A stretch of DNA of 64,000 bases from positions 15,421,432 through 15,485,431 of the forward strand of contig NC_092679.1 of assembly GCF_964355755.1 (NCBI RefSeq), in the 5' to 3' direction. The stretch is from Antedon mediterranea. Taxonomy: Eukaryota > Animalia > Echinodermata. This document shows, piece after piece, positions 1-64,000 of the stretch. A program made the translations under genes and the position numbers. The notes below the pieces were generated by a model. It was not told where the DNA came from. It was given only the letters and a program-made list of their open reading frames with translations, and made no database searches. Each line of letters starts with the position of its first letter. Within the stretch, counting starts at the first letter, position 1.

Positions 1-408
1 TGTAGGTAAGATCATTTCGTATATAGAGGCATACGATTCCTCCAACACTATTCGTACATCTATCTTTTCTTTCAATTGAATAATTTTCGATACTTATTTC
101 ACTGTTATTTACAGATTTATCCAGCCAGGACTCACTAATTGCTATTAAGGATACATCAGTCTTTTTTGCAATAGACCGAATTTCATCGATTTGTGGAAGA
201 AGGCTTCTGGTGTTCAGATGTAAACAATGGAGACCTTTGCATCTGAAGACTTCAGAAAACAATGTATCGGGGTCATCACACGAATCGTTTGTAAGAGTTG
301 ATGTATCGATATCGCGGTGGTCATTTGAAGTATCGTTAACATCAGCGTTGCTAAACGGCAGGTTTCTAAATACATATTCTTGGCATCCATATGCAAATTC
401 TTCCCCTG
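1..408 (-). mobile_element. Non-LTR retrotransposon (CR1/L2-group) ORF2 fragment, APE endonuclease N-terminus; runs off the window edge
   Basis: Manual minus-strand translation: LPFSNADVND...KGLHCLHLNTRSLLPQIDEIRSIAKKTDVSLIAISESWLDKSVNNSEISIENYSIERKDRCTNSVGGIVCLYIRNDL, containing the APE motifs HLNxRSL, ISESWL and RKDR...GG.VC.YI. Confidence 0.85.
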
Positions 409-444
409 AATGGAAGTTAACGGGAAGTTTATGCAATTTATGTT

Positions 445-554
445 GACATGCGCATAACCCATTATTTGACTCTGCGCATGTTTATTATGCTATAGTAACC
501 ATTTATGTCAAAAATAAAAGGGTCGAAATTGGATAATTATCGAAAATTTCCCTG
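445..554. mobile_element. Right end of a CAGGG...CCCTG MITE family (same family as 9510-9745)
   Basis: Near-identical to 9586-9694 (catgcgca...gactctgcgcatgtttattatgctatagtaacc...aaaagggtcgaaatt...aaaatttccctg) and followed by TA. Confidence 0.6.
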
Positions 555-1047
555 TACTACAAATAACTCAATGTGTGCTGTAGAATTGGACAATGAATTG
601 AACAACTGATTGACCAATCAGAGCAGCGGAAAGCGTTCCAAAAGTTGAACAATCAGAGCACTGAAAAGTGACGTAATCAGAGCATTAGAAAAATTGTTCC
701 AAATTTGTCATTTTGACCAATCAGAACACTGAAAAGTGACGTAATTAATATGTGACTTCAACAAGTTTTTCACAACACAAACAATGATGAGATTTTGTCC
801 AGAGACTAACATGCGACAACATCTTTTTACAAATCCTCTAGACTTATTATTATTAATTTCAAGGCGAATTCTGGTAGTAGCTGTATTCAACTCGAACGTG
901 TACTTGCATTAAAGGTAAGAGCGAAATTGATTTCATGCTTGAAATCGGCATTTAAAGTGTTGATAACTTGTTTGGCCTAGGCCTAACCTAGCCATACATA
1001 GCCTCATAGTCAATAGAAACTATGCCATGGCCTAGCAAATGTGTTTG

Positions 1048-1806
1048 TGTTATGCGCGATTTGAACGATTTGCGCAATTTGAAATTGCGCAAAAAAAATC
1101 CTTGCGCAATTTGAATTGAAACATGTGTTTCAAATTGCGCAAGCAACGTATTAAATTGCGCAAGTAATCTGCAAACTGCGCAAGGTTTTTCGACAGATTG
1201 TGAAATCATGCACACCCATATTTATATAGTAATTTCTAAGAATGATTCAAAATTAAAGATAAATATCGCATTTCCTTATTTTAGTAGTGCAAATATTGTT
1301 ATAAGTTAGCATACCGTCGAAGAACCGACGAAGGAAAACGAAGCGGTGGTGTTCCACCAGGCGGGCGCGGCGCGGGCGGCCGGCTATACTACTCTAGCCT
1401 AGCTAGGGTCTGGACTACTGATACTGACTAGGTTACATGGCCTAGCTTAAACTAATATTAAAAACTTAATTTTTACATTTATTTTGATTTATTTCAAGTT
1501 ACAGTGATAATATTATTTAATTGTAATAATAAATGTTATGTATTTATTATACACATGTTATCTTCGCATTTATTATGTTTTATTTTGAGTTATTTAGTTT
1601 CCAATAAATTATTATAATACCGTTGTCTGGTAGAATTTTGTTGCGCAATTTGAAAATTTACAGTTCGTTTTCAAATTGCGCAAAGGTGTCATATTGCGCA
1701 AGAACTATCTTGCGCAATTTACAAATTGTGCAGCGCAATTTAAAATTGCGCAAAGATTTTCTTGCGCAATTTCAAATTGCGCAAATCGTTCAAATCGCGC
1801 ATAACA
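1048..1806. mobile_element. Non-autonomous DNA transposon with TGT...ACA ends (Ginger-like)
   Basis: Perfect ~45-bp TIR tgttatgcgcgatttgaacgatttgcgcaatttgaaattgcgcaa (1048-1092 / 1762-1806), 4-bp TSD TTTG on both sides, subterminal ttgcgcaa palindrome repeats. Confidence 0.85.
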
Positions 1807-3684
1807 TTTGCATGGGTGCCGACGCTAATTCTTGTTGGCGGTAGTCTGCTCTGTGTGTGGTAAAATGCATTTGCTATTATTACTTATCCCCCTAGATAGA
1901 AAGACCTCTAGGTAGGCCTAGATCTTTTTTGGTTGCCATGAATTGTAAGTCAAACCATGGGCCTGTAAGGGCTAGGCCCTAGTAAGATGCTACCTACTTA
2001 GGGCTCCCTGTTATTTATTTTCTTCAAAACTTATCTACTACTGTAGTTTAGACTAGGCCTAGGCTTAGTTAGGGTTACCGAGAGTTGACTCCATTGTTAT
2101 TGCCACGATTCAACTCCGCGTACGTTACCATGCGCGCTATGTCATTGACGCGATTATTTGTCCATTGGTAAACACATTTTTATGTAGTATTATTCTGAAA
2201 ATAATTGAACTGTAAACATAATTCTTTTGAGTATTTATTTATTTACATATCATTCCATAAGATCAACTATTTTTTATCTTCATTACATTCAACCAAACAT
2301 GTAAAAAATGTGGTTAAAATATCTTACTGTCTAGCGCGTACGACCATACGCGGTAGATTGTTTACTCAAAAACCTTCGAACGGTCCAGTGACCTAACCCT
2401 ATTCAACCTTGTTTTTGTAGTTGAGCCTCTCATGACCTGGGATTTGTTTGTCTTCCTACGCCAAGATAATATAGTTCTACATGCCATGTGCTTTTTTCTC
2501 TGAGAAATATTTATTATAAGTGCCAAAAAAACGGTTTTTTCTCGATATGAAGCCTTTATTATTCAAATCTTTTAGAGAAAAATCAGACATACCATAAAGA
2601 AGGTCTATTTATTTCATTTTTGAAATAAAATTGTGAAAATTACGTGAGGCTCAACTACAAAACCACCATTTTGTGATATGATGTCATCGTAATCCAATCA
2701 AAGCTGAGATTTCCCGCGATCGGCAGAGCAGCTCACGGTTGAATGATTTTGGATTCTGGCTATTTGATTGGTGGACGCGAATCACCCACAGCGGAATGTT
2801 TTCTCTCGCGTGTACTGCGAAGTCACATGGTCTGTCTGTACTGATCGTTACTACACAAATTTAGAGCAATGAATTTGTACGAATTCCGTTAAATAAACAA
2901 CTTTATATATTTTGTAAACATTTAATAATATATTTTATTGATATTTCCAATGTTGATATATAAAATAAATTACTATAAAACGTAATTATATGTAATTATT
3001 TTAGCGAAAAACGGTGTGGTTCATACAATTGTCGACTGAGGGCGCAATTTGTTTACAACGTTCGTGGCCAAAAACGATCATTTTCGGCGATGTTTTAGAC
3101 CCTATATTTCGAAAACTACAAGTCAGATTTTCGTAATTCTTTCTTTATTGGAATATTGAAACAAAATACTAACATATAATATTTAAATTGGTTTAAAAAT
3201 AACAATAAGATAAGATTCTCAAATAATTTGATTGCATTAAAGGAAGTGCTCAGGGATCAAAGAGTTGATACATACACTGTTTAATAAACAAAGATTATTC
3301 AATTTACTCTAATTTATGTTGTAATTCTTTATATAGTTTTTTTAATTGAAAAATTCATTCATATGTAATATTTTCTTAATTTAATTTAGATAAAATAGTT
3401 TGTTCTTAGTAGATATGTTTTAATGCTATATGTAATTCATTTTATTAATATTTTACATACATTACATTGGTCTACTATTAATTATTACTTGAGAAATTTT
3501 AACCCACAGATATTTTATTTTATTTAGATTTGATTTTCTTTTATTTACAGCCATTTACTACAACTGCACGGTGCACAGTGGCATTATACGGGTAAAATTT
3601 TCTTTTTTCACATACTTTACTTACATATATTTTTGCCTTTGATCAGTTTTTTTAGTTTTGCAGGTGTTCAATAGACAGTACAGT

Positions 3685-6600
3685 ATGTTCAGACCAACTT
3701 TTCGGCGCAGTGAAGAGGGTGCCTTAATTCTTGAAGATACATCTGCTGCTGTAGTATTTAACAGCTTGAGAAAACGACCAACTGGCAAGTGTCTAACTCC
3801 TGATGATGTACGGCAAGATGCCTTGAAGGAGGTGTGCAGGCTGGGTGGAAATACCAAAGATGAATGTGATGTGTTGGGCTGCTACAAGTTTCAGCATAGT
3901 AAATACAGTGGACAAACATTCAAGTGGATGGTCGAAAATGTACTGGAATATGCAGTATGTTTTGTTATTAAAATGGCTAATGAAATTCCAAGTACAAGTT
4001 CACTTAGTATTAACAAATTCAACTTTAAGAGGTACTTGGAGTCTTTCCCAGAAGGCAAAGAAGCCATAGCAATGAAAGAAATAAAACGCTGCAGGAAATG
4101 CCCAACTAGACAGACATCGTACATACCTGTTGGTATTAAGCTACAAAAGGTTGAGGATGTCACAGATGAAACACTTTCTGGTACTGATGTCTTTGATGCT
4201 TCTTTGCAACCATCAACCTCATATGCACCAGGTAAGACTTATTCCATATTTGTGTTTTTTGTGCATTTTCTAAATTAATAATTTTAGGTTTTGCATTTTT
4301 AGTGCCTGTGTATGTTGTAGGCTTGCTGGGTTTACGTTTTTTTTTATGCATTCATTTATACTCAATCATAAAATCGTGTTGTTTAAATACATTGCTTTAT
4401 AGCATACTGTAGATAGCGAATGAAAGTAGTTTACTGCTAAATATTCTTTAATTTTCCGTCTTACAGCTCAACCAAATACATCTTATGAACCTGTTAGTAC
4501 TATGCCATCCACTACAATAACTATCAAACAGAGTGAAGGTAGTTTATTTCATGTAATTTTAATTATTTTGTTTGATTTTTAAAACTAGAAAATGAAAATT
4601 ACATAATGTAGTTTCATTAATTATACAATTTTGTTTTGGTTTTTCTTGCAGATTGTCTCATACCAGATAAATGGAAGAAGAACTTGCCCGAGATTGATCA
4701 GCAGTGGATTTCAAAAACCTTATTCAAGAAATCGAAGAAGGGGACCGCAGAGTTGGATTCAACTAAACTCAAACAACTTTGTTATTATCCACCTCAACCG
4801 GATCCGCTCAACAAAAACATACCCATGGCCAACAGTTACTTCGGTCATCGTCTTCTTCTTTGGTTGCCCCGCAAGACTTGGCAGGTCAAGCTGGTCTGCC
4901 CTCGGCCAGAATGCAAGAGCTATCCACTAACATCAGGCGGCCTCCATGGAATCGTTCGTCCGGTCCTGGATTTAGACTGCCACTACTTTCTTGCAACAGA
5001 GCAACTGAGGTGCTCTAATTGCAAACAAAGACAAATTGGCTGGAGTGAAAACATTTTAAAGCAACTTGATTTAGCACATCGCCTTCAGTTTCCTGTTGTA
5101 CTTTCGTATCACTTGGCCTGCGACAACCGGGTCCTGCAGCTTCTAAAGTACCGCGGTCTCGGTAACAGTCCATCACAGCTTCGCCAACAAGTCTTAGAAC
5201 AACACACAAGGCGGTGGAATGAGAGAGTGGCTCTCTACTTAGAAAATTGCAAGAAGTTCTGTGGTTCTCGTGATGATTATGTCATTGCTGCTTCTAAATT
5301 TGATGAGGTGTCTAAAATGATTCCTGTTCCCTCTGTCCAATGGTTTCTTACCATCTACTGCAACGAAGTAATGGGAAGAATCGACGAACTCAAGGCTTCT
5401 ATCACATCGACGTTCGGAAGAGTGTTGAAGATTGACTCGACCAAAAGGGTAAATAATTTATAAACAATACTATTTCTGCAATTTACTTTTAATTATTTGA
5501 ATTTTTTTTTTTTTTGCAGATTGTGGGGAAGCTTTCTTCCTAATAAATTTGTTTGGTTTTTTTTGCAGATTGTAAGGAAGCTAGCCGGTCGTGCATGTGG
5601 AACAGGAGCATGGGCAACAAACGTCGGAAATGAGTACGGCCAGGTGCTCATTACAGTCCTGACTGCTGCAGAAGGATGTGGCTTAAACAACATGACAAAC
5701 GGCATCATTAACCGATATGCTTTGGCAGGCGTACCTCCTCCCGAGATTCTCTACGTCGACCGTGACTGCTGCGGTCATTCAAGCATAAGGAAGATGTTCA
5801 GCGCCTGGCCTGACATGAAAATTCGTCTGGACATCTGGCACTTCATGAGGAGAATTGCTGCAGCTTGTTCAACAGAATCACATCAGTTGTATCCGATATT
5901 TCTCAAACGTCTTTCCGCTTGCATTTTTGAGTGGAGCGCTGACGATGTTGAACTTCTGAAGCTCGCCAAGCGTGAACAGCTCATTGCAAGCAAGAAGCAT
6001 TCCAACCCAACAGACGACATCATATTGAAAAACATCAGCAAGAAGGAGTATGCTTTACATTGTCGCAGGACAACACGAGGGACTCGCGAGACTGCCAACC
6101 TAATCCGAGAGCTGCTGACTTCCCTCGATGGTGAAGAAGGCCGTGACACAATGGGCGTCCCACTCTTAGACTCTGAACAGACCTGGGATATCTGGAGCTC
6201 ACAAGAGCGACACATCGCCTGCATCCAGGATCCAGAAGGCATCCCGCTCTACACAAAAACCAGTGAGATGCTTAAGGGTGGAGTTACCTTGCCAGTATAT
6301 CGTTGCGCAAGAGGCTCCACTTCTTTGGAATCGTTTCATCTTCACCTTAACAGGTTTATTCCAGGTACAGTATTACTTTTTATTTGGTATCTACCAAATC
6401 TTCAAACCGATCTACAGATTTTTGTATTATTTCATTATTATGGATGTTTTATTTTTTTCTCAGGTGAGCGTGCTAGCGACTTACATTTCCAAGCTTACCT
6501 GATGGATGGACTTGTTCGATGGAATGCAAACCGTGCACTAGCCGCTACCCAGTCTGGAGGACCCATCTCCAGTACATATAGTGGACTGCATCAGCATGCT

Positions 6601-8283
6601 CTCAACATACTGGCAGAGCAAGTGATTGGCAAAAAAGTGTACAAAAGTTTTATCATTCCAAACAAGTACACTGGAGAACTCATCGGAGTGGAGTACCTGT
6701 ACAACCAGTCGAACAAAGTGCTCGAAACTCAATTTCCTGTCAAAACAGATACCATTTATGATGAAGACTTTGATGAAGAAATTTACACTTTTGATGTTGA
6801 TGAAGGGTATGATGACAAGACTCAACCAGACTACAAACCACCTAAGCGTTGTTTTAAACCTCGAAATGCTAAAGAACCCTCACCACCCCAGCTGGAGCCC
6901 TTGCCTTCATGTGACGATAATGATGATGATGGTCAAGGAAAAGCAGCCCTTTTTGACACAGTGAGTTAAATTTGTGTCATTAGGTTCTACCTCACAAATT
7001 TTGTTTCTGTTTTGAAATACAATGCACGAGTCTGATTATATATTTTGTTTTCATATTTTACAATTTAGGAACTTGAGGATTCCACTGGACCGGACAACAT
7101 TCCAGGCTACGCCAAAGTTGAAGCCATGGCAGACTACCTTATGCAGTTTAAGGAAGACAGTGGAGTGATAAGTCAAAGTCATGCTGAACATGTCGCAAAG
7201 TTGTGGAACAACCTGGATGCTTATGACAAAACCATTAAGCGCAAAGCACGGCATCAAGATTACCTGACGAAAGGCAGGTTCAAGAAAAGTAAAACTACTT
7301 CCGTAATACCTGGTGTCGAAAGCACTCGACGGTAAGGCAGTTTCCAGCGTTTTTTACTTTGTTGCATGATGTGTCTTAAATCTAAGTTGTTTCTTTGGTT
7401 TTTTTTTTAAAAGATGCTTCTTAGGTCAGAACACCGGGCCAGCTCAGTGGCCGGACTGCAATCGATATATGGAGTGCATTATTACAAAACTATGTGAAGC
7501 GTATCCATCTACCGTATCTATCGAAGGTAGACGTTTCCAGCGCTGGCCGCTCATTACCAAAGGCTACAAGAACATTCGTCGGAAAGTGCTATCGAATGGA
7601 CACCTTATGTTGTTTGCTAAGCTTCAGTTGATGGAGATAAATCGTACGACACTCATCCAGTGGTGAGTTTTTACTTGTTATTGATTGTTATTTTACGCTA
7701 CAGTAAATACATTAAAGTTTTTAAATACTGTGTTTGATTTATTTTCAACAGGTACAACAGAACGTCAAAGAAGCAAGAGCGGCAAGTGTTGGAATCTGGC
7801 ATCTCGGCAACAATACCCAAACTTGTCTCTGATAAAACCCTACTTGAACCTTTAACCAAGCCAGCGGTGCTAAACGTTCATACAAGCGCTCCATCTTTCA
7901 CATTTGTCCTACCAAAAAACACTTCCGGCCTAGCGACTCAAGGAAACAGACCGTCGATCCCAGTTCCTGGCGAGATAGCAAAACCACCACCATCAGTCCC
8001 TGAGGCTAGCAGTACTCGTATTCCTAGAACTACCCTCTTGTACAGAAAACGAGTGGCTAAAGACATATCGGAAGGGAAACCGATCAAAATATACAAACCA
8101 AGAACGTCTGCGATTGTGTGCTCAAAGTGTAAGCAACCAAGATTAAATAAGAACCACACTCAGTACTATGGAAATTGGTATTGTGCTGCAACATCTGATG
8201 TGACTTTTAAAGAATGGAAATCGGCTATGGTTGCCATCCGTCGCCTTCGTCAAGAGAGGAAAAAAAAGCAGCAAAAAGAATGA
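3685..8283 (+). CDS. Intact spliced DDE transposase-like protein (DUF6729-like N-terminal part, IS256/MULE-like DxxH core, C-terminal C2HC knuckle), ~1250 aa
   Basis: Exons 3685-4231, 4467-4538, 4652-5448, 5569-6364, 6464-6960, 7069-7331, 7414-7662 and 7752-8283 are all GT-AG, phase-consistent and stop-free (3753 nt). Motifs: LKIDST (D), LYVDRDCC (D), LDIWH (DxxH), RGSTSLESFH (E), CSKC...H...WYC. Confidence 0.85.
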
Positions 8284-9509
8284 TTCCAAATGATTGTTGT
8301 AGCCATGGATAGTTTTTATACTGTTTCGTATATCTTCAATTTTTTTTTGTTCTGTGATTTTATATTCACTTTTTACAAAATATTTGTATTTTATGCAATT
8401 TGGCCATTGGGCCACCATATCTAATGGTATTCTGAATGTAAGAAGAATAATAATAAAAAAAAGTTTTTAATGCTGCCAAATCCAAAGAGCAATGATTAAT
8501 GTTGTAAATTATTTTGTAATTTTTATAAATTACATTCAGTTTTAATTATTACATTATAATTTACATTATATCATTCATTGCACTTTGTATTTGAAGGTCC
8601 CAAGCCCTTACAAAAAAAGCAGAGGGGAAACTTTTGCAGTTGAGTGTACATTAAAGGGTGAATTCTATATTCTTGTCAAGACTATTTCCTTAGTAGTGTA
8701 AATTCTCAAATATTTTATATTTATTTCAAGAGCAATTCCACTACAATTCATTTTGATGTGAATCAAATAATTCATTCCACCAATTCTAATAATATATTTT
8801 GATAATAACTCATACTATAGAGGTTATTATCCAGTAACCTTCAGTTACTCCTCTTACAGTTACACATATCCTATGATACCATGTGGCCTAGAAAAAAAGC
8901 CCCAGACAAAGTTAACGGTAATTTTGTCTAAATTTTTGAATAAGGCTAACTTATCAAACTATTTGGAATATGGTTGGCCAATCAGAAGTCAGGGTGGGTT
9001 TTTTAAATAGTTACATAGTATTTAACATATATATACAATTTTGATTGACAATTGTTCACACCCTAAAAACACAACAAAAAACGTCTCGTCATATTAAAAG
9101 AACTAACAATTAATACAACATACATATTGTAGTCGAATTTACCGTGTTTTAAAAACAAAATTCATGTACTGTAGTACAAGGATTTTTCGAAAATTGGATA
9201 AAAAAATGTCGACTTTCTCAACTTTTAACAAAAAATTTAAGTCTTATTATTCTATTATTTAATATTTTTATTCATTTAATACATCGATCATGTGATAAAC
9301 CCCTAAAATTGACAGTTTTTAGTATGCCGGTATTCAAAACAACCTCCTAGATTCTTGGGTCCCATTGGCCAATTGTCTAGTTTCCTCATTATCTAATGAC
9401 TCAGTCCAATTCAGTTTTAATGACCCCACATGGCTCTGTCCATTTCTTGTCCATTTATTTTTGCGTTCTTTACCGTTTCGAGTGATAAGATTGAGCTGTA
9501 CCCTTAGCG

Positions 9510-9745
9510 CAGGGATTTTTTCAAAAAATTGCCAAATTTCGACCTTTTTATTTTTCGCTCAAAACTGTTTACTATAGCATAATTTACATGCGCAAAACCC
9601 ATTATTCGACTCTGCGCATGTTTATTATGCTATAGTAACCATTATGTCAAAAAATAAAAGGGTCGAAATTTCACCAATTTTCGAAAATTTCCCTGTACAG
9701 GGATTTTTTCCAAAAATGGCAAAATTTCGACCTTTTATATTATCT
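9510..9745. mobile_element. CAGGG-ended MITE (9510-9694) followed, across a TA, by the left end of a second copy
   Basis: cagggattttttcaaaaaattgccaaatttcgacc ... ggtcgaaatttcaccaattttcgaaaatttccctg, then TA, then cagggattttttccaaaaatggcaaaatttcgacc. A degenerate end also occurs at ~9177. Confidence 0.65.
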
Positions 9746-12124
9746 ATTCACTGTGTTGGTATGTACATATTCTGGATGTTCTATTCGAACTACTATGTTC
9801 GGATTGCTGTGGCGATGAAAAAAGTCATAGCCAATAATAGTAAGATTTGTTAGACGCGTATCCACCAAAGTTCTCAAGGCGCCTGTGAAAAACCAATGGA
9901 CACTCATCCGTAAACTTAAATCAGGCAAAAAACATAATTGCATTGTGTTTACCAGTTAAGGCGCATAGACTGGCTAGTACATATTTAGTATATTCTCAGT
10001 TTTCTGAGTACCTAGAGAACAAAAAACAAAATGATACATTGCCAACATAAATAACATAATTAATCAAAATTATATAAAATAACATAACATTACTGATCCA
10101 ACAATTTGATTACTTGTAAAACCATCGATCTCATAGTTTGAAAAACTTTGCATTTATTTGGTACCTAATACACATATTAAAATATTGACCTTTGACCTTA
10201 TGTCAACTGATGAAAATGATGAATGTGCTCTTTTACAGAGCGTATGATTATATTAACAGGATGACTCTCAATTGCGGAGGATATTTTTTCACAAGGAGAT
10301 TAAATAGATACCGATAATCATAAAAATGTAATAAAAGACCAAGTGGTGCTTCAATAAATTCGAAAAATGTCAACGATACAGTAATTTAAATTAGTAACGT
10401 CGAAAAATAAAAGGGTCAAAATATGGCTATTTTTTTAACAATTCAATTATGATTTATTTTTGTATATTCATTTGTTTTCTTGCTTCGCATGATTGCCACT
10501 TCAAGCGGTCTTCTGCCTTCATTTTTGGCAAATAAATTCCAAAATACGAAATTTATAATAATAAATGAAAAACTAATACTGGTAATATCTAGAAGTATGG
10601 TTTACGGAAGTTCTTATCAAGGTCATTCATTCAGCAAAATGATATTGTGCCTGCTTCTTCACAACAGTTTCGTTAGGAAAGTATTCACCGATGTGTGTCT
10701 ACGGTAAATTTTAAAGGTAAGGTTGCATGTTTCGTCATGGTGATGAAAGTGCTTTGATATTTATAATTGTAACTTATTTATGATGTTTGGCTACCACTCC
10801 AAGGGTCCTGGGTTTAAGTCCTGTCACATGTCAGGATTTTTTCTAAGGACAAAATTACAACTCCACTTTTAATAAGACTTTGTTTATGTAGAGAATCTTG
10901 TGTATATGTTTGGCTTGTGAACCTCTGAGCGTCCCTAATGATCAGCTATTGCTGGATGGATCACCTTCATTAAATATGTTCAAAAAAAGTTTACATTGCG
11001 CCTGTATTTCAGTACTGGTGGCCTGATGATAAAAACATCATAGCCTAAAATGGGTGTAGTATTTAAGAATACATTCCGTATAAAACGTATACGCTGGTGT
11101 TGATACGGACTTTACTCCGGCTACCAAAACCGAATTCTGGCAGCCTTATTTTGTTTAACCATAACCTCATGGAAAAAAATGCTTTCGGCCTCAATGCAAA
11201 CGTAGGCATATAATTTACTAGACCAATATTATGTTTAATTAAACCGTATAATGGGTAAAATCCAATTACCATTAGTTATACGGTAAATGTAAAATAAATG
11301 TTGAGGCACATGTAGGCATATTTCCCCGAATAATTATTTATTACTTAAAGATAACATAACAATTAAGATCATTTCATCATTTTTAAACCGCAAAGTGATG
11401 AAAAATTTAATATTCTGAGGAGCGGTACGAAAATGATAGGCTTAAGCCAATTATTGGGACACTCGGAACCCGTATTACTTCCGTGAGGAGCAAGCCCCTT
11501 CCGGAGAAGGTCATAACCCGCCTAAAATGTATAATTATAATGGAAATTCTATAATATCCTACTATAAAGAGTTTCCATTGGAATTATTGTCTAATTTTAA
11601 TGTATAGTAGAGAGTACTCTAGCTCTACTATCGCAAACGTTTCACCTCGTGAGATTAAATATCCTATCGTTTTGTTAAGGAATTCAACCAGTTAGGAAAT
11701 TGATACATGTACAGATATATAAGGGTACTAGTATATTTAAAATTGCTTCCAAACATACGTTGTATATTTACGAGGACGTTGTTAAATAGATTTGATTTCT
11801 ACACTTTATAAAATTATGTTGATGATGATTTCCACAACTTTTCATTCTTAACGGGTAAAAGTGTGTTTTTAGAAACAAAATGGGTCCATAATATTATTTC
11901 CACAAGACTGTTCGATCAAGGCTATATTTACGTCCTCGTCCAATCAACCTTCACGTCCTACCATGAATTATAACCTCCAAAGTATAATCATTATCATACT
12001 CACATAAATTAAAATGTAATAAATATTATCATTGATAGTGAAAGTGCATTGTGTAGAACTCGTAGCTTACATACAATGACACTGTCATACTAAACAGTGT
12101 AAGGTCTTCTTGTTTATAGGAACA

Positions 12125-15100
12125 ATGTCTGTATTTGGAAATGTTGTTCAAGTTAGATATGGCACTTATTATTACCAAGTATTTGTTCTCATATTATACG
12201 CTATATCGCCTGCGAACACCGATTCCGATTACAGTAAGTATAAATTGTCAAATACGTTGACCTAGGCCTAATTGTGTAGTAATTGCAATTACATAAAATA
12301 GTATTGTTTGATTTGTTCGTGGCCAGTGAAGGAAAGGAGCAGTTTTCTAACAAAAATTCCTTTATGGTTGCGGCACTGTAATTTGAATCTTCTAGAATTG
12401 AGAAGCAATGTACAATCGAGTTGAGTATGAAATTAATTATAGTCCAACGCGGAACTAATTTTCCTCTATAGAGAGATTTTCTAAAAGTACTGTACAGAAA
12501 ATAGATGTATGCATTTTCTTACTGCTATTTGGTACTGAATATAGTTTTACTCATTTTTTAATACTTTTTAATCCATCTGATACAGAAACTTAAGATTTCT
12601 TTTACAATCTATAACTTGTTGTGACGTCATCATTTGATCTATTATATAAAATTTTTTAATGCAGATGAAATTAATAATCATGACATTTTTTCTTTTATGC
12701 TTAAGGAATGGAACATATATACGGACAAGATATCCGTATCTGCCTACCAAGTTCATCTTGTGACAACCGATGCGGATCCATTTTGAATGGTGGAACCGCA
12801 AAATGCAGCTGCGATGCACAATGCTCAATGTTTAGAGACTGCTGCTACGATTTTACAGATAAATGCGAAAAAATTACCAGGACAGAAGTTCAAAAAGAGG
12901 ACATGTCCTTTAAAAAAAAGACAGAGTGTTTGAATACGGATTCAACCACAATAGATACGGGCTATCATGTTATTTCTAATTGCATAAACACAACAGAAGA
13001 AACAATCACTAGGAAATGTGAACATCCAGAACAACAGAAGATCATAGAGCAAATTCCAGTAACAGATCCTTATGGAAACGTTTATAGAAACTTTTATTGT
13101 GCATCGTGTCATGGCTTGCAGACTGCAGACTTAGTCGCATGGCGCATGTCTGTTTCTTGTGATGAAGGTGATGTTCACAAAGCATCCGATGACGACTCTA
13201 CAATAAGTATATCTAACGTTACGAAACACACGTTGCATGAGAAACTTCTTGGACAAGATGTATTCTGTCAATCATATAAATACACACCTCCAGTAGATAG
13301 AAAGCGACCACGTCCCTGCATGTTAGGAAAAGAAACCTGTCCATACGGCATCGTGGATGAACAGATTAAACTCGGTTGTTCTGCTTATTCCGCCACTGTG
13401 TATGTTGGTTCACAGCCTTATAAAAATCCACATTGTGTAATTTGCAATGGCTATTTAAATGAATACAGTTGTCAACAGGTACTGTTTAGAAAAGGGCCAC
13501 CTGGTCCAAAAGGTGAACCTGGTGAACCTGGTATCTTGGGTATTCCTGGTGAACCTGGTATAATGGGTCACGATGGATATCCTGGTTACACAGGTCAACC
13601 GGGTTTTATAGGACCACCTGGTCCAGAGGGTAGTCCTGGGCTGCCGGGTAAAGATGGTTCACCAGGATTACCAGGTCCACCAGGTTCACCAGGTCCACCA
13701 GGTCCAGATGGCGTTTCTGATTTAGAAAGTCAAGAAGGCCCTCCGGGTCCAGACGGTCCACCCGGTGTAAACGGCATCCGAGGCCCACCAGGTATACCAG
13801 GACTTCCAGGGCGTATGGGTTTGGTTGGAAACAATGGTGCTCCAGGATTAGATGGTGCAACTGGTTCAAAAGGTCCTCCAGGTGAAGAAGGTCGGTCTTG
13901 TTCATATCGGGGCCCTAGTCAAAGTAATCAATTTGAAGATCACCGAATTAGTCGCAGAGACATTCCTGAGACATGGAGTTTCTCTATTCAACCAGGCCAG
14001 CCTGGACAAAAGGGTTTTCCTGGTAGACCAGGGTATCCTGGCGCAAAAGGTGATGATGGTTTACCTGGTATACTTGGTGAACCTGGAAAACCTGGTCCAT
14101 CTGGGCCACCTGGTCTACCAGGCTTACCAGGTGCACAAGGCCAAACTGGTTTACCCGGTCCACCTGGTGAGCCTGGTATGCCAGGTGAGCCTGGTTTACC
14201 AGGTCTTACTGGTCCAATAGGTAAATCTGGTATACCTGGTGTAAAAGGGCAACCTGGTCCACAAGGTTTACCTGGTATACCTGGCTTCGATGGCTTCCCT
14301 GGTAAAAAAGGTATCAGAGGGTCAAAGGGTTTACGTGGTCCACCGGGTCGTCATGGTTCACCGGGACCAGATTGCCATTTTGATACACGCCTTGGTACAA
14401 AAGGGGACCGTGGTCCATTTGGTGAGCCTGGAATAAAAGGACACACTGGAGAAATGGGCTCCCTCGGTGCACCAGGTCTACCAGGTTTATCAGGTTCACC
14501 GGGTACACCAGGTTTACCGGGTCTACCAGGAAGACGTGGTCCACCTGGAAAACCAGGTTTACCCGGTAAACAGGGGCCAAAAGGTGCACCAGGTCCACCT
14601 GGTCGACCTGGGAACGGTAGGCCTGGTCCACCAGGTTTTCCTGGTGTACCTGGTTCAGATGGTGAAATTGGGTTACCAGGAAAGCCAGGCTCAAATGGTT
14701 TAGACGGTGAAACGGGTAGACCTGGCGTTCCCGGCCGTCTTGGGTTACCTGGTGAAGATGGTGACCCCGGGCAAGAAGGTCGTGTGCTTCCTTTTGTCCC
14801 CATTGGTCCTAATGGTTTATATCCAGATCTTGGTGGTTGCTCTGGTACATATTGTACAGGAACAGGAACGGGAACAGGACCTTCTTTCACGACGTTAGAT
14901 GTTCTCGTTAACTTTGAAAACGGTAAAATAAGCTTGAATTCTGAATATATTAAATATACTGAAAGTCCGATAATATGCAACACAAAGCAAGTGTACGATT
15001 TTATCAAGAAGGAATGTATAGACTTACAGTGCCGTGTTGGTTATACACTGTCTGCTGAAGCAACGTGTGTGCCTAGTCAGAATCCATTAAGGGATGATAC

Positions 15101-17341
15101 GCCTAACTTAGATATAAACAGACCTGCTTCACCTAAATGTAATAGCAAACCTCCAGGTATGCTATCTGAACTCTTCTGCTTGTGTCAAAGTAAGGAACAA
15201 ACTCTGAATGTAAATTATGTAACTGAAGATCCTAATTCTACCGAAGACAGCTTGATAGATCATTTGCTTGAAAGTACAGTAGGAACTGACATAATCGTTT
15301 TCGACCAGAATATATCGCCTAATCCATTCCTTAGCATGGATTTCATGACATCCGAATGTTTAGATATTGTTTATTTGTCGTCAGTTGTTACAAAATCGAT
15401 TTACGCTAAAAAAGGAATTTCTTTGGTAAACTTAGTACATAACTGCTTTGGAAACCAGTCCACAAACACTGAATGTGTCACTAACACAATGTCTGCAAAC
15501 AATTTGATAAATTTGAACGGTACAAGGACGATTCGAAACGACAAGAAATCAATACAGGTGCCACTTGATGGTTATACATTAGACCTGACCTTTGACATTC
15601 AAAATGATTCTAATGTATGCGTAAGTTTGACGCTGAACACATGTATTGATACTTCCGTTACGGGTTCTTGTCCATTGATTGAACTGGACTACAATTCATT
15701 TGTAATTCAAAGTAATAACACAACAATAATGCACCAGGCCACTGGAAAAGTATTCACTTCTGGAGAGTACAGTCTGACAGAAAATGACACTGTACTTGTT
15801 TGTTCGTTCTTCAATCAAAAAGCAGAACCGCTTACGACAGTTATATTTCTTTATTCTGACACACTACTAGTTGTGAATATGATTGGGGTTATTCTTTCTC
15901 TGATTGGTTTGTTCTTCACATTTACAATACGATGTGCAGTAAAAGAGCTGCGGACACATTCCGGAAGGATTGTAATGAACTTGTCTTTCGCACTTTTTAT
16001 CGCCCAGTTGTTTACTCTACTATTAGGTTATTTTCGTGGCAACGCGACAGCTTGTAGTGCGGCGGCGGCTTTTCTCCATTACATCTGGTTAGTAGCTTTT
16101 CTCTGGATGAACTCAATGGCAATCGATTTGTTTCGCATCTTAAATTCGATTCAGCTCACAGTTCGCGACACAGACCAGAACAGACTTATGTACAGAAGAT
16201 ACTTCCTGTACAGCTGGTGCATTCCAGCGGGTTTCGTCAGCATTCTTTCAGCCATCCAGTCTTCAGATTTCCCACGGTTTTACTTCAAGTATGGCGACGA
16301 ATCTGTTTGTTGGATTCGTGATGAATTTGCTAGTCTTATTGTGTTTGGGTTGCCGATCGCTTTGGTCATTATTGTCAATTTTGGTTTGTTCATCTGTATT
16401 ATATACAGGATTCGGAAAGTAAAACAGTCTACAGCCGAGATTCAGACGAACATATCAACAGGAAACAAGATATCAACGGAATTGAAAATATATATCAGGG
16501 TAAGCTTAAGTACATTCGGTAGAAATAAAATCATAATTGTATAAACAAATTGGTGACTCTGCATATGATACTACGTTATATCCAAAACAAATAAACAAAC
16601 AATGTAGTATATTTGCCACAATTGTTTTTACCGTACTGTATGGCTTTCTCAAATAATGTAAGATATTGGTGTTGGAATATTTCGCCTATTCAGTAGAATT
16701 CTTTGTTTCGACCTAATTTCACAAATGATCATTCCTTATTTGGTCTAAAATCTAACCTCTCACTTTTCCCTATATGCCTACATTATTACGCACTTCCGTA
16801 TCACAAACTTCTAATGTTGATTTACTAGTTAGTCATGGTTGTGGCATTGATCGAACGGCTACTTTGTAAGACATCTCAATGTTGACATCACTTCAGTTTC
16901 TAGAGAGAAAGAATTTGTCTCCAACTTTCCAGTAACCTCAAACAGTCTTTACAGCATTTTATTACAGCACATCTTTGCCATATTGCCGACAATGTTTTCT
17001 TTACTAAATCATAATGTTAGAAAATGAAGATTTCTTAGTTGCCCTAACTGTAAATGTGTTTTCTTGTCTTACAGATTTCCACCATAATGGGCTTAACTTG
17101 GACATTTGGATTCCTTGCCTCTTTCGTTGATCATATAGCAATCTGGTATATCTTCATTATACTCAACACGCTACAGGGACTGTGTATCACCATCGCATTC
17201 AACGCTAATCACAATATGTTGACGATACTTCGAAATCGTAAAGGTTTACACCAAAGTTCAACTGAAGAACATAAATTGAAATCTAGAAGTAGGTCCAATG
17301 AATCGAAACCTACAAAAGTGACAGACACTAACAACTTATAG
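12125..17341 (+). CDS. Family-B (secretin/adhesion/Methuselah-like) 7TM GPCR with somatomedin-B domain and a long collagen triple-helix ectodomain, ~1389 aa
   Basis: Exons 12125-12233 (hydrophobic signal-like peptide, phase 1), 12706-16499 and 17075-17341 are phase-consistent. SMB: CDNRCG...[17 protein letters not shown]. Repeated [11 protein letters not shown] / [11 protein letters not shown] motifs. Gly-X-Y at 13494-14783. 7tm_2 motifs: [40 protein letters not shown]. Confidence 0.9.
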
Positions 17342-17530
17342 GACCAAACTTTCTATCAATAAAAGTTTGAGAGAAGACAATATTGAAAGAAATTGACATT
17401 GAAAGTTATAAAACTATACTCGTGTGAACCGAGAGCTTACAAACTCGCTTGGGTTAATAGGTAATAAACCAGTAATAAACTTAACTTACGTCAAGCGAGT
17501 TTCGTCTAGCTAACAAACTTGACTTCGTCA

Positions 17531-17595
17531 GTTCATCTCTGACGAGAAGCTATAAGTTCATCTCTGACGAGAAGTTATAAGTTCATCTCTGACGA
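17531..17595. repeat. 25-bp tandem repeat (~2.6 copies)
   Basis: Unit gttcatctctgacgagaagYtataa at 17531, 17556 and 17581. Confidence 0.8.
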
Positions 17596-17699
17596 ATCTT
17601 CATTCTTGTAGATTAAGAATTCTAGGTTAAGTCTCTTCTTTATTACAGCTTAGCTGATTTATTTATTTACAATTGTTTGTGTTTGTACATAAATGTAAG

Positions 17700-17918
17700 A
17701 CTACTGATCGTGATATCGTGGGTTTGAATCCAATGCTCGTCGCATTCCTTGTATCCTTGGGCAAGACACTTTACTTAAGTTTGCCTCTATCTACCCATAT
17801 GTACAAATAGGTAGCTGTATTATGGGAGTATGTTTCCATACATGTTTGATAAAAAATGCCCGGGGTATGTACAGTGCTTAGGGGTTTCATTAGGTGCTTT
17901 ATAAATCCAGGATATTAT
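17700..17918 (+). mobile_element. Degenerate tRNA-derived SINE
   Basis: B-box-like gggtttgaatcc, SINE-core-like tccttgggcaagacactttac...tgcctctatctaccca and an L2-like tail ctttataaatccaggatattatt. Confidence 0.5.
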
Positions 17919-18584
17919 TTACCTCCGCCAAGGAGGTGTATGTAATCGGTGTGTAAGCGTGTATTTGTTTCTTTGTTAGCAGGATTACTCAAAAAGTAAT
18001 TACAACATTTACAAAAATTAATATACAGATAGATATGTGGTCAAGGACCATTCCATTAAATTTTGGGACCACTTAGGACCATGGTCCCAATTCTGGACCA
18101 CTTTTTAGTATACTTTTCAGACCTGCTAGTGTTACAAGATAGCACAGAATTTTCCAAAGCCGGCGAGCAGTCTTAAAGCAACAAGCAAACTGAAATTGCA
18201 TTTCTCGAGAACTACTTGTTCAAAAGACTTCATTTTTGTACAAGAGGCAAGAGTTATAATTTGTGATTTGTAATTTTAAAACATAATTTGATTTAATGTA
18301 CACCTTTGTTGATGCGAGTAGTTTAAAAACCCCATTTCTTTTCAAATTCACTCGTTTGATTTTCACGTTGCTGTTGTTCTATTGTTAGTCAACTGAAGCT
18401 ATTGTTAATTGAAAGGCTCGTTACATAACCATTACACCAAACTCGCATACACATGCTTGTAGTAAAATTAGCCTAAATCACAAACAGCATCAAGATTCAA
18501 GACACACAAATTTACCGGTGAAATCTTATGTAGGAGAATTTTACAGTAGGCAGAGGTATGCACTCTCGGAGTGGCTTTCTAGTT
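17919..18584 (+). mobile_element. Helentron/DINE-1-like non-autonomous element
   Basis: 5' acctccgccaaggagg hairpin/subTIR, GTTT microsatellite, and 3' ggcagaggt + hairpin cactctcggagtg + ctagtt. Same family as 52955-54720. Confidence 0.6.
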
Positions 18585-19212
18585 ATTAATTGTATTAGAA
18601 AAAGGAATCGGTGGGGATGGCTGGTAGGGGAACAGTATTTTGTCTGTACTAGTTTAATCTTAAAAATAACAGTCAACAACTAAATATCATTCTACAATGA
18701 ACATCTGATTTGATAGTAGTGTTTATTTATTTTGACATACACATTTTAATGAGGAGCACTTTGACAATAATAAGTGCAATTTATTCTATAGCAGTATTTC
18801 TACAAACAATTAGAGGTAATTAGTAATTTAACCTAATTATATTAATATATATTATATCATATTATATATCATACATTATATATTATTATACTATGAATGT
18901 ATTTAATGCAAATATTTTCGTACAGTAAAAACCAACATAATTTTTTCATTTAGATTAGTTTGTTTGTACTACAGTATGTCTGTCAAACAATACTCTTTAT
19001 ATTATTTTGAAATACAATTAGTTTCTAATACTATTTAACAGAACTTTATCTGGTGAGACATAATAAGAAACTTGCCTAATTATCTGGTGCAATTTGCACC
19101 AAATAAAAAAAATAAAAATATGAGTTATTACTGAGGAATTTAATAAATATAAATGCTACTCATGATAATTAGAAACGATGTCAAAATTGTTATACTGCAG
19201 TTATTGCAGTTA

Positions 19213-19352
19213 CTTTAAAACCTGTTTAATACAACTGTTTAAACCTGTTTAATACAGTTTACAACTATTTAAACCTGATTAATGCAACTATTTAAACCTG
19301 TTTAATGCAACTATTTAAACCTGTTTAGTGCAACTATTTAAACCTGTTTAAT
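19213..19352. repeat. 23-bp tandem repeat (~6 copies, degenerate)
   Basis: Unit tttaaacctgtttaatgcaacta; caacta recurs at 19262, 19285, 19308 and 19331. Confidence 0.8.
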
Positions 19353-19580
19353 TCAATATTTTTTGGGCTATGATTTATAATATATGCAATATTAATCTAT
19401 TTAGTTTAAAACCAACTTAATAATATACCTAGATCTTGTGTTTATGTAAAGTTAAACAAATTAAGCAAATTGTTTGCTTAGTTTTACATCCTACGTTTTA
19501 CGTCTCACAAAAACCTGCGTTTTGTTTGCCCTTTCATACATTACTTCATTTACCAAGGTAGACGCAATATTCAACAGCTT

Positions 19581-22500
19581 TTAGAAGCATCCTGAGAACT
19601 GGTTTGCAAGAAGCTTATCCAAATAACTAAACATAAAAATAAAATTGTATGTGAATACTGCAAAAATTCTCATTTTTCCGCTGACCACATAACAGGGAAT
19701 TTATTTTCCTATCCAATAAATCGGTAACAGTATATTTTTCTAGTTGAGGTCTGGCCCTACACACCAAAATTATCTGCTACATGCACAAGCGCAACTTGTA
19801 TTACATACATACGCAAGGTATATAGTAATACCGAATGTTTAGAATAGAAATCACTGATCATGGTCGTGTTTGTTCAATTGCTTGTGTCAAATTCATGCAT
19901 AAAGAAGTAGTGTTTGCTAATCCATAGTTAATCTGGCCTTCACTGCTTGCTTTAAGAACTCTAGATAAAAATGTGTATTCCGGCACTGTACAATTAAGTC
20001 CCGAATATGAATATACTGTAGATAAAAATGTGCATGCTGCGTACATAACAGTACAATTAAGTCGCGAATATACTGGATTTCTGTGCATGTATATTTCCCA
20101 AAACATTGTTAATTTCTTTGTTAGTACAGAATCGTAAATGTAGGAACAGCTTATCTTACCTGGCATTGTATTGTTCAACTCTCCCTTTCAAGATGTTTGG
20201 ACCAAGATATTTGCCTAATTCTACCAAACACAGACTGGCTGCACTGCTCGTCAAGGCACTGTCACAAGACTATACATAAAATAGATGAATACAAAACTAT
20301 AATGAATATTTATGACTTTGGTAGATAAAAACTTTTTTATGAATTTACATGTATTGCTAACTGTTTATTGAGCAATTTACTCAAAATTAGAAAACTAGAA
20401 TTGCTCTATTGCTCAAGTGTTTATCGGAGAAACTGAAACTTAAAACAAGTAAACATTTAATATTTTCTAGTTAAGTTTCACTTGTTCCGGTTTGCTGATT
20501 TATAATGGTCATTGAAAATAAGTTATGGGTTTTCCAAGTAATATTTTTAAAACATCATTCATCAACCTATTGTAATAAACCAACAAATATATCAAAGGTA
20601 ACCATGACCAATAAATTGTGTGATTTCAATGTATAATCAAAATAACTGATTACAGTATATCTTCTGGAATTCAAACATGATATAGATATGAATGCAATAA
20701 AACCAGTCAAAGTTCATTCAAAGTGGTAATATAAGTTAGTGTTTCTGAGTGTTTATAAACCAGTCCAGAAAGACTACCCAAAGTGGTAATAAGTGGTTGC
20801 AGTGTGTTTATAAACCAATGCAGTAAGTACCTGCTCTTCTTGTATAGTAAATCTGATTCTTTTTTTCTGTTTATTTCAATGTATTTGCTTCAACACTGTC
20901 ATATAAAAACTACTGTACCCGCCTACTTTGTTTAGGAAAATTGTATTGACGGCTGCTGAGTCACAGAGTTGAAAAGATTACACAAACTTTACCCGGTTAT
21001 AGCTCAGATCATGTCTAATAAACAGCTCTTGAGTCATAACATGGTGAAATGTATTTGTAGTATAGCATTTATCTGGTTCCAACAAATACTAAGTGGGGAT
21101 TTTAACTTTTATGTTGAACCTATTAAACTGTAGTTATTATTATACTTATTTTTAACATGACAACTTCTTTAAATAATTTTAATAACCATCCAGTCTCTTA
21201 TTTTCGTTTTCACAATTCTACTCTAAAAAATAAAAAAAGCTGTATACTATCATATTTGAGTAAGGTTTAATTAATATAGCTTTGTGTTTGTTGATTCCAG
21301 TATTGGTAAATATGTTTTGGCAAATTGATATAGAAAAGCAAACTAAATATTTGGACTGTTTGTACATTAATGTGCAGATTTTGAATTTCACTTTTAATAC
21401 GGGCTGGAAAGAGAGCAACATTTCACAGTCAAAATGTACACACCCGTACCCTCTATCGTAAAAACCCTATTGCAATGTTTTATACACAACAAATTATTAT
21501 TTTATAATAAAAGATATGAAAATAAATAAGAAATATTTTTCATTTATAGATGTCTTCTAACCAGGAAATACAGATGTGTTCTACTCATAATCTAGAATTA
21601 GAGTTCTTCTGTTCAACTTGCAAGAAAGCTGCTTGCACAGAATGTGAACATTTTCTGGATTGTCAGCAAAAACATGAAATGATTAAAATGAAGTCTGCTA
21701 TTGATAATTTTAATCAAGAAACAACTGAAGTACTCAAGATAGCCGAGGACGTTAAAAAGGATTTGGAGGAAACCTTTTATTCTATTAGTGAGAATTTATC
21801 TCACTTTAAAGATCAGGTAGATTTATGCAGAAAAGCTATTGAGGTTCAGGAGAAGAAACTTATCCAAGCAGTTCAAGCAAAAATTAAAGGATTGATTTTG
21901 GAACTTGAAGAAAAGCAAAAAACAATTGATGAAGATATTTCTGGTCAATTTGTAGATCTTGATGCAAGGAGAGATCAAGTTAATGATGAAATTAAATCGG
22001 TAAATTTAATACTAGACCAACCAGAAAAATCTAACACTCTTTCAAACTATAAGAAAAGTATCCTTAATGTTAAAGATAAGGTTTGTGGTATCCGTAAGGT
22101 ATTTCATGGAAAAAGTGTCACACCAATTTTTATTCCATCTACTAATGTAAATGGTTTGATTAACCAAACTGACATCGGTGAAGTGCTAATGGTTAATACC
22201 AATTATACAATTGCAGAATCAGATAGACAATTTACTGTTGCAACAGGACAAACTTTTAAAGTCAAAGTATCAAGTCTTGAAGAGGGTGAATTAACTGCCG
22301 TTTTTACTTCTGACTTCTGTCAAGAATCTGCCATTAAAATCAAACACCAAGGAAGTGGAGAACACATAATACCCGGTAGATGTGATAAGGAAGGTAATTT
22401 TCAGCTTAAGATAAGTGCTGAAGACGTAGAGATCAAAGGATCACCAGTAAATATCAAGGTGGAACCGCTTGGACTTGTGCATATTATTGATAACATTGAA

Positions 22501-25500
22501 CAGTATAAAGACCATCAAAATAACTATCGTGTTATGGATGTTGAAGTAGACATGGATGGTTGTATATTAGTATCAAGTGGTAGCAGAGAGGTTCTAAAAT
22601 TTGATCAATCAGGTTTATTTAAAACTAAAACAGAAATGACACAAAATGTACAAACCCTGCATCAAATGAGTGATGGTAGAATAGTAATCAGTAACACAAA
22701 CTGTGTTGTATTATGTAATGATAAGTTTCAAGAAATTCATAAATTTGGTGAAGGAACATTAACATATCCATTTGGTTTGACAGTTAACAAGGAAAATGAA
22801 GTCTTGTATGTATCTGATTGTGGAGCTAATTGTGTTTATAAATTTAATATTAACAATGGTGATCTAGTAGGAAAAATTGGATCAGACATATTGAAAGGAC
22901 CAGAACATATATCTTTGACCAAAGATGGACATCTGATTGTTTGTGATGCCCAAAATAGCAGAGTACTAATTTTTGATGATAACGACAAAATAGTAAGAGA
23001 AATAAAAGGAATACCATGGATTCAATACCCTTGTGGTGTGGCAGTTGATAAAGAGGAAAACATTTTAATTGTAGATCATATAGGTATACACTTGTTTGAT
23101 AAAAAAGGTCATTGTAAAAAGAAAATTTATTGCAGAGAATTCAGCAAGAAACTTATTTTTGCAAGCATCTGTGTAATCTCGAACAGACCTCGAAAGATAG
23201 CCGTGGCCAATTTCGGCACAAACGATGTTAAAATATTTAACTATTAAATTAAGTACTTTATTCAATAATTCTTTGGATTTCATAGATAACTGCTCCTCAC
23301 CCTTTGCATTTTCATTGCACATTTGCCCTAACAAAACCAACGAAGGTTGCAACTCTCTAACTTATAATACAATAAATTTATCAATGGGAGCTATCGTGTA
23401 TTTTCTTTCTCCTAAACTTAACTTTCTTTCAAACCAAAACAAAATGTGTATTATTTATTGGATTATGTACTCTATAGACCCACAGCAGCTAATGTGCAGT
23501 GGCAGTTAATGTGCAGTGGCAGCTAATGTGCAGTGGCAGCTAATGTGCAGTGGCAGCTAATGTGCAGTGGCAGCTAATGTGCAGTGGCAGCTAATGTGCA
23601 GTGGCAGCTAATGTGCAGTGGCAGCTAATGTGCAGTGGCAGCTAATGTGCAGTGGCAGCTAATGTGCAGTGGCAGCTAATGTGCAGTGGCAGCTAATGTG
23701 CAGTGGCAGCTAATGTGCAGTGGCAGCTAATGTGCAGTGGCAGCTAATGTGCAGTGGCAGCTAATGTGCAGTGGCAGCTAATGTGCAGTGGCAGCTAATG
23801 TGCAGTGGCAGCTAATGTGCAGTGGCAGCTAATGTGCAGTGGCAGCTAATGTGCAGTGGCAGCTAATGTGCAGTGGCAGCTAATGTGCAGTATACCAATC
23901 TACTCTTTTTGAATATTATATTGTAATTTATACATCCTCTGCATTTTTATTTTATGTTATGTTTGTATTTTTCACATGATGAACAAAACAAAAGTAAGTA
24001 AACAATTTTCATAACTAGGCCAGCAGCCATCTTAGTTTAAAAGAGAGAGAGAAAGATTTATTCAAACTCTTAGCAAAAGAACTTCCTACTTGTTATATAG
24101 GAAGACATGTATGCAAGTAATATATTGATGGTCAATTTTTTTTTCTGCTTTTTTCAGTGTAGAATTACACAAATTTAAAGTGTGGTTTGAAAATCAAGAA
24201 CAATTATTTTGATTTTTTAGATGGCTTCTATCAAAGGGCTACAGAATATATGTTCTACTCATAATCTAGAGTGCGACTTCTTTTGTTCAACTTGCAAGAA
24301 AGCTGCTTGCACAGACTGTGAACATTTTCTGGATTGTCACCAAAAACATGAAATGATTAAAATGAAGTCTGCTATTTGTGATTTTAATGAAGAGGCAACT
24401 GAAGTACTCAAAATAGCTGAAGAAGATAAAAAGGATATGGAAGAAACATTTTATTTGATTAGTGAACATTCCTCTTACATTAAAGATCGGACGGAGTTAT
24501 GCAGAAAAGCTATTGAAACTATTCAAGTAGTTCAATCAAAAATCAAGGAATTAATTATAGAACTTTAAGAAATGCAAAAAACTAAAGATCTTGATGGCAA
24601 GAGAGATTATGTGGATAATAAAATTAAATCGGTCAATTTGCTACTAGACAATCCAGAAGAATCTAACACTCTTTCAAACTATAAGACAGGTATCCTTGAT
24701 GTTAAAGATAAGGTTTGTGGTATTCATCAAATATTTCATGGAAGGAGTGTTGTACCTAATTTTATTCCATCTATACATATACATGATTTGATAAACCAAG
24801 ATGGCATCGGTGATGTGCTAATTGTTAATACCAATACACAATTGCAGAATCAGACAAAAAATTTACCATTGCAATGGGACAAAGATTTAAAGTTAACGTA
24901 TCAAGTCTCAAAGAGGGCGAGTTTACCGCTATTCTGACATCTAAATCTGATCAAGAATCCACTATGGTAAAACATGGGGAAAGTGGAGATCACATAATAA
25001 CAGGTATATGTGATATTGAAGGCGATTGGCAGATGAAGATAATGGCTGGAGATTATCAGGTTAAAGGATCTCCAGTGAATATTAAGGTGGAACCTTTTGG
25101 ACTTGTGTATACCATTGATAACATTGGACAGTATAAAGAGCATCAATATAAGTTTAATATCATGGATGTTGCAGTAGACATGGATGGATGTATATTAGTA
25201 TCAAGTGAGAGCAAAGAGATATTGAAGTTTGACCAATTAGGATCATTTCAAGGCAAAAAAGAGATGACTCAAAATATACGAACAATGCATCAAATGAGTG
25301 ATGGTAGAATGGTATTTAGTACTTCCACAAATTGTGTCATATTATGTGATAATGAGTTTCGAGAAAGTCTCAAATTTGGTGAAGGAATGTTTAAATATTC
25401 ATTTGGCTTGACAGTTAACAAGAAAAATGAAGTCTTGTATGTATCTGATTGTAATGCTCACTGTGTTTATAAATTTGATATTAATAATGGTGATCTGTTA

Positions 25501-28500
25501 GGGAAGATTGGTTCAAAAGAAATTAAAATGAGAGAACCATGTCATATAACTTTGAATCTCATTGTTTGTGACAGGTTAAACAGCAGAGTACTAATTTTTG
25601 ATAAAAATGAAACAACAACAAGAAAAATCAAAGCACTATCATCAATAACTTATCTTCATGGTGTGGTAATGGATAAAGAGGAAAACATTTTAACCTCTGG
25701 AGAATTTGGAGTAAATTTGTATGATAAAAATGGTTGCTTTAAAAAAGAAATTTTCAGAAGAAAAAAAACCTGGAAAATTGCTTATCCTAGCATATGTGTA
25801 ATCTCAAACAGACCACGAAAGATAGCCGTGACTGATAGCAAATCAAAAGATGTTAAAATATTTAACTATTAAATAACTTTAGGAACTAATTTCCTGGATT
25901 TAAAATAGATACACCAAACTCTTTCCTATTCTCTATTTTGAAAATTATGGACATAGAGGAGCCACAAGTGAACAGAACACCCTTGAACATCCTATATTCT
26001 AACATTCCAAATATTTTGGAGCAAATTATTAGATAAATTAAACAACTTTTAATAAAAGATATTAGAAATAAATATATTTTTTCTTGTATTTTACAGATTA
26101 TTATAAAATTTTAATATTAAAGACATTTAATTTCATTTGCTTTTGGTAATTATTTTCTTGATCAGTTCCATCATACGATGTAAAAATCATTTTCATTTTA
26201 GTCATGTGGTCAATACTTCAGCATGTACTGTACAATATGATTTTGTTGTTGATTTTTTAAAACTTTAAATATTTAGTGCATTGCATTTTATTGTTTACAT
26301 TTTACTAATTATAAAGATAAATTAGTAATCTTCTACGATTGAAACAGGGTTTTAAGTCATTTTTAAATGGCTATACAATTACTTCGAAACAAGACAAAAA
26401 AATTTTAAAAAGTAATCTACTTTTCAAACACCTACAACTATTGTATGTAATTTAACCAATAGCTGATGAGTCACAAAGGAGAACAAATAAGATATATTGG
26501 TTGTAACCCAAGAAGGATATCATTAGGTGATCCGAACACCTGTTGTAATTCTTCTTTCTTTCTAAGGGCGCGTTTATACAACACGCTATTACACGCATAT
26601 TCTACACGCCTACGAGGAGTGTGTTGTATAACAACAAAGAGATTCCGTGTAATGAGATTTTAATTGCAAAAAAGGCTACTTGGCTGAATCCTAAAATTTG
26701 GTGGATTCCCGGTCGCCGTTACCGTGTTGGAAGTGTCCTCAGGGTATATTTTGACCTCTCGTTAAAACAGGTCGTAATATCAATCATGTCATGCGACGTC
26801 TAACAAGATTGGGCCCATTTATTGCTGCTTCGCTGCCAGCAATCATCCTCCTACCACGTCTTACGCCTAGCCTGGTAGGGCCAACTCGTAGTGGTAGTAG
26901 GCCTCTATAGACTATCGTTTCCCACTCCAAACAGAATAAAAAATAACATCGCAAAAATGGCATCTTCTTCCATAGTGTATAGATGAAACAATGAAACCCT
27001 TAAAATAACTTTTATTAATTTAAATGAACCGAGAACAAAATAAACAACAATGCAAACGTGAACGAATACAATAATGAAAACGGTAAAAACCGCGCGAATA
27101 CATCGGACAGCGAGGAGGCGACGATGATTTGTTGACAACAACCCAGCCAACAATTCAATTCAAGCGATCAACGATTTGACCTTTTATCCTAGCATGCACT
27201 GCGTGTTGATGAAACTTCCGGTACAACACGGTATCGTGATTTCTAGTATAACAGCAAACGTTAAGGTGGGTTGACCTCGGTCCGAACAACACGCTAAAAA
27301 TTAAAGCCGTGTTCAAATTTAGGGTGTTGTATAAACACGACCTAATCCTTTTGTTGGTTGTCATTCTCGGAATAAGCAGTAATCTTGTTTTGGCCAGCAA
27401 ATAGATATAATAATTTTACACAATCTGAATTTGTGCAACTGTAATATTTTATGATCATATATCATATTAGCTCGTACGCAGCTAGAAAGACCGTTTTTGC
27501 ACATGATTTTGGTTCTTGATACCTTTTATAATAAATTCTTTTCATTTTTGATGAATTATGAATATAAAATAGTGACACACGTGCACATCAAACTTTAAAA
27601 ATCGTGCACTAGAGCTTGACAATGGGTAATTTTATACAAAATTTGTGTAAAAATATGCCTATTTTGAATCGATTATAGCTCTCGGGGATTGATGGTTACC
27701 AATGAGTTGTATGAGTTCATGTGAAATTTAGGTTATGCTGTCATCATATGGAAATCTGAATTTTAAAAATTGGATTTTGATACAGTTCATTACAATGTTT
27801 TCAATTTTCTTTCTAATTTTCAATATGTTAGTCAAACAATTCTCCTTCAGACATATGAACTTTTTTTTTTAATTTGAAAAATTCATCATATTCAAACAAT
27901 TTAATAAACGCGAGTGGTGTAACATAAAACCCTAATAAATATCATGTGCATGTTACGATGCATTGCACAATAGCCTAATTGAATTTCGATGCATTCATGC
28001 ATTTTTCTTTTCTAAAGTTTTCTCTAGGTACCAACTTCAGAATTTAAATTACATATTGTTGTTCAGATCACACATCACCAAACTATTGTAAAAGCATCAA
28101 TGGGAACCTGTCGCCAATGACGCAAATATTGTGTAGTTCCAATGTATTGAAATAACTCATTAAAGTGTATTTTCAGCAATTCAAACAATAACAATAGAGT
28201 GTTAAGAGAGAGGTATGCTTAATAAAAAGCAGTCAAGAAAAGGTAGTCAAAGTGATAAGGTTGCAAGCTTCTTGTTCTAACCTTAAAATCGTAAAAGTGG
28301 CACATTAACAGTAAGTAAATGCTTTTCTAGTGTAGACTAAATCTGATATTTCTTCTCTGGAAATAATAGCAAAGTTGTATGTACTGGGTGTAATTTTCAA
28401 CGAAGCTGAAATAGTTTACAAATCTGAAGGTGTGGCTTTATCCAAATGCTACTTTTCACTTTGTAGAAGTGATTCACAGGCTGGGAATTTTATAGATGAA

Positions 28501-31500
28501 CTTTATTCTTTAATAGGATACTATTTTATATTTATAATTTGATCACAAACACGGTATATTTCTAAAATATTTTAGCATATTTTATCGTGTACTTAACAAC
28601 GAATTGCATCTTCACCACAATAAGCTTTCCAACTATATTATACTATTACAGACAAAGTACCATGGATTCTATTTGCTTGATTGGATTATATCATCCAAGC
28701 ATCACAATTTCTTCAATTGAGATTATAAAATGTTCTCAGCAATAAATGCATTAAAAATCAAATTAAAGTTTTTAAAAGTGTTTAATAGAATAGTATGAAG
28801 ATATTTCTAATTGTTTAGATATCTAAACAAAAAGAACAAATTTGTTCTAAAATTATAATCTACAGTACTGCAACAATAAAAATGCATACATTTCTTGAAT
28901 GTAAATAGATAATAGTAAAAATTCAAGAAATGTGTTTCAGAATTATTTATTTCCTAATCTTCTAGATGTCTTCTAAAGAAGAGGTACAGATGTGTTCTAC
29001 TCATTATCTAGAATTAGATTTCTTCTGTTTAACTTGCAAGAAAGCTGCTTGCACAGAATGTGAAAATTTTCTGGATTGTCAACAAAAACATGAAATGATT
29101 AAAATGAAGTATGCTATTGATACCTTTAACCAAGAGGCAAGTGATTGGAATTTTCTATTACTGTATTTATTCGAATAAACGTCTGCTTTGATAAATATAT
29201 AGATAAGACATTATTCTTACATAAAACAAAAGAAATTAGTATAGGATAACCATTTATTGTGTCTTTGATAAAAATAATAAGAACAATAAAATCGCTGTAT
29301 CACCATATTATTCCTCTTACATTATGACGTCATTTGATTGGACGTGTTAAACTTTAAAAATTATTTTCACCAAAGGTAGCATAGATAGTTATTCTATAGT
29401 ATTTAGATTTCTTTTGTTTTATGTAGGAAAAATAAATGTTTATCTATTTATCGTTATCGTCCTAGTGTAAATAGGTTTAAAATTTGCAGATGAATACTAA
29501 ATATTTAGGATCAAGGGTGGCATATGGTGCATTCAGCTATACTGGTACCTACCGTTTATAATAATAACCGAAGAATATTTGTTCTACCATCAGAAACATG
29601 GAACATAGCTTGCATAAATTAATGAGGATGATGATTTAAGGCGCTCCTTTTATTTTTTTGTCTTTTAACAGATGTGTTGCTCTCATAACCAACCATTAGA
29701 CTTCTTCTGTTTAACATGCAAGACAGCTGTTTGTAGAGAATGCGAACATTTTCTTCACCAGCAAAATCATGAGATCGTTATCTATTTATCGTTATCGTCC
29801 TAGTGTAAATAGGTTTAAAATTTGCAGATGAATACTAAATATTTAGGATCAAGGGTGGCATATGGTGCATTAATTAATGAGGATGATGATTTAAGGCGCT
29901 CCTTTTATTTTTTTGTCTTTTAACAGATGTGTTGCTCTCATAACCAACCATTAGACTTCTTCTGTTTAACATGCAAGACAGCTGTTTGTAGAGAATGCGA
30001 ACATTTTCTTCACCAGCAAAATCATGAGATCGTTATCTATTTATCGTTATCGTCCTAGTGTAAATAGGTTTAAAATTTGCAGATGAATACTAAATATTTA
30101 GGATCAAGGGTGGCATATGGTGCATTCAGCTATACTGGTACCTACCGTTTATAATAATAACCGAAGAATATTTGTTCTACCATCAGAAACATGGAACATA
30201 GCTTGCATAAATTAATGAGGATGATGATTTAAGGCGCTCCTTTTATTTTTTTGTCTTTTAACAGATGTGTTGCTCTCATAACCAACCATTAGACTTCTTC
30301 TGTTTAACATGCAAGACAGCTGTTTGTAGAGAATGCGAACATTTTCTTCACCAGCAAAATCATGAGATCGTTACAATGAAGAATGCAATTTCTTCTTTTA
30401 ACCATGAAGCAACTGAAGTACTCAAGACAGCTCAGAAAGTTAAAAAGAAATTGGAGAAAACATTTCATTCAATTACCGCAAGTGTCACATACTTTAAAGA
30501 CCAGGTAGATTTATGTAGAAAAGCTATTAAAGTTCAAGAGAAGAAAATTATTCAAGCCGTTCAAGCAAAAACTAGGAATTTAATTTTGCAACTTGACGAA
30601 ATTCAAACAACAATGGAAGAGGGTGTCAAAGATCAATTTGAAGACTTAGACAGAGAAAGAGATAAGGTAAATGAAGGAATTACATCAGTCAATTCAATAT
30701 TAAACAAACCACAAGAATTTCAAACTATTGTAAAGTATAAGGCAAGTATCACTCCTGTTGAAGATAAGGTTGATAGTGTTTGTCAATCATTTCATGCAAG
30801 AACAACTGTACCAAATTTTTGTCCATCTAAACCTCTAACTGATTTGATAAACAAGGACAATATTGGAAAAATAACAGTTCACAGTCTTTATAAGGTTGCA
30901 GAATCAGACCAACAGTTTGCAGTAACAGAGGGGCAAACATTTGAAGTAACAGTATCACGTCTCATACTGTGTCCAGACATTCAATTAACTGCAGTTCTGA
31001 CATCCAAATCTGGTCAAGAATCTATCACCGAGATCAAACATCTGGGAAATGGAGAGTACAGAATAATAGGTAGATGTGATAGGGAAGGTGATTGGCAGAT
31101 GAAGATCATGGCTAAAGATGTAGAGATTAAAGGATCTCCAGTAAATGTCACCGTGGAACCTTCTGGACTTGTGGAAACCATTGATAACATTGGACAGTAT
31201 AAAGAAAATGAAAAGTGCAAACCTGTTGTGGATGTTGCACTAGACAAAGATGGATGTATATTAGTATCAAGTGATAGTAAAGAGGTATTAAAATTTGAAC
31301 AATCAGGTTTATTTAAAGATAAACAAGACATGACACAAAATGTACGTACAATGCATCATATGAGTGATGGTAGAATGGTGTTTAGTGACAACAACAAATC
31401 CGTTATATTATGTGATGATCAGTTTCAAGAAATTCGCAGATTTGGTAATGAAACATTTTTTAAAGAACCACTTGGCTTGACAGTAAACAAGGACAATGTC

Positions 31501-34500
31501 TTGTATGTCGCGGATTGTAAAGCTCACTGTGTTTATAAATTTAATATTAATAATGGTGATCTGTTAGGAAAGATTGGTTCTGAAGAAATCAGAATGAAAG
31601 GACCGCATCATATAACTTTAACTAAAGATGGCAATCTGGTTGTTTGTGATACAAAAAATCACAGAGTTCTCATTTTTGGTGAAAATGACAAGATAACAAG
31701 AATAATAGAAGACCCACTAAGGTTTTCCAATCCATATGGTGTAGCAGCAGATTATGAGGACAACATTATAATATCAAGTAATCATGAACTACAATTGTTT
31801 AATAAACATGGTGATTTTATCAAGCAAATAGGTTCCCAGAAATCATATTTTTGGTCAGATTTATGTCATCCTAAAGGCATCTGTGTAATCTCAAAACATC
31901 CAAGAAAGGTAGCAGTAGCCAATGTTGGATCAAACAATATTAAAATATTTAACTACTGAAATATCCTGTAGTTCCCCATGGCACCTATGGATTAATTATG
32001 GGAAGTCCCATACAGATATGTACTATTTTTTTCTTCTACATAATAGGATATAGAATAAAAATATTCAGAAAGTTCATCTTGTAAAAAGAGAACAGCCCCA
32101 TCAAACAGCCACAAATTTTCTGGAAATTTGATTTAGTGGAAAGAGTCACACAGTATTCCTATGGCATATACTGTCCTAAACATTTAACATTTTTTAAATA
32201 ATCAGGTGTGTAAGAAAGCCTATTCTATCTAAACGTGAAAATGGAGAGGGTTTGATCCAACCACTTGGAACAAACAAACTTTGGTAATCCAATCAATTAA
32301 AAAAATAATTCTTGCCTTATTTTTCATTATGCTGATACCGTTGATTCAACATTTTTTAATATTATGCTGTATTGGTAATTACATACCTCAAATTTAACAT
32401 TTATAGCTAATATCTTGATATCCAGTCATGTACATATATAGCTTTGTCTGATTTTTTAATTATTTATTTCAACATAATTTTGTCAATACAGTATCATTAT
32501 CAAATCATAATTACCATAATAGTATTTTAATTTTTGTAAAATCATATTGTTATCATGAGTTATTACTATGACAGTTTCATTTTAATAATTTGCATTCATT
32601 GATATTATTACTCTTCTAGTTTGCTACGGTTATCTTTGGAATTATAGATTATCATTTTAAAGAAAATAAAGTACCTAATGCTGTAAATATTGTACTATTG
32701 TTTAAAATTACATTAATAATAAATACATTTAGTGCTTAAGTTTTGAAGAAAATATATATTATAATATTCCATTATGAAAAAACACTGCTAGGAAATGGTT
32801 TATTACAGTACTACTTCGAGTGAGTACTCAACCTTAGAGGGAGTACTCAACCTTAGAGGGAGTACTCAACCTTAGAGGGAGTACTCAACCTTAGAGTGAG
32901 TACTCAACCTTAGAGTGAGTACTCAACCTTAGAGTGAGTACTCAACCTTAGAGTGAGTACTCAACCTTAGAGTGAGTACTCAACCTTAGAGTGAGTACTC
33001 AACCTTAGAGTGAGTACTCAACCTTAGAGGGAGTACTCAACCTTAGAGGGAGTACTCAACCTTAGAGGGAGTACTCAACCTTAGAGGGAGTACTCAACCT
33101 TAGAGGGAGTACTCAACCTTAGAGGGAGTACTCAACCTTAGAGGGAGTACTCAACCTTAGAGGGAGTACTCAACCTTTGGGCAAAATGTACAAAATAGAT
33201 CAAAATCTATACTCGTTTTGTAGTTAAGATTATGACTGGTGAAATTCGTCAACACGAATACGCTTTACAAATATGAAATGGGGATCAGCTCAAAAGTTTC
33301 ACAAATGTGTGACGTATCCGTTTTTGTTATCGTATTCGTAAGGTTGCGAAACCTCCCTATTAATAGGAAAAGCAGAATGGTTAATAAGGAAATAAAAACT
33401 TAGTTGTTTGTAAAGTAATTAAGGCCAAAAAAGGATGAGATGTAAGTAGGAAACATTACTTAGATAAAGAAGCTTCTATATGAAATTGTAGTTAAATTTA
33501 GAATAGGTATTAAAGAAAATATTTAAGTTTTCATGTATGGTAAAATAATTTGGTTGTTTTTAAAAGTTTGTATAAATTTCTATCATTAAAACTTCTGTAA
33601 AAACCAGTGGCGGATCTAGGAGGGGTGAATAGGGTGGCTAGCCACCCCCCTTAATTCTCAAAAAAAAGAAAAAAAAAGATGTATTCCTAATCGCGATTGA
33701 CCGTCGCTAGACGTGGATTAATCTTTTAATTAAGAAGAGTAGGCCTAGCTAGGCCCTACTTACTAGAGCTAGGGTTAGCATTAATAGTTGTGTGTAAATA
33801 GGCCTACACAGTGAAAGAGCTAAGAGTTCAATTACTATTATGAATTCAAGAGTTTAAAAAGAAAACACGATTTACAATCTTCGGAAAATACCCATTTTCA
33901 AAACACACCGTCACACGCACTCCAAAAACTACCAGCGTCACGTTGTCTAGCTCGCTCCTCGTGTGAATGCTGACGTCATCACTCTCCAAAATACACCATT
34001 TTCCATTGCAGTTAATTTCCGCCGCCCTGGTCCGTGTGTGAAAGCATTAGCGGCGTGGTATATTTACACCCCTGAGTGGAGTGCAATATTGGGAACTTTT
34101 TTCTCGCGCATGAAAGTTTTTTTGTATAATATTATGGTATGCAGTATAAACGATAAAAATAAACGAGAAACATGGTGTTCTTTTATTATTTTATAGGCAT
34201 AAAATAAACATAAAATGTCTTGTATGTACACGGGACGGACGAAAAAAGTATGTGGCGTATTTGGCATTTTTTGATTTGTGTTATACATTACACATTTGTG
34301 AAACTTTTGAGCTGATTCCCATTTCTTATTTGTAAAGCGTATTCGTGTTGACGAATTTCATCAGTCATATTCGTAAATACAAAACGAGTATAGTTTTTAT
34401 CTAATTTGCACATTTTGCCAGGTCAATTTTGATAAATAGCAGTTTTTAAAGTCCTCACTCGCTTTGATGTTACGCTAGGCCTAGGCAGACAAGCACTAAG

Positions 34501-37500
34501 CAATACGTACCTGCGCTTCGCTCAAATTTACCGCAGTCATATTTTGGACGACGCCCTCAATATTTCGTTGCCATGCCAAACAGATTTTTACTGGCTTACG
34601 AAAAACAAATACGAGTGCGTAACGTATCCGTTTTTGTTATCGTATTCGTAAGATTGCGAAACCTCCCTATTAAAAAAATATATTTCATGCAACTAATTTG
34701 GTTGTTTTGACAATTTGAATTGATTTTTTTTCACATACCAATCTTGCTTGTATTTTGTATATCAACAATGTATTGTTTTATTTGTATTTTACCCTTGTTA
34801 AGTCATTTATATATTTTTATGTGAATTTTTTTTTCAATAATTTCAAACCATGTACATATTTTACTGTCATATTTTGGACGACTGGCTTACAAATACGTGT
34901 GCGTGACGTATCCGTTTTCGTTATCGTATTAGTAAGATTGCGAAACCTCCCTATTAAAAAAATATATTTCATGCAACTAATTTGGTTGTTTTGACAATTT
35001 GAATTGATTTTTTATTTTTTTTTTCAATCTTGCTTGTATTTTGTATATCAACAATGTATTGTTTTATTTGTATTTTACCCTTGTTAAGTCATTTTTATAT
35101 TTTTATGTGAATTTTTTTTTCAATAATTTCAAACCATGTACATATTTTACTGTGTTTTACCATGAATAAATGAATACTGATCTTATTAAAATGTACAGAA
35201 GAATTATTACAGATTCTGAAATGAATATACATGCACTGTAAAACAAGCATAGCAAACACATACATTATAGACCATGACACATAGCTGTATGTAATTTTCC
35301 AGAAACTTATTTTGAACAAATCAAATTACATGCAATTGAAGCGATAGAAATCTCATGAGTAAAGCGAAACAAATTAGATATTATTTAAAAGGAGGAAATA
35401 ACGGTAATTTTTTCAGCATAATTTATGCAAGATTGTTCATAATCCAAAAGTATGTGTGTATGCGCCATGAAGTCTAGCAAATTTTGCAAATCGCAAATAC
35501 AATGCAAAAACTGGAACAATCTTGGAACCATCACTGACCAAAATTTGAATGCTCTCAATTTTCACTTTTTAATTAATTTGTTTCCTTTGTTTGTATGGAA
35601 ATTCTGCCTTATCACAACTCTATTACATTAAACTAATCCTCCTTCAAATTGGCTAACTTAATATTTGGTGGTATCATTTTAATGTCTTGTACATGAATTT
35701 AAATTGACGTTTAAAAAAAGACAATGCAAAACGAGAGAATATGGGTTAGAGAGAAATTGCTTTTTTTAAATACTATGTTTCAATGAGTGGAACTAAAAAC
35801 AGTATAAGTATAAATAAGCAATAGATTATACTGTACATGCATCTCTCCTAAATGTCAAATCATGTCAGTGTTTCCAATTTAGGTACTCTTGTTGAACCCA
35901 CAAATGTGAAAATTAGCTTATCAATCAATTAATTGAATCAAACAATCTACTTTTATTTCAGAACAAAGTCCATGGCTTACTGAGTATAAGTAATTTTAGA
36001 CTAAAATATAGTACTTTGCATATTCTGGTGTAGGGGCGTTACTCCTTAACCACACAAGTAGCAATAGTATAATGACCTTGTAGTATAGTGCGCAAACAAT
36101 ATTGAACATCGACTTGGAACTAAACGTACATAACAGTAAGCCAACGAGTTAACAACCACACACTACACTACACTTGATCTTGAAGTATCTTGCACCCGCG
36201 CATCAAGTAACAAATATCGTCTTGAACTATTACGTACATTAAACCAACGAGTTAACAACTACACACTACACTACACTTGATCTTGAAGTATCGTGCACCC
36301 GCGCATCAAGTAACAAATATCGTCTTGAACTATTACGTACATTAAACCAACGAGTTAACAACTACACACTACACTACACTTGATCTTGAAGTATCGTGCA
36401 CCCGCGCATCAAGTAACAAATATCGTCTTGAACTATTACGTACATTAAACCAACGAGTTAACAATGCAAATATCGCACGCACGAGCAGCAAAATAGTAAT
36501 AATCCAACGCGTTTGTTCGTGAATACACAAGTTTTGAAACATCTCAATATAATCATGAATATATAATAAAATTGTTTGAGTCTAGCACTAAATTTGACTC
36601 TTTTTTTACATTTGTGGTTGTTTTCACATTTGTGGGTGATGAGTTTTCACATTTGTGGTCGTTTTCACATTTTTGAGTGATACGTTTTCACATTTTTGGG
36701 CGTTTTCACATTTGTGGGTTCAACAGCTCTCCCCTCTGTCCACCACAGTGGCTGCGTGAACTAGGACAACTGGGGTAACCCCTACTCATCTATTCAATAA
36801 TTCTGATGTACTTTAAAAGCTGCATAATCTGAATGATCATGTTTGTCTTCCTGATCATAATTTGCCATTACAAACCGAAACTACAAATTTTAATCATTCA
36901 AGGAATACTATACCATGGAGGTATACCTCCATGCTTATACATCCACCTGATACTGTACTTCAGGATTGACATTCATGAAAGAAAGGGTATAGGGATAATT
37001 GAGTTTTATAGCTTCATTTTAACTTATTTGTAAAGTTAAGTATTGTCCCCTGAAAAAAATAATTCTTTAAAAAAATTCTTGTTGAAATATGCCATTTGAA
37101 TGTCACACAATAGTTGTAATTGTAATTTAAAGCTAAAAATAAAAATTTTAAATGTTATCAAATAATATTTTGTTTTTGGTATTTCATTAGACACTAAACA
37201 CAATAACATTACAAAGCGAAAAAGTTAATAATTTTTCTACAAAACTACATGCAATGAAATCTGATAGTCACATAAAAAAAGATAAGATATTGTTTTACAA
37301 AAAAGAAGGAAATATTGATTTCCTTTACAGTTAAACCACACCCAATTGTACCAGGTTATAAGAGGCTGTATCCATAAACAGCTAACTCTTTATTCAAAAC
37401 TTTGCCAAGAAAAGGTCTTATAAAAGTAAGTACAAATTTAGTTTTTGTATATTTGTTTTTGTATATTGTTTATTTTATACCTTTAGGTAAAGGATTACTC

Positions 37501-40500
37501 ATAGTAAATTAATCACTGTCCTAATGTATGTGGTAATCCCTTGATATATGGGCTATTTTTTGAACCACTGCTGTAACCCCCTACTCATCTTGAATGATGA
37601 ACTGGGTGCACACAGGTTGTTTTATAGACTTATTCCACCACCAGAACAAAGAGCAAGTCAGCCTCAAACCATTGCCGATATTGTTGGCTCGTTAGGTACA
37701 GTAAACGGCGCCCCTGCCTTAACTACTCGGCCATTTAAGATATATATATATAAAATGCGTATATTTAAAATATATTATTATTTCATATTTTAACTAATAT
37801 TAACACTAATACTTTAATATTTTTTAATTACTAACTACCAACATTCGGTTGCCCAAAAGTATTACATGTTCAGTTTTTAGTCACGTGGACGCGACTCTAT
37901 AGTTCACTCGGTCGGTCTGTCTGTCGGTCTGTCTGTCTGTCTGTCGGTCCAGTATCACTATTCATGTTATCACTTTCTGACCTTATCTTGATATCAGTTT
38001 AATCTAGCTAAGTCAATTTTTCACAGTATATTCCTTATGGCCAGGAATCGATGTGGTTATGTTTTCACGGTGCGCAATAAAAAATTACGCGGTCTACGCA
38101 CGATTTAACAAAATCACTTTTGTAATCATATCTTCACAACCATGAATCACAATTAAATAAAATTTGGTACTCATAAATTTCAGGGCATCAATCATCATAT
38201 GGCAATACAATTTCGTGCGTAGCGCATGTAACGCATGCGTACGCGCGCTTAAAATTTTCAAAAATTATTTTCGATGAAATAAGAGTACGTTTCAGGCAAT
38301 TTTAAGCGTTTACAAAATTGCCATGAGTGCGCAGGTTTTTGCGCGCGCACTGAGCGTTAAATGTTGTTGCGCACTCTTTTTGCCCGATTTCTGTTTTCTT
38401 GACTTACTTTTCAACTAGAAATTACATTATACGAACACGTCAAAAGTGACAGGCTACGCACGTGTAAATTAAAAAAATATAAATGTTTTTAAACATTTCA
38501 ACATTTTTAAACATGTTCAGTAATTTCGATCAGTATAGTTCACTATGTCGGTCTGTCTGTTGGTCCGGTATCACTATGCATTGTAGCACGCGACTTAATG
38601 GCTGTTGGCCTTGTTTTATTGGACTGCACTTTGCAATGTAAATGTATTTATGGTATTCTCCAGTAACATTACATTGTTTGGGCATAACAGATATTGACTA
38701 AAATATGGTATACCAATTTATTTTCTAGTGGCATCTAACCAGGAGGTACAGATGTGTTCTACTCATAATCTAGAATTAGAGTTCTTCTGTTCAACTTGCA
38801 AGAAAGCTGCTTGCACAGAATGTGAGCATTTTCTGAATTGTCAGCAAAAACATAAAATGATTAAAATGAAGTATGCTATTGATAATTTTAACCAAGAGGC
38901 AACTGAAGTACTTAAAATAGCTGAAGAAGTTAAAAAGGATTTGGATGAAACCTTTTATTTGATTTCTGAACGTTCATCTCACTTCAAAGACCAAGCAGAG
39001 TTATGCAGAAAAGCTATTGAGGTTCAGGAGAAAAAACTTATCAAAGCGTTGAAAGAAAAAAGTAAGAGATTAATTTTGGAAATTGAAGAAAAGGAGACAA
39101 AAATGGAGGAGGGCACCACTGGTCAATTTAAAGATCTTGATGCAAAGAGAGCTCAGGTGAATGATGAAATTAAATCAGTCAAATTGATACTAAACAAACC
39201 AGTTGAAGCTAACACTCTTGCAAACTCCAAGACAAATACCATTGATATTAAAGATAAGGTTTGTGGTATTCATCAATCACTTCATGAAAGATGTATTGCA
39301 CCTAATTTTATCCCATCTACACATATAAATGATTTGATAAATCAAGATGGCATCGGTAAAGTTTCAATTGTTAATACAAATTACACAATTGCAGAATCAG
39401 ACAAACAATTTACTGTCATAAAGCAACGTGGATTTGAACTTAAAGTATCAAGTTTCAAAGAGGGCGTGATTACAGCTGTTTTCATTCCTGAATATGGTAA
39501 AAAATATGCCTCAATGATCAAACATAGGGGAAGGGGAGAGGAAAATATACCATGTAGATGTGATATTGAAGGTGATTGGCAGATAAAGGTAATGGCTGGA
39601 GATCATCAGGTTAAAGGATCTCCAGTGAATATCAAGGTGGAACCTCTTGGACTTGTGCATACCATTGATAACATTGCACAGACAGTATAAAGAGCATCAA
39701 AATGAGTATAAGGTCATGGATGTTGCAGTAGACAGGGATGGATGTATATTAGTATCAAGTGAGAGCAAAGAGATATTGAAGTTCGACCAATCAGGTAAAT
39801 TTAAAGGCAAAAAAGAGATGAGGCAAACTGTAAGGACAATGCATCAGATGAGTGATGGTAGAATGGTATTCACTGATGATACAACTTGTGTTACATTATG
39901 TGATGACAAGTTTCAAGAAATTCGCAAAGTTGGTGAAGGAACATTACAATATCCATTTGGCTTGACAGTTAACAAGGAAAATGGAGTCTTGTATGTATCT
40001 GATTGTAATGCTGATTGTGTTTACAAGTTTGGTTCAGAAAAAATTAAAATGGAAGAACCATGTCATATAACCTTGACTAAAGATGGCCATCTCATTGTCT
40101 GTGCCTATTACAATGACAGAGTATTAATTTTTGATGAAAATGAAAAAATAGCAAGAGAAATCAAAGGAACATTTACGATTATGGCACCTTTTGGTGTGGC
40201 AGTGGATAAAGAGGAAAACATTATAATATCAGATGATGGTGCAATAAAATTGTTTGATAAAAATGGTTGTTCTAAGAAGGGCACCTACATTTATAGAAAG
40301 TTAAGTTGGAATCGGGCCCGTCAAAGCATTTGTATAATCTCAAACAGACCACGAAAGATAGCAGTGTCTGACATCGTATCAAAAGATGTTAAAATAATTA
40401 ACTATTAAATGAGTCTAATCTATTTCTTGCTGGACTCAATATAGATACACTGAACTCCTTCACGTCCCTCCCATTCTTCAAATCATTTTAGACAAATGTG

Positions 40501-43500
40501 TACACTGGTTTTAGTTTAATGCCAGGGTAGCATTTTTGCACAAAGTTGTTGGTCAAAACCGAGAGAAAATACAGAACAAAAACAAAGGAACAGTCTGTGA
40601 TTAACACCTCGCTAACAAGATGCAGAGATCATCTGGTTAAAGGATTGCCAGTAAATGTCTCGGTGGAACCTCTTGGGACTTATATAGACTTTTTCTCATT
40701 CTCACAGATTTCCTCATCTTTATCGTTTCAAATTAATTAATTAAATTTTAGTATATCACCGGGCGGTTTAGAATTAATGTTCTTTGCCTCTTGTGTGCAC
40801 TGATGAAGGGCTAGTGTTGCCCGAAAGCTCTGCTAACTTTTCTGGCTGTTTACTTTATCGTTTTGATTTAGCTTTTCGCTTTTTATTTTTGTATCTCCAT
40901 TGAGATCCAGCCACTGATACCCACAGCATTGTAATTTTTTCAGTAATTTGCCTTTGGATTTATATATATATATATATATAAATCAATGATGTTGCGTAGC
41001 ACTGTGTAAATTATATATAAATCATACTGTAAATTATAGAAACAGTGCTCTTTTTTCATACAACTAAAAAATAGTATTTTTCTTTTCTTTCTTTGAATAA
41101 ACATTCTAAGGCACATAAAAGGTTGATAATTTATTTACCAGTTTTTAAATCACTACGCAGATAGGAAGCACAGCAAACATACACCTCCAGTCAAATTATA
41201 ACAATGATAAATTTTATATTTCATAACATGACATTTTCCGCTCTTAATGCCAATGTATTTGATTGATACTGGTTTAGATTCCTGGCTTACAACCACAATG
41301 AAAAACATCTGCTAAATAAGATTTTTACTGCCGAAATACTACTACAAAAATGTCCATGATGAATACATTTTTTTTCAAACTTGATTTGTAAATGTTTTTA
41401 AATTGCATTTTTTTCTGAAATAGTTGTAGGCAATTTCAAATGGCTTAAACTGTAAAAAAAGGTATAACTGACCGATTTGTCTGAAAGTATTACTACCATG
41501 CAATTTAACCAATTGAAATATGATAAATCAAATAGGTTAATCAACAAGATAAGATTACTGATAGTATTACAAAATTGTAGCAGGTTATAACAGAGATTAT
41601 GTCATTAGCTCTTGTTTACTATTTGGAGAACAATGTATTCAGCAAATGTACAGTAAGTAATGTTTTTTTTTCTGTAATCAGACCTGAGTATGCAGCCAGC
41701 TGGGTTGATGGCGAAGGGGTTTAAAAAACTAGAAATAGTTGATACAATTTTGGATACTAGTGTAAGATATAAACAACTATCAATGTAAAATGTCAGTAAT
41801 ATAGTATAAAACTTTAAATAACAGGGGGCAAGCCATGATTCTAACGTTTTGATCTTTATTTGATCATCAGCAATTATCAATAAACAATAATTCCAAATGT
41901 CAATAAATATGTAACTATTATTATGATTTCATTTCACCATTCGTAATAATTGTTTTAATTAACTTTCAATTAACCAGGTAAGGGTTAAAAAAACAACCTT
42001 TAGTGTCTACTCCAGGGCACAGACATGTTGATCTGGCCTAGCAGCAGATTAATTGAACTAAGAATCTATTTTAAAACAGTGGATGTGTTATTAAATAATT
42101 GTTAGTATTCATCTATGAAAATTAATCATGTTGATAATGAAAATATTCTCCCTATTCAAATCATAAACATTCATCATGTGTATACTCATTTCCAAGAAAA
42201 TTGATTTGATAATCAAAAATTAAAAACAAAAATAAGGTATTTGTATTTTTTAGATGGCTTCTAATCATTTCTTCTGTTCAACTTGTCAACAAAAACAAGC
42301 TATTTGTACTTTTAACCAAGATGCAACTGAAGTACTCAAAATAGCTGAGGAAGTTAAAAAGGATTTGGAGGAAACCTTTTATTTGATTAGTGAGCATTCA
42401 TCTTACTTTAACAATCAGGCAGAGTTATGCAAACAAGCTATTGAGGCTCAGGAGAAGAAACTTATCCAAGAAGTTCAAGCAAAAAGTAAGGAATTAATTT
42501 TTGAACTTGAAGAAATGCAAAAAAACATGGATGAAGATATTGCTGGTCAATTTGATAATTTGGATGCAAAGAGAGATCAGGTGAATGATGAAATTAAATC
42601 AGTCAATTTAATACTAGACAAAGCAGAAAAACCTAACACTTTTGCAAACTTCAAAGCAAATATCCTTGATGTTAAAGATAAGGTTTGTGGTGTTCAGCAA
42701 TTATTTCGTGGAAAAACTGTTTCACCAAACTTTATCCCATCTACACAAATACATGATTCAATAAACCAAGATGGCATCGGTGAAGTGTTAATTTTTAATA
42801 CAAATTACACAATTTCAGAATCAGACAAACAATTGACTGTTGCAACAGGACAAACATTTGAAGTTAAAGTATCAAGTCTCAAAGAAGATGAATTAACTAT
42901 TGGTTTGACTTCTGCATCTGGTCAAGTATCTACTACTAAGTTCAAACATCAGGGAGGAGGAGAGTACATGATAAAGGGTAAATGTGATATTGAAGGTGAT
43001 TGGAAGATAAAGATAATGGCTGGAAATCATCACGTTAAAGGATCTCCAGTGAATATCAAGGTGGAACCTCTTGGACTTGTGCATACCATTGATAACATTG
43101 GACAGTATAAAGACAATCAAAATAAGTATAATATCATGGATGTTGCAGTAGACACGGATGGATGTATATTATTATCAAGTGAGAGCAAAGAGATACTAAA
43201 ATTTGACCAATCAGGATCATTTAAAGGCAAAAACGAGATGACTCAAAATGTGCGGACAATGCATCAAATGAGTGATGGTAGAATGGTATTTAGTACTACC
43301 ACAAATCATGTAATATTATGTGCCAAAGAGTTCCGAGAAATTTGCAAATTTGGTGAAAGAACATTAACATATCCATTTGGCTTGACAGTTAACAAGGAAA
43401 ATGAAGTCTTGTATGTATCAGATTGTAGAGCTAATTGTGTTTATAAATTCAATATCAGTAATGGTGATCTCTTAAGAAAGATTAAAATGAAAGAACCAGG

Positions 43501-46500
43501 TAATATAACTTTGACTAAAGATGGTCATCTTACTGTTTGTGCTTGGGGAAAAAACAAGGTGTTAATTTTCGATGAAAACGAAAAGAATGCCAAAAAAATC
43601 AAACTAAAATCAACAACGTTATCACCTTTTGATGTGGCGGTGGATAATGAGGAAAACATTATAATATCAGATGATGAAACAGTACAATTGTATGATAAAC
43701 ATGGTTGTTTTATCAAGGAAATTTACACAAGAAAATTTGCTCTCAAACAAAATCGTCTTGCAAGCATCTGTGTAATCCCAAACAGACCACGAAAGATAGC
43801 AGTGGCAAATGACGAAGCAAACAACTTTGTTAAAATATTTAATTATTAAATGATTCATAACTCAATAAATTTAATATAGATAAATTGAACTTTGTCTCCT
43901 CCATCTCCATATTCAATGGACATAGAGGAGCCACAACTTGCATTAAATCACGTAAAGTAAATTCGGCAATGTTATTTGGTCTTCTTAGCAGTTAAATCTG
44001 TGGACTGGATTAAGTGAAACAGATGACAGACCTCGTGGCCATTAATATATAATAAATAATCATTTTGAGCATACCAAAATTAGTTTAAAACTTGATGATT
44101 CATTCCAGTTACACAATAATGTTTCAATCTTCAATATCACTTTATTATCTTTTGTTCAGTTACTGTATCTATCGTGCTGATATGATGTTTTTTAATCATT
44201 TTATTTTAAAAGGTATATTTTAAATATTTAGTGCTTCAAATTAAATTGATTTTGTTCAATATAACATTTTATTAATATAATAGGAATATGATCACTATAA
44301 ATTAATTTAAGAAAAGGGTTTTTCGGTAGACAATTTAGACAGAATTTTTATATATTTTTAAAAACTTAAATTTCAATAAGTGATAAATTTGGTCGCTTTA
44401 AAATAGTTTGTATACTTTTTATATAAATAAACTTTGTAAGGCACACTGACTGACTGTAATATATTACTCTTTAAAATGAATATCGATTGAATTCAAGGCA
44501 TTCATGCATTATTCTTTCTAAAGTTTTCTCCAGGCCCCTACTTCAAAACTTGAATTACATGTTGTTGTTCAGATCACAGCGAACCTGCCGACCATGACGA
44601 AAATAATGTGTATACATCTCCAATGTATTGAAAATAGAGTAGTTGTATATAAACTTCCATTTCTTGTTTTAAAGTTGAAAAAGCATTTTAACAACAGTAA
44701 GTCATTAAATAGTACTCACAGTGATAAGGTGTCTATTGCTTGTTCTAAAGTCGAAAAAGCATTTTAACAACTGTAAGTCAATGCTTTTGCTTTTCATTAG
44801 TATTATACTATAGTAGTAATAGTAGTATAGTAGGAAAGAGTAGTTTCTGCTGGCTGTTATATTTTTCTAGCTTTTCCTAGTAATTTTTTTTTTAAAATCA
44901 GACCTTTTCCACTTTAAATCACGGCATACGAACATGTTGAATTAGACAATTTGCGTGCATTTTAGTTGAAAAATTGACCAAATATTGTCAAATCAAGTCT
45001 ATTTTGAATCTATTATACATAGCTCCTCAGGATCAATGGTGACCCTCAATTTTTGTGGGTTACTTATTTTCATCTTTACAGTAAATTTCAATCTCTTATA
45101 AATACATACCATCCAACCAAAATTCATTCGTACAAAATAAAAATCATCCATCTTATCTGATACAGTTCAATGAAAATTTAAATAATTCACTTAATATTTA
45201 CATCATCTAATACAATGTGATGTCTTCAGTGTTGGAGAGCCACTCAGTATCCCTAAAGGCCGGTGCACACCGAACGCGAAGCAACGAATTTCGCGTTAAA
45301 AAGTGACGCACGCGGCAGGCGACGGACGCTTCCAGTGTGAACATACAAGCGAACAGTGTACGATAGTCGAATTTCAACTTCAACGCGTTGAAAACGACAG
45401 CAGCGAAGGCTTCGCACGCGAATTTTCAAAAGTTGAACCGTGGTCAACTTTTTGAGGCGTCGCGAGCGCGGTTCGCGTTCGTCAACCAATCAGAAGTCAG
45501 GAATATCTCTCATCGACGACACCGACGGCAAAAAAATGGTGGCTGACGAGCGAGGTCTTTATGGAAATAATTTGTCATTACCCTTCTTCTTACGATAAGG
45601 GAAGTAAGTCATACACAGACAGAAACATAAGGATTAATGCATGAAGACAATAATTTCAGACAAACATCTGTGTAGAAGAATGCCAGAAAAACTAGGCCTA
45701 AAACGTGTCAGAGATCAATTTGTAAAGTGAGTTGGCAAGCCTTCTATTTCTAGCCTACCTAGGTTTAGGCCATACTAGGGCCTAGCTAGCCTAGGCTACA
45801 TATACCCTAGTAGGCTAGGCCAGGCCTAGCCTAGGTTAAACCTACAAATAAATGAGTACAGTACTAGGCTAGGCTAGGTTTAGCCTAGGCCTAGGCTACT
45901 TATTATTATTAATTAATATTTATAGGCCTAATATTTAGTTGATTTAGTGTTGTAAGGCTAGGATAGGCCTAGGCCTAGTAGTAATATTAATACATAAATA
46001 CTGTTGTTTTTGTTTCTTTTAGGTCAATTAGATGAACATTGATAAATTGGATCCTTCAGGCTATTACCAGCGTTACAAACTCCACCAATGACCAAGCTAG
46101 TAGTTTAAGCGGCCAGTATATTGCCATGGAATTAAGAGCAATTGCTCCTCAAAAACGTGGACTGGCAATTATGAGGCTGACACAGGTTTGTATAGACTTT
46201 TTTCAAATGTGTATGTCAGTTGGTGACATACATTGGCCAGAAAAAATGATTTGAGCAATATGCCTTACTATAGCAATTTTTTAATACTTGTTTCATTTTT
46301 TTTTTATAGAAAATGGAAAAGATTAAGGAGGAGTTGGACTGTAACTATAGTATAGTATACTACTAGTATTTATTAAGTGGTTATAGAAGGAAAGCTGAAC
46401 TGAATGTCTTTTTTTAGCAATAGAGAACACATGGAAATATATGTATATGTAATAAAAAATAGTCAAATTGGCTGCCAGCTAATGGAATTTTTTTCATTTT

Positions 46501-49500
46501 ATAAGTGAAAACATAAGTTTGTTTGGGTTTTTTCTATGTAAGTGATTAACTTTGTTAAAACTACAAAATGTCCTATTCAAATTTGATTTTAATCATCTTC
46601 ATTTTTCATGATTCTATGGGACAATACATCTTTAAGTTTAGTGTCATTTTTTGGACAAGATATATTGTCTTCCTGAAAATATAATTTAAAACATTTTCGT
46701 TGTGTGTAATACAGTATAACACTTTAGGGTTAGTTATTCACTTTAAACAATAATATTTCTTCAATTTTCATTTTTTTTAGGATGATGCATTTTAAATTTA
46801 TTATTTTGATATTATTTTGCGAAAGTATTCAGGAGTAGTAAAAAAGAAAATCTGGTTGATATTTAATGATACCTTTAAAAACAATGATTCACTATTTCAA
46901 TAAGTGTATTTATGTGAAAAAGTCATAAGATAATATACAGTGTAAATATGAGTTTGGGATATTTATTACATTTAATCAAATGAGAAAAAAACTGTATGTT
47001 TTGTCATGAATAATATAATATTTAATAATAATTAGAAAATGAATGTGAAAACTTTACATTATTAGGCCTATAGTTTATATTTGAAAGTGACAAACCCAGG
47101 AAGATTCCCAGTTGTTTCATTTTTTTTTTTTATAGAAAATGGAAAAGATTAAGGAGGAGTTGGACTGTAACTATAGTATAGTATACTACTAGTATTTATT
47201 AAGTGGTTATAGAAGGAAAGCTGAACTGAATGTCTTTTTTTAGCAATAGAGAACACATGGAAATATATGTATATGTAATAAAAAATAGTCAAATTGGCTG
47301 CCAGCTAATGGAATTTTTTTCATTTTATAAGTGAAAACATAAGTTTGTTTGGGTTTTTTCTATGTAAGTGATTAACTTTGTTAAAACTACAAAATGTCCT
47401 ATTCAAATTTGATTTTAATCATCTTCATTTTTCATGATTCTATGGGACAATACATCTTTAAGTTTAGTGTCATTTTTTGGACAAGATATATTGTCTTCCT
47501 GAAAATATAATTTAAAACATTTTCGTTGTGTGTAATACAGTATAACACTTTAGGGTTAGTTATTCACTTTTAACAATAATAATATTTCTTCAATTTTCAT
47601 TTTTTTTGGGATGATACATTTTAAATTTATTATTTTGATATTATTTTGCGAAAGTATTCAGGAGTAGTAAAAAAGAAAATCTGGTTGATATTTAATGATA
47701 CCTTTAAAAACAATGATTCACTATTTCAATAAGTGTATTTATGTGAAAAAGTCATAAGATAATATACAGTGTAAATATGAGTTTGGGATATTTATTACAT
47801 TTAATCAAATGAGAAAAAAACTGTATGTTTTGTCATGAATAATATAATATTTAATAATAATTAGAAAATGAATGTGAAAACTTTACATTAATATTAGGCC
47901 TATAGTTTATATTTGAAAGTGACAAACCCAGGAAGATTCCCAGTTCGTGTTTATATGAAATGTTTTATATGGTTATAATAACCTCTGTTGAAAGATATTT
48001 GTAACAGCAGATCACATGTACGTGTAATCAACATGCAATAAATGCTTTAATTATTGTAACTGTATTGATATTGGATACATCTTCTTCTGTTCTTGTGATA
48101 TATACATACAATCATGCACATTTCAGGCTTTGGAAAAGGATAACATTTTCCCACCAAAACCAAACACTGTGATTGGTGTAACCAGGGAAGAGTTAAATTA
48201 CATTTTAATTTAACTCTTCTCTGGTTAAACTTACATAGGAAATACTTCAGTCATCTTCTCTGATTATTTTTAATGTAGCATTGTATTGGCAAACCCACTA
48301 TCTCCTAGGCCTAGCAATCGCGACGAATCAGCACATCGTGACGCGTTTAGTGGGAACTGACAAGAAAAACTAATAGACGCATGACAATTCAACTTTCGAA
48401 GCGATCCGTTGAATGACGCTTCGCGGCTTCGCGTTCGGTGTGCACCGGCCTTAAACCAGGGATGTTGGGTCTCTGCTAATAAATTGGCCTTTTATTGATC
48501 TTTCCAGGGAAAGTCAGCATTATCGATCACACTGTTTCCATCTGAGGATTCGCGCAGAGTCTTTGTAACCTCGTTGAATGTTCACCTCATTGAAAAGTAA
48601 ATTCAATAGAACAGTCATCTCATTTAAAAAACAGTTTAAAATTAGTCTTGAATGAATATTGAAATACTGTACAAAAAAAGTGTATACTCACCAAGGCATA
48701 AAATAAAGGATCAAAGAATTTATCCAAATGTGATTTAAATCTTCTCTTATCTATATTTTTGGCTATGACTGGTAGCTGTGGATAAATAATGAAATATACC
48801 AGACCGTTAAAAATTGTACTTGTATAAATAATAAATGTTGATAAGTTGAATTTTGTTATGCGTTTGTTTCTGAACGTTGTCTGGTCTGTGTGTAAATTTA
48901 ATGATAGGTACCTAAACTGGTCGCTGAACCATCCTGGTAAGTGATGCAGAATGTATTCAACATCAAGTCAACCCGGGACGAACCTGTGTACTTGTAGAAG
49001 GTATAAAGAGCAGACCGTTACTAGGGTGTCTCTTCATGACGTGAAGGACGATATTTCGATTAATCTAGAACATTTACACGGGTTGGTATTTTGCAGTGTA
49101 AATACATGTAATCAGTGTCATTCCCGTGTTATGAATCAGGTGTGAAATGGAAATTATCCGGACACGACACAGGTTTGTTCCAAGCTCGGCGGTGTAAAAG
49201 GGATATAAGTACTGTATTATAAACATGCTCGTTCTGATACCTTAAACTATTGAACATTTGAGCCTTTATACTCAACCTCAGAACAGCAATTTGCTAATAG
49301 TAACAAACTGGTTTTGCACCACATTACAATTACAGCAGAAATCATATTGAGACATGTCTGTAAAGCAGGGGACACACTTCCGCGAAAATAACATGGAAAA
49401 TTATATGTTTTAACACCAAAGGGGTAAAGAGAAAATTTGTTGGGTCCCGAAAGTGTCTCCTTATTTAAATATTCACCTGTTTACATATGGTCTCTAACAG

Positions 49501-52500
49501 ACACACATGCTGCGTGTAGCTTTGTTTCCTGCCACACTCAGCAACAGATGGCAACAAATCTGAAACAGTTTCCTCCATTGATTTTATTAATGAAATTTCG
49601 GACAGTAGATATATACACCTAAAGGAAGATAACAAGATATAAATACAATATTATTTTAATTCTAAATATATATATAATATAACCAGAATATTGTGTCCTA
49701 TAATATAGTGTCCTTCAACTAAGCTCTGTCTATACTATCAAACGTTATGTGACAAACATGTGATGTGCCCATATATGGACATGATGATGTCATATCACTT
49801 ATATTATTTGGGAATATCACTACCATATTTGGACACGTCACACTTTTTTGTCAAACTAGTTTGATTGTGTAGACAAAGATTATAAATAAATAAATTATGA
49901 TTTTAGTTTACTTCAATGTAAAGGTTTATGAAGCAGTCACTGCTATAAACTGTAAAAGCTGCTAAATAATTGCATAAACTGGTTTAAAGAGCAAAACAAA
50001 ATTAAATTACTGCAGTAGCTGCAGTAGAGCATGGTCCCTACATACTATATTGACTTACCCATCGCAGGCTTCCCATGGTTCACTTGGTCTTCTAAACTGA
50101 TGATCCATACAACCTCCCTTGCTTCCTCTGCCCATTTTTGGGGCCAATGAGCCACATGAATACATCTAAACAAACAAAAAATATGCTAGTGCTGCTAGAT
50201 TGAAACACATGATTTTACACTTATATATGTTACATGAAATATTACAGTATTGTGATAGAGCTAGGATTTGTACTAAGGACACTGGGATTGTGTGTGTTTT
50301 ATTGAAGGTTTATGTGTAAAAGTATATAAACACACTCAATATCATAACTTAAGAATTAAACAAAATTACAGCTCAAAAAGCATTCCACCAGGGAGAGGGA
50401 CCATTGAATAAGACTGACTAATAAGGTATGCCAGTTTGCAGCCACACCCACTTTTACTACGACATTTTTCATTTTATTGCCATTTTAAACAGATACCGTA
50501 AAACCTCGAAAAGAAGCCCATGGGCTTCTTCTTTTTTTAGTGCTCTTGGGTGGGCTTCTTTTCGAGATGAGCTTCTTTTCGAGAGTACTTTTGCAAACTG
50601 TAGAGGGTAGAATTTCTACTACAATAATATTTCTTTTGAGACATTTTTTCAACCATGAAATTTTGTTTAATATACCAATTAAAAAACAATATAAAAAGCA
50701 AAAAAAAACAGTCCTATGATTCACCGTCAAATACAATCATTTCGTTATCATCATTGTCATCATCCACAATGGAAAATCGTGTGTCGTCTGTCGATGATGG
50801 CATCTCATATCCAACCAACCCTTCGACGTTTACTTCTTTGTTTTCAGAGAACCATCAAGGGCTAATTTATCCCACACTTTCTGAACGACCAAATTTATAG
50901 CGATGGATTTGTGTTCATCAAGGACCAGGCACTTTGTTATAAGAATTCGCCTATCGCTTGCGCATATCTTACCCATCACATAATCATCGAGGTTATCACA
51001 CATCACAAGTATCTGGCATTGGGGGGCCTCATTTCGAGATGGGCTTCTTTTCGAGAGTACTTTTGCAAACGGTGGAGGGGGGCTTCTTTTCGAGATGGGC
51101 TTTCTTTTCGAGGTTTTACGGTATATGCTTTATTATGTCCTTCGTAATATTTTATGATATTCTTTTTATATACTAAATATTTGTGAACATTTTGAGGAGT
51201 CCCTCCCTCTTCGCCTCACTTAGCCATCACCTTTTGCACACTCTAGTTTGATAGTATCTCTATGGGCAATTCTCACCTGTTTATTTGAATGTAACTCCAT
51301 ATCATTGTCTCTAAGACGTTTGACAACACCAAATGTTGCTGGGTCTTTATCCAGACTACTGTACCTAGCTGATGACTCTGCTTGCTGCTCAAGACCTGCT
51401 ATGCCTTCTTTGATCTTTTCAAATAAAATCTTTATTGCATCTTCTCCTAAAATAGAAAACCAATTCGTAATATTTTTATTGACAGGTATTGTTGAAAATA
51501 TATTACTTTAGCTGTAAACATTAAATCAACTGATGAATTTATTTTATTTATTTATTCAAAATGTTCACAAACACAAAACAAACAGATATGAAAGGAAAGA
51601 CCAAACTATGCTATTTCATGTTAATTTATTTATTTACTTATACATTGTTAGTTTATCATTGTTTATTCATTTATTTTTACCACGGTGAGTTTTTTAACCT
51701 ATTCAACTCTCCTATTACAGATTTTATTTAACTTTTTTTTTATTAGTGTACAAATATTTTATTATTTCATATATTGTATTTATTCATCATCAACATTGTC
51801 TTAGATGTTAGAAACAATCCCATGCTGTCTCACTATGAGAAAGGTGTAGCTGTTTGTATGGTTTGAATGTTTTCCCATTGTGCAGCCATTTTTTCCAGGT
51901 ACAGCGATTAGTTTTATTTATTATTAGATTGTAAACAATATTGATTTATGTACTTTTGTAGAAATAAATAGAATTTAATTTATCATATTGTATTATTATT
52001 ACAAGTTGTTGCCAGTTTAGTTGTACAAAGATAAACATTCTATAAATGTATTTACTACTAACCATAAGCTTTGGCAACGTTCCCAAGAGCAACGGCAGCT
52101 CCTTGTCTAACTGACGGAATGTTATCAGCAAGATTTCCAAAGAATAGGGGATAAAGAGCATCCATAGATGACCTGCAAAATTAAATTAGAAATTTGTAAC
52201 AAAACAGAAAAATTCCAAGACAGTTGGGAAAAAAAGTTTGACAATGTTGAATTAATAAGAACAATAGAACAACCAGAGATAAAAGTGAAAACGGATACAG
52301 AATTGTGATCAGTGGCCAGATTCACCAATCACACTTAACTCAATAAATATTTAATTATTTCCCTTAAGCCTGTTTTCCAGTCAATGTTATTTTATGCTAT
52401 TGTTAACAATAATCAACATCGACTAGAAAACCGGCTTTAAATTATATTCACAGATAACTTTCACAATTTATACAGATGTGAAAAGGGTATTAATATAAAA

Positions 52501-55500
52501 ATGTGGTAAAAATCCGTTCAGTACAGTAATAATAATCTTGCTATTAAAACAGACAAATAAACAGAGGTGATTTTATAACCTCCTTGGCTGTGGTAAGACA
52601 TACTTTGATTCCTCCGGAAAACACAATATGAAGTTTCCACATGCAATGCAGGCAGCATCCCTCACTGGCCAGCTCTCATCTCTGAAGCAGTCTAAAAGAG
52701 CTTTTAGAAGTTCTTCTACGTGAGGTCTCACCACTTCTTTATCAATCTACAGTGCATAATATTCAAACAATAATAATAATGGATAGATGGATACATTTTT
52801 ATAGTGACAACTCTAGTGGACAACTTTAAATGAAATATCGGGAGAAATTTCGAAAGCTCCAAGAGAACGCGCTATAAAAAATCTAAAAAATACATTGGCA
52901 TCTACACTAAACAATGGGTATATCTTGAGAGTGATGAGGTCTGCTAATAGGTTTTTTAAACTACTCGCATCAAAAAACGTGCACATTAAATCAAATTATG
53001 TTTTAAAATTACAAATCACAAATTATAACTCTTGCCTCTTGTTCAAAAATGAAGTTTTTTGGACAAGTAGTTCTCGAGAAAATGCAATTTCAGTTTACTT
53101 GTTACTTTAAGACTGCTCGCCGGCTTTTGAAAAATTCTGTCCTATCTTTTAACACTAGCAGGTCTAAAAAAGTATACTAAAAAGTGGTCTAGAATTGGGA
53201 CTGTGGTCCCAAATGGTCCCAAAATTTAATGGAATGGTCCTTGACCACATATCTATCTGTCTATTCATTTTGGTAAAGATCTTGTAATTACTTTTTGAGT
53301 AATCCTGCTAACAAACAAACAAACAAACAAACTAGCCTTCGCGCATAGCGCGATACTTGGCCAAATCAAAATTGGCCTCCTGACATTGACCCAATTTTGA
53401 CCAAAAGTGTGTGTCTCATGCTGTGTGATTTAGGCTAATTTCACTACAATCATTTGTATACGAGTTTGGTGTACAGGTTATGTAACCAGCCTTTCAACGA
53501 ACAATAGCTTCAGTCGGCTAACAATAGAACAGCAACGCGAAAAACACACGGGTGAATTTGAAAAGAAATAGGTTTTGTAAACTACTCGCATCAAAAAACC
53601 TCTATATTAAATCTAATTCAGTTTAAAAATTACAAATCACAAATTATAACTCTTGCCTCTTGTACAAAAATGAAGTTTTTTGGACAAGTAGTTCCCGAGA
53701 AAATGCAATTTAAGTTTACTTGTTAATTTAAGACTGCTCACCGGCTTTTGATAATTCTGTCCTATCTTTTAACACTAGCAGGTCTGAAAATAATTTTTAA
53801 AAGTGGCCCAGAATTGGAACCGTGGTCCGGATTTTAACCAAAATTGGGCAGTGTCGTCCTTGCACCAGGTGACATGTATGGTAGTAATTTGGAGTCATTC
53901 GAATCAAAACTGTGAGCGCTAGAGTGATGACAAACAAACAAACAAACAAACTAGCCTTCGCGCATAGCGCGATACTTGGCCAAATCAAAATTGGCCTCCT
54001 GACATTGACCCAATTTTCACCAAAAGTGTGTGTCTTATGCTGTGTGATTTAGGTTAATTTCACTACAATCATGTGTATACGAGTTTGGTGTACAGGTTAT
54101 GTAACCAGCCTTTCAACGAACAATAGCTTCAGTCGGCTAACAATAGAACAGCAACGCGAAAAACACACGGGTGAATTTGAAAAGAATTAGGTTTTGTAAA
54201 CTACTCGCATCAAAAAACCTCTATATTAAATCTAATTCAGTTTTAAAATTACAAATCACAAATTATAACTCTTGCCTCTTGTACAAAAATGAAGTTTTTT
54301 GGAGAAGTAGTTCTCGAGAAAATGCAATTTTAGTTTACTTGTTAATTTAAGACTGCTCACCGGCCTTTGATAATTCTGTCCTTTCTTTTAACACTAGCAG
54401 GTCTGAAAGTAATTTTTAAAAGTGGTCCAGAATTGGGACCGTGGTCCGGATTTTAACCAAAATTGGGCAGTGTTGTCCTTGCACCAGGTGACATGTATGG
54501 TAGAAATTTGCAGTCATTCGAACCAAAACTGTGAGCGCTAGAGTGATGACAAACAAACAAACAAACAAACCAAACAGATCAACATACTTGGCCAATTTTC
54601 AATTTGGCCAAGTAACAAACAAACACACAAACCGCACCAATCAACATACTTGGCCAATTTTCAATTTGGCCAAGTAACAAACACACGCTACCGATTACAT
54701 ATACTTCCTTGGCGGAGAGGGTGATATAAACATTTTTTTAATATAAACCATCAGCATCTATAGTAAACAATGGTTGTTCCTCTCACTTTCAAAGGGTGGC
54801 AAAGGTGGGAAAGGCTACTCTTGTGATGAGGTCTGCTAAATTTTACGCAGGAGAAATTATATTAAAAACACCTTCCCCACAATTTGTGACGTTTTGTAAA
54901 AATAATACATATATATTACTTTAAAAACATTAAACCAGGTCATTCCTTGTCTTAAATGTACGTTTTATGGTAAATTATGATAAAAAGTGAGAAACAATGC
55001 ACTACCTAAGTAGCTCGCAGCGAATGACTTCTCGTGGACGTTCTTTAGGTCTGCCTAGCTAGGCCTAGTTTTGTAGGCCTAGTGGTAAACATCGGTAACG
55101 TACGAACATCGTACGCTAGCTATATACCTAGCCTGACGTTGTATAGTTGCTGCATTAATTGTCTTTCTATTTTTGCCAGACTCCGTTGATACAAATTGGG
55201 GAAAACCCAATATTTTCGTTGAAAAGTTTTAAAAGTCTTCTATTTGTTTTGGCCTCACAATCAATCGAAAAGTGGGTGAATTACAGAAGAAAAACAGAAA
55301 TATCAATCCGCGCGCAATGCATTTTGGGATTTATAGCGGGCCGCTATAATTATTAGAATCGAGTTATTTCTCAAATTTTCAACCATTTAAAGACAAAAAA
55401 AGTTATCGCAATAGGACCATATAGTATTATTTTTACATTAAATATAGTTTGTGATCTTAAATTAGATCTAAAAAAAGTAGGGAAGGTGTCTTTAAATTAT

Positions 55501-58500
55501 AAAAAATTTAAAATATACAACATTGACATCTGTAGTAAAAAAATTAGTAATCTTACACTTTCTAAGCATGGCAAAGGCCGAAAATGCTTCAAAGCAACTC
55601 TCGCAATCAGAAGATTGATGAAGTATGCTAATTGTTACAGGAGAAATTACTAAAGCAACCATAGAGGGTGGTATAAACAATTTAAAATAAATACTAATGA
55701 CCTGGACAGTATTAGGCCAAATAAAAAAACATACTTGTTAAGCGTCACCGCCCGCTCCTGATTATCCAGCCGCCTCTCTTTTTATTTTTATTTTTTTTTA
55801 ACCGATATACAACGGAAAGTTCAGCGGCCCGACCCAGCTCCAGAGTAGGGCTCGAAATTCACGCTAGCAAACTAGCATTTTGCTAGTAGATTCTTCATAA
55901 GTGCTATTTGAAAATTTCAAAACTAGCAAATGTTTGTTAGGCTAGTGTAATTTTTGAAAAAATACATACTTTTTAGCTTAGACAACGCTAGCCGCCGATC
56001 GCTCTATGTCGACAACGGCAAATTGGTGAAAACAATTGTTTCATTTACACGCCGCCGATTTACGTAAAGGAAACGCGAATAGCACCGTGAATCATGTAAT
56101 GTGGTAAACAGCAAGCTTTTTCCCCAACACATTAAATCATGTGCATTTAGTACGTCGCTGAGGATTACATCATCAGTCACGTGATTACAGAATACGCGAT
56201 TATCAATTTAGGGATTTAACGAAATAAATATTTTGCCTACACAGTGGTCGAAGCGCGTTTTTTTATAGGTTCGTAAATAGGAAACACCTCATACATAATG
56301 GACTCTACCAATTTTGTTTACGATGATCTCGCGCTCGAGATCGGCACACCACGAGGTCCTGTTTTTGGGCGATGGGTTTCCTTATGCCTGGTTTACCTGC
56401 CTGGAATAATTACATACACTTTTTGCATCACAACTTTAAATACTGATTTACACAGCAATTGGCAAAGGATTCATCAAAGAAGAATGAATACGTTGAATAA
56501 AAATTCACTTAAGAAATGCCGTAAGCTGTTTTCAAACTATAAATCAGCCCACTATTTAGTATTATTGAGACCAAATCATGCTTCTCGCGATAGGGAATTT
56601 CCTGGATAGATGAGTCGAGCGAGAGACGGCGGATGGCCGATGAGTGAGGTTGGGGTAGCACCTTGGACGGATTAGTTAGCCTAAGGCCTACAATTTCGCT
56701 TGGTGGCAATTAAATTTAATGTTTTAATTACGTCTGGATATAAACAATACAAAACTCAATTTTGTCATAAGCAATAATATTTCATACGTAACATAGTCAA
56801 TTTTGTTCTGTTTCGCATTTTAAAAGTTTGACGTTTCGTCCTAAAAAAGTGGGGCAAAACGTCCACCGCGCAAAAATATACCTCTATAAAAAGTAAAAAA
56901 AAAAAAAAAAAAAACCGTCCCCCCGCCCCTGAAAATTTATGAGGGTGTGACGCTTAACAAGTATATTTTTTTATTTGGCCTTATGTTTAATTTACTTTCT
57001 GTCTGTAGTGTTCTATTTCCACCTATGACTTACAGTTTGTGTCAAACATTTTTATAGTAGTTCAAATTATGAAATTCTCATAGGCATGCATGCAAAATGC
57101 CAGATTAGATGCCTGTTTCATTGTTGGCATATAATTCTTGGTATATCAGACTAACGTGCCACAGTTCTGCTAAAAAAGGGCTTTCAGATAAAACCTACCT
57201 TTGAGCCTAGCTCGGCAATACATGCACAAGCCGCCTCTCGTACAGCATGGTTATCAGCTAATGTCTGCGCTATGTAATACGTAACCTGAACAACAACAAA
57301 ATTATTAAAATTTTATTTTTAATTATAACAAACAGATTTGTAAGCGTGGTTCCCAGTAGGGACGCAACCTACGTAAGAAAATAATAACTACAGTATGTTT
57401 GCCCCGTCTGTGTGAAATCAAACCTGCTTATTAGTTGCGCGTCAACATGAGCTTTGACCTGGTTCATGCTTGGCTACACGCTGTACTATATTTTCCATCC
57501 AGTGATTGTACATTATTGTGCATTGAGGCTCTTTTTTTTAACATTTTATTTTATACATTAGGCGCTATAAGTGTAAATTATTATTAATATTATTTATTTA
57601 GTACAACAATAATACTTAGATAGGCCTATACTTCAGTTTCACAAATAAAGCGTGGTTCCCACTAGCGACGCAACACAAGAACGTAACGCAACGCAAGTGA
57701 ATTAACCAATCACAAGCGATGGCTTATTCGCTTGTGATTGCTAACTGTCTATAACTTCGCTTGTCATTGGTTAAAACGCTTGCGTTGCGTTTACGTCCTT
57801 GCGTTACGTTCTAGTGGGAACCAAGCTTAATGGGAACTAGACTCATTACCACTTCTTTAATGTATCTTCCCACTAGTTGTTTTCCTTCGGAATGAGTCAC
57901 TTGTCTCCAAGTCTCTTGAGAATATATTCTTACTCCCTCAGCAACATAATATCTGGTAATAAATCAAACAACATTCATTATTAATAACCAAAGCTTATAA
58001 TTATTAATATATAGATGATAGTGTTATTAATCCCTGGGATTTTACATTAAAAGTAATATATATTTTTAATGAAGTCCCATGGTGTTGTTGATAAACAGTT
58101 GTTTTCTCGCCACGCCATTAGGCAGTTATAGTCCAGAGGACCAAATCATTACAAAACAGTATCAACGCGGAAGCTATTACTTAGGCTAAAAAATGGAAAT
58201 TTGTAAAGTCGGACTGGGCATGCGCACACCCCAGATCATGTCTGGGAGAAGAGAGTCTATGAAAACATCTGCTGATATTAAGCATTTTGTCACATGAGAT
58301 TTTTCGTTGAACAAACACAAACTCTACGACGTAACCAAATAGAGCATTTCAGGTTATTTTACATAATCCAAATTGTTTACTAATTGTTGAACAAAAATTA
58401 TTGATAATAAATCACTGTTTCTTAATTTGCTAAACAGAATATCAATAAAATAATCATTTAATGAAGAACAACAATTAAATGATTATTCAATGACAATTCA

Positions 58501-61500
58501 ATGAGTCTAGCGATGTTTTTTTGTAGGAAATATTTCTTGGCATAAACTAAAATAAAAAAGGAACAAAATTTGAAATTTGATTACAATAGCTTAGAGACTA
58601 CTTTTTTAAATATGACTTTAACTTTGATCAACCAAAATTCTAGAGATTCACCAACGTTAGAGCAGTATTGGACTCACCTATTTAGACACATTCTTGGCAA
58701 AAGAGATGGATAAAATTTCTCTCTAGCTTCTTGAGCTGGCAGATTCAAAAGAAACTTCCGAGTTGCAACTGACGCTGCTAGTCTAACCTAGAAAAAACAA
58801 TAACACAATAATTGATGACAATGGGCTCGCAATAGACACACAACGACTATCTGATCCATCAACAATTATACTTTAAAAAAGCCATATTTCAAAAATCAGT
58901 TAACAATTGAATATATATATATATATAAAGATGGTGAATACAAATTCATGTCAAGATGAGCACAGAAAGAAGAAATAACAAAAAAGATAAAGAAAAACAT
59001 CGAGTTCTACTAGCCCCAGAATCATCCAATCTTGACACTGAGTAGGCGTACCCTGACGGAACCGAGGCAACAGAAGTGGGTATGCTGAGGCGGGTACTTC
59101 GAACATTTCAAACCGTAATTAAGGGTAAGCTATACTCGATTTTTAAATCAAGCAGAAACATTTAGCTTCAATAATCACCACCTGAGAATATATGCAAATT
59201 ACTAGTTTGCACTAGTTTCATGCAAATTCTTTAGAGCAATGATTTCAAATCATAAAATGAACAACATAAATGCAAAATAAGCTATTAAATTAATAATAAA
59301 CAATCTTACTTGACTCCAGTTATCTGCAAGTCCATTGGATAAATGTCGGGTAAACTGTTCTCCAAAGTAGATCATTGGGTTACTATCTTCTCTAGAAATT
59401 TCCATCGACTCCTCATCATCTAGAACACAAACGTAAAATAATTATTAATATAAAATGTAAAAATAAATTAAAGCATCAAAAATAGTATTGTTTTCTAATT
59501 TGTAAAAACTCTGGCTTAAATGAATACTAAAAGCAAAGCTACATATTTTTTTAGTGCCAATTAATAAAAAAACATTTATTTAATTTAAACAGTTTTATGT
59601 CAAAATTACATGATTCCTACTTATCTTTGTAAATACTGTCTGTAGGAAAATTATATTAGAAATTGACATAAATTATTAAAACCGCTGTGTTTCTATCATA
59701 AAGCAAAATATATTGACATTAACAATACTGGTCTTTCATATCATTTCATCCGCCCACACACATAATTATTTTATGTTCGTTGTGAACGCATCACGTACAA
59801 AAGAGTTTTATGATGTATTGAAATAAGACACGCAATTTAAAATAGAATAGTAGAAAGATAAAACTCAGTAACAAAAGTTTGTCAACGTCAAGGATGTTGA
59901 GGCAATCAACTTGGCGACGAACTTAAGTATATGAGTTCCATTAATGGATACAATTTTTTTCTACTGTATGCTGATGATTCATTCAACGAAGTCTCTTTTT
60001 AATTGGAATGTCCCCGCTGTCCCCTGCCCGTCTGGTTCTTCGCATCCCAATATGTCATAACAGTTGAGAAGAGAGTAATGTACAGGATTCTTCACATCAC
60101 ATTTAAATCACTTCATAACACGGCTCCAACATTTCTATCCAACATCATTTCTCCATACAAGCCAAAACAAATACTGAGGTCAGGAATGCTGAATCACTCG
60201 CCACATTCAAACAACTCCTCAAATCCCATCTTTTTAATTTGGACTTTCTACATTTAATTTTACATTTTCTGTTGATTGTTCAGCGCTTAGAGGCGTCCTG
60301 CATTTTGCGCTATATAAATTGAACATTATTATTATTAATATTATTAATAGGAGTTGCCTTTTCACGAAAAGGGACCTACTAATAGGGATGTCCCCTTAAT
60401 AGGATGGATTCCACTGTAATTGAACGATGTTTACTTTCTGAATAGGCATTTCTTTTCATAAATCTGCTGGCCAGGTATTAAAATAATATTGCCTAATTTT
60501 TTCAGTAAGTCAGGAGTTATTTAAGGATAATCATACGAAAAATCCTCCCCTCTCCTCCCTCCAAATGCCACCCTTGACCCCGTTTCATTTTTACGTACGG
60601 TCATTGACTTCTGTACAGCTGACAAAAGCGGCACAGACTTGAAATCCAGTCTCTCTAACAAAACGATTTGTGTGTACAAGTGCCTGGAATATCAAGTCTA
60701 GTAGATCTTGGTTTATCTGTGATGCAAAATGTATCCCACAACCTTCGACCACACATTGCAGACATCTAAGATAAACACAAAATATGTATTATTAAAGCTC
60801 AGCTGTAGGCAAGAATTTCTAATATAACATTTGGGTAAATGTACATTAAAAATACGTTACAGAAAACTTAAGAAAAGAATATAAACCAAAAAATGACAAA
60901 AAGTGCCAACAAAAATTGGCCGTATACAGTGGATTTTTGAATGTGAAAATAACAAGGCCAACAGCCATAAGTCGCGTGCTAAAACGCATAGTGATACCGG
61001 ACCGACAGACAGACCGACCGACCGACATAGTGAACTATAGAGTCGCGTCCACGCGACTAAAAATCTGAAGTTGAATAAACACAAAAATATGAAACAAGGA
61101 AAAACTATTGATCGATAATAATGGGTATGAAAAGTAAATATAAAAGTTTTGCCTGCAGAATACTGCAAGATAAGTAAAGCTCTACAAACTAGTTTTGACA
61201 AAAGTGTGGTGCCCAAATATGGTAGTGATATGACATCATCATGTCCATATCACATTTTTTTGTCACATAAAGTTTGCTAGTGTAGACAAGGCTTTAGTTA
61301 CTTACTTCATCCATGTTTCAAGATTTTTCCAACCAGCAGTGTCATGAAATATTTGTTCTGCCGATGTACCTGCCAATGAACCTCCATTTCCCTAAAAAAA
61401 CCAAACATTCAAGCTATTTAAATATATAGAGACATATGAAATGAATTTGTTGTCAGGTTTCCGTCCAATCTGCGACTTTTACAGATTTGTACCAAAAGGA

Positions 61501-62003
61501 TTGCATTTTCCATCATTGATGGACATATACTGTAGCTTGTAATGCTAGACCTCCAAGTCTTCCAAGTTTGCTGATATTTCGAGTAATCTGGTATACAAAT
61601 TGTTTACTCTATGCTCAAGATTGTTTAAAATAACGCCCTCTATGATTAGATGTTTAGTCTCCTACCTAGTTTTGTTTTTTATATTTATTTTATAAATTCT
61701 TTCAATATCTAAATTAAATTCTTTCAAGTATAAAGTTGGAAAATCACACGCACTTCCAAATTTAGCATAATTTCTATTTGGGATGGACAAACAACAGTAT
61801 CACATAACAGACAATAAAATAAAGTACCTCATTGGATGCTGTCAGTTTGTTGGCCAATGTCTCAGCTTGTCTTTTTTCTTCAACATCAGATTCCGTCAAT
61901 GAAATTCTTTCCAAGTTTTTCCGGATGCCATCTGTAACAAGGTCTTTTGAAGACACATATGTCTCCACACCAAATCTTTTGCACAAACTACCAAGAACTT
62001 CTC
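19581..62003 (-). CDS. HEAT/ARM-repeat protein, uncharacterised; 15 exons visible, 5' exons not found in the window
   Basis: Exons in transcription order: 62003-61828, 61391-61306, 60765-60599, 59419-59310, 58787-58678, 57952-57850, 57285-57199, 52746-52604, 52172-52063, 51446-51277, 50165-50059, 49618-49477, 48775-48692, 20269-20160, 19626-19581 (TAA). All are GT-AG and phase-consistent. HEAT motifs: HTNRFVRETG, LADNWSQVRLAAS, ADNHAVREAAC, DESWPVRDAAC, LADNIPSVRQGAA. Confidence 0.88.
21550..23247 (+). CDS. RING-less TRIM-NHL-like protein (B-box, coiled coil, filamin Ig, NHL propeller), copy A, intact 565 aa
   Basis: B-box CSTHNLELEFFCSTCKKAACTECEH...H, coiled coil, filamin-type G.Y/H...IKGSP, and NHL repeats YPFGLTVN, GPEHISLTKDG, YPCGVAVD. 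A polypyrimidine tract and AG lie directly before the ATG. Confidence 0.88.
   Translation: MSSNQEIQMCSTHNLELEFFCSTCKKAACTECEHFLDCQQKHEMIKMKSAIDNFNQETTEVLKIAEDVKKDLEETFYSISENLSHFKDQVDLCRKAIEVQEKKLIQAVQAKIKGLILELEEKQKTIDEDISGQFVDLDARRDQVNDEIKSVNLILDQPEKSNTLSNYKKSILNVKDKVCGIRKVFHGKSVTPIFIPSTNVNGLINQTDIGEVLMVNTNYTIAESDRQFTVATGQTFKVKVSSLEEGELTAVFTSDFCQESAIKIKHQGSGEHIIPGRCDKEGNFQLKISAEDVEIKGSPVNIKVEPLGLVHIIDNIEQYKDHQNNYRVMDVEVDMDGCILVSSGSREVLKFDQSGLFKTKTEMTQNVQTLHQMSDGRIVISNTNCVVLCNDKFQEIHKFGEGTLTYPFGLTVNKENEVLYVSDCGANCVYKFNINNGDLVGKIGSDILKGPEHISLTKDGHLIVCDAQNSRVLIFDDNDKIVREIKGIPWIQYPCGVAVDKEENILIVDHIGIHLFDKKGHCKKKIYCREFSKKLIFASICVISNRPRKIAVANFGTNDVKIFNY
23485..23891. repeat. 17-bp minisatellite (~24 near-perfect copies)
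   Basis: Unit gcagctaatgtgcagtg, no spacers. Confidence 0.95.
24221..25872 (+). pseudogene. TRIM-NHL-like copy B, disrupted
   Basis: Paralog of copy A with a premature TAA at 24566-24568 (GAA in paralogs), a 1-bp frameshift near 24836 and in-frame deletions. It is split over three ORFs in the track. Confidence 0.85.
26566..27342. mobile_element. PIF/Harbinger-like MITE
   Basis: TIR gggcgcgtttatacaacac / gtgttgtataaacacgacc, 3-bp TSD TAA. Confidence 0.75.
28966..29140 (+). pseudogene. Truncated TRIM-like fragment (B-box only)
   Basis: MSSKEEVQMCSTHYLELDFFCLTCKKAACTECENFLDCQQKH...FNQEA, then homology is lost. AG lies directly before the ATG. Confidence 0.8.
29441..30373 (+). repeat. Tandem triplication (~340/255/340 bp) of the acceptor plus B-box start of TRIM copy C
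   Basis: Identical ttttgtcttttaacagATGTGTTGCTCTCATAAC...CATGAGATCGTTA segments with ATGs at about 29672, 29927 and 30265. The middle unit lacks ~83 bp. Confidence 0.9.
30265..31959 (+). CDS. RING-less TRIM-NHL-like protein, copy C, intact 564 aa
   Basis: B-box CCSHNQPLDFFCLTCKTAVCRECEH, filamin GNGEYRI...IKGSP, NHL EPLGLTVN, GPHHITLTKDG, NPYGVAAD, HPKGICV. Confidence 0.88.
   Translation: MCCSHNQPLDFFCLTCKTAVCRECEHFLHQQNHEIVTMKNAISSFNHEATEVLKTAQKVKKKLEKTFHSITASVTYFKDQVDLCRKAIKVQEKKIIQAVQAKTRNLILQLDEIQTTMEEGVKDQFEDLDRERDKVNEGITSVNSILNKPQEFQTIVKYKASITPVEDKVDSVCQSFHARTTVPNFCPSKPLTDLINKDNIGKITVHSLYKVAESDQQFAVTEGQTFEVTVSRLILCPDIQLTAVLTSKSGQESITEIKHLGNGEYRIIGRCDREGDWQMKIMAKDVEIKGSPVNVTVEPSGLVETIDNIGQYKENEKCKPVVDVALDKDGCILVSSDSKEVLKFEQSGLFKDKQDMTQNVRTMHHMSDGRMVFSDNNKSVILCDDQFQEIRRFGNETFFKEPLGLTVNKDNVLYVADCKAHCVYKFNINNGDLLGKIGSEEIRMKGPHHITLTKDGNLVVCDTKNHRVLIFGENDKITRIIEDPLRFSNPYGVAADYEDNIIISSNHELQLFNKHGDFIKQIGSQKSYFWSDLCHPKGICVISKHPRKVAVANVGSNNIKIFNY
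32818..33177. repeat. 19-bp minisatellite (~19 copies) with palindromic GAGTACTC core
   Basis: Unit gagtactcaaccttagag[G/T]. Confidence 0.95.
33181..35155. mobile_element. Cluster of partial copies of the 62591-63094 MITE, a hAT-like end (33605 cagtggcggatctagg) and a ~285-bp local duplication
   Basis: tatcgtattcgtaag.ttgcgaaacctccct ends at ~33358, ~34668 and ~34952; 34600-34880 is repeated at 34880-35155. Confidence 0.65.
35890..36725. mobile_element. Second TGT...ACA (Ginger-like) non-autonomous element with an internal 103-bp tandem repeat
   Basis: TIR tgttgaacccacaaatgtgaaaa / ttttcacatttgtgggttcaaca. Flanks actct / gctct (5-bp TSD with one mismatch). The 103-bp unit starts at 36141, 36244, 36347 and 36450. 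Confidence 0.75.
37874..38615 (+). mobile_element. Helentron/HINE-like element, family 2
   Basis: tttttagtcacgtggacgcgact 5' end, (GTCT/GTCG) microsatellite, and 3' cacgcgactta + hairpin ggctgttggcc + ttgtt. A short inverted copy lies at 60951-61063. Confidence 0.65.
38728..40408 (+). pseudogene. TRIM-NHL-like copy D, frameshifted
   Basis: The A of the ATG is lost after the acceptor (ctag|tggca). A 4-bp insertion near 39679 (attgcacagacagtat vs attggacagtat) splits it into 320-aa and 253-aa ORFs. One NHL segment (NINNGDLLGKI) is deleted. Confidence 0.82.
40615..40680 (+). pseudogene. Short TRIM filamin-domain remnant
   Basis: DHLVKGLPVNVSVEPLG matches paralog DHQVKGSPVNIKVEPLG. Confidence 0.55.
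40797..40833 (+). ncRNA. Minimal type-I hammerhead ribozyme motif (Penelope-like element type)
   Basis: gca-CTGATGA-a-gggc(tagtgtt)gccc-GAAA-gc-TC-tgc: intact core, 4-bp GC stem II, palindromic AGCT in place of stem III, short stem I. Confidence 0.6.
42254..43849 (+). CDS. TRIM-NHL-like copy E, open 531 aa, B-box largely deleted
   Basis: The N-terminus MASNHFFCSTCQQKQAICTF is collapsed by in-frame deletions. Coiled coil, filamin and NHL repeats are retained. AG lies directly before the ATG. Confidence 0.8.
   Translation: MASNHFFCSTCQQKQAICTFNQDATEVLKIAEEVKKDLEETFYLISEHSSYFNNQAELCKQAIEAQEKKLIQEVQAKSKELIFELEEMQKNMDEDIAGQFDNLDAKRDQVNDEIKSVNLILDKAEKPNTFANFKANILDVKDKVCGVQQLFRGKTVSPNFIPSTQIHDSINQDGIGEVLIFNTNYTISESDKQLTVATGQTFEVKVSSLKEDELTIGLTSASGQVSTTKFKHQGGGEYMIKGKCDIEGDWKIKIMAGNHHVKGSPVNIKVEPLGLVHTIDNIGQYKDNQNKYNIMDVAVDTDGCILLSSESKEILKFDQSGSFKGKNEMTQNVRTMHQMSDGRMVFSTTTNHVILCAKEFREICKFGERTLTYPFGLTVNKENEVLYVSDCRANCVYKFNISNGDLLRKIKMKEPGNITLTKDGHLTVCAWGKNKVLIFDENEKNAKKIKLKSTTLSPFDVAVDNEENIIISDDETVQLYDKHGCFIKEIYTRKFALKQNRLASICVIPNRPRKIAVANDEANNFVKIFNY
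45257..48451 (+). mobile_element. Non-autonomous PIF/Harbinger element with decayed MADF/BESS-like gene remnant
   Basis: Perfect 26-bp TIR aggccggtgcacaccgaacgcgaagc, TSD TAA. Remnant peptides YDKGSKSYTDRNIRINA* and VEECQK..KRVRDQFVK (MADF-like), and GQYIAMELRAI (BESS-like). Confidence 0.85.
46289..47945. repeat. ~825-bp direct tandem duplication inside the Harbinger element
   Basis: Both units start tgtttcattttt...atagaaaatggaaaagattaaggagg and end gacaaacccaggaagattcccagtt; near-identical. Confidence 0.9.
49722..49880. mobile_element. Short Harbinger-like MITE (inverted related copy at ~61178-61293)
   Basis: agctctgtctatactatcaaac ... gtttgattgtgtagacaaagat; internal ggacatgatgatgtcatatcact shared with the 61.2-kb copy. 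Confidence 0.6.
50496..51121. mobile_element. Tc1/mariner (pogo-like) MITE
   Basis: TIR ccgtaaaacctcgaaaagaa / ttcttttcgaggttttacgg, TA TSD, repeated gggcttcttttcgaga subterminal motif. Confidence 0.85.
52955..54720 (-). mobile_element. Helentron/DINE-1-like element with ~620-bp internal tandem repeats
   Basis: Reverse complement of the 17919 family (ccttggcggag end at ~54713). Repeated units start aaactagccttcgcgcatagcgcg at ~53329 and ~53948. (AAAC)n tracts. Confidence 0.65.
54866..55491. mobile_element. Kolobok-like MITE
   Basis: TIR aaacaccttccc / gggaaggtgtct, with TTAA on both sides. Confidence 0.6.
55715..56980. mobile_element. PIF/Harbinger-like non-autonomous element
   Basis: TIR ggccaaataaaaaaacatacttgttaagcgtcac / gtgacgcttaacaagtatatttttttatttggcc, TSD TTA. 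Confidence 0.8.
57649..57827. mobile_element. Harbinger-like palindromic MITE
   Basis: agcgtggttcccactag / ctagtgggaaccaagct, TSD TAA. A partial copy lies at ~57343. Confidence 0.75.
60003..60347 (+). mobile_element. 3' end of an L2/CR1-group LINE
   Basis: RVMYRILHITFKSLHNTAPTFL...ILRS and FKQLLKSHLF resemble the L2 ORF2 C-terminus. Tail cagcgcttagag...gcgctatataaatt...(att)n. Confidence 0.7.
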
Positions 62004-62590
62004 CTAAAAAGATAAATCATGCATGATTTCAAAATATTGTGAACCGTGAACCGTACAAGAAGTAGAGGCTTTGAACCATGTGGTATCGGTAAAGTTGAAA
62101 ACAAAAATATAGTCCTAATGAATCTATGTTATTTTTTTGTTTTATTTTAATTTTATATTCCGTTTACACAAAACGTGAAGTGGATAGGCGGTTGAGCCGA
62201 AACTTGCTCAGGATAGATACAGTACAGATTCTATGTGGGACAGGAATGCGGTTTTCAGCTTACCGTTACCACTAGTCTATTGTAAATTGGCCTTAGCATA
62301 TATTTTTTCAGTTCTCGCATTACAAAGAGAAATGATGACAGTGGTACATTGGGCCGTGCCCTTGTCAGGGTGCACTTGGTTGATGGATGAGTGCATTATG
62401 GTACAGATGCTCTAGGTACCTTTATTAACTTTTTTGTATCAAAGTCGTCTCAGGTATACATAAGTCCACTCATCACGTATACTGTACTATAAGCCCACCA
62501 CTACTTTTGATAATTTTTTTTTCAAATCGTGGCTCTCTGGTACTGTATGTGGACAATTAATGTAAAGATGTGTCAAAATATGCAGTTAAT

Positions 62591-63094
62591 AGGGAGGTTT
62601 CGCAACCTTACGAATACGATAACGAAAACGGATACGTCATACATTTGTGAAACTTTTGAGCTGATCCCCATTTCATATTCGTAAAGCGTATTCGTGTTGA
62701 CGAATATCACCAGCCATATTCGTAACTACAAAACTAGTATAGTTTTTGATCTATTTTGCACATTTTGCATTTGAATCATGATTCATGATTATAATATAAT
62801 TATAGATTTATTGAAAGTAATTTACTAAAGTAATTTACTGAAATGCCAAGTCAATTTTGATAAATAGCAGTTTTTAAAGTCCTCACTCGCTTTGATGTTA
62901 CGCTAGGCCTAGGCAGCCAAGCACCAAGCAAAACGTACCTGCGCTTCGCTCAAATTTACCGCAGTCATATTTTGGACGCGCCTCAATATTTCGTTGCCAT
63001 GCGAAACAGATTTTTTTATGGCTTACGAAAACGAATACGTGTGCGTGACGTATCCGTGTTCGTTATCGTATTCGTAAGATTGCGAAACCTCTCT
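62591..63094. mobile_element. PHIS-superfamily-like MITE with AAT target duplication
   Basis: ~50-bp TIR agggaggtttcgcaaccttacgaatacgataac / gttatcgtattcgtaagattgcgaaacctctct, with AAT on both flanks. Confidence 0.75.
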
Positions 63095-64000
63095 AATGGC
63101 TAGGAATAACCTATTTGGAGCTAGCACTGTAGACCTAGCCATACAGTTAGTTAACTTAACTTAAACAAGTTTATTATTTCTGTCCAAAAACTATACAGGT
63201 ATGACATTTTGTATTGAGCAATATTACAATAAGATTTGAAATTTCATTTTTTAGATCAGTTTTCTTTATTATGACCCAAAGTAGCAATATTGCATTCAGT
63301 AAATGTCAAGCATCTTATCACTGGCAAAAACATCAATATTGACTATATTTTATCTTCTTCAATTAAATATCAACAATCAAATTATTGATTCTTCCAAAGG
63401 TCATGGGTTATAAGATTCGGTTTCCATGGTTGTAAGAGAAACTAAATTAGAACAAATTATTAAATTATGATGTTTTTCATCTCAATTTTTCATCTCAATT
63501 CCAATCATTTTCAATACCTCATAACACCTCTAATTCTAGGGCTGTTTTCAACCTTCTCAGTACATTTTCCATTATCAATTCCATAATTTAGTTTAGTACT
63601 GTAGCAATATTTATCTGATCAAACTCTGTACTGTACTTACATACTTAATGTTATTGTTATATGAAATGACCTATGACACTTTCCCTACAATTGTTGATGT
63701 TTTGTAAATACAAATATTACTCTGCTTTAAAAGCTTTGCTTATTTTGAGGTCCCTTCTCTCCATAACTTTTGTATAGTACTTTGTACTACAGTATTTTAA
63801 AATCTTATGGAATAAAAGTTTATTTGATTAAATAAATAATTGTTTTTGTGGTGGGGGTTATGTTAAAAGTACATTTCTTTAGACCACCACTCGACCCTGT
63901 AATTCCATGGGATACAATTCTCTTCAGCTTTTGAAAATGTTTTTGGCACACCGCAATTATTATTAAAAGTATTTTCCAATGACTGTTAATATTGCAACTA

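Follow-up and report, generated by a model that had tools for sequence, protein, structure and literature searches.

The closest described relatives of the receptor analysed here are invertebrate proteins that combine a somatomedin B (SMB) domain, DUF8401 (PF28443) and a 7tm_2 bundle. The class-B receptors of amphioxus show an SMB/Kringle expansion (PMC2246102), and the accessible part of a further study records SMB-bearing Mth/Mthl homologs and describes the Methuselah_N domain as arthropod-specific (PMC4768249). Adhesion GPCRs (ADGRL, ADGRD, ADGRG) have long adhesive ectodomains and a GPS before TM1, and in an excerpt of PMC12716839 they bind collagen as a ligand. Interrupted collagen on a membrane anchor, with possible convertase shedding, is found in transmembrane collagens (types XIII, XVII, XXIII, XXV), ectodysplasin A, colmedins and class A scavenger receptors. 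All of these are type II single-pass proteins, as a review (PMC7848082) states in its available sections for the transmembrane collagens; there, furin-like enzymes shed the latter, and MACIT helices begin at coiled coils and fold N-to-C. Streptococcal Scl1/Scl2 are described, in an extract of PMC10765305, as having a signal, an N-terminal globular head, a collagen stalk and a C-terminal anchor. Finally, a supplementary figure of de Mendoza et al. 2014 (PMC3971589) lists the architecture Collagen//Somatomedin_B//7tm_2, with the collagen before the SMB domain; species, count and collagen length are unreadable from the figure text, and the word 'collagen' is absent from the main text.

We analysed a 64,000-nt window of the Antedon mediterranea genome (contig NC_092679.1, positions 15,421,432 to 15,485,431) containing a receptor gene with a collagen region of its own. 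The protein shares with the SMB/DUF8401/7tm_2 receptors the SMB domain, two YxNxxCxxC modules, a conserved post-linker strand and the 7tm_2 domain, and it is 45–69% identical, by region, to the crinoid paralog P0001 of that family, but it has its own linker of 476 aa with 128 Gly-X-Y triplets and four Cys. Another crinoid relative, P0003, carries Kringle plus SMB like the amphioxus set. As in adhesion GPCRs the ectodomain is long, but the GPS is missing and collagen is contained rather than bound. The type II topology of the MACITs is also not found, the signal-like peptide being N-terminal and outside and the 7TM bundle C-terminal. Scl1/Scl2 have the same topology as the present protein but are bacterial, with unrelated head and anchor and no signalling domain, and the likeness is an analogy only.

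Gene structure and receptor domains

Three exons on the forward (+) strand, which carries all features given below, join into an open frame of 1389 aa. Coding exon 1 (12125–12233) starts with an ATG at 12125, encodes a signal-like hydrophobic peptide in 36 codons plus one nucleotide and closes with a phase-1 GT donor; an AG acceptor immediately ahead of 12120 points to a non-coding exon upstream. Coding exon 2 (12706–16499, 3794 nt) is preceded by an AG acceptor, extends as a single exon from the SMB domain through the end of intracellular loop 3 within a stop-free frame (12705–16541) and ends at a GT donor at 16500. Coding exon 3 (17075–17341), again behind an AG acceptor, holds TM6, TM7, the cytoplasmic tail and the stop codon, 3' of which an AATAAA lies at 17358. 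The exon 2/3 junction equals that of RefSeq model P0124 letter for letter, P0124 being a gene model and not a transcript, and we placed the exon 1/2 junction and the putative signal peptide on the strength of splice signals and phase and of a similar start in P0001. A run of 877 open codons has a chance probability of about 1e-22 (from base composition), and the other five frames contain 6–29 stops across the collagen. The frame, the Pfam matches and the junctions bear out what had been read from the sequence alone, a single spliced frame leading from a signal-like peptide through SMB, Cys-rich, collagen and ectodomain regions to a family-B 7TM domain, and its full-length translation is likely.

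One unbranched short-read contig of 6.8 kb covers the gene in runs X2–X5 with 0–1 differences; these runs come from one sample, possibly the source of the assembly. Run X1, from a second sample, covers the gene in short pieces only, among them a 166-nt collagen piece with 0 differences. We treated this run, guessed to be RNA, as DNA: intron 2 and the upstream DNA are at similar depth and genomic repeats are very deep. It shows no splice joint. Since a single short-read contig spans the gene, mis-assembly, which the sequence-only reading had named as a possible flaw, is unlikely.

N-terminal of the collagen, the SMB domain (12756–12872, ORF aa 18–56) matches PF01033 with an E of 2.8e-7 and is followed by two Cys-rich YxNxxCxxC modules typical of the family (12918–13472), supported by motif matches and by an AlphaFold model with pLDDT mostly 80–90 at aa 80–160 and 190–260. 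The Cys-rich repeats noticed earlier are thereby recovered, as two motifs. DUF8401 is precomputed for relatives P0001–P0004, and local Pfam scans miss it both there and on this protein. The N-terminal half retains all of the Cys columns that crinoid relatives conserve (35/35); its identity to P0001 is 49% (124/254), compared with 45% (143/316) for the post-collagen ectodomain. Cys counts are even on both sides of the collagen (22 before, 14 after), which is compatible with, but not proof of, halves that are self-contained in their disulfides.

Conservation and predicted structure outline a membrane-proximal ectodomain (14883–15854) comprising a hydrophobic TTLDVLVNF strand, a Cys-rich knot, a β-α-β-β-α-β domain and a juxtamembrane β domain. 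TM1–TM5 (15861–16499) follow, with a 7tm_2 (PF00002) match at E 3.2e-24 and 86 bits against a gathering cut-off of 20.6; exon 3 alone weakly matches the end of the profile (positions 212–250, E 0.062). The receptor has both TM3–ECL2 disulfide cysteines, C1117 and C1202 (CWI), which hardly vary across 40 rows. The fold is closest to adhesion GPCRs: the best 7TM profile match is ADGRL3 (E 7e-45), with PDB profile matches beginning at the 7TM, and the P0001 model aligns with the ADGRL4 fold with a Z score of 28.6 and an rmsd of 2.4 over 259 residues, the matches of the structure-based search being filled by the 7TM domain. By domain and predicted fold, the receptor is placed in class B. No GPS motif of the form CxCxH(L/M)T precedes TM1 and a GPS/GAIN Pfam scan was also empty, while Methuselah_N (PF06652) gave no match at E≤0.1, nor at E≤1 on ectodomain pieces. 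Among the ESM Atlas neighbours of the relative P0002, those with Mth-like names scored 0.80–0.82, which is a lead only; our own trees contain no Mth reference rows.

The collagen region and its linker slot

The 128 triplets form five blocks of 25, 18, 42, 25 and 18, the longest run thus being 42, and Pfam Collagen (PF01391) matches them in seven stretches with an E of 4.9e-60 and 199.6 bits. The sequence-only count of about 128 triplets in five blocks stands; its closing 24 and 19 are the same stretch as our 25 and 18, cut differently at a two-residue break. Blocks 1 and 2 are located at 13494–13718 and 13737–13898, with Cys399 (13899) directly after the second. A 32-residue non-collagen break (13899–13994), containing a single Cys and, beside a dibasic pair, a minimal RxxR, separates these from block 3 (13995–14372), which is directly followed by Cys557 (14373), and blocks 4 and 5 occupy 14394–14618 and 14625–14786. 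The post-collagen spacer (14787–14882) contains a Thr-Gly repeat and a Cys-x4-Cys pair (14838, 14853) that starts 18 residues after the last block and that we take to resemble the junction cysteines of FACITs. With interruptions of 6, 32, 7 and 2 residues between the blocks, the 'rigid stalk' proposed earlier is overstated.

The linker holds four Cys, two of them directly following a collagen block, compared with none in 12/12 relatives checked. Pro is at Y in 67/128 triplets, the position at which it becomes hydroxylated in animal collagens, and at X in 24/128; the blocks have a moderate imino content (18–29%). All four Gly codons are used, with GGT at 87/129, and X and Y take 16–17 residue types. 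Short period-9/18 DNA arrays (65–90% match) occur in the region; a recent DNA satellite expansion was rejected, as 109/128 triplet 9-mers are distinct. In the single-chain model aa 263–723 have pLDDT <50, as expected for one collagen chain, and no coiled coil or known trimerisation domain was seen in the predicted structure, including beside the collagen. RGD, GFOGER-like and DDR-type motifs are absent, whereas KGD occurs twice.

The collagen occupies the family's hypervariable Pro/Gly linker. This slot measures 18 aa with no triplets in P0264, 61 aa with 3 in P0001, 72 aa with 17 in P0002 and 61 aa with 6 in the sea star P0251; the nearest crinoid relatives have 16–72 aa and 0–17 triplets. 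The collagen is thus not the separate added module it had been taken for, and because the slot of brittle-star, sea-star and other relatives (P0165, P0203, P0201) is taken up by Pro/Gly sequence that lacks periodicity, the slot itself needs no triple helix. The window protein, P0001, P0002, P0264 and P0182 form one clade with support of 100/100. In this clade, P0002 (Anneissia japonica XP_033108333) has collagen in the same slot and matches Pfam Collagen and 7tm_2, but its 8+9 triplets are low-complexity GPS/GPQ, its linker has no Cys and its model lacks SMB and signal; its placement relative to the window protein is an open fork in the tree and not that of a resolved orthologue. Only 2/395 fetched matches combine a 7TM with at least six triplets, both of them short, and no orthologue with long collagen was found, which leaves a single species as the basis for the 128-triplet form. 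Among the matches listed (of 30) for P0002 in the ESM Atlas, none is a collagen-bearing family, and the part with the collagen yielded no usable match; neither result speaks for absence. The four non-collagen breaks gave no meaningful match to the fetched proteins (best E 0.19), the best pure-collagen matches are generic and the insert has no introns; no match points to capture of a known collagen, and an unsampled crinoid collagen could still be the source.

The sequence-only reading knew of no characterised 7TM receptor with a long collagen of its own. We likewise found no described case, but short forms (XP_033108333) and the 2014 figure listing exist; the combination of Collagen, SMB and 7tm_2 is already logged, and no description was found in the literature.

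A proposed trimeric stalk and its alternatives

We consider it moderately probable, from sequence features, that the gene encodes an intact crinoid member of the SMB/DUF8401 class-B family that is trimerised by its collagen and stands on a long stalk. The trimer is a reasonable proposal, with some support from the Pro at Y and the four linker Cys. In the mechanism envisaged, the Pro/Gly linker would have grown to 128 collagen triplets; after Pro hydroxylation an interrupted triple helix would join three receptor chains and raise their N-terminal heads ~100 nm above the membrane. Inter-chain disulfides may form at Cys399, Cys557 and Cys712/717, helix nucleation would likely involve the C-terminal Cys pair and membrane anchoring, and three 7TM units would cluster at the stalk base. 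Such a receptor might act as a long-reach adhesion or tension sensor, its three heads attaching with avidity to matrix or to a second cell while its stalk transmits pull to the 7TM bundles with no GAIN/Stachel mechanism, a function that we propose tentatively. Just as speculative is the wider proposal that collagen newly arose by growth of a Pro/Gly linker in a GPCR (0, 3, 6, 17 and 128 triplets among living echinoderm relatives) and gave a disulfide-locked homotrimer whose ~110-nm stalk would be its own matrix fibre, sensing tension without GAIN or Stachel, possibly in crinoid collagenous tissue.

The alternative that survives best, although unlikely, is that only a collagen-free product is made, by a start or splice-in near Met878 or by skipping of an in-exon intron, the 5' frame being a recent relic. 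The C-terminal 476 aa are identical to the RefSeq protein XP_071962556.1 (P0124), whose start, Met878 (15336–15338), falls after the collagen and whose name has no partial flag; this start touches on a refuting condition set by the sequence-only reading, and one base upstream of the codon sits an AG that has a pyrimidine tract. However, the exon has eight acceptor-like sites, so one near Met878 is unremarkable, and the short product would be without a signal peptide and more than half of the conserved ectodomain. A weak phase-1 donor at 13513 and an acceptor at 14860 would permit an in-frame skip (13513–14859) that removes nearly all the collagen. By a rough matrix, the best donor in the first collagen block scores 2.8, compared with 3.3 and 5.0 for the two real donors; acceptors near the collagen end have weak pyrimidine tracts (at most 9/15). 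The donor-like site at 14185 is strong, scoring 6.5. A relic is also at odds with 877 codons without decay, with the complete set of conserved Cys and with a degree of conservation that is equal on the two sides of the collagen; an untranslated insert would lose a Gly periodicity written in mixed codons. Protein searches returned nothing identical to the N-terminal half. A word-based C-terminal query gave only four matches and another missed the known fragments P0182 and P0264, so searches of this kind are insensitive to non-identical relatives.

Still less likely, the full chain and its triple helices may form but give no stable three-receptor stalk, owing to a cut in the 32-residue break, which would release the head with a collagen tail, or to pairing with other collagens or paralogs. 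The RxxR next to the dibasic pair (aa 414–419), between Cys399 and block 3, is a possible convertase site, but an RxKR/RxRR consensus is absent and after a cut 85 triplets would still link the membrane-bound chains. The differing net charges of the blocks (−5, 0, +5, +6 and −4) fit this alternative, and the furin-like shedding of transmembrane collagens in the review sections (PMC7848082) is a precedent for cleavage. We regard it as improbable that the receptor is monomeric and the insert a polyproline-like, flexible spacer, an extreme form of the Pro/Gly linker seen in the family, with Gly-X-Y produced by 9-nt slippage; the non-periodic linkers of P0165, P0203 and P0201, the period-9/18 arrays and the prevalence of GGT fit this, but Gly is fixed in runs of up to 42 while the triplets have diverged at X and Y, a pattern that would be lost if a spacer were free to drift. 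The weakest explanation, an assembly artefact in which separate collagen and receptor genes were fused, is already largely refuted and very remote, for although the spanning runs share one sample and X1 is fragmentary, the unbranched contig and the identical X1 piece oppose it and receptor sequence flanks the collagen on both sides, collinear with the paralogs.

Implications for the receptor family

GPCRs are known as monomers or dimers. A folded collagen chain would make this receptor at least trimeric and, if so, a natural test of three 7TM units signalling together. The RefSeq model hides two thirds of a receptor. The transmembrane collagens in the available review sections are all type II single-pass proteins, which would make a collagen anchored by a 7TM bundle new in topology. 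Finally, relatives with graded triplet numbers in a single linker slot offer a tractable case of collagen growing from low-complexity sequence.

The receptor gene, its support and the public gene model

The receptor gene at window positions 12125–17341 (+ strand) is real, intact and unusual. A window ORF scan revealed a stop-free + strand frame at 12705–16541, which together with a phase-1 first exon (12125–12233) and a last exon (17075–17341) encodes a protein of 1389 aa. Pfam assigned Somatomedin_B (SMB; residues 18–56, numbered along this ORF), Collagen (seven stretches, 199.6 bits) and 7tm_2 domains to it, bearing out the architecture proposed in the sequence-only reading. The Gly-X-Y triplets form, in order, blocks of 25, 18, 42, 25 and 18; the first three match the earlier count, whereas the last two had been put at 24 and 19. 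The collagen DNA is diverged, with 109 of the 128 9-base units distinct and only short tandem arrays, and each of the five other frames contains 6–29 stops across it. A motif search of the protein found no GPS motif and Pfam gave no Methuselah_N match.

In four sequencing runs, all from one sample, the whole gene lies on a single contig of 6.8 kb, and in a second sample the gene is covered in pieces, one of which is 166 nt of collagen with no differences. Read depth is nearly flat across the gene in the spanning runs and therefore no near-identical second copy is apparent in them. In one run (X3), a separate 855-nt contig matches the TM3–TM4 DNA (16074–16225) at ~80%, which suggests that the genome contains another member of the family. 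Interspersed repeats of high copy number lie on either side of the gene (9500–11125 and 17576–18000), with summed contig depths hundreds to thousands of times that of the gene.

The RefSeq protein XP_071962556.1 (P0124; Antedon mediterranea, 476 aa) exactly matches ORF residues 878–1265 plus exon 3; it thus shares the last junction with our reading and lacks 913 residues, among them the SMB domain and all of the collagen. Its start at Met878 could be genuine, as an acceptor-like AG lies directly before it, or the collagen could be skipped in frame, for which weak candidate splice sites exist. Every one of the 35 cysteine columns that are conserved in nine crinoid relatives is kept in the omitted half. 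Compared with the relative P0001, 124 of 254 positions upstream of the collagen are identical, as are 143 of 316 downstream of it and 148 of 214 within the 7TM. AlphaFold, given a 40-row alignment, folded most of residues 10–260 and 725–1040 confidently and left the collagen unfolded, as expected of one chain. We read the RefSeq start as an apparently incomplete gene model; the public annotation misses the long collagen. A β-α-β-β-α-β domain is predicted in the ectodomain (15198–15446, residues 832–914), its strand/helix order being that of SEA or ferredoxin-like folds, and no GSVVV cleavage motif was seen in it.

Elsewhere in the window, TRIM-NHL-like genes (B-box/coiled-coil/filamin/NHL), apparently without introns and 52–68% identical, are clustered in tandem at 21550–43846 (+), with long open frames at 21550–23244, 30262–31956 and 42254–43846, interrupted copies at 24221–25869 and 38698–40405, and fragments near 28966 and at 29669–30034 (all +). 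Several long ORFs in series at 3643–8280 (+), with GC above the flanks, include a DUF6729 domain (4621–5460, +; Pfam E 1e-78) and a 501-codon frame with no Pfam match (5464–6966, +), and are possibly a mobile element.

Receptor family and origin of the collagen

The best matches come from the crinoids Antedon mediterranea (P0001) and Anneissia japonica (P0002), with 53% identity in the best alignment. P0001 is not encoded within the 64-kb window and is probably a paralog sharing the contig of P0124. The family combines SMB, DUF8401 and 7tm_2, and the proteins compared also include members from sea stars, brittle stars and one hemichordate. The window receptor is a variant within this known, uncharacterised family, with the long collagen as the new element. 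Another crinoid relative, P0003 (Anneissia japonica XP_033104035), carries Kringle + SMB + 7tm_2, an architecture that was first reported in amphioxus (PMC2246102).

The family linker, from the second YxNxxCxxC module to the conserved hydrophobic strand, is hypervariable. Extracted by pattern from 33 of 40 aligned rows (several long values being misfires on divergent-motif rows), it comprises, among the clean cases, 16–22 aa and no triplets in P0127, P0003, P0004, P0263 and P0264, 61 aa with 3 triplets in P0001, 72 aa with 17 in P0002, 61 aa with 6 in the sea star protein P0251, 63–89 Pro/Gly-rich aa without long periodicity in P0165 and P0203, and 476 aa with 128 triplets in the window protein. 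In a 10-row tree with the linker columns left out, the window protein, P0001, P0002, P0264 and P0182 form one clade (support 100/100) of unsettled inner order; a 38-row tree without the two N-terminal fragments gave the same clade with three rows. P0251 falls outside the crinoid clade, so runs of triplets probably have more than one origin; we infer the order of the linker and collagen events. P0251 (Patiria miniata XP_038051339) also has four triplets before its SMB region.

Distribution and prior record

Among 395 proteins compared (top-ranked rows of lists of 4220, 4, 30489 and 1362 matches, plus cluster members), 53 have the family 7TM, 342 a run of at least six triplets, and two, P0002 and P0251, both. 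No long-collagen family member was present among the best 150 HMMER matches (1.84 billion representatives). This full HMMER scan would rank such a protein high; distant 7TM families with collagen may exist.

The proposed novelty held in that no description of a collagen-bearing GPCR was found in the literature searched, where most subscription journals fell outside coverage, but there is one precedent for the domain combination: the supplementary figures of PMC3971589 list Collagen//Somatomedin_B//7tm_2, the same order that the N-terminal run gives P0251. The word 'collagen' is absent from the main text of PMC3971589 and from the accessible part of PMC2246102 on the SMB/Kringle expansion. The literature considered, in its accessible parts, also included PMC4768249, PMC12716839, PMC4302439, PMC7042368, PMC6408891, PMC7848082 and PMC10765305; the supplements of these papers and of PMC2246102 could list further architectures.

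A proposed trimeric stalk

The Y position is Pro in 67 of the 128 triplets. The window protein has four linker cysteines and all 12 relatives checked have none. Cys399 directly follows block 2, Cys557 directly follows block 3, and a Cys-x4-Cys pair lies 18 residues past block 5. Collagen segments commonly have disulfides between chains at their C-terminal ends. A triple helix rises 0.286 nm per residue, at which the computed block lengths are 21, 15, 36, 21 and 15 nm, ~110 nm in total. From these sequence features we infer a homotrimeric stalked receptor, in which three SMB/Cys-rich heads would stand on a kinked stalk over three 7TM bundles. The break of 32 residues contains a basic site that may let the head be shed with blocks 1–2. 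Tension or long-reach adhesion sensing is a candidate role and our best guess for the job of this receptor.

What the first reader, a model, noticed from the sequence alone, without database searches (positions are those of the whole stretch)
20270..48691. Entire TRIM-NHL gene cluster nested antisense in one 28.4-kb intron
Seen: the minus-strand HEAT gene exon ending ...FFDPLFYAL (48692, phase 0) has its next phase-compatible coding exon I can find, SCDSALTSSAASLCLVELGKYLGPNILKGRVEQYNA, at 20269-20160. The stop exon follows at 19626-19581. All five TRIM-like copies and fragments lie between them on the opposite strand, while the host's other introns are about 0.4-4.5 kb. Inference: a rapidly duplicating family expanded inside the intron of a conserved gene, raising possible transcriptional interference or co-regulation.
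Basis: partly seen in the sequence, partly recalled or inferred. Interest (0 to 1): 0.7.

Follow-up and report, generated by a model that had tools for sequence, protein, structure and literature searches.

The report
TRIM gene array inside an intron
In what is likely a feather star genome, five copies of a TRIM-NHL gene (two intact, one missing its zinc finger, two broken) lie back-to-front inside one 28-kb intron of a conserved HEAT-repeat gene; they likely arose from one founder by old tandem duplication, which is a known kind of arrangement, and one face of their propeller domain changes about four times faster than the other, as would be expected if it recognises changing targets.

Summary
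Observation confirmed. The 15 minus-strand exons translate without a stop and match 582 of 582 residues of RefSeq XP_071962564.1 (Antedon mediterranea). The peptides flanking the 28,422-nt intron are contiguous in 52 of 69 homologs. All 808 TRIM-family hits lie inside the intron, none on the host strand.

Corrections: it is a whole local array, not the whole family (17 named Antedon relatives lie on six other sequences). It is old rather than rapidly duplicating: copies are 73-81% identical and form one clade. All lack a RING finger, each begins AG|ATG (one AG|GTG), and only two are intact.

Best reading: one founder in the intron, then tandem birth-and-death, with no evidence of regulatory coupling. 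Opposite-strand nesting with several inner genes is well documented. This scan noted a similar TRIM nesting in a clam (not checked here).

The extra result: amino-acid change concentrates on one face of the NHL propeller (dN 0.59 vs 0.15, p=0.0002), by topology the face that binds RNA in LIN41. Positive selection is suggested, not proven. No RNA run was available, so expression, splicing and interference are untested. Interest 0.3.

The parts
48692..62003 (-). Host HEAT-repeat gene, 13 coding exons in the window (62003-61828, 61391-61306, 60765-60599, 59419-59310, 58787-58678, 57952-57850, 57285-57199, 52746-52604, 52172-52063, 51446-51277, 50165-50059, 49618-49477, 48775-48692); the first 103 codons were not found in the window
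   Evidence: Pfam HEAT, HEAT_EZ, TPR_DNAAF5 on P0002
20270..48691 (-). Host penultimate intron, 28,422 nt, phase 0, GT...AG
20160..20269 (-). Host penultimate exon (SCDSALT...QYNA)
19581..19626 (-). Host last coding exon with stop codon
20604..20869 (+). Conserved non-coding module with a consensus donor (GT at 20823); likely promoter/5'-UTR exon of T1
   Evidence: similar to 28117-28359, z=24 against shuffles; function inferred
21550..23247 (+). T1: intact 565-aa B-box, coiled coil, filamin-like, six-bladed NHL protein; AG|ATG start; no RING
24221..25872 (+). T2: broken copy (in-frame stop at 24566, 1-nt frameshift near 24835)
27978..28359 (+). Second copy of the non-coding module, donor at 28311
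28966..29145 (+). F1: 60-codon 5' fragment, 90% identical to the 5' ends of T1 and T4
29672..30034 (+). F2 and F3: two recent duplicates of the T3 acceptor plus its first 36 codons (identical over that stretch)
30265..31959 (+). T3: intact 564-aa copy, the most divergent; no consensus donor between F1 and its acceptor
38728..40408 (+). T4: broken copy (AG|GTG start, 4-nt frameshift near 39677)
40624..40689 (+). Small duplicated piece of the filamin-NHL linker
42254..43849 (+). T5: open 531-aa frame with the B-box removed by in-frame deletions of 39 and 63 nt
44486..44780 (+). Third, orphan copy of the non-coding module; no TRIM coding sequence follows
   Evidence: z=31-38 against the 28311 module; no family hit past 43864

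Best explanation
Five TRIM-NHL gene copies without a RING finger lie antisense inside the 28.4-kb penultimate intron of a conserved HEAT-repeat gene; they likely descend from one founder that landed there and was then tandemly duplicated, with copies likely kept by selection for a long time and lost one by one, and with no predicted functional link to the host. Shown: the host exons are one gene, all family hits are inside the intron, the copies form one clade, two are intact, one lacks its B-box and two are broken. Inferred: the duplicated unit was a non-coding first exon, a short intron and one coding exon, copied at DNA level by unequal crossing-over; the array made the intron long (22.3 of 28.4 kb lie between first ATG and last stop); the antisense orientation is tolerated because the host's splicing machinery does not see the inner splice sites. 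Predicted: the proteins dimerise through the coiled coil, cannot ubiquitinate on their own, and bind diverging ligands on the free face of the propeller.
For: Host continuity. Containment and strand. One clade: SH-aLRT 100, stem 0.63 in a quick IQ-TREE tree of 41 rows; support 1.0 in a 74-row FastTree; nearest outside relative 46% or less. Age: 73-81% nt, 55-68% aa identity; neutral branch lengths 0.18-0.22, T3 0.39. Long purifying selection: omega about 0.3 in the propeller core and 0.5 in the N-terminal half; a neutral T1 stays stop-free in 0.4% of 1000 simulations at 0.1 substitutions per site, yet three frames are open and T2 and T4 carry two lesions each. Unit of duplication: acceptor directly before the start codon in all 8 copies and fragments; module with donor repeated three times. 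Family background: 41 close relatives, all named crinoid, several per scaffold. Precedent: 71% of Drosophila nested genes are opposite-strand, with as many as 13 genes in one host (PMC5174743, passages).
Against: No RNA evidence for the junction or for any TRIM copy. The upstream module is not detectable before T2, T4 and T5 (z at most 3.6) and T3 has no consensus donor of its own, so 'one promoter per copy' is only partly shown. The intron could not be read in any other species, so when the founder arrived is unknown, and host exon capture or rearrangement around an existing array is not excluded. 'No link to the host' is a default, not a test. The careful tree search did not finish.
Confidence: 0.8

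Rival explanations
1. The nesting is regulatory: induction of the TRIM promoters sends polymerases head-on into the host's last long intron and lowers or truncates host transcripts, or host and array share enhancers.
For: Geometry allows it: up to 22 kb of convergent transcription; the T1 module lies 335-550 nt from the host acceptor; an orphan module points at host exon 48692. In C. elegans a nested gene induces a short form of its host (PMC12274878, abstract and introduction).
Against: No expression data. Host and inner proteins share no known pathway. Drosophila nested pairs correlate no better than random pairs (PMC3814207). None of 36 named Anneissia family members lies on the 476,766-nt scaffold that carries the host ortholog; this is weak, because annotation can miss nested genes.
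Confidence: 0.08
2. The array is one transcription unit with alternative last exons: a few upstream donors choose among the AG|ATG coding exons.
For: Eight acceptors but only three clear upstream modules; T3 would have to use the 28311 donor and skip F1, F2 and F3; only 973 nt separate the T1 stop from the T2 start, 407 of them minisatellite.
Against: Consensus donors also lie 0.2-1.3 kb before T2, T4 and T5, and poly(A)-like signals follow each stop. At this divergence non-coding modules may simply have decayed.
Confidence: 0.07
3. The array is a silent graveyard: all copies are now unexpressed relics.
For: Three of five copies are damaged. No protein matching T1, T3 or T5 is in either collection.
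Against: T1 and T3 are intact with omega well below 1 over most of their length. The neighbouring, non-nested GPCR is also missing from the collection, so absence says little.
Confidence: 0.1
4. Assembly artefact, or the 20-kb exons belong to a paralog.
For: No laid record spans the intron; F2 and F3 are identical duplicates that could be assembly errors.
Against: The model equals one RefSeq protein; no second copy of these exons and no alternative last exon in the window; the copies are too divergent to be haplotypes; a 615-nt DNA contig crosses the exon 48692 donor with no differences.
Confidence: 0.03

Closest known systems
Opposite-strand nested genes with several inner genes (Drosophila: Assis 2016 PMC5174743, passages; Lee and Chang 2013 PMC3814207, first quarter of text; mammals: Montibus 2024 PMC11694760, passages)
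   Same: Short, fast-evolving duplicates antisense in the largest intron of a conserved, many-exon host.
   Different: The inner genes are one tandem family that seems to have grown in place. The intron is the second-last, whereas mammalian nests favour 5' introns. The founder likely had a 5'-UTR intron, which argues against a simple retrocopy.
TRIM-NHL proteins, subfamily C / class VII (TRIM2, TRIM3, TRIM71/LIN41, Brat; Marin 2012 PMC3503706, passages)
   Same: B-box, coiled coil, filamin-like domain, six-bladed NHL propeller; best fold matches are LIN41 filamin-NHL (E 4.5e-24), TRIM2, Thin, Brat.
   Different: No RING and one B-box only; 20-25% identity to the solved members; belongs to an expansion whose close members are all named crinoid; NHL domains of T1 and T3 are near neutral (pI 6.5-6.9; T5 8.5).
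Teleost finTRIM, btr and trim35 multigene families (Boudinot 2011 PMC3137616, abstract and passages)
   Same: Lineage-specific TRIM multigene family with variation concentrated in loops of the C-terminal domain.
   Different: The C-terminal domain is NHL, not B30.2; no RING; immune function and positive selection are not established here.

Membership tests
Opposite-strand nested genes | Flanking exons belong to one gene | tested here: met
   582 of 582 residues equal one RefSeq protein; 52 of 69 homologs ungapped across the junction
Opposite-strand nested genes | Inner genes lie wholly inside the intron, on the other strand | tested here: met
   808 of 808 coding hits inside, none on the host strand; UTR limits are inferred only
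Opposite-strand nested genes | Both host and inner genes are transcribed | not testable with these tools
   No RNA holder listed
TRIM-NHL (subfamily C) | N-terminal RING finger | tested here: not met
   No RING hit in the window from the N-termini of 41 relatives, 24 of which carry a RING motif; so TRIM-like, not a canonical RBCC ligase
TRIM-NHL (subfamily C) | B-box followed by coiled coil | tested here: met
   zf-B_box 27.9 bits in T3 (cut-off 24.1), 18.1 in T1 and T4 (below cut-off); helices 47-153 and 158-187 in the model; B-box deleted in T5
TRIM-NHL (subfamily C) | Filamin-type domain plus six-bladed NHL propeller | tested here: met
   Model pLDDT 84, best match LIN41 filamin-NHL; Pfam NHL above cut-off in T1 and T3, Filamin below cut-off
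TRIM-NHL (subfamily C) | RNA binding through a basic face of the NHL domain | not tested
   Only net charge was computed; contact residues were not mapped
TRIM-NHL (subfamily C) | Orthology to TRIM2/3 or TRIM71 | tested here: inconclusive
   Similar scores to both groups; no tree with vertebrate members was built
finTRIM-like diversified immune TRIM families | B30.2 (PRY-SPRY) domain | tested here: not met
   C-terminal domain is NHL
finTRIM-like diversified immune TRIM families | Positive selection on ligand-binding loops | tested here: inconclusive
   M1a/M2a 2dL 35.9, M8a/M8 11.2; null simulations with site-rate variation reach 26.8; loop omega 1.42 with shared dS, 0.70 with a free rate
finTRIM-like diversified immune TRIM families | Induction by infection | not testable with these tools
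   No RNA data

The most novel reading that the evidence does not exclude
The array is part of a crinoid recognition repertoire: RING-less TRIM-NHL sensors whose propeller face is diversified by an arms race, doing with an NHL domain what finTRIM and TRIM5 do with B30.2, and pairing through the coiled coil with RING-bearing relatives encoded elsewhere. The intron nest is then a sheltered site where such sensors are born and lost, and their induction could throttle the host's 3' end.
Probability: 0.2. Interest if true: 0.6.

Novelty: new member of a known kind. Interest (0 to 1): 0.3.

Why it matters
The arrangement itself is a clean but ordinary case of opposite-strand nesting. Two things are of use. 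First, it records a tandem birth-and-death array growing inside an intron: one clade, graded decay, and a repeated upstream module. Second, it points to a crinoid TRIM-NHL expansion whose variation sits on the likely ligand-binding face of the propeller. If selection there is confirmed, NHL propellers would be candidate diversified sensors in echinoderm immunity. I found no paper on this expansion or on a TRIM cluster nested in an intron in the searches; these cover open-access text only.

Tried and rejected
No whole genome is held, so synteny and the rest of the family were read only from protein records and their contig lengths.

RNA test: no RNA holder listed. Run X1, guessed to be RNA, covers introns and repeats like the DNA run, so it was not used for splicing. 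No reads were laid on the 20-kb end or on T1-T4, so local assembly there, the reality of F2/F3 and whether the lesions are fixed remain open.

Alternative last exon near 48 kb: rejected; read-through of the donor stops after 23 codons and no homologous peptide exists. Upstream RING exon: none in the window. Orthologs of the nested clade: none above 46% identity. Absence of T1, T3 and T5 from the collections as evidence of silence: rejected, because the non-nested GPCR is absent too. Synteny with Anneissia through the GPCR: its best match lies on another scaffold, uninformative in a fragmented assembly.

AATAAA on the host strand is not depleted in the intron relative to the other strand (1.72 vs 1.72 per kb). 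Rfam: 0 matches in 17000-50000.

Positive selection as a firm claim: not accepted; the likelihood models are my own implementation on five sequences, with gene conversion and multi-base changes not modelled, and I defined the loop classes after noticing the variable loops. A recalled precedent (the IFIT cluster inside LIPA) was not confirmed from the search listing and is not relied on. No complex prediction was run. No supplementary files were read.
Full report
Verdict. The nest is real and the coordinates are right. It is best read as an old tandem array of RING-less TRIM-NHL genes that grew inside one intron of an unrelated conserved gene. This is a new example of a known arrangement. Regulatory coupling is untested. 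The most interesting by-product is fast change on one face of the NHL propeller.

Host gene. Fifteen minus-strand exons from 62003 to 19581, all with AG acceptors and the first 14 with GT donors, translate into 582 residues without a stop. These equal residues 104-685 of P0002, RefSeq XP_071962564.1, named Antedon mediterranea, on a 25,047,721-nt sequence; the window is therefore likely from this feather star. The protein is an uncharacterised HEAT-repeat protein with homologs from sponges to invertebrate chordates. Of the 69 homologs, 55 align across the junction between exon 48775-48692 and exon 20269-20160, 52 without a gap. The intron is 28,422 nt; the 13 others are 431-4452 nt. No alternative last exon was found: of 548 candidate phase-0 peptides only the one at 20269 resembles the Anneissia exon, 171 against 32. 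The junction was not seen in RNA: no RNA run was listed, and the one run guessed to be RNA behaved like DNA.

Inner genes. Five full-length copies and four fragments lie on the plus strand. T1 (21550-23247) and T3 (30265-31959) are intact. T5 (42254-43849) is open but has lost its B-box. T2 has a stop and a frameshift; T4 has a GTG start and a frameshift. With 91 family proteins as queries, 808 of 808 hits fall inside the intron, none on the host strand. TRIM coding sequence is 8.8 kb (31% of the intron), and 22.3 kb lie between first ATG and last stop, so the array likely made the intron long. An AlphaFold model of T1 (pLDDT 84, 36-sequence alignment) shows a small N-terminal domain, a long coiled coil, a beta-sandwich and a six-bladed propeller; the best fold matches are LIN41 filamin-NHL, TRIM2, Thin and Brat at 20-25% identity. 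No RING-coding sequence exists in the window, although 24 of 41 close relatives carry a RING motif. Short relatives that also start at the B-box are annotated in both crinoids, so this architecture is not peculiar to the nest.

Unit of duplication. All eight copies and 5' fragments start with a splice acceptor directly before the first codon. A non-coding module with a consensus donor occurs before T1, before F1 and, without any coding exon, after T5 (z 24-38 against shuffles). The depth bin holding the start of the last copy is at single-copy level in run X2, so it is unlikely to be a common repeat. Before T2, T4 and T5 there are consensus donors but no clear module (z at most 3.6). T3 has no consensus donor of its own and three acceptors lie upstream of it. 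I infer a gene of one non-coding exon plus one coding exon, copied at DNA level; shared donors remain possible.

History. The five copies form one clade on a long stem: SH-aLRT 100 in a quick tree of 41 rows, from which 5 of 41 relatives with short alignments were dropped and whose careful search did not finish; support 1.0 in a 74-row FastTree. The nearest outside relative is 46% identical or less. Copies are 73-81% identical in DNA, with neutral branch lengths of 0.18-0.22 and 0.39 for T3, so whole-gene duplication is old; only F2 and F3 are recent. Omega is about 0.3 in the propeller core and 0.5 in the N-terminal half, and a neutrally evolving T1 would stay stop-free in 0.4% of runs at 0.1 substitutions per site: the copies were selected for most of their history and T2 and T4 likely died late. 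The array is not the whole family: 17 named A. mediterranea relatives lie on six other sequences (only 9 of the 150 representatives were looked up by name). None of 36 named Anneissia relatives lies on the scaffold that carries the host ortholog. This hints at a lineage-specific nest but is weak: T1, T3 and T5 are themselves absent from the collection, and so is the non-nested GPCR next door.

One fast face. Using the model's strands, I split propeller loops into the face formed by D-A and B-C loops and the opposite face. Among the five copies dN is 0.59 against 0.15 (permutation p=0.0002); among 33 relatives column entropy is 1.76 against 0.96 bits (p=0.0001). The strand that follows the filamin linker closes blade six, so by topology the fast face is the one opposite the filamin domain, which binds RNA in LIN41 (PMC5908797, passages; top-surface binding also in PMC9070667, passages); this mapping is inferred, not measured on coordinates. 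A site model favours a positively selected class (M1a/M2a 2dL 35.9 after removing gap-adjacent columns; 5 of 6 high-posterior sites on this face, which holds 39 of 417 sites). Against this: M8a/M8 gives only 11.2; 12 null simulations with site-rate variation reach 26.8; loop omega drops from 1.42 to 0.70 if the loops get their own rate; and I drew the classes after seeing the variable loops. Concentration of change is shown; positive selection is suggestive only. Relaxed constraint on exposed loops is the plain alternative.

Mechanism. Shown: one host gene, one antisense clade inside one intron, graded decay. Inferred: a founder inserted antisense, where its splice and poly(A) signals are invisible to the host transcript, a bias documented in Drosophila (PMC3814207, first quarter of text; PMC5174743, passages), followed by unequal crossing-over and loss. 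Predicted: RING-less dimers that bind diverging ligands and need a partner ligase, if they signal through ubiquitin at all. Interference is geometrically possible and has precedent (PMC12274878, abstract and introduction), but nothing here tests it, and nested pairs on average are uncorrelated.

Comparison and novelty. Nested genes are 9.5% of Drosophila genes, 71% are opposite-strand, and one host can hold 13; in mammals they favour the largest intron (PMC11694760, passages). TRIM families often expand in tandem (PMC3503706, passages), and teleost families diversify their B30.2 loops (PMC3137616, passages). Searches (listings only) found no paper on this locus, on the crinoid expansion or on an intron-nested TRIM cluster. 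Class: new member of a known kind. Interest 0.3; 0.6 if the diversified-sensor reading holds (probability 0.2).

Noticed in passing
window 12705-17341 (+): Secretin/adhesion-type 7TM gene, convergent with the host, with a somatomedin B domain and about 128 Gly-X-Y collagen triplets in five blocks, mostly in one 3.8-kb open frame. Its best match in Anneissia also has collagen; three named Antedon paralogs on the same 25-Mb sequence show no collagen domain. A collagen-stalked GPCR may deserve its own look.
   Followed up: partly
window 3643-8283 (+): Multi-exon gene with DUF6729 (E 1e-78) and inverted repeats near 8.0-8.9 kb; possibly a DNA transposon (inference, not tested).
   Followed up: no
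window 44486-44780 (+): Orphan copy of the upstream module with two consensus donors and no coding exon after it; if active it would give a non-coding antisense transcript heading into host exon 48692.
   Followed up: partly
window 28311-30265 (+): One donor followed by four AG|ATG acceptors (F1, F2, F3, T3); only the last gives a full protein, so T3 output would depend on skipping three decoys, unless F2/F3 are assembly duplicates.
   Followed up: partly
window 46288-47945: Head-to-tail duplication of about 826 nt at 98.7% identity, high-copy by read depth. The intron also holds several minisatellites.
   Followed up: no
P0002 (host protein): The 685-aa HEAT protein is uncharacterised yet 45-65% identical across invertebrates; no vertebrate-named hit was among the 69 homologs from one exon query.
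   Followed up: no
P0153, P0154, P0157, P0159, P0164: Some family relatives are much longer (896-1939 aa), with tandem TRIM units or other N-terminal regions; either fused gene models or further architectures.
   Followed up: no
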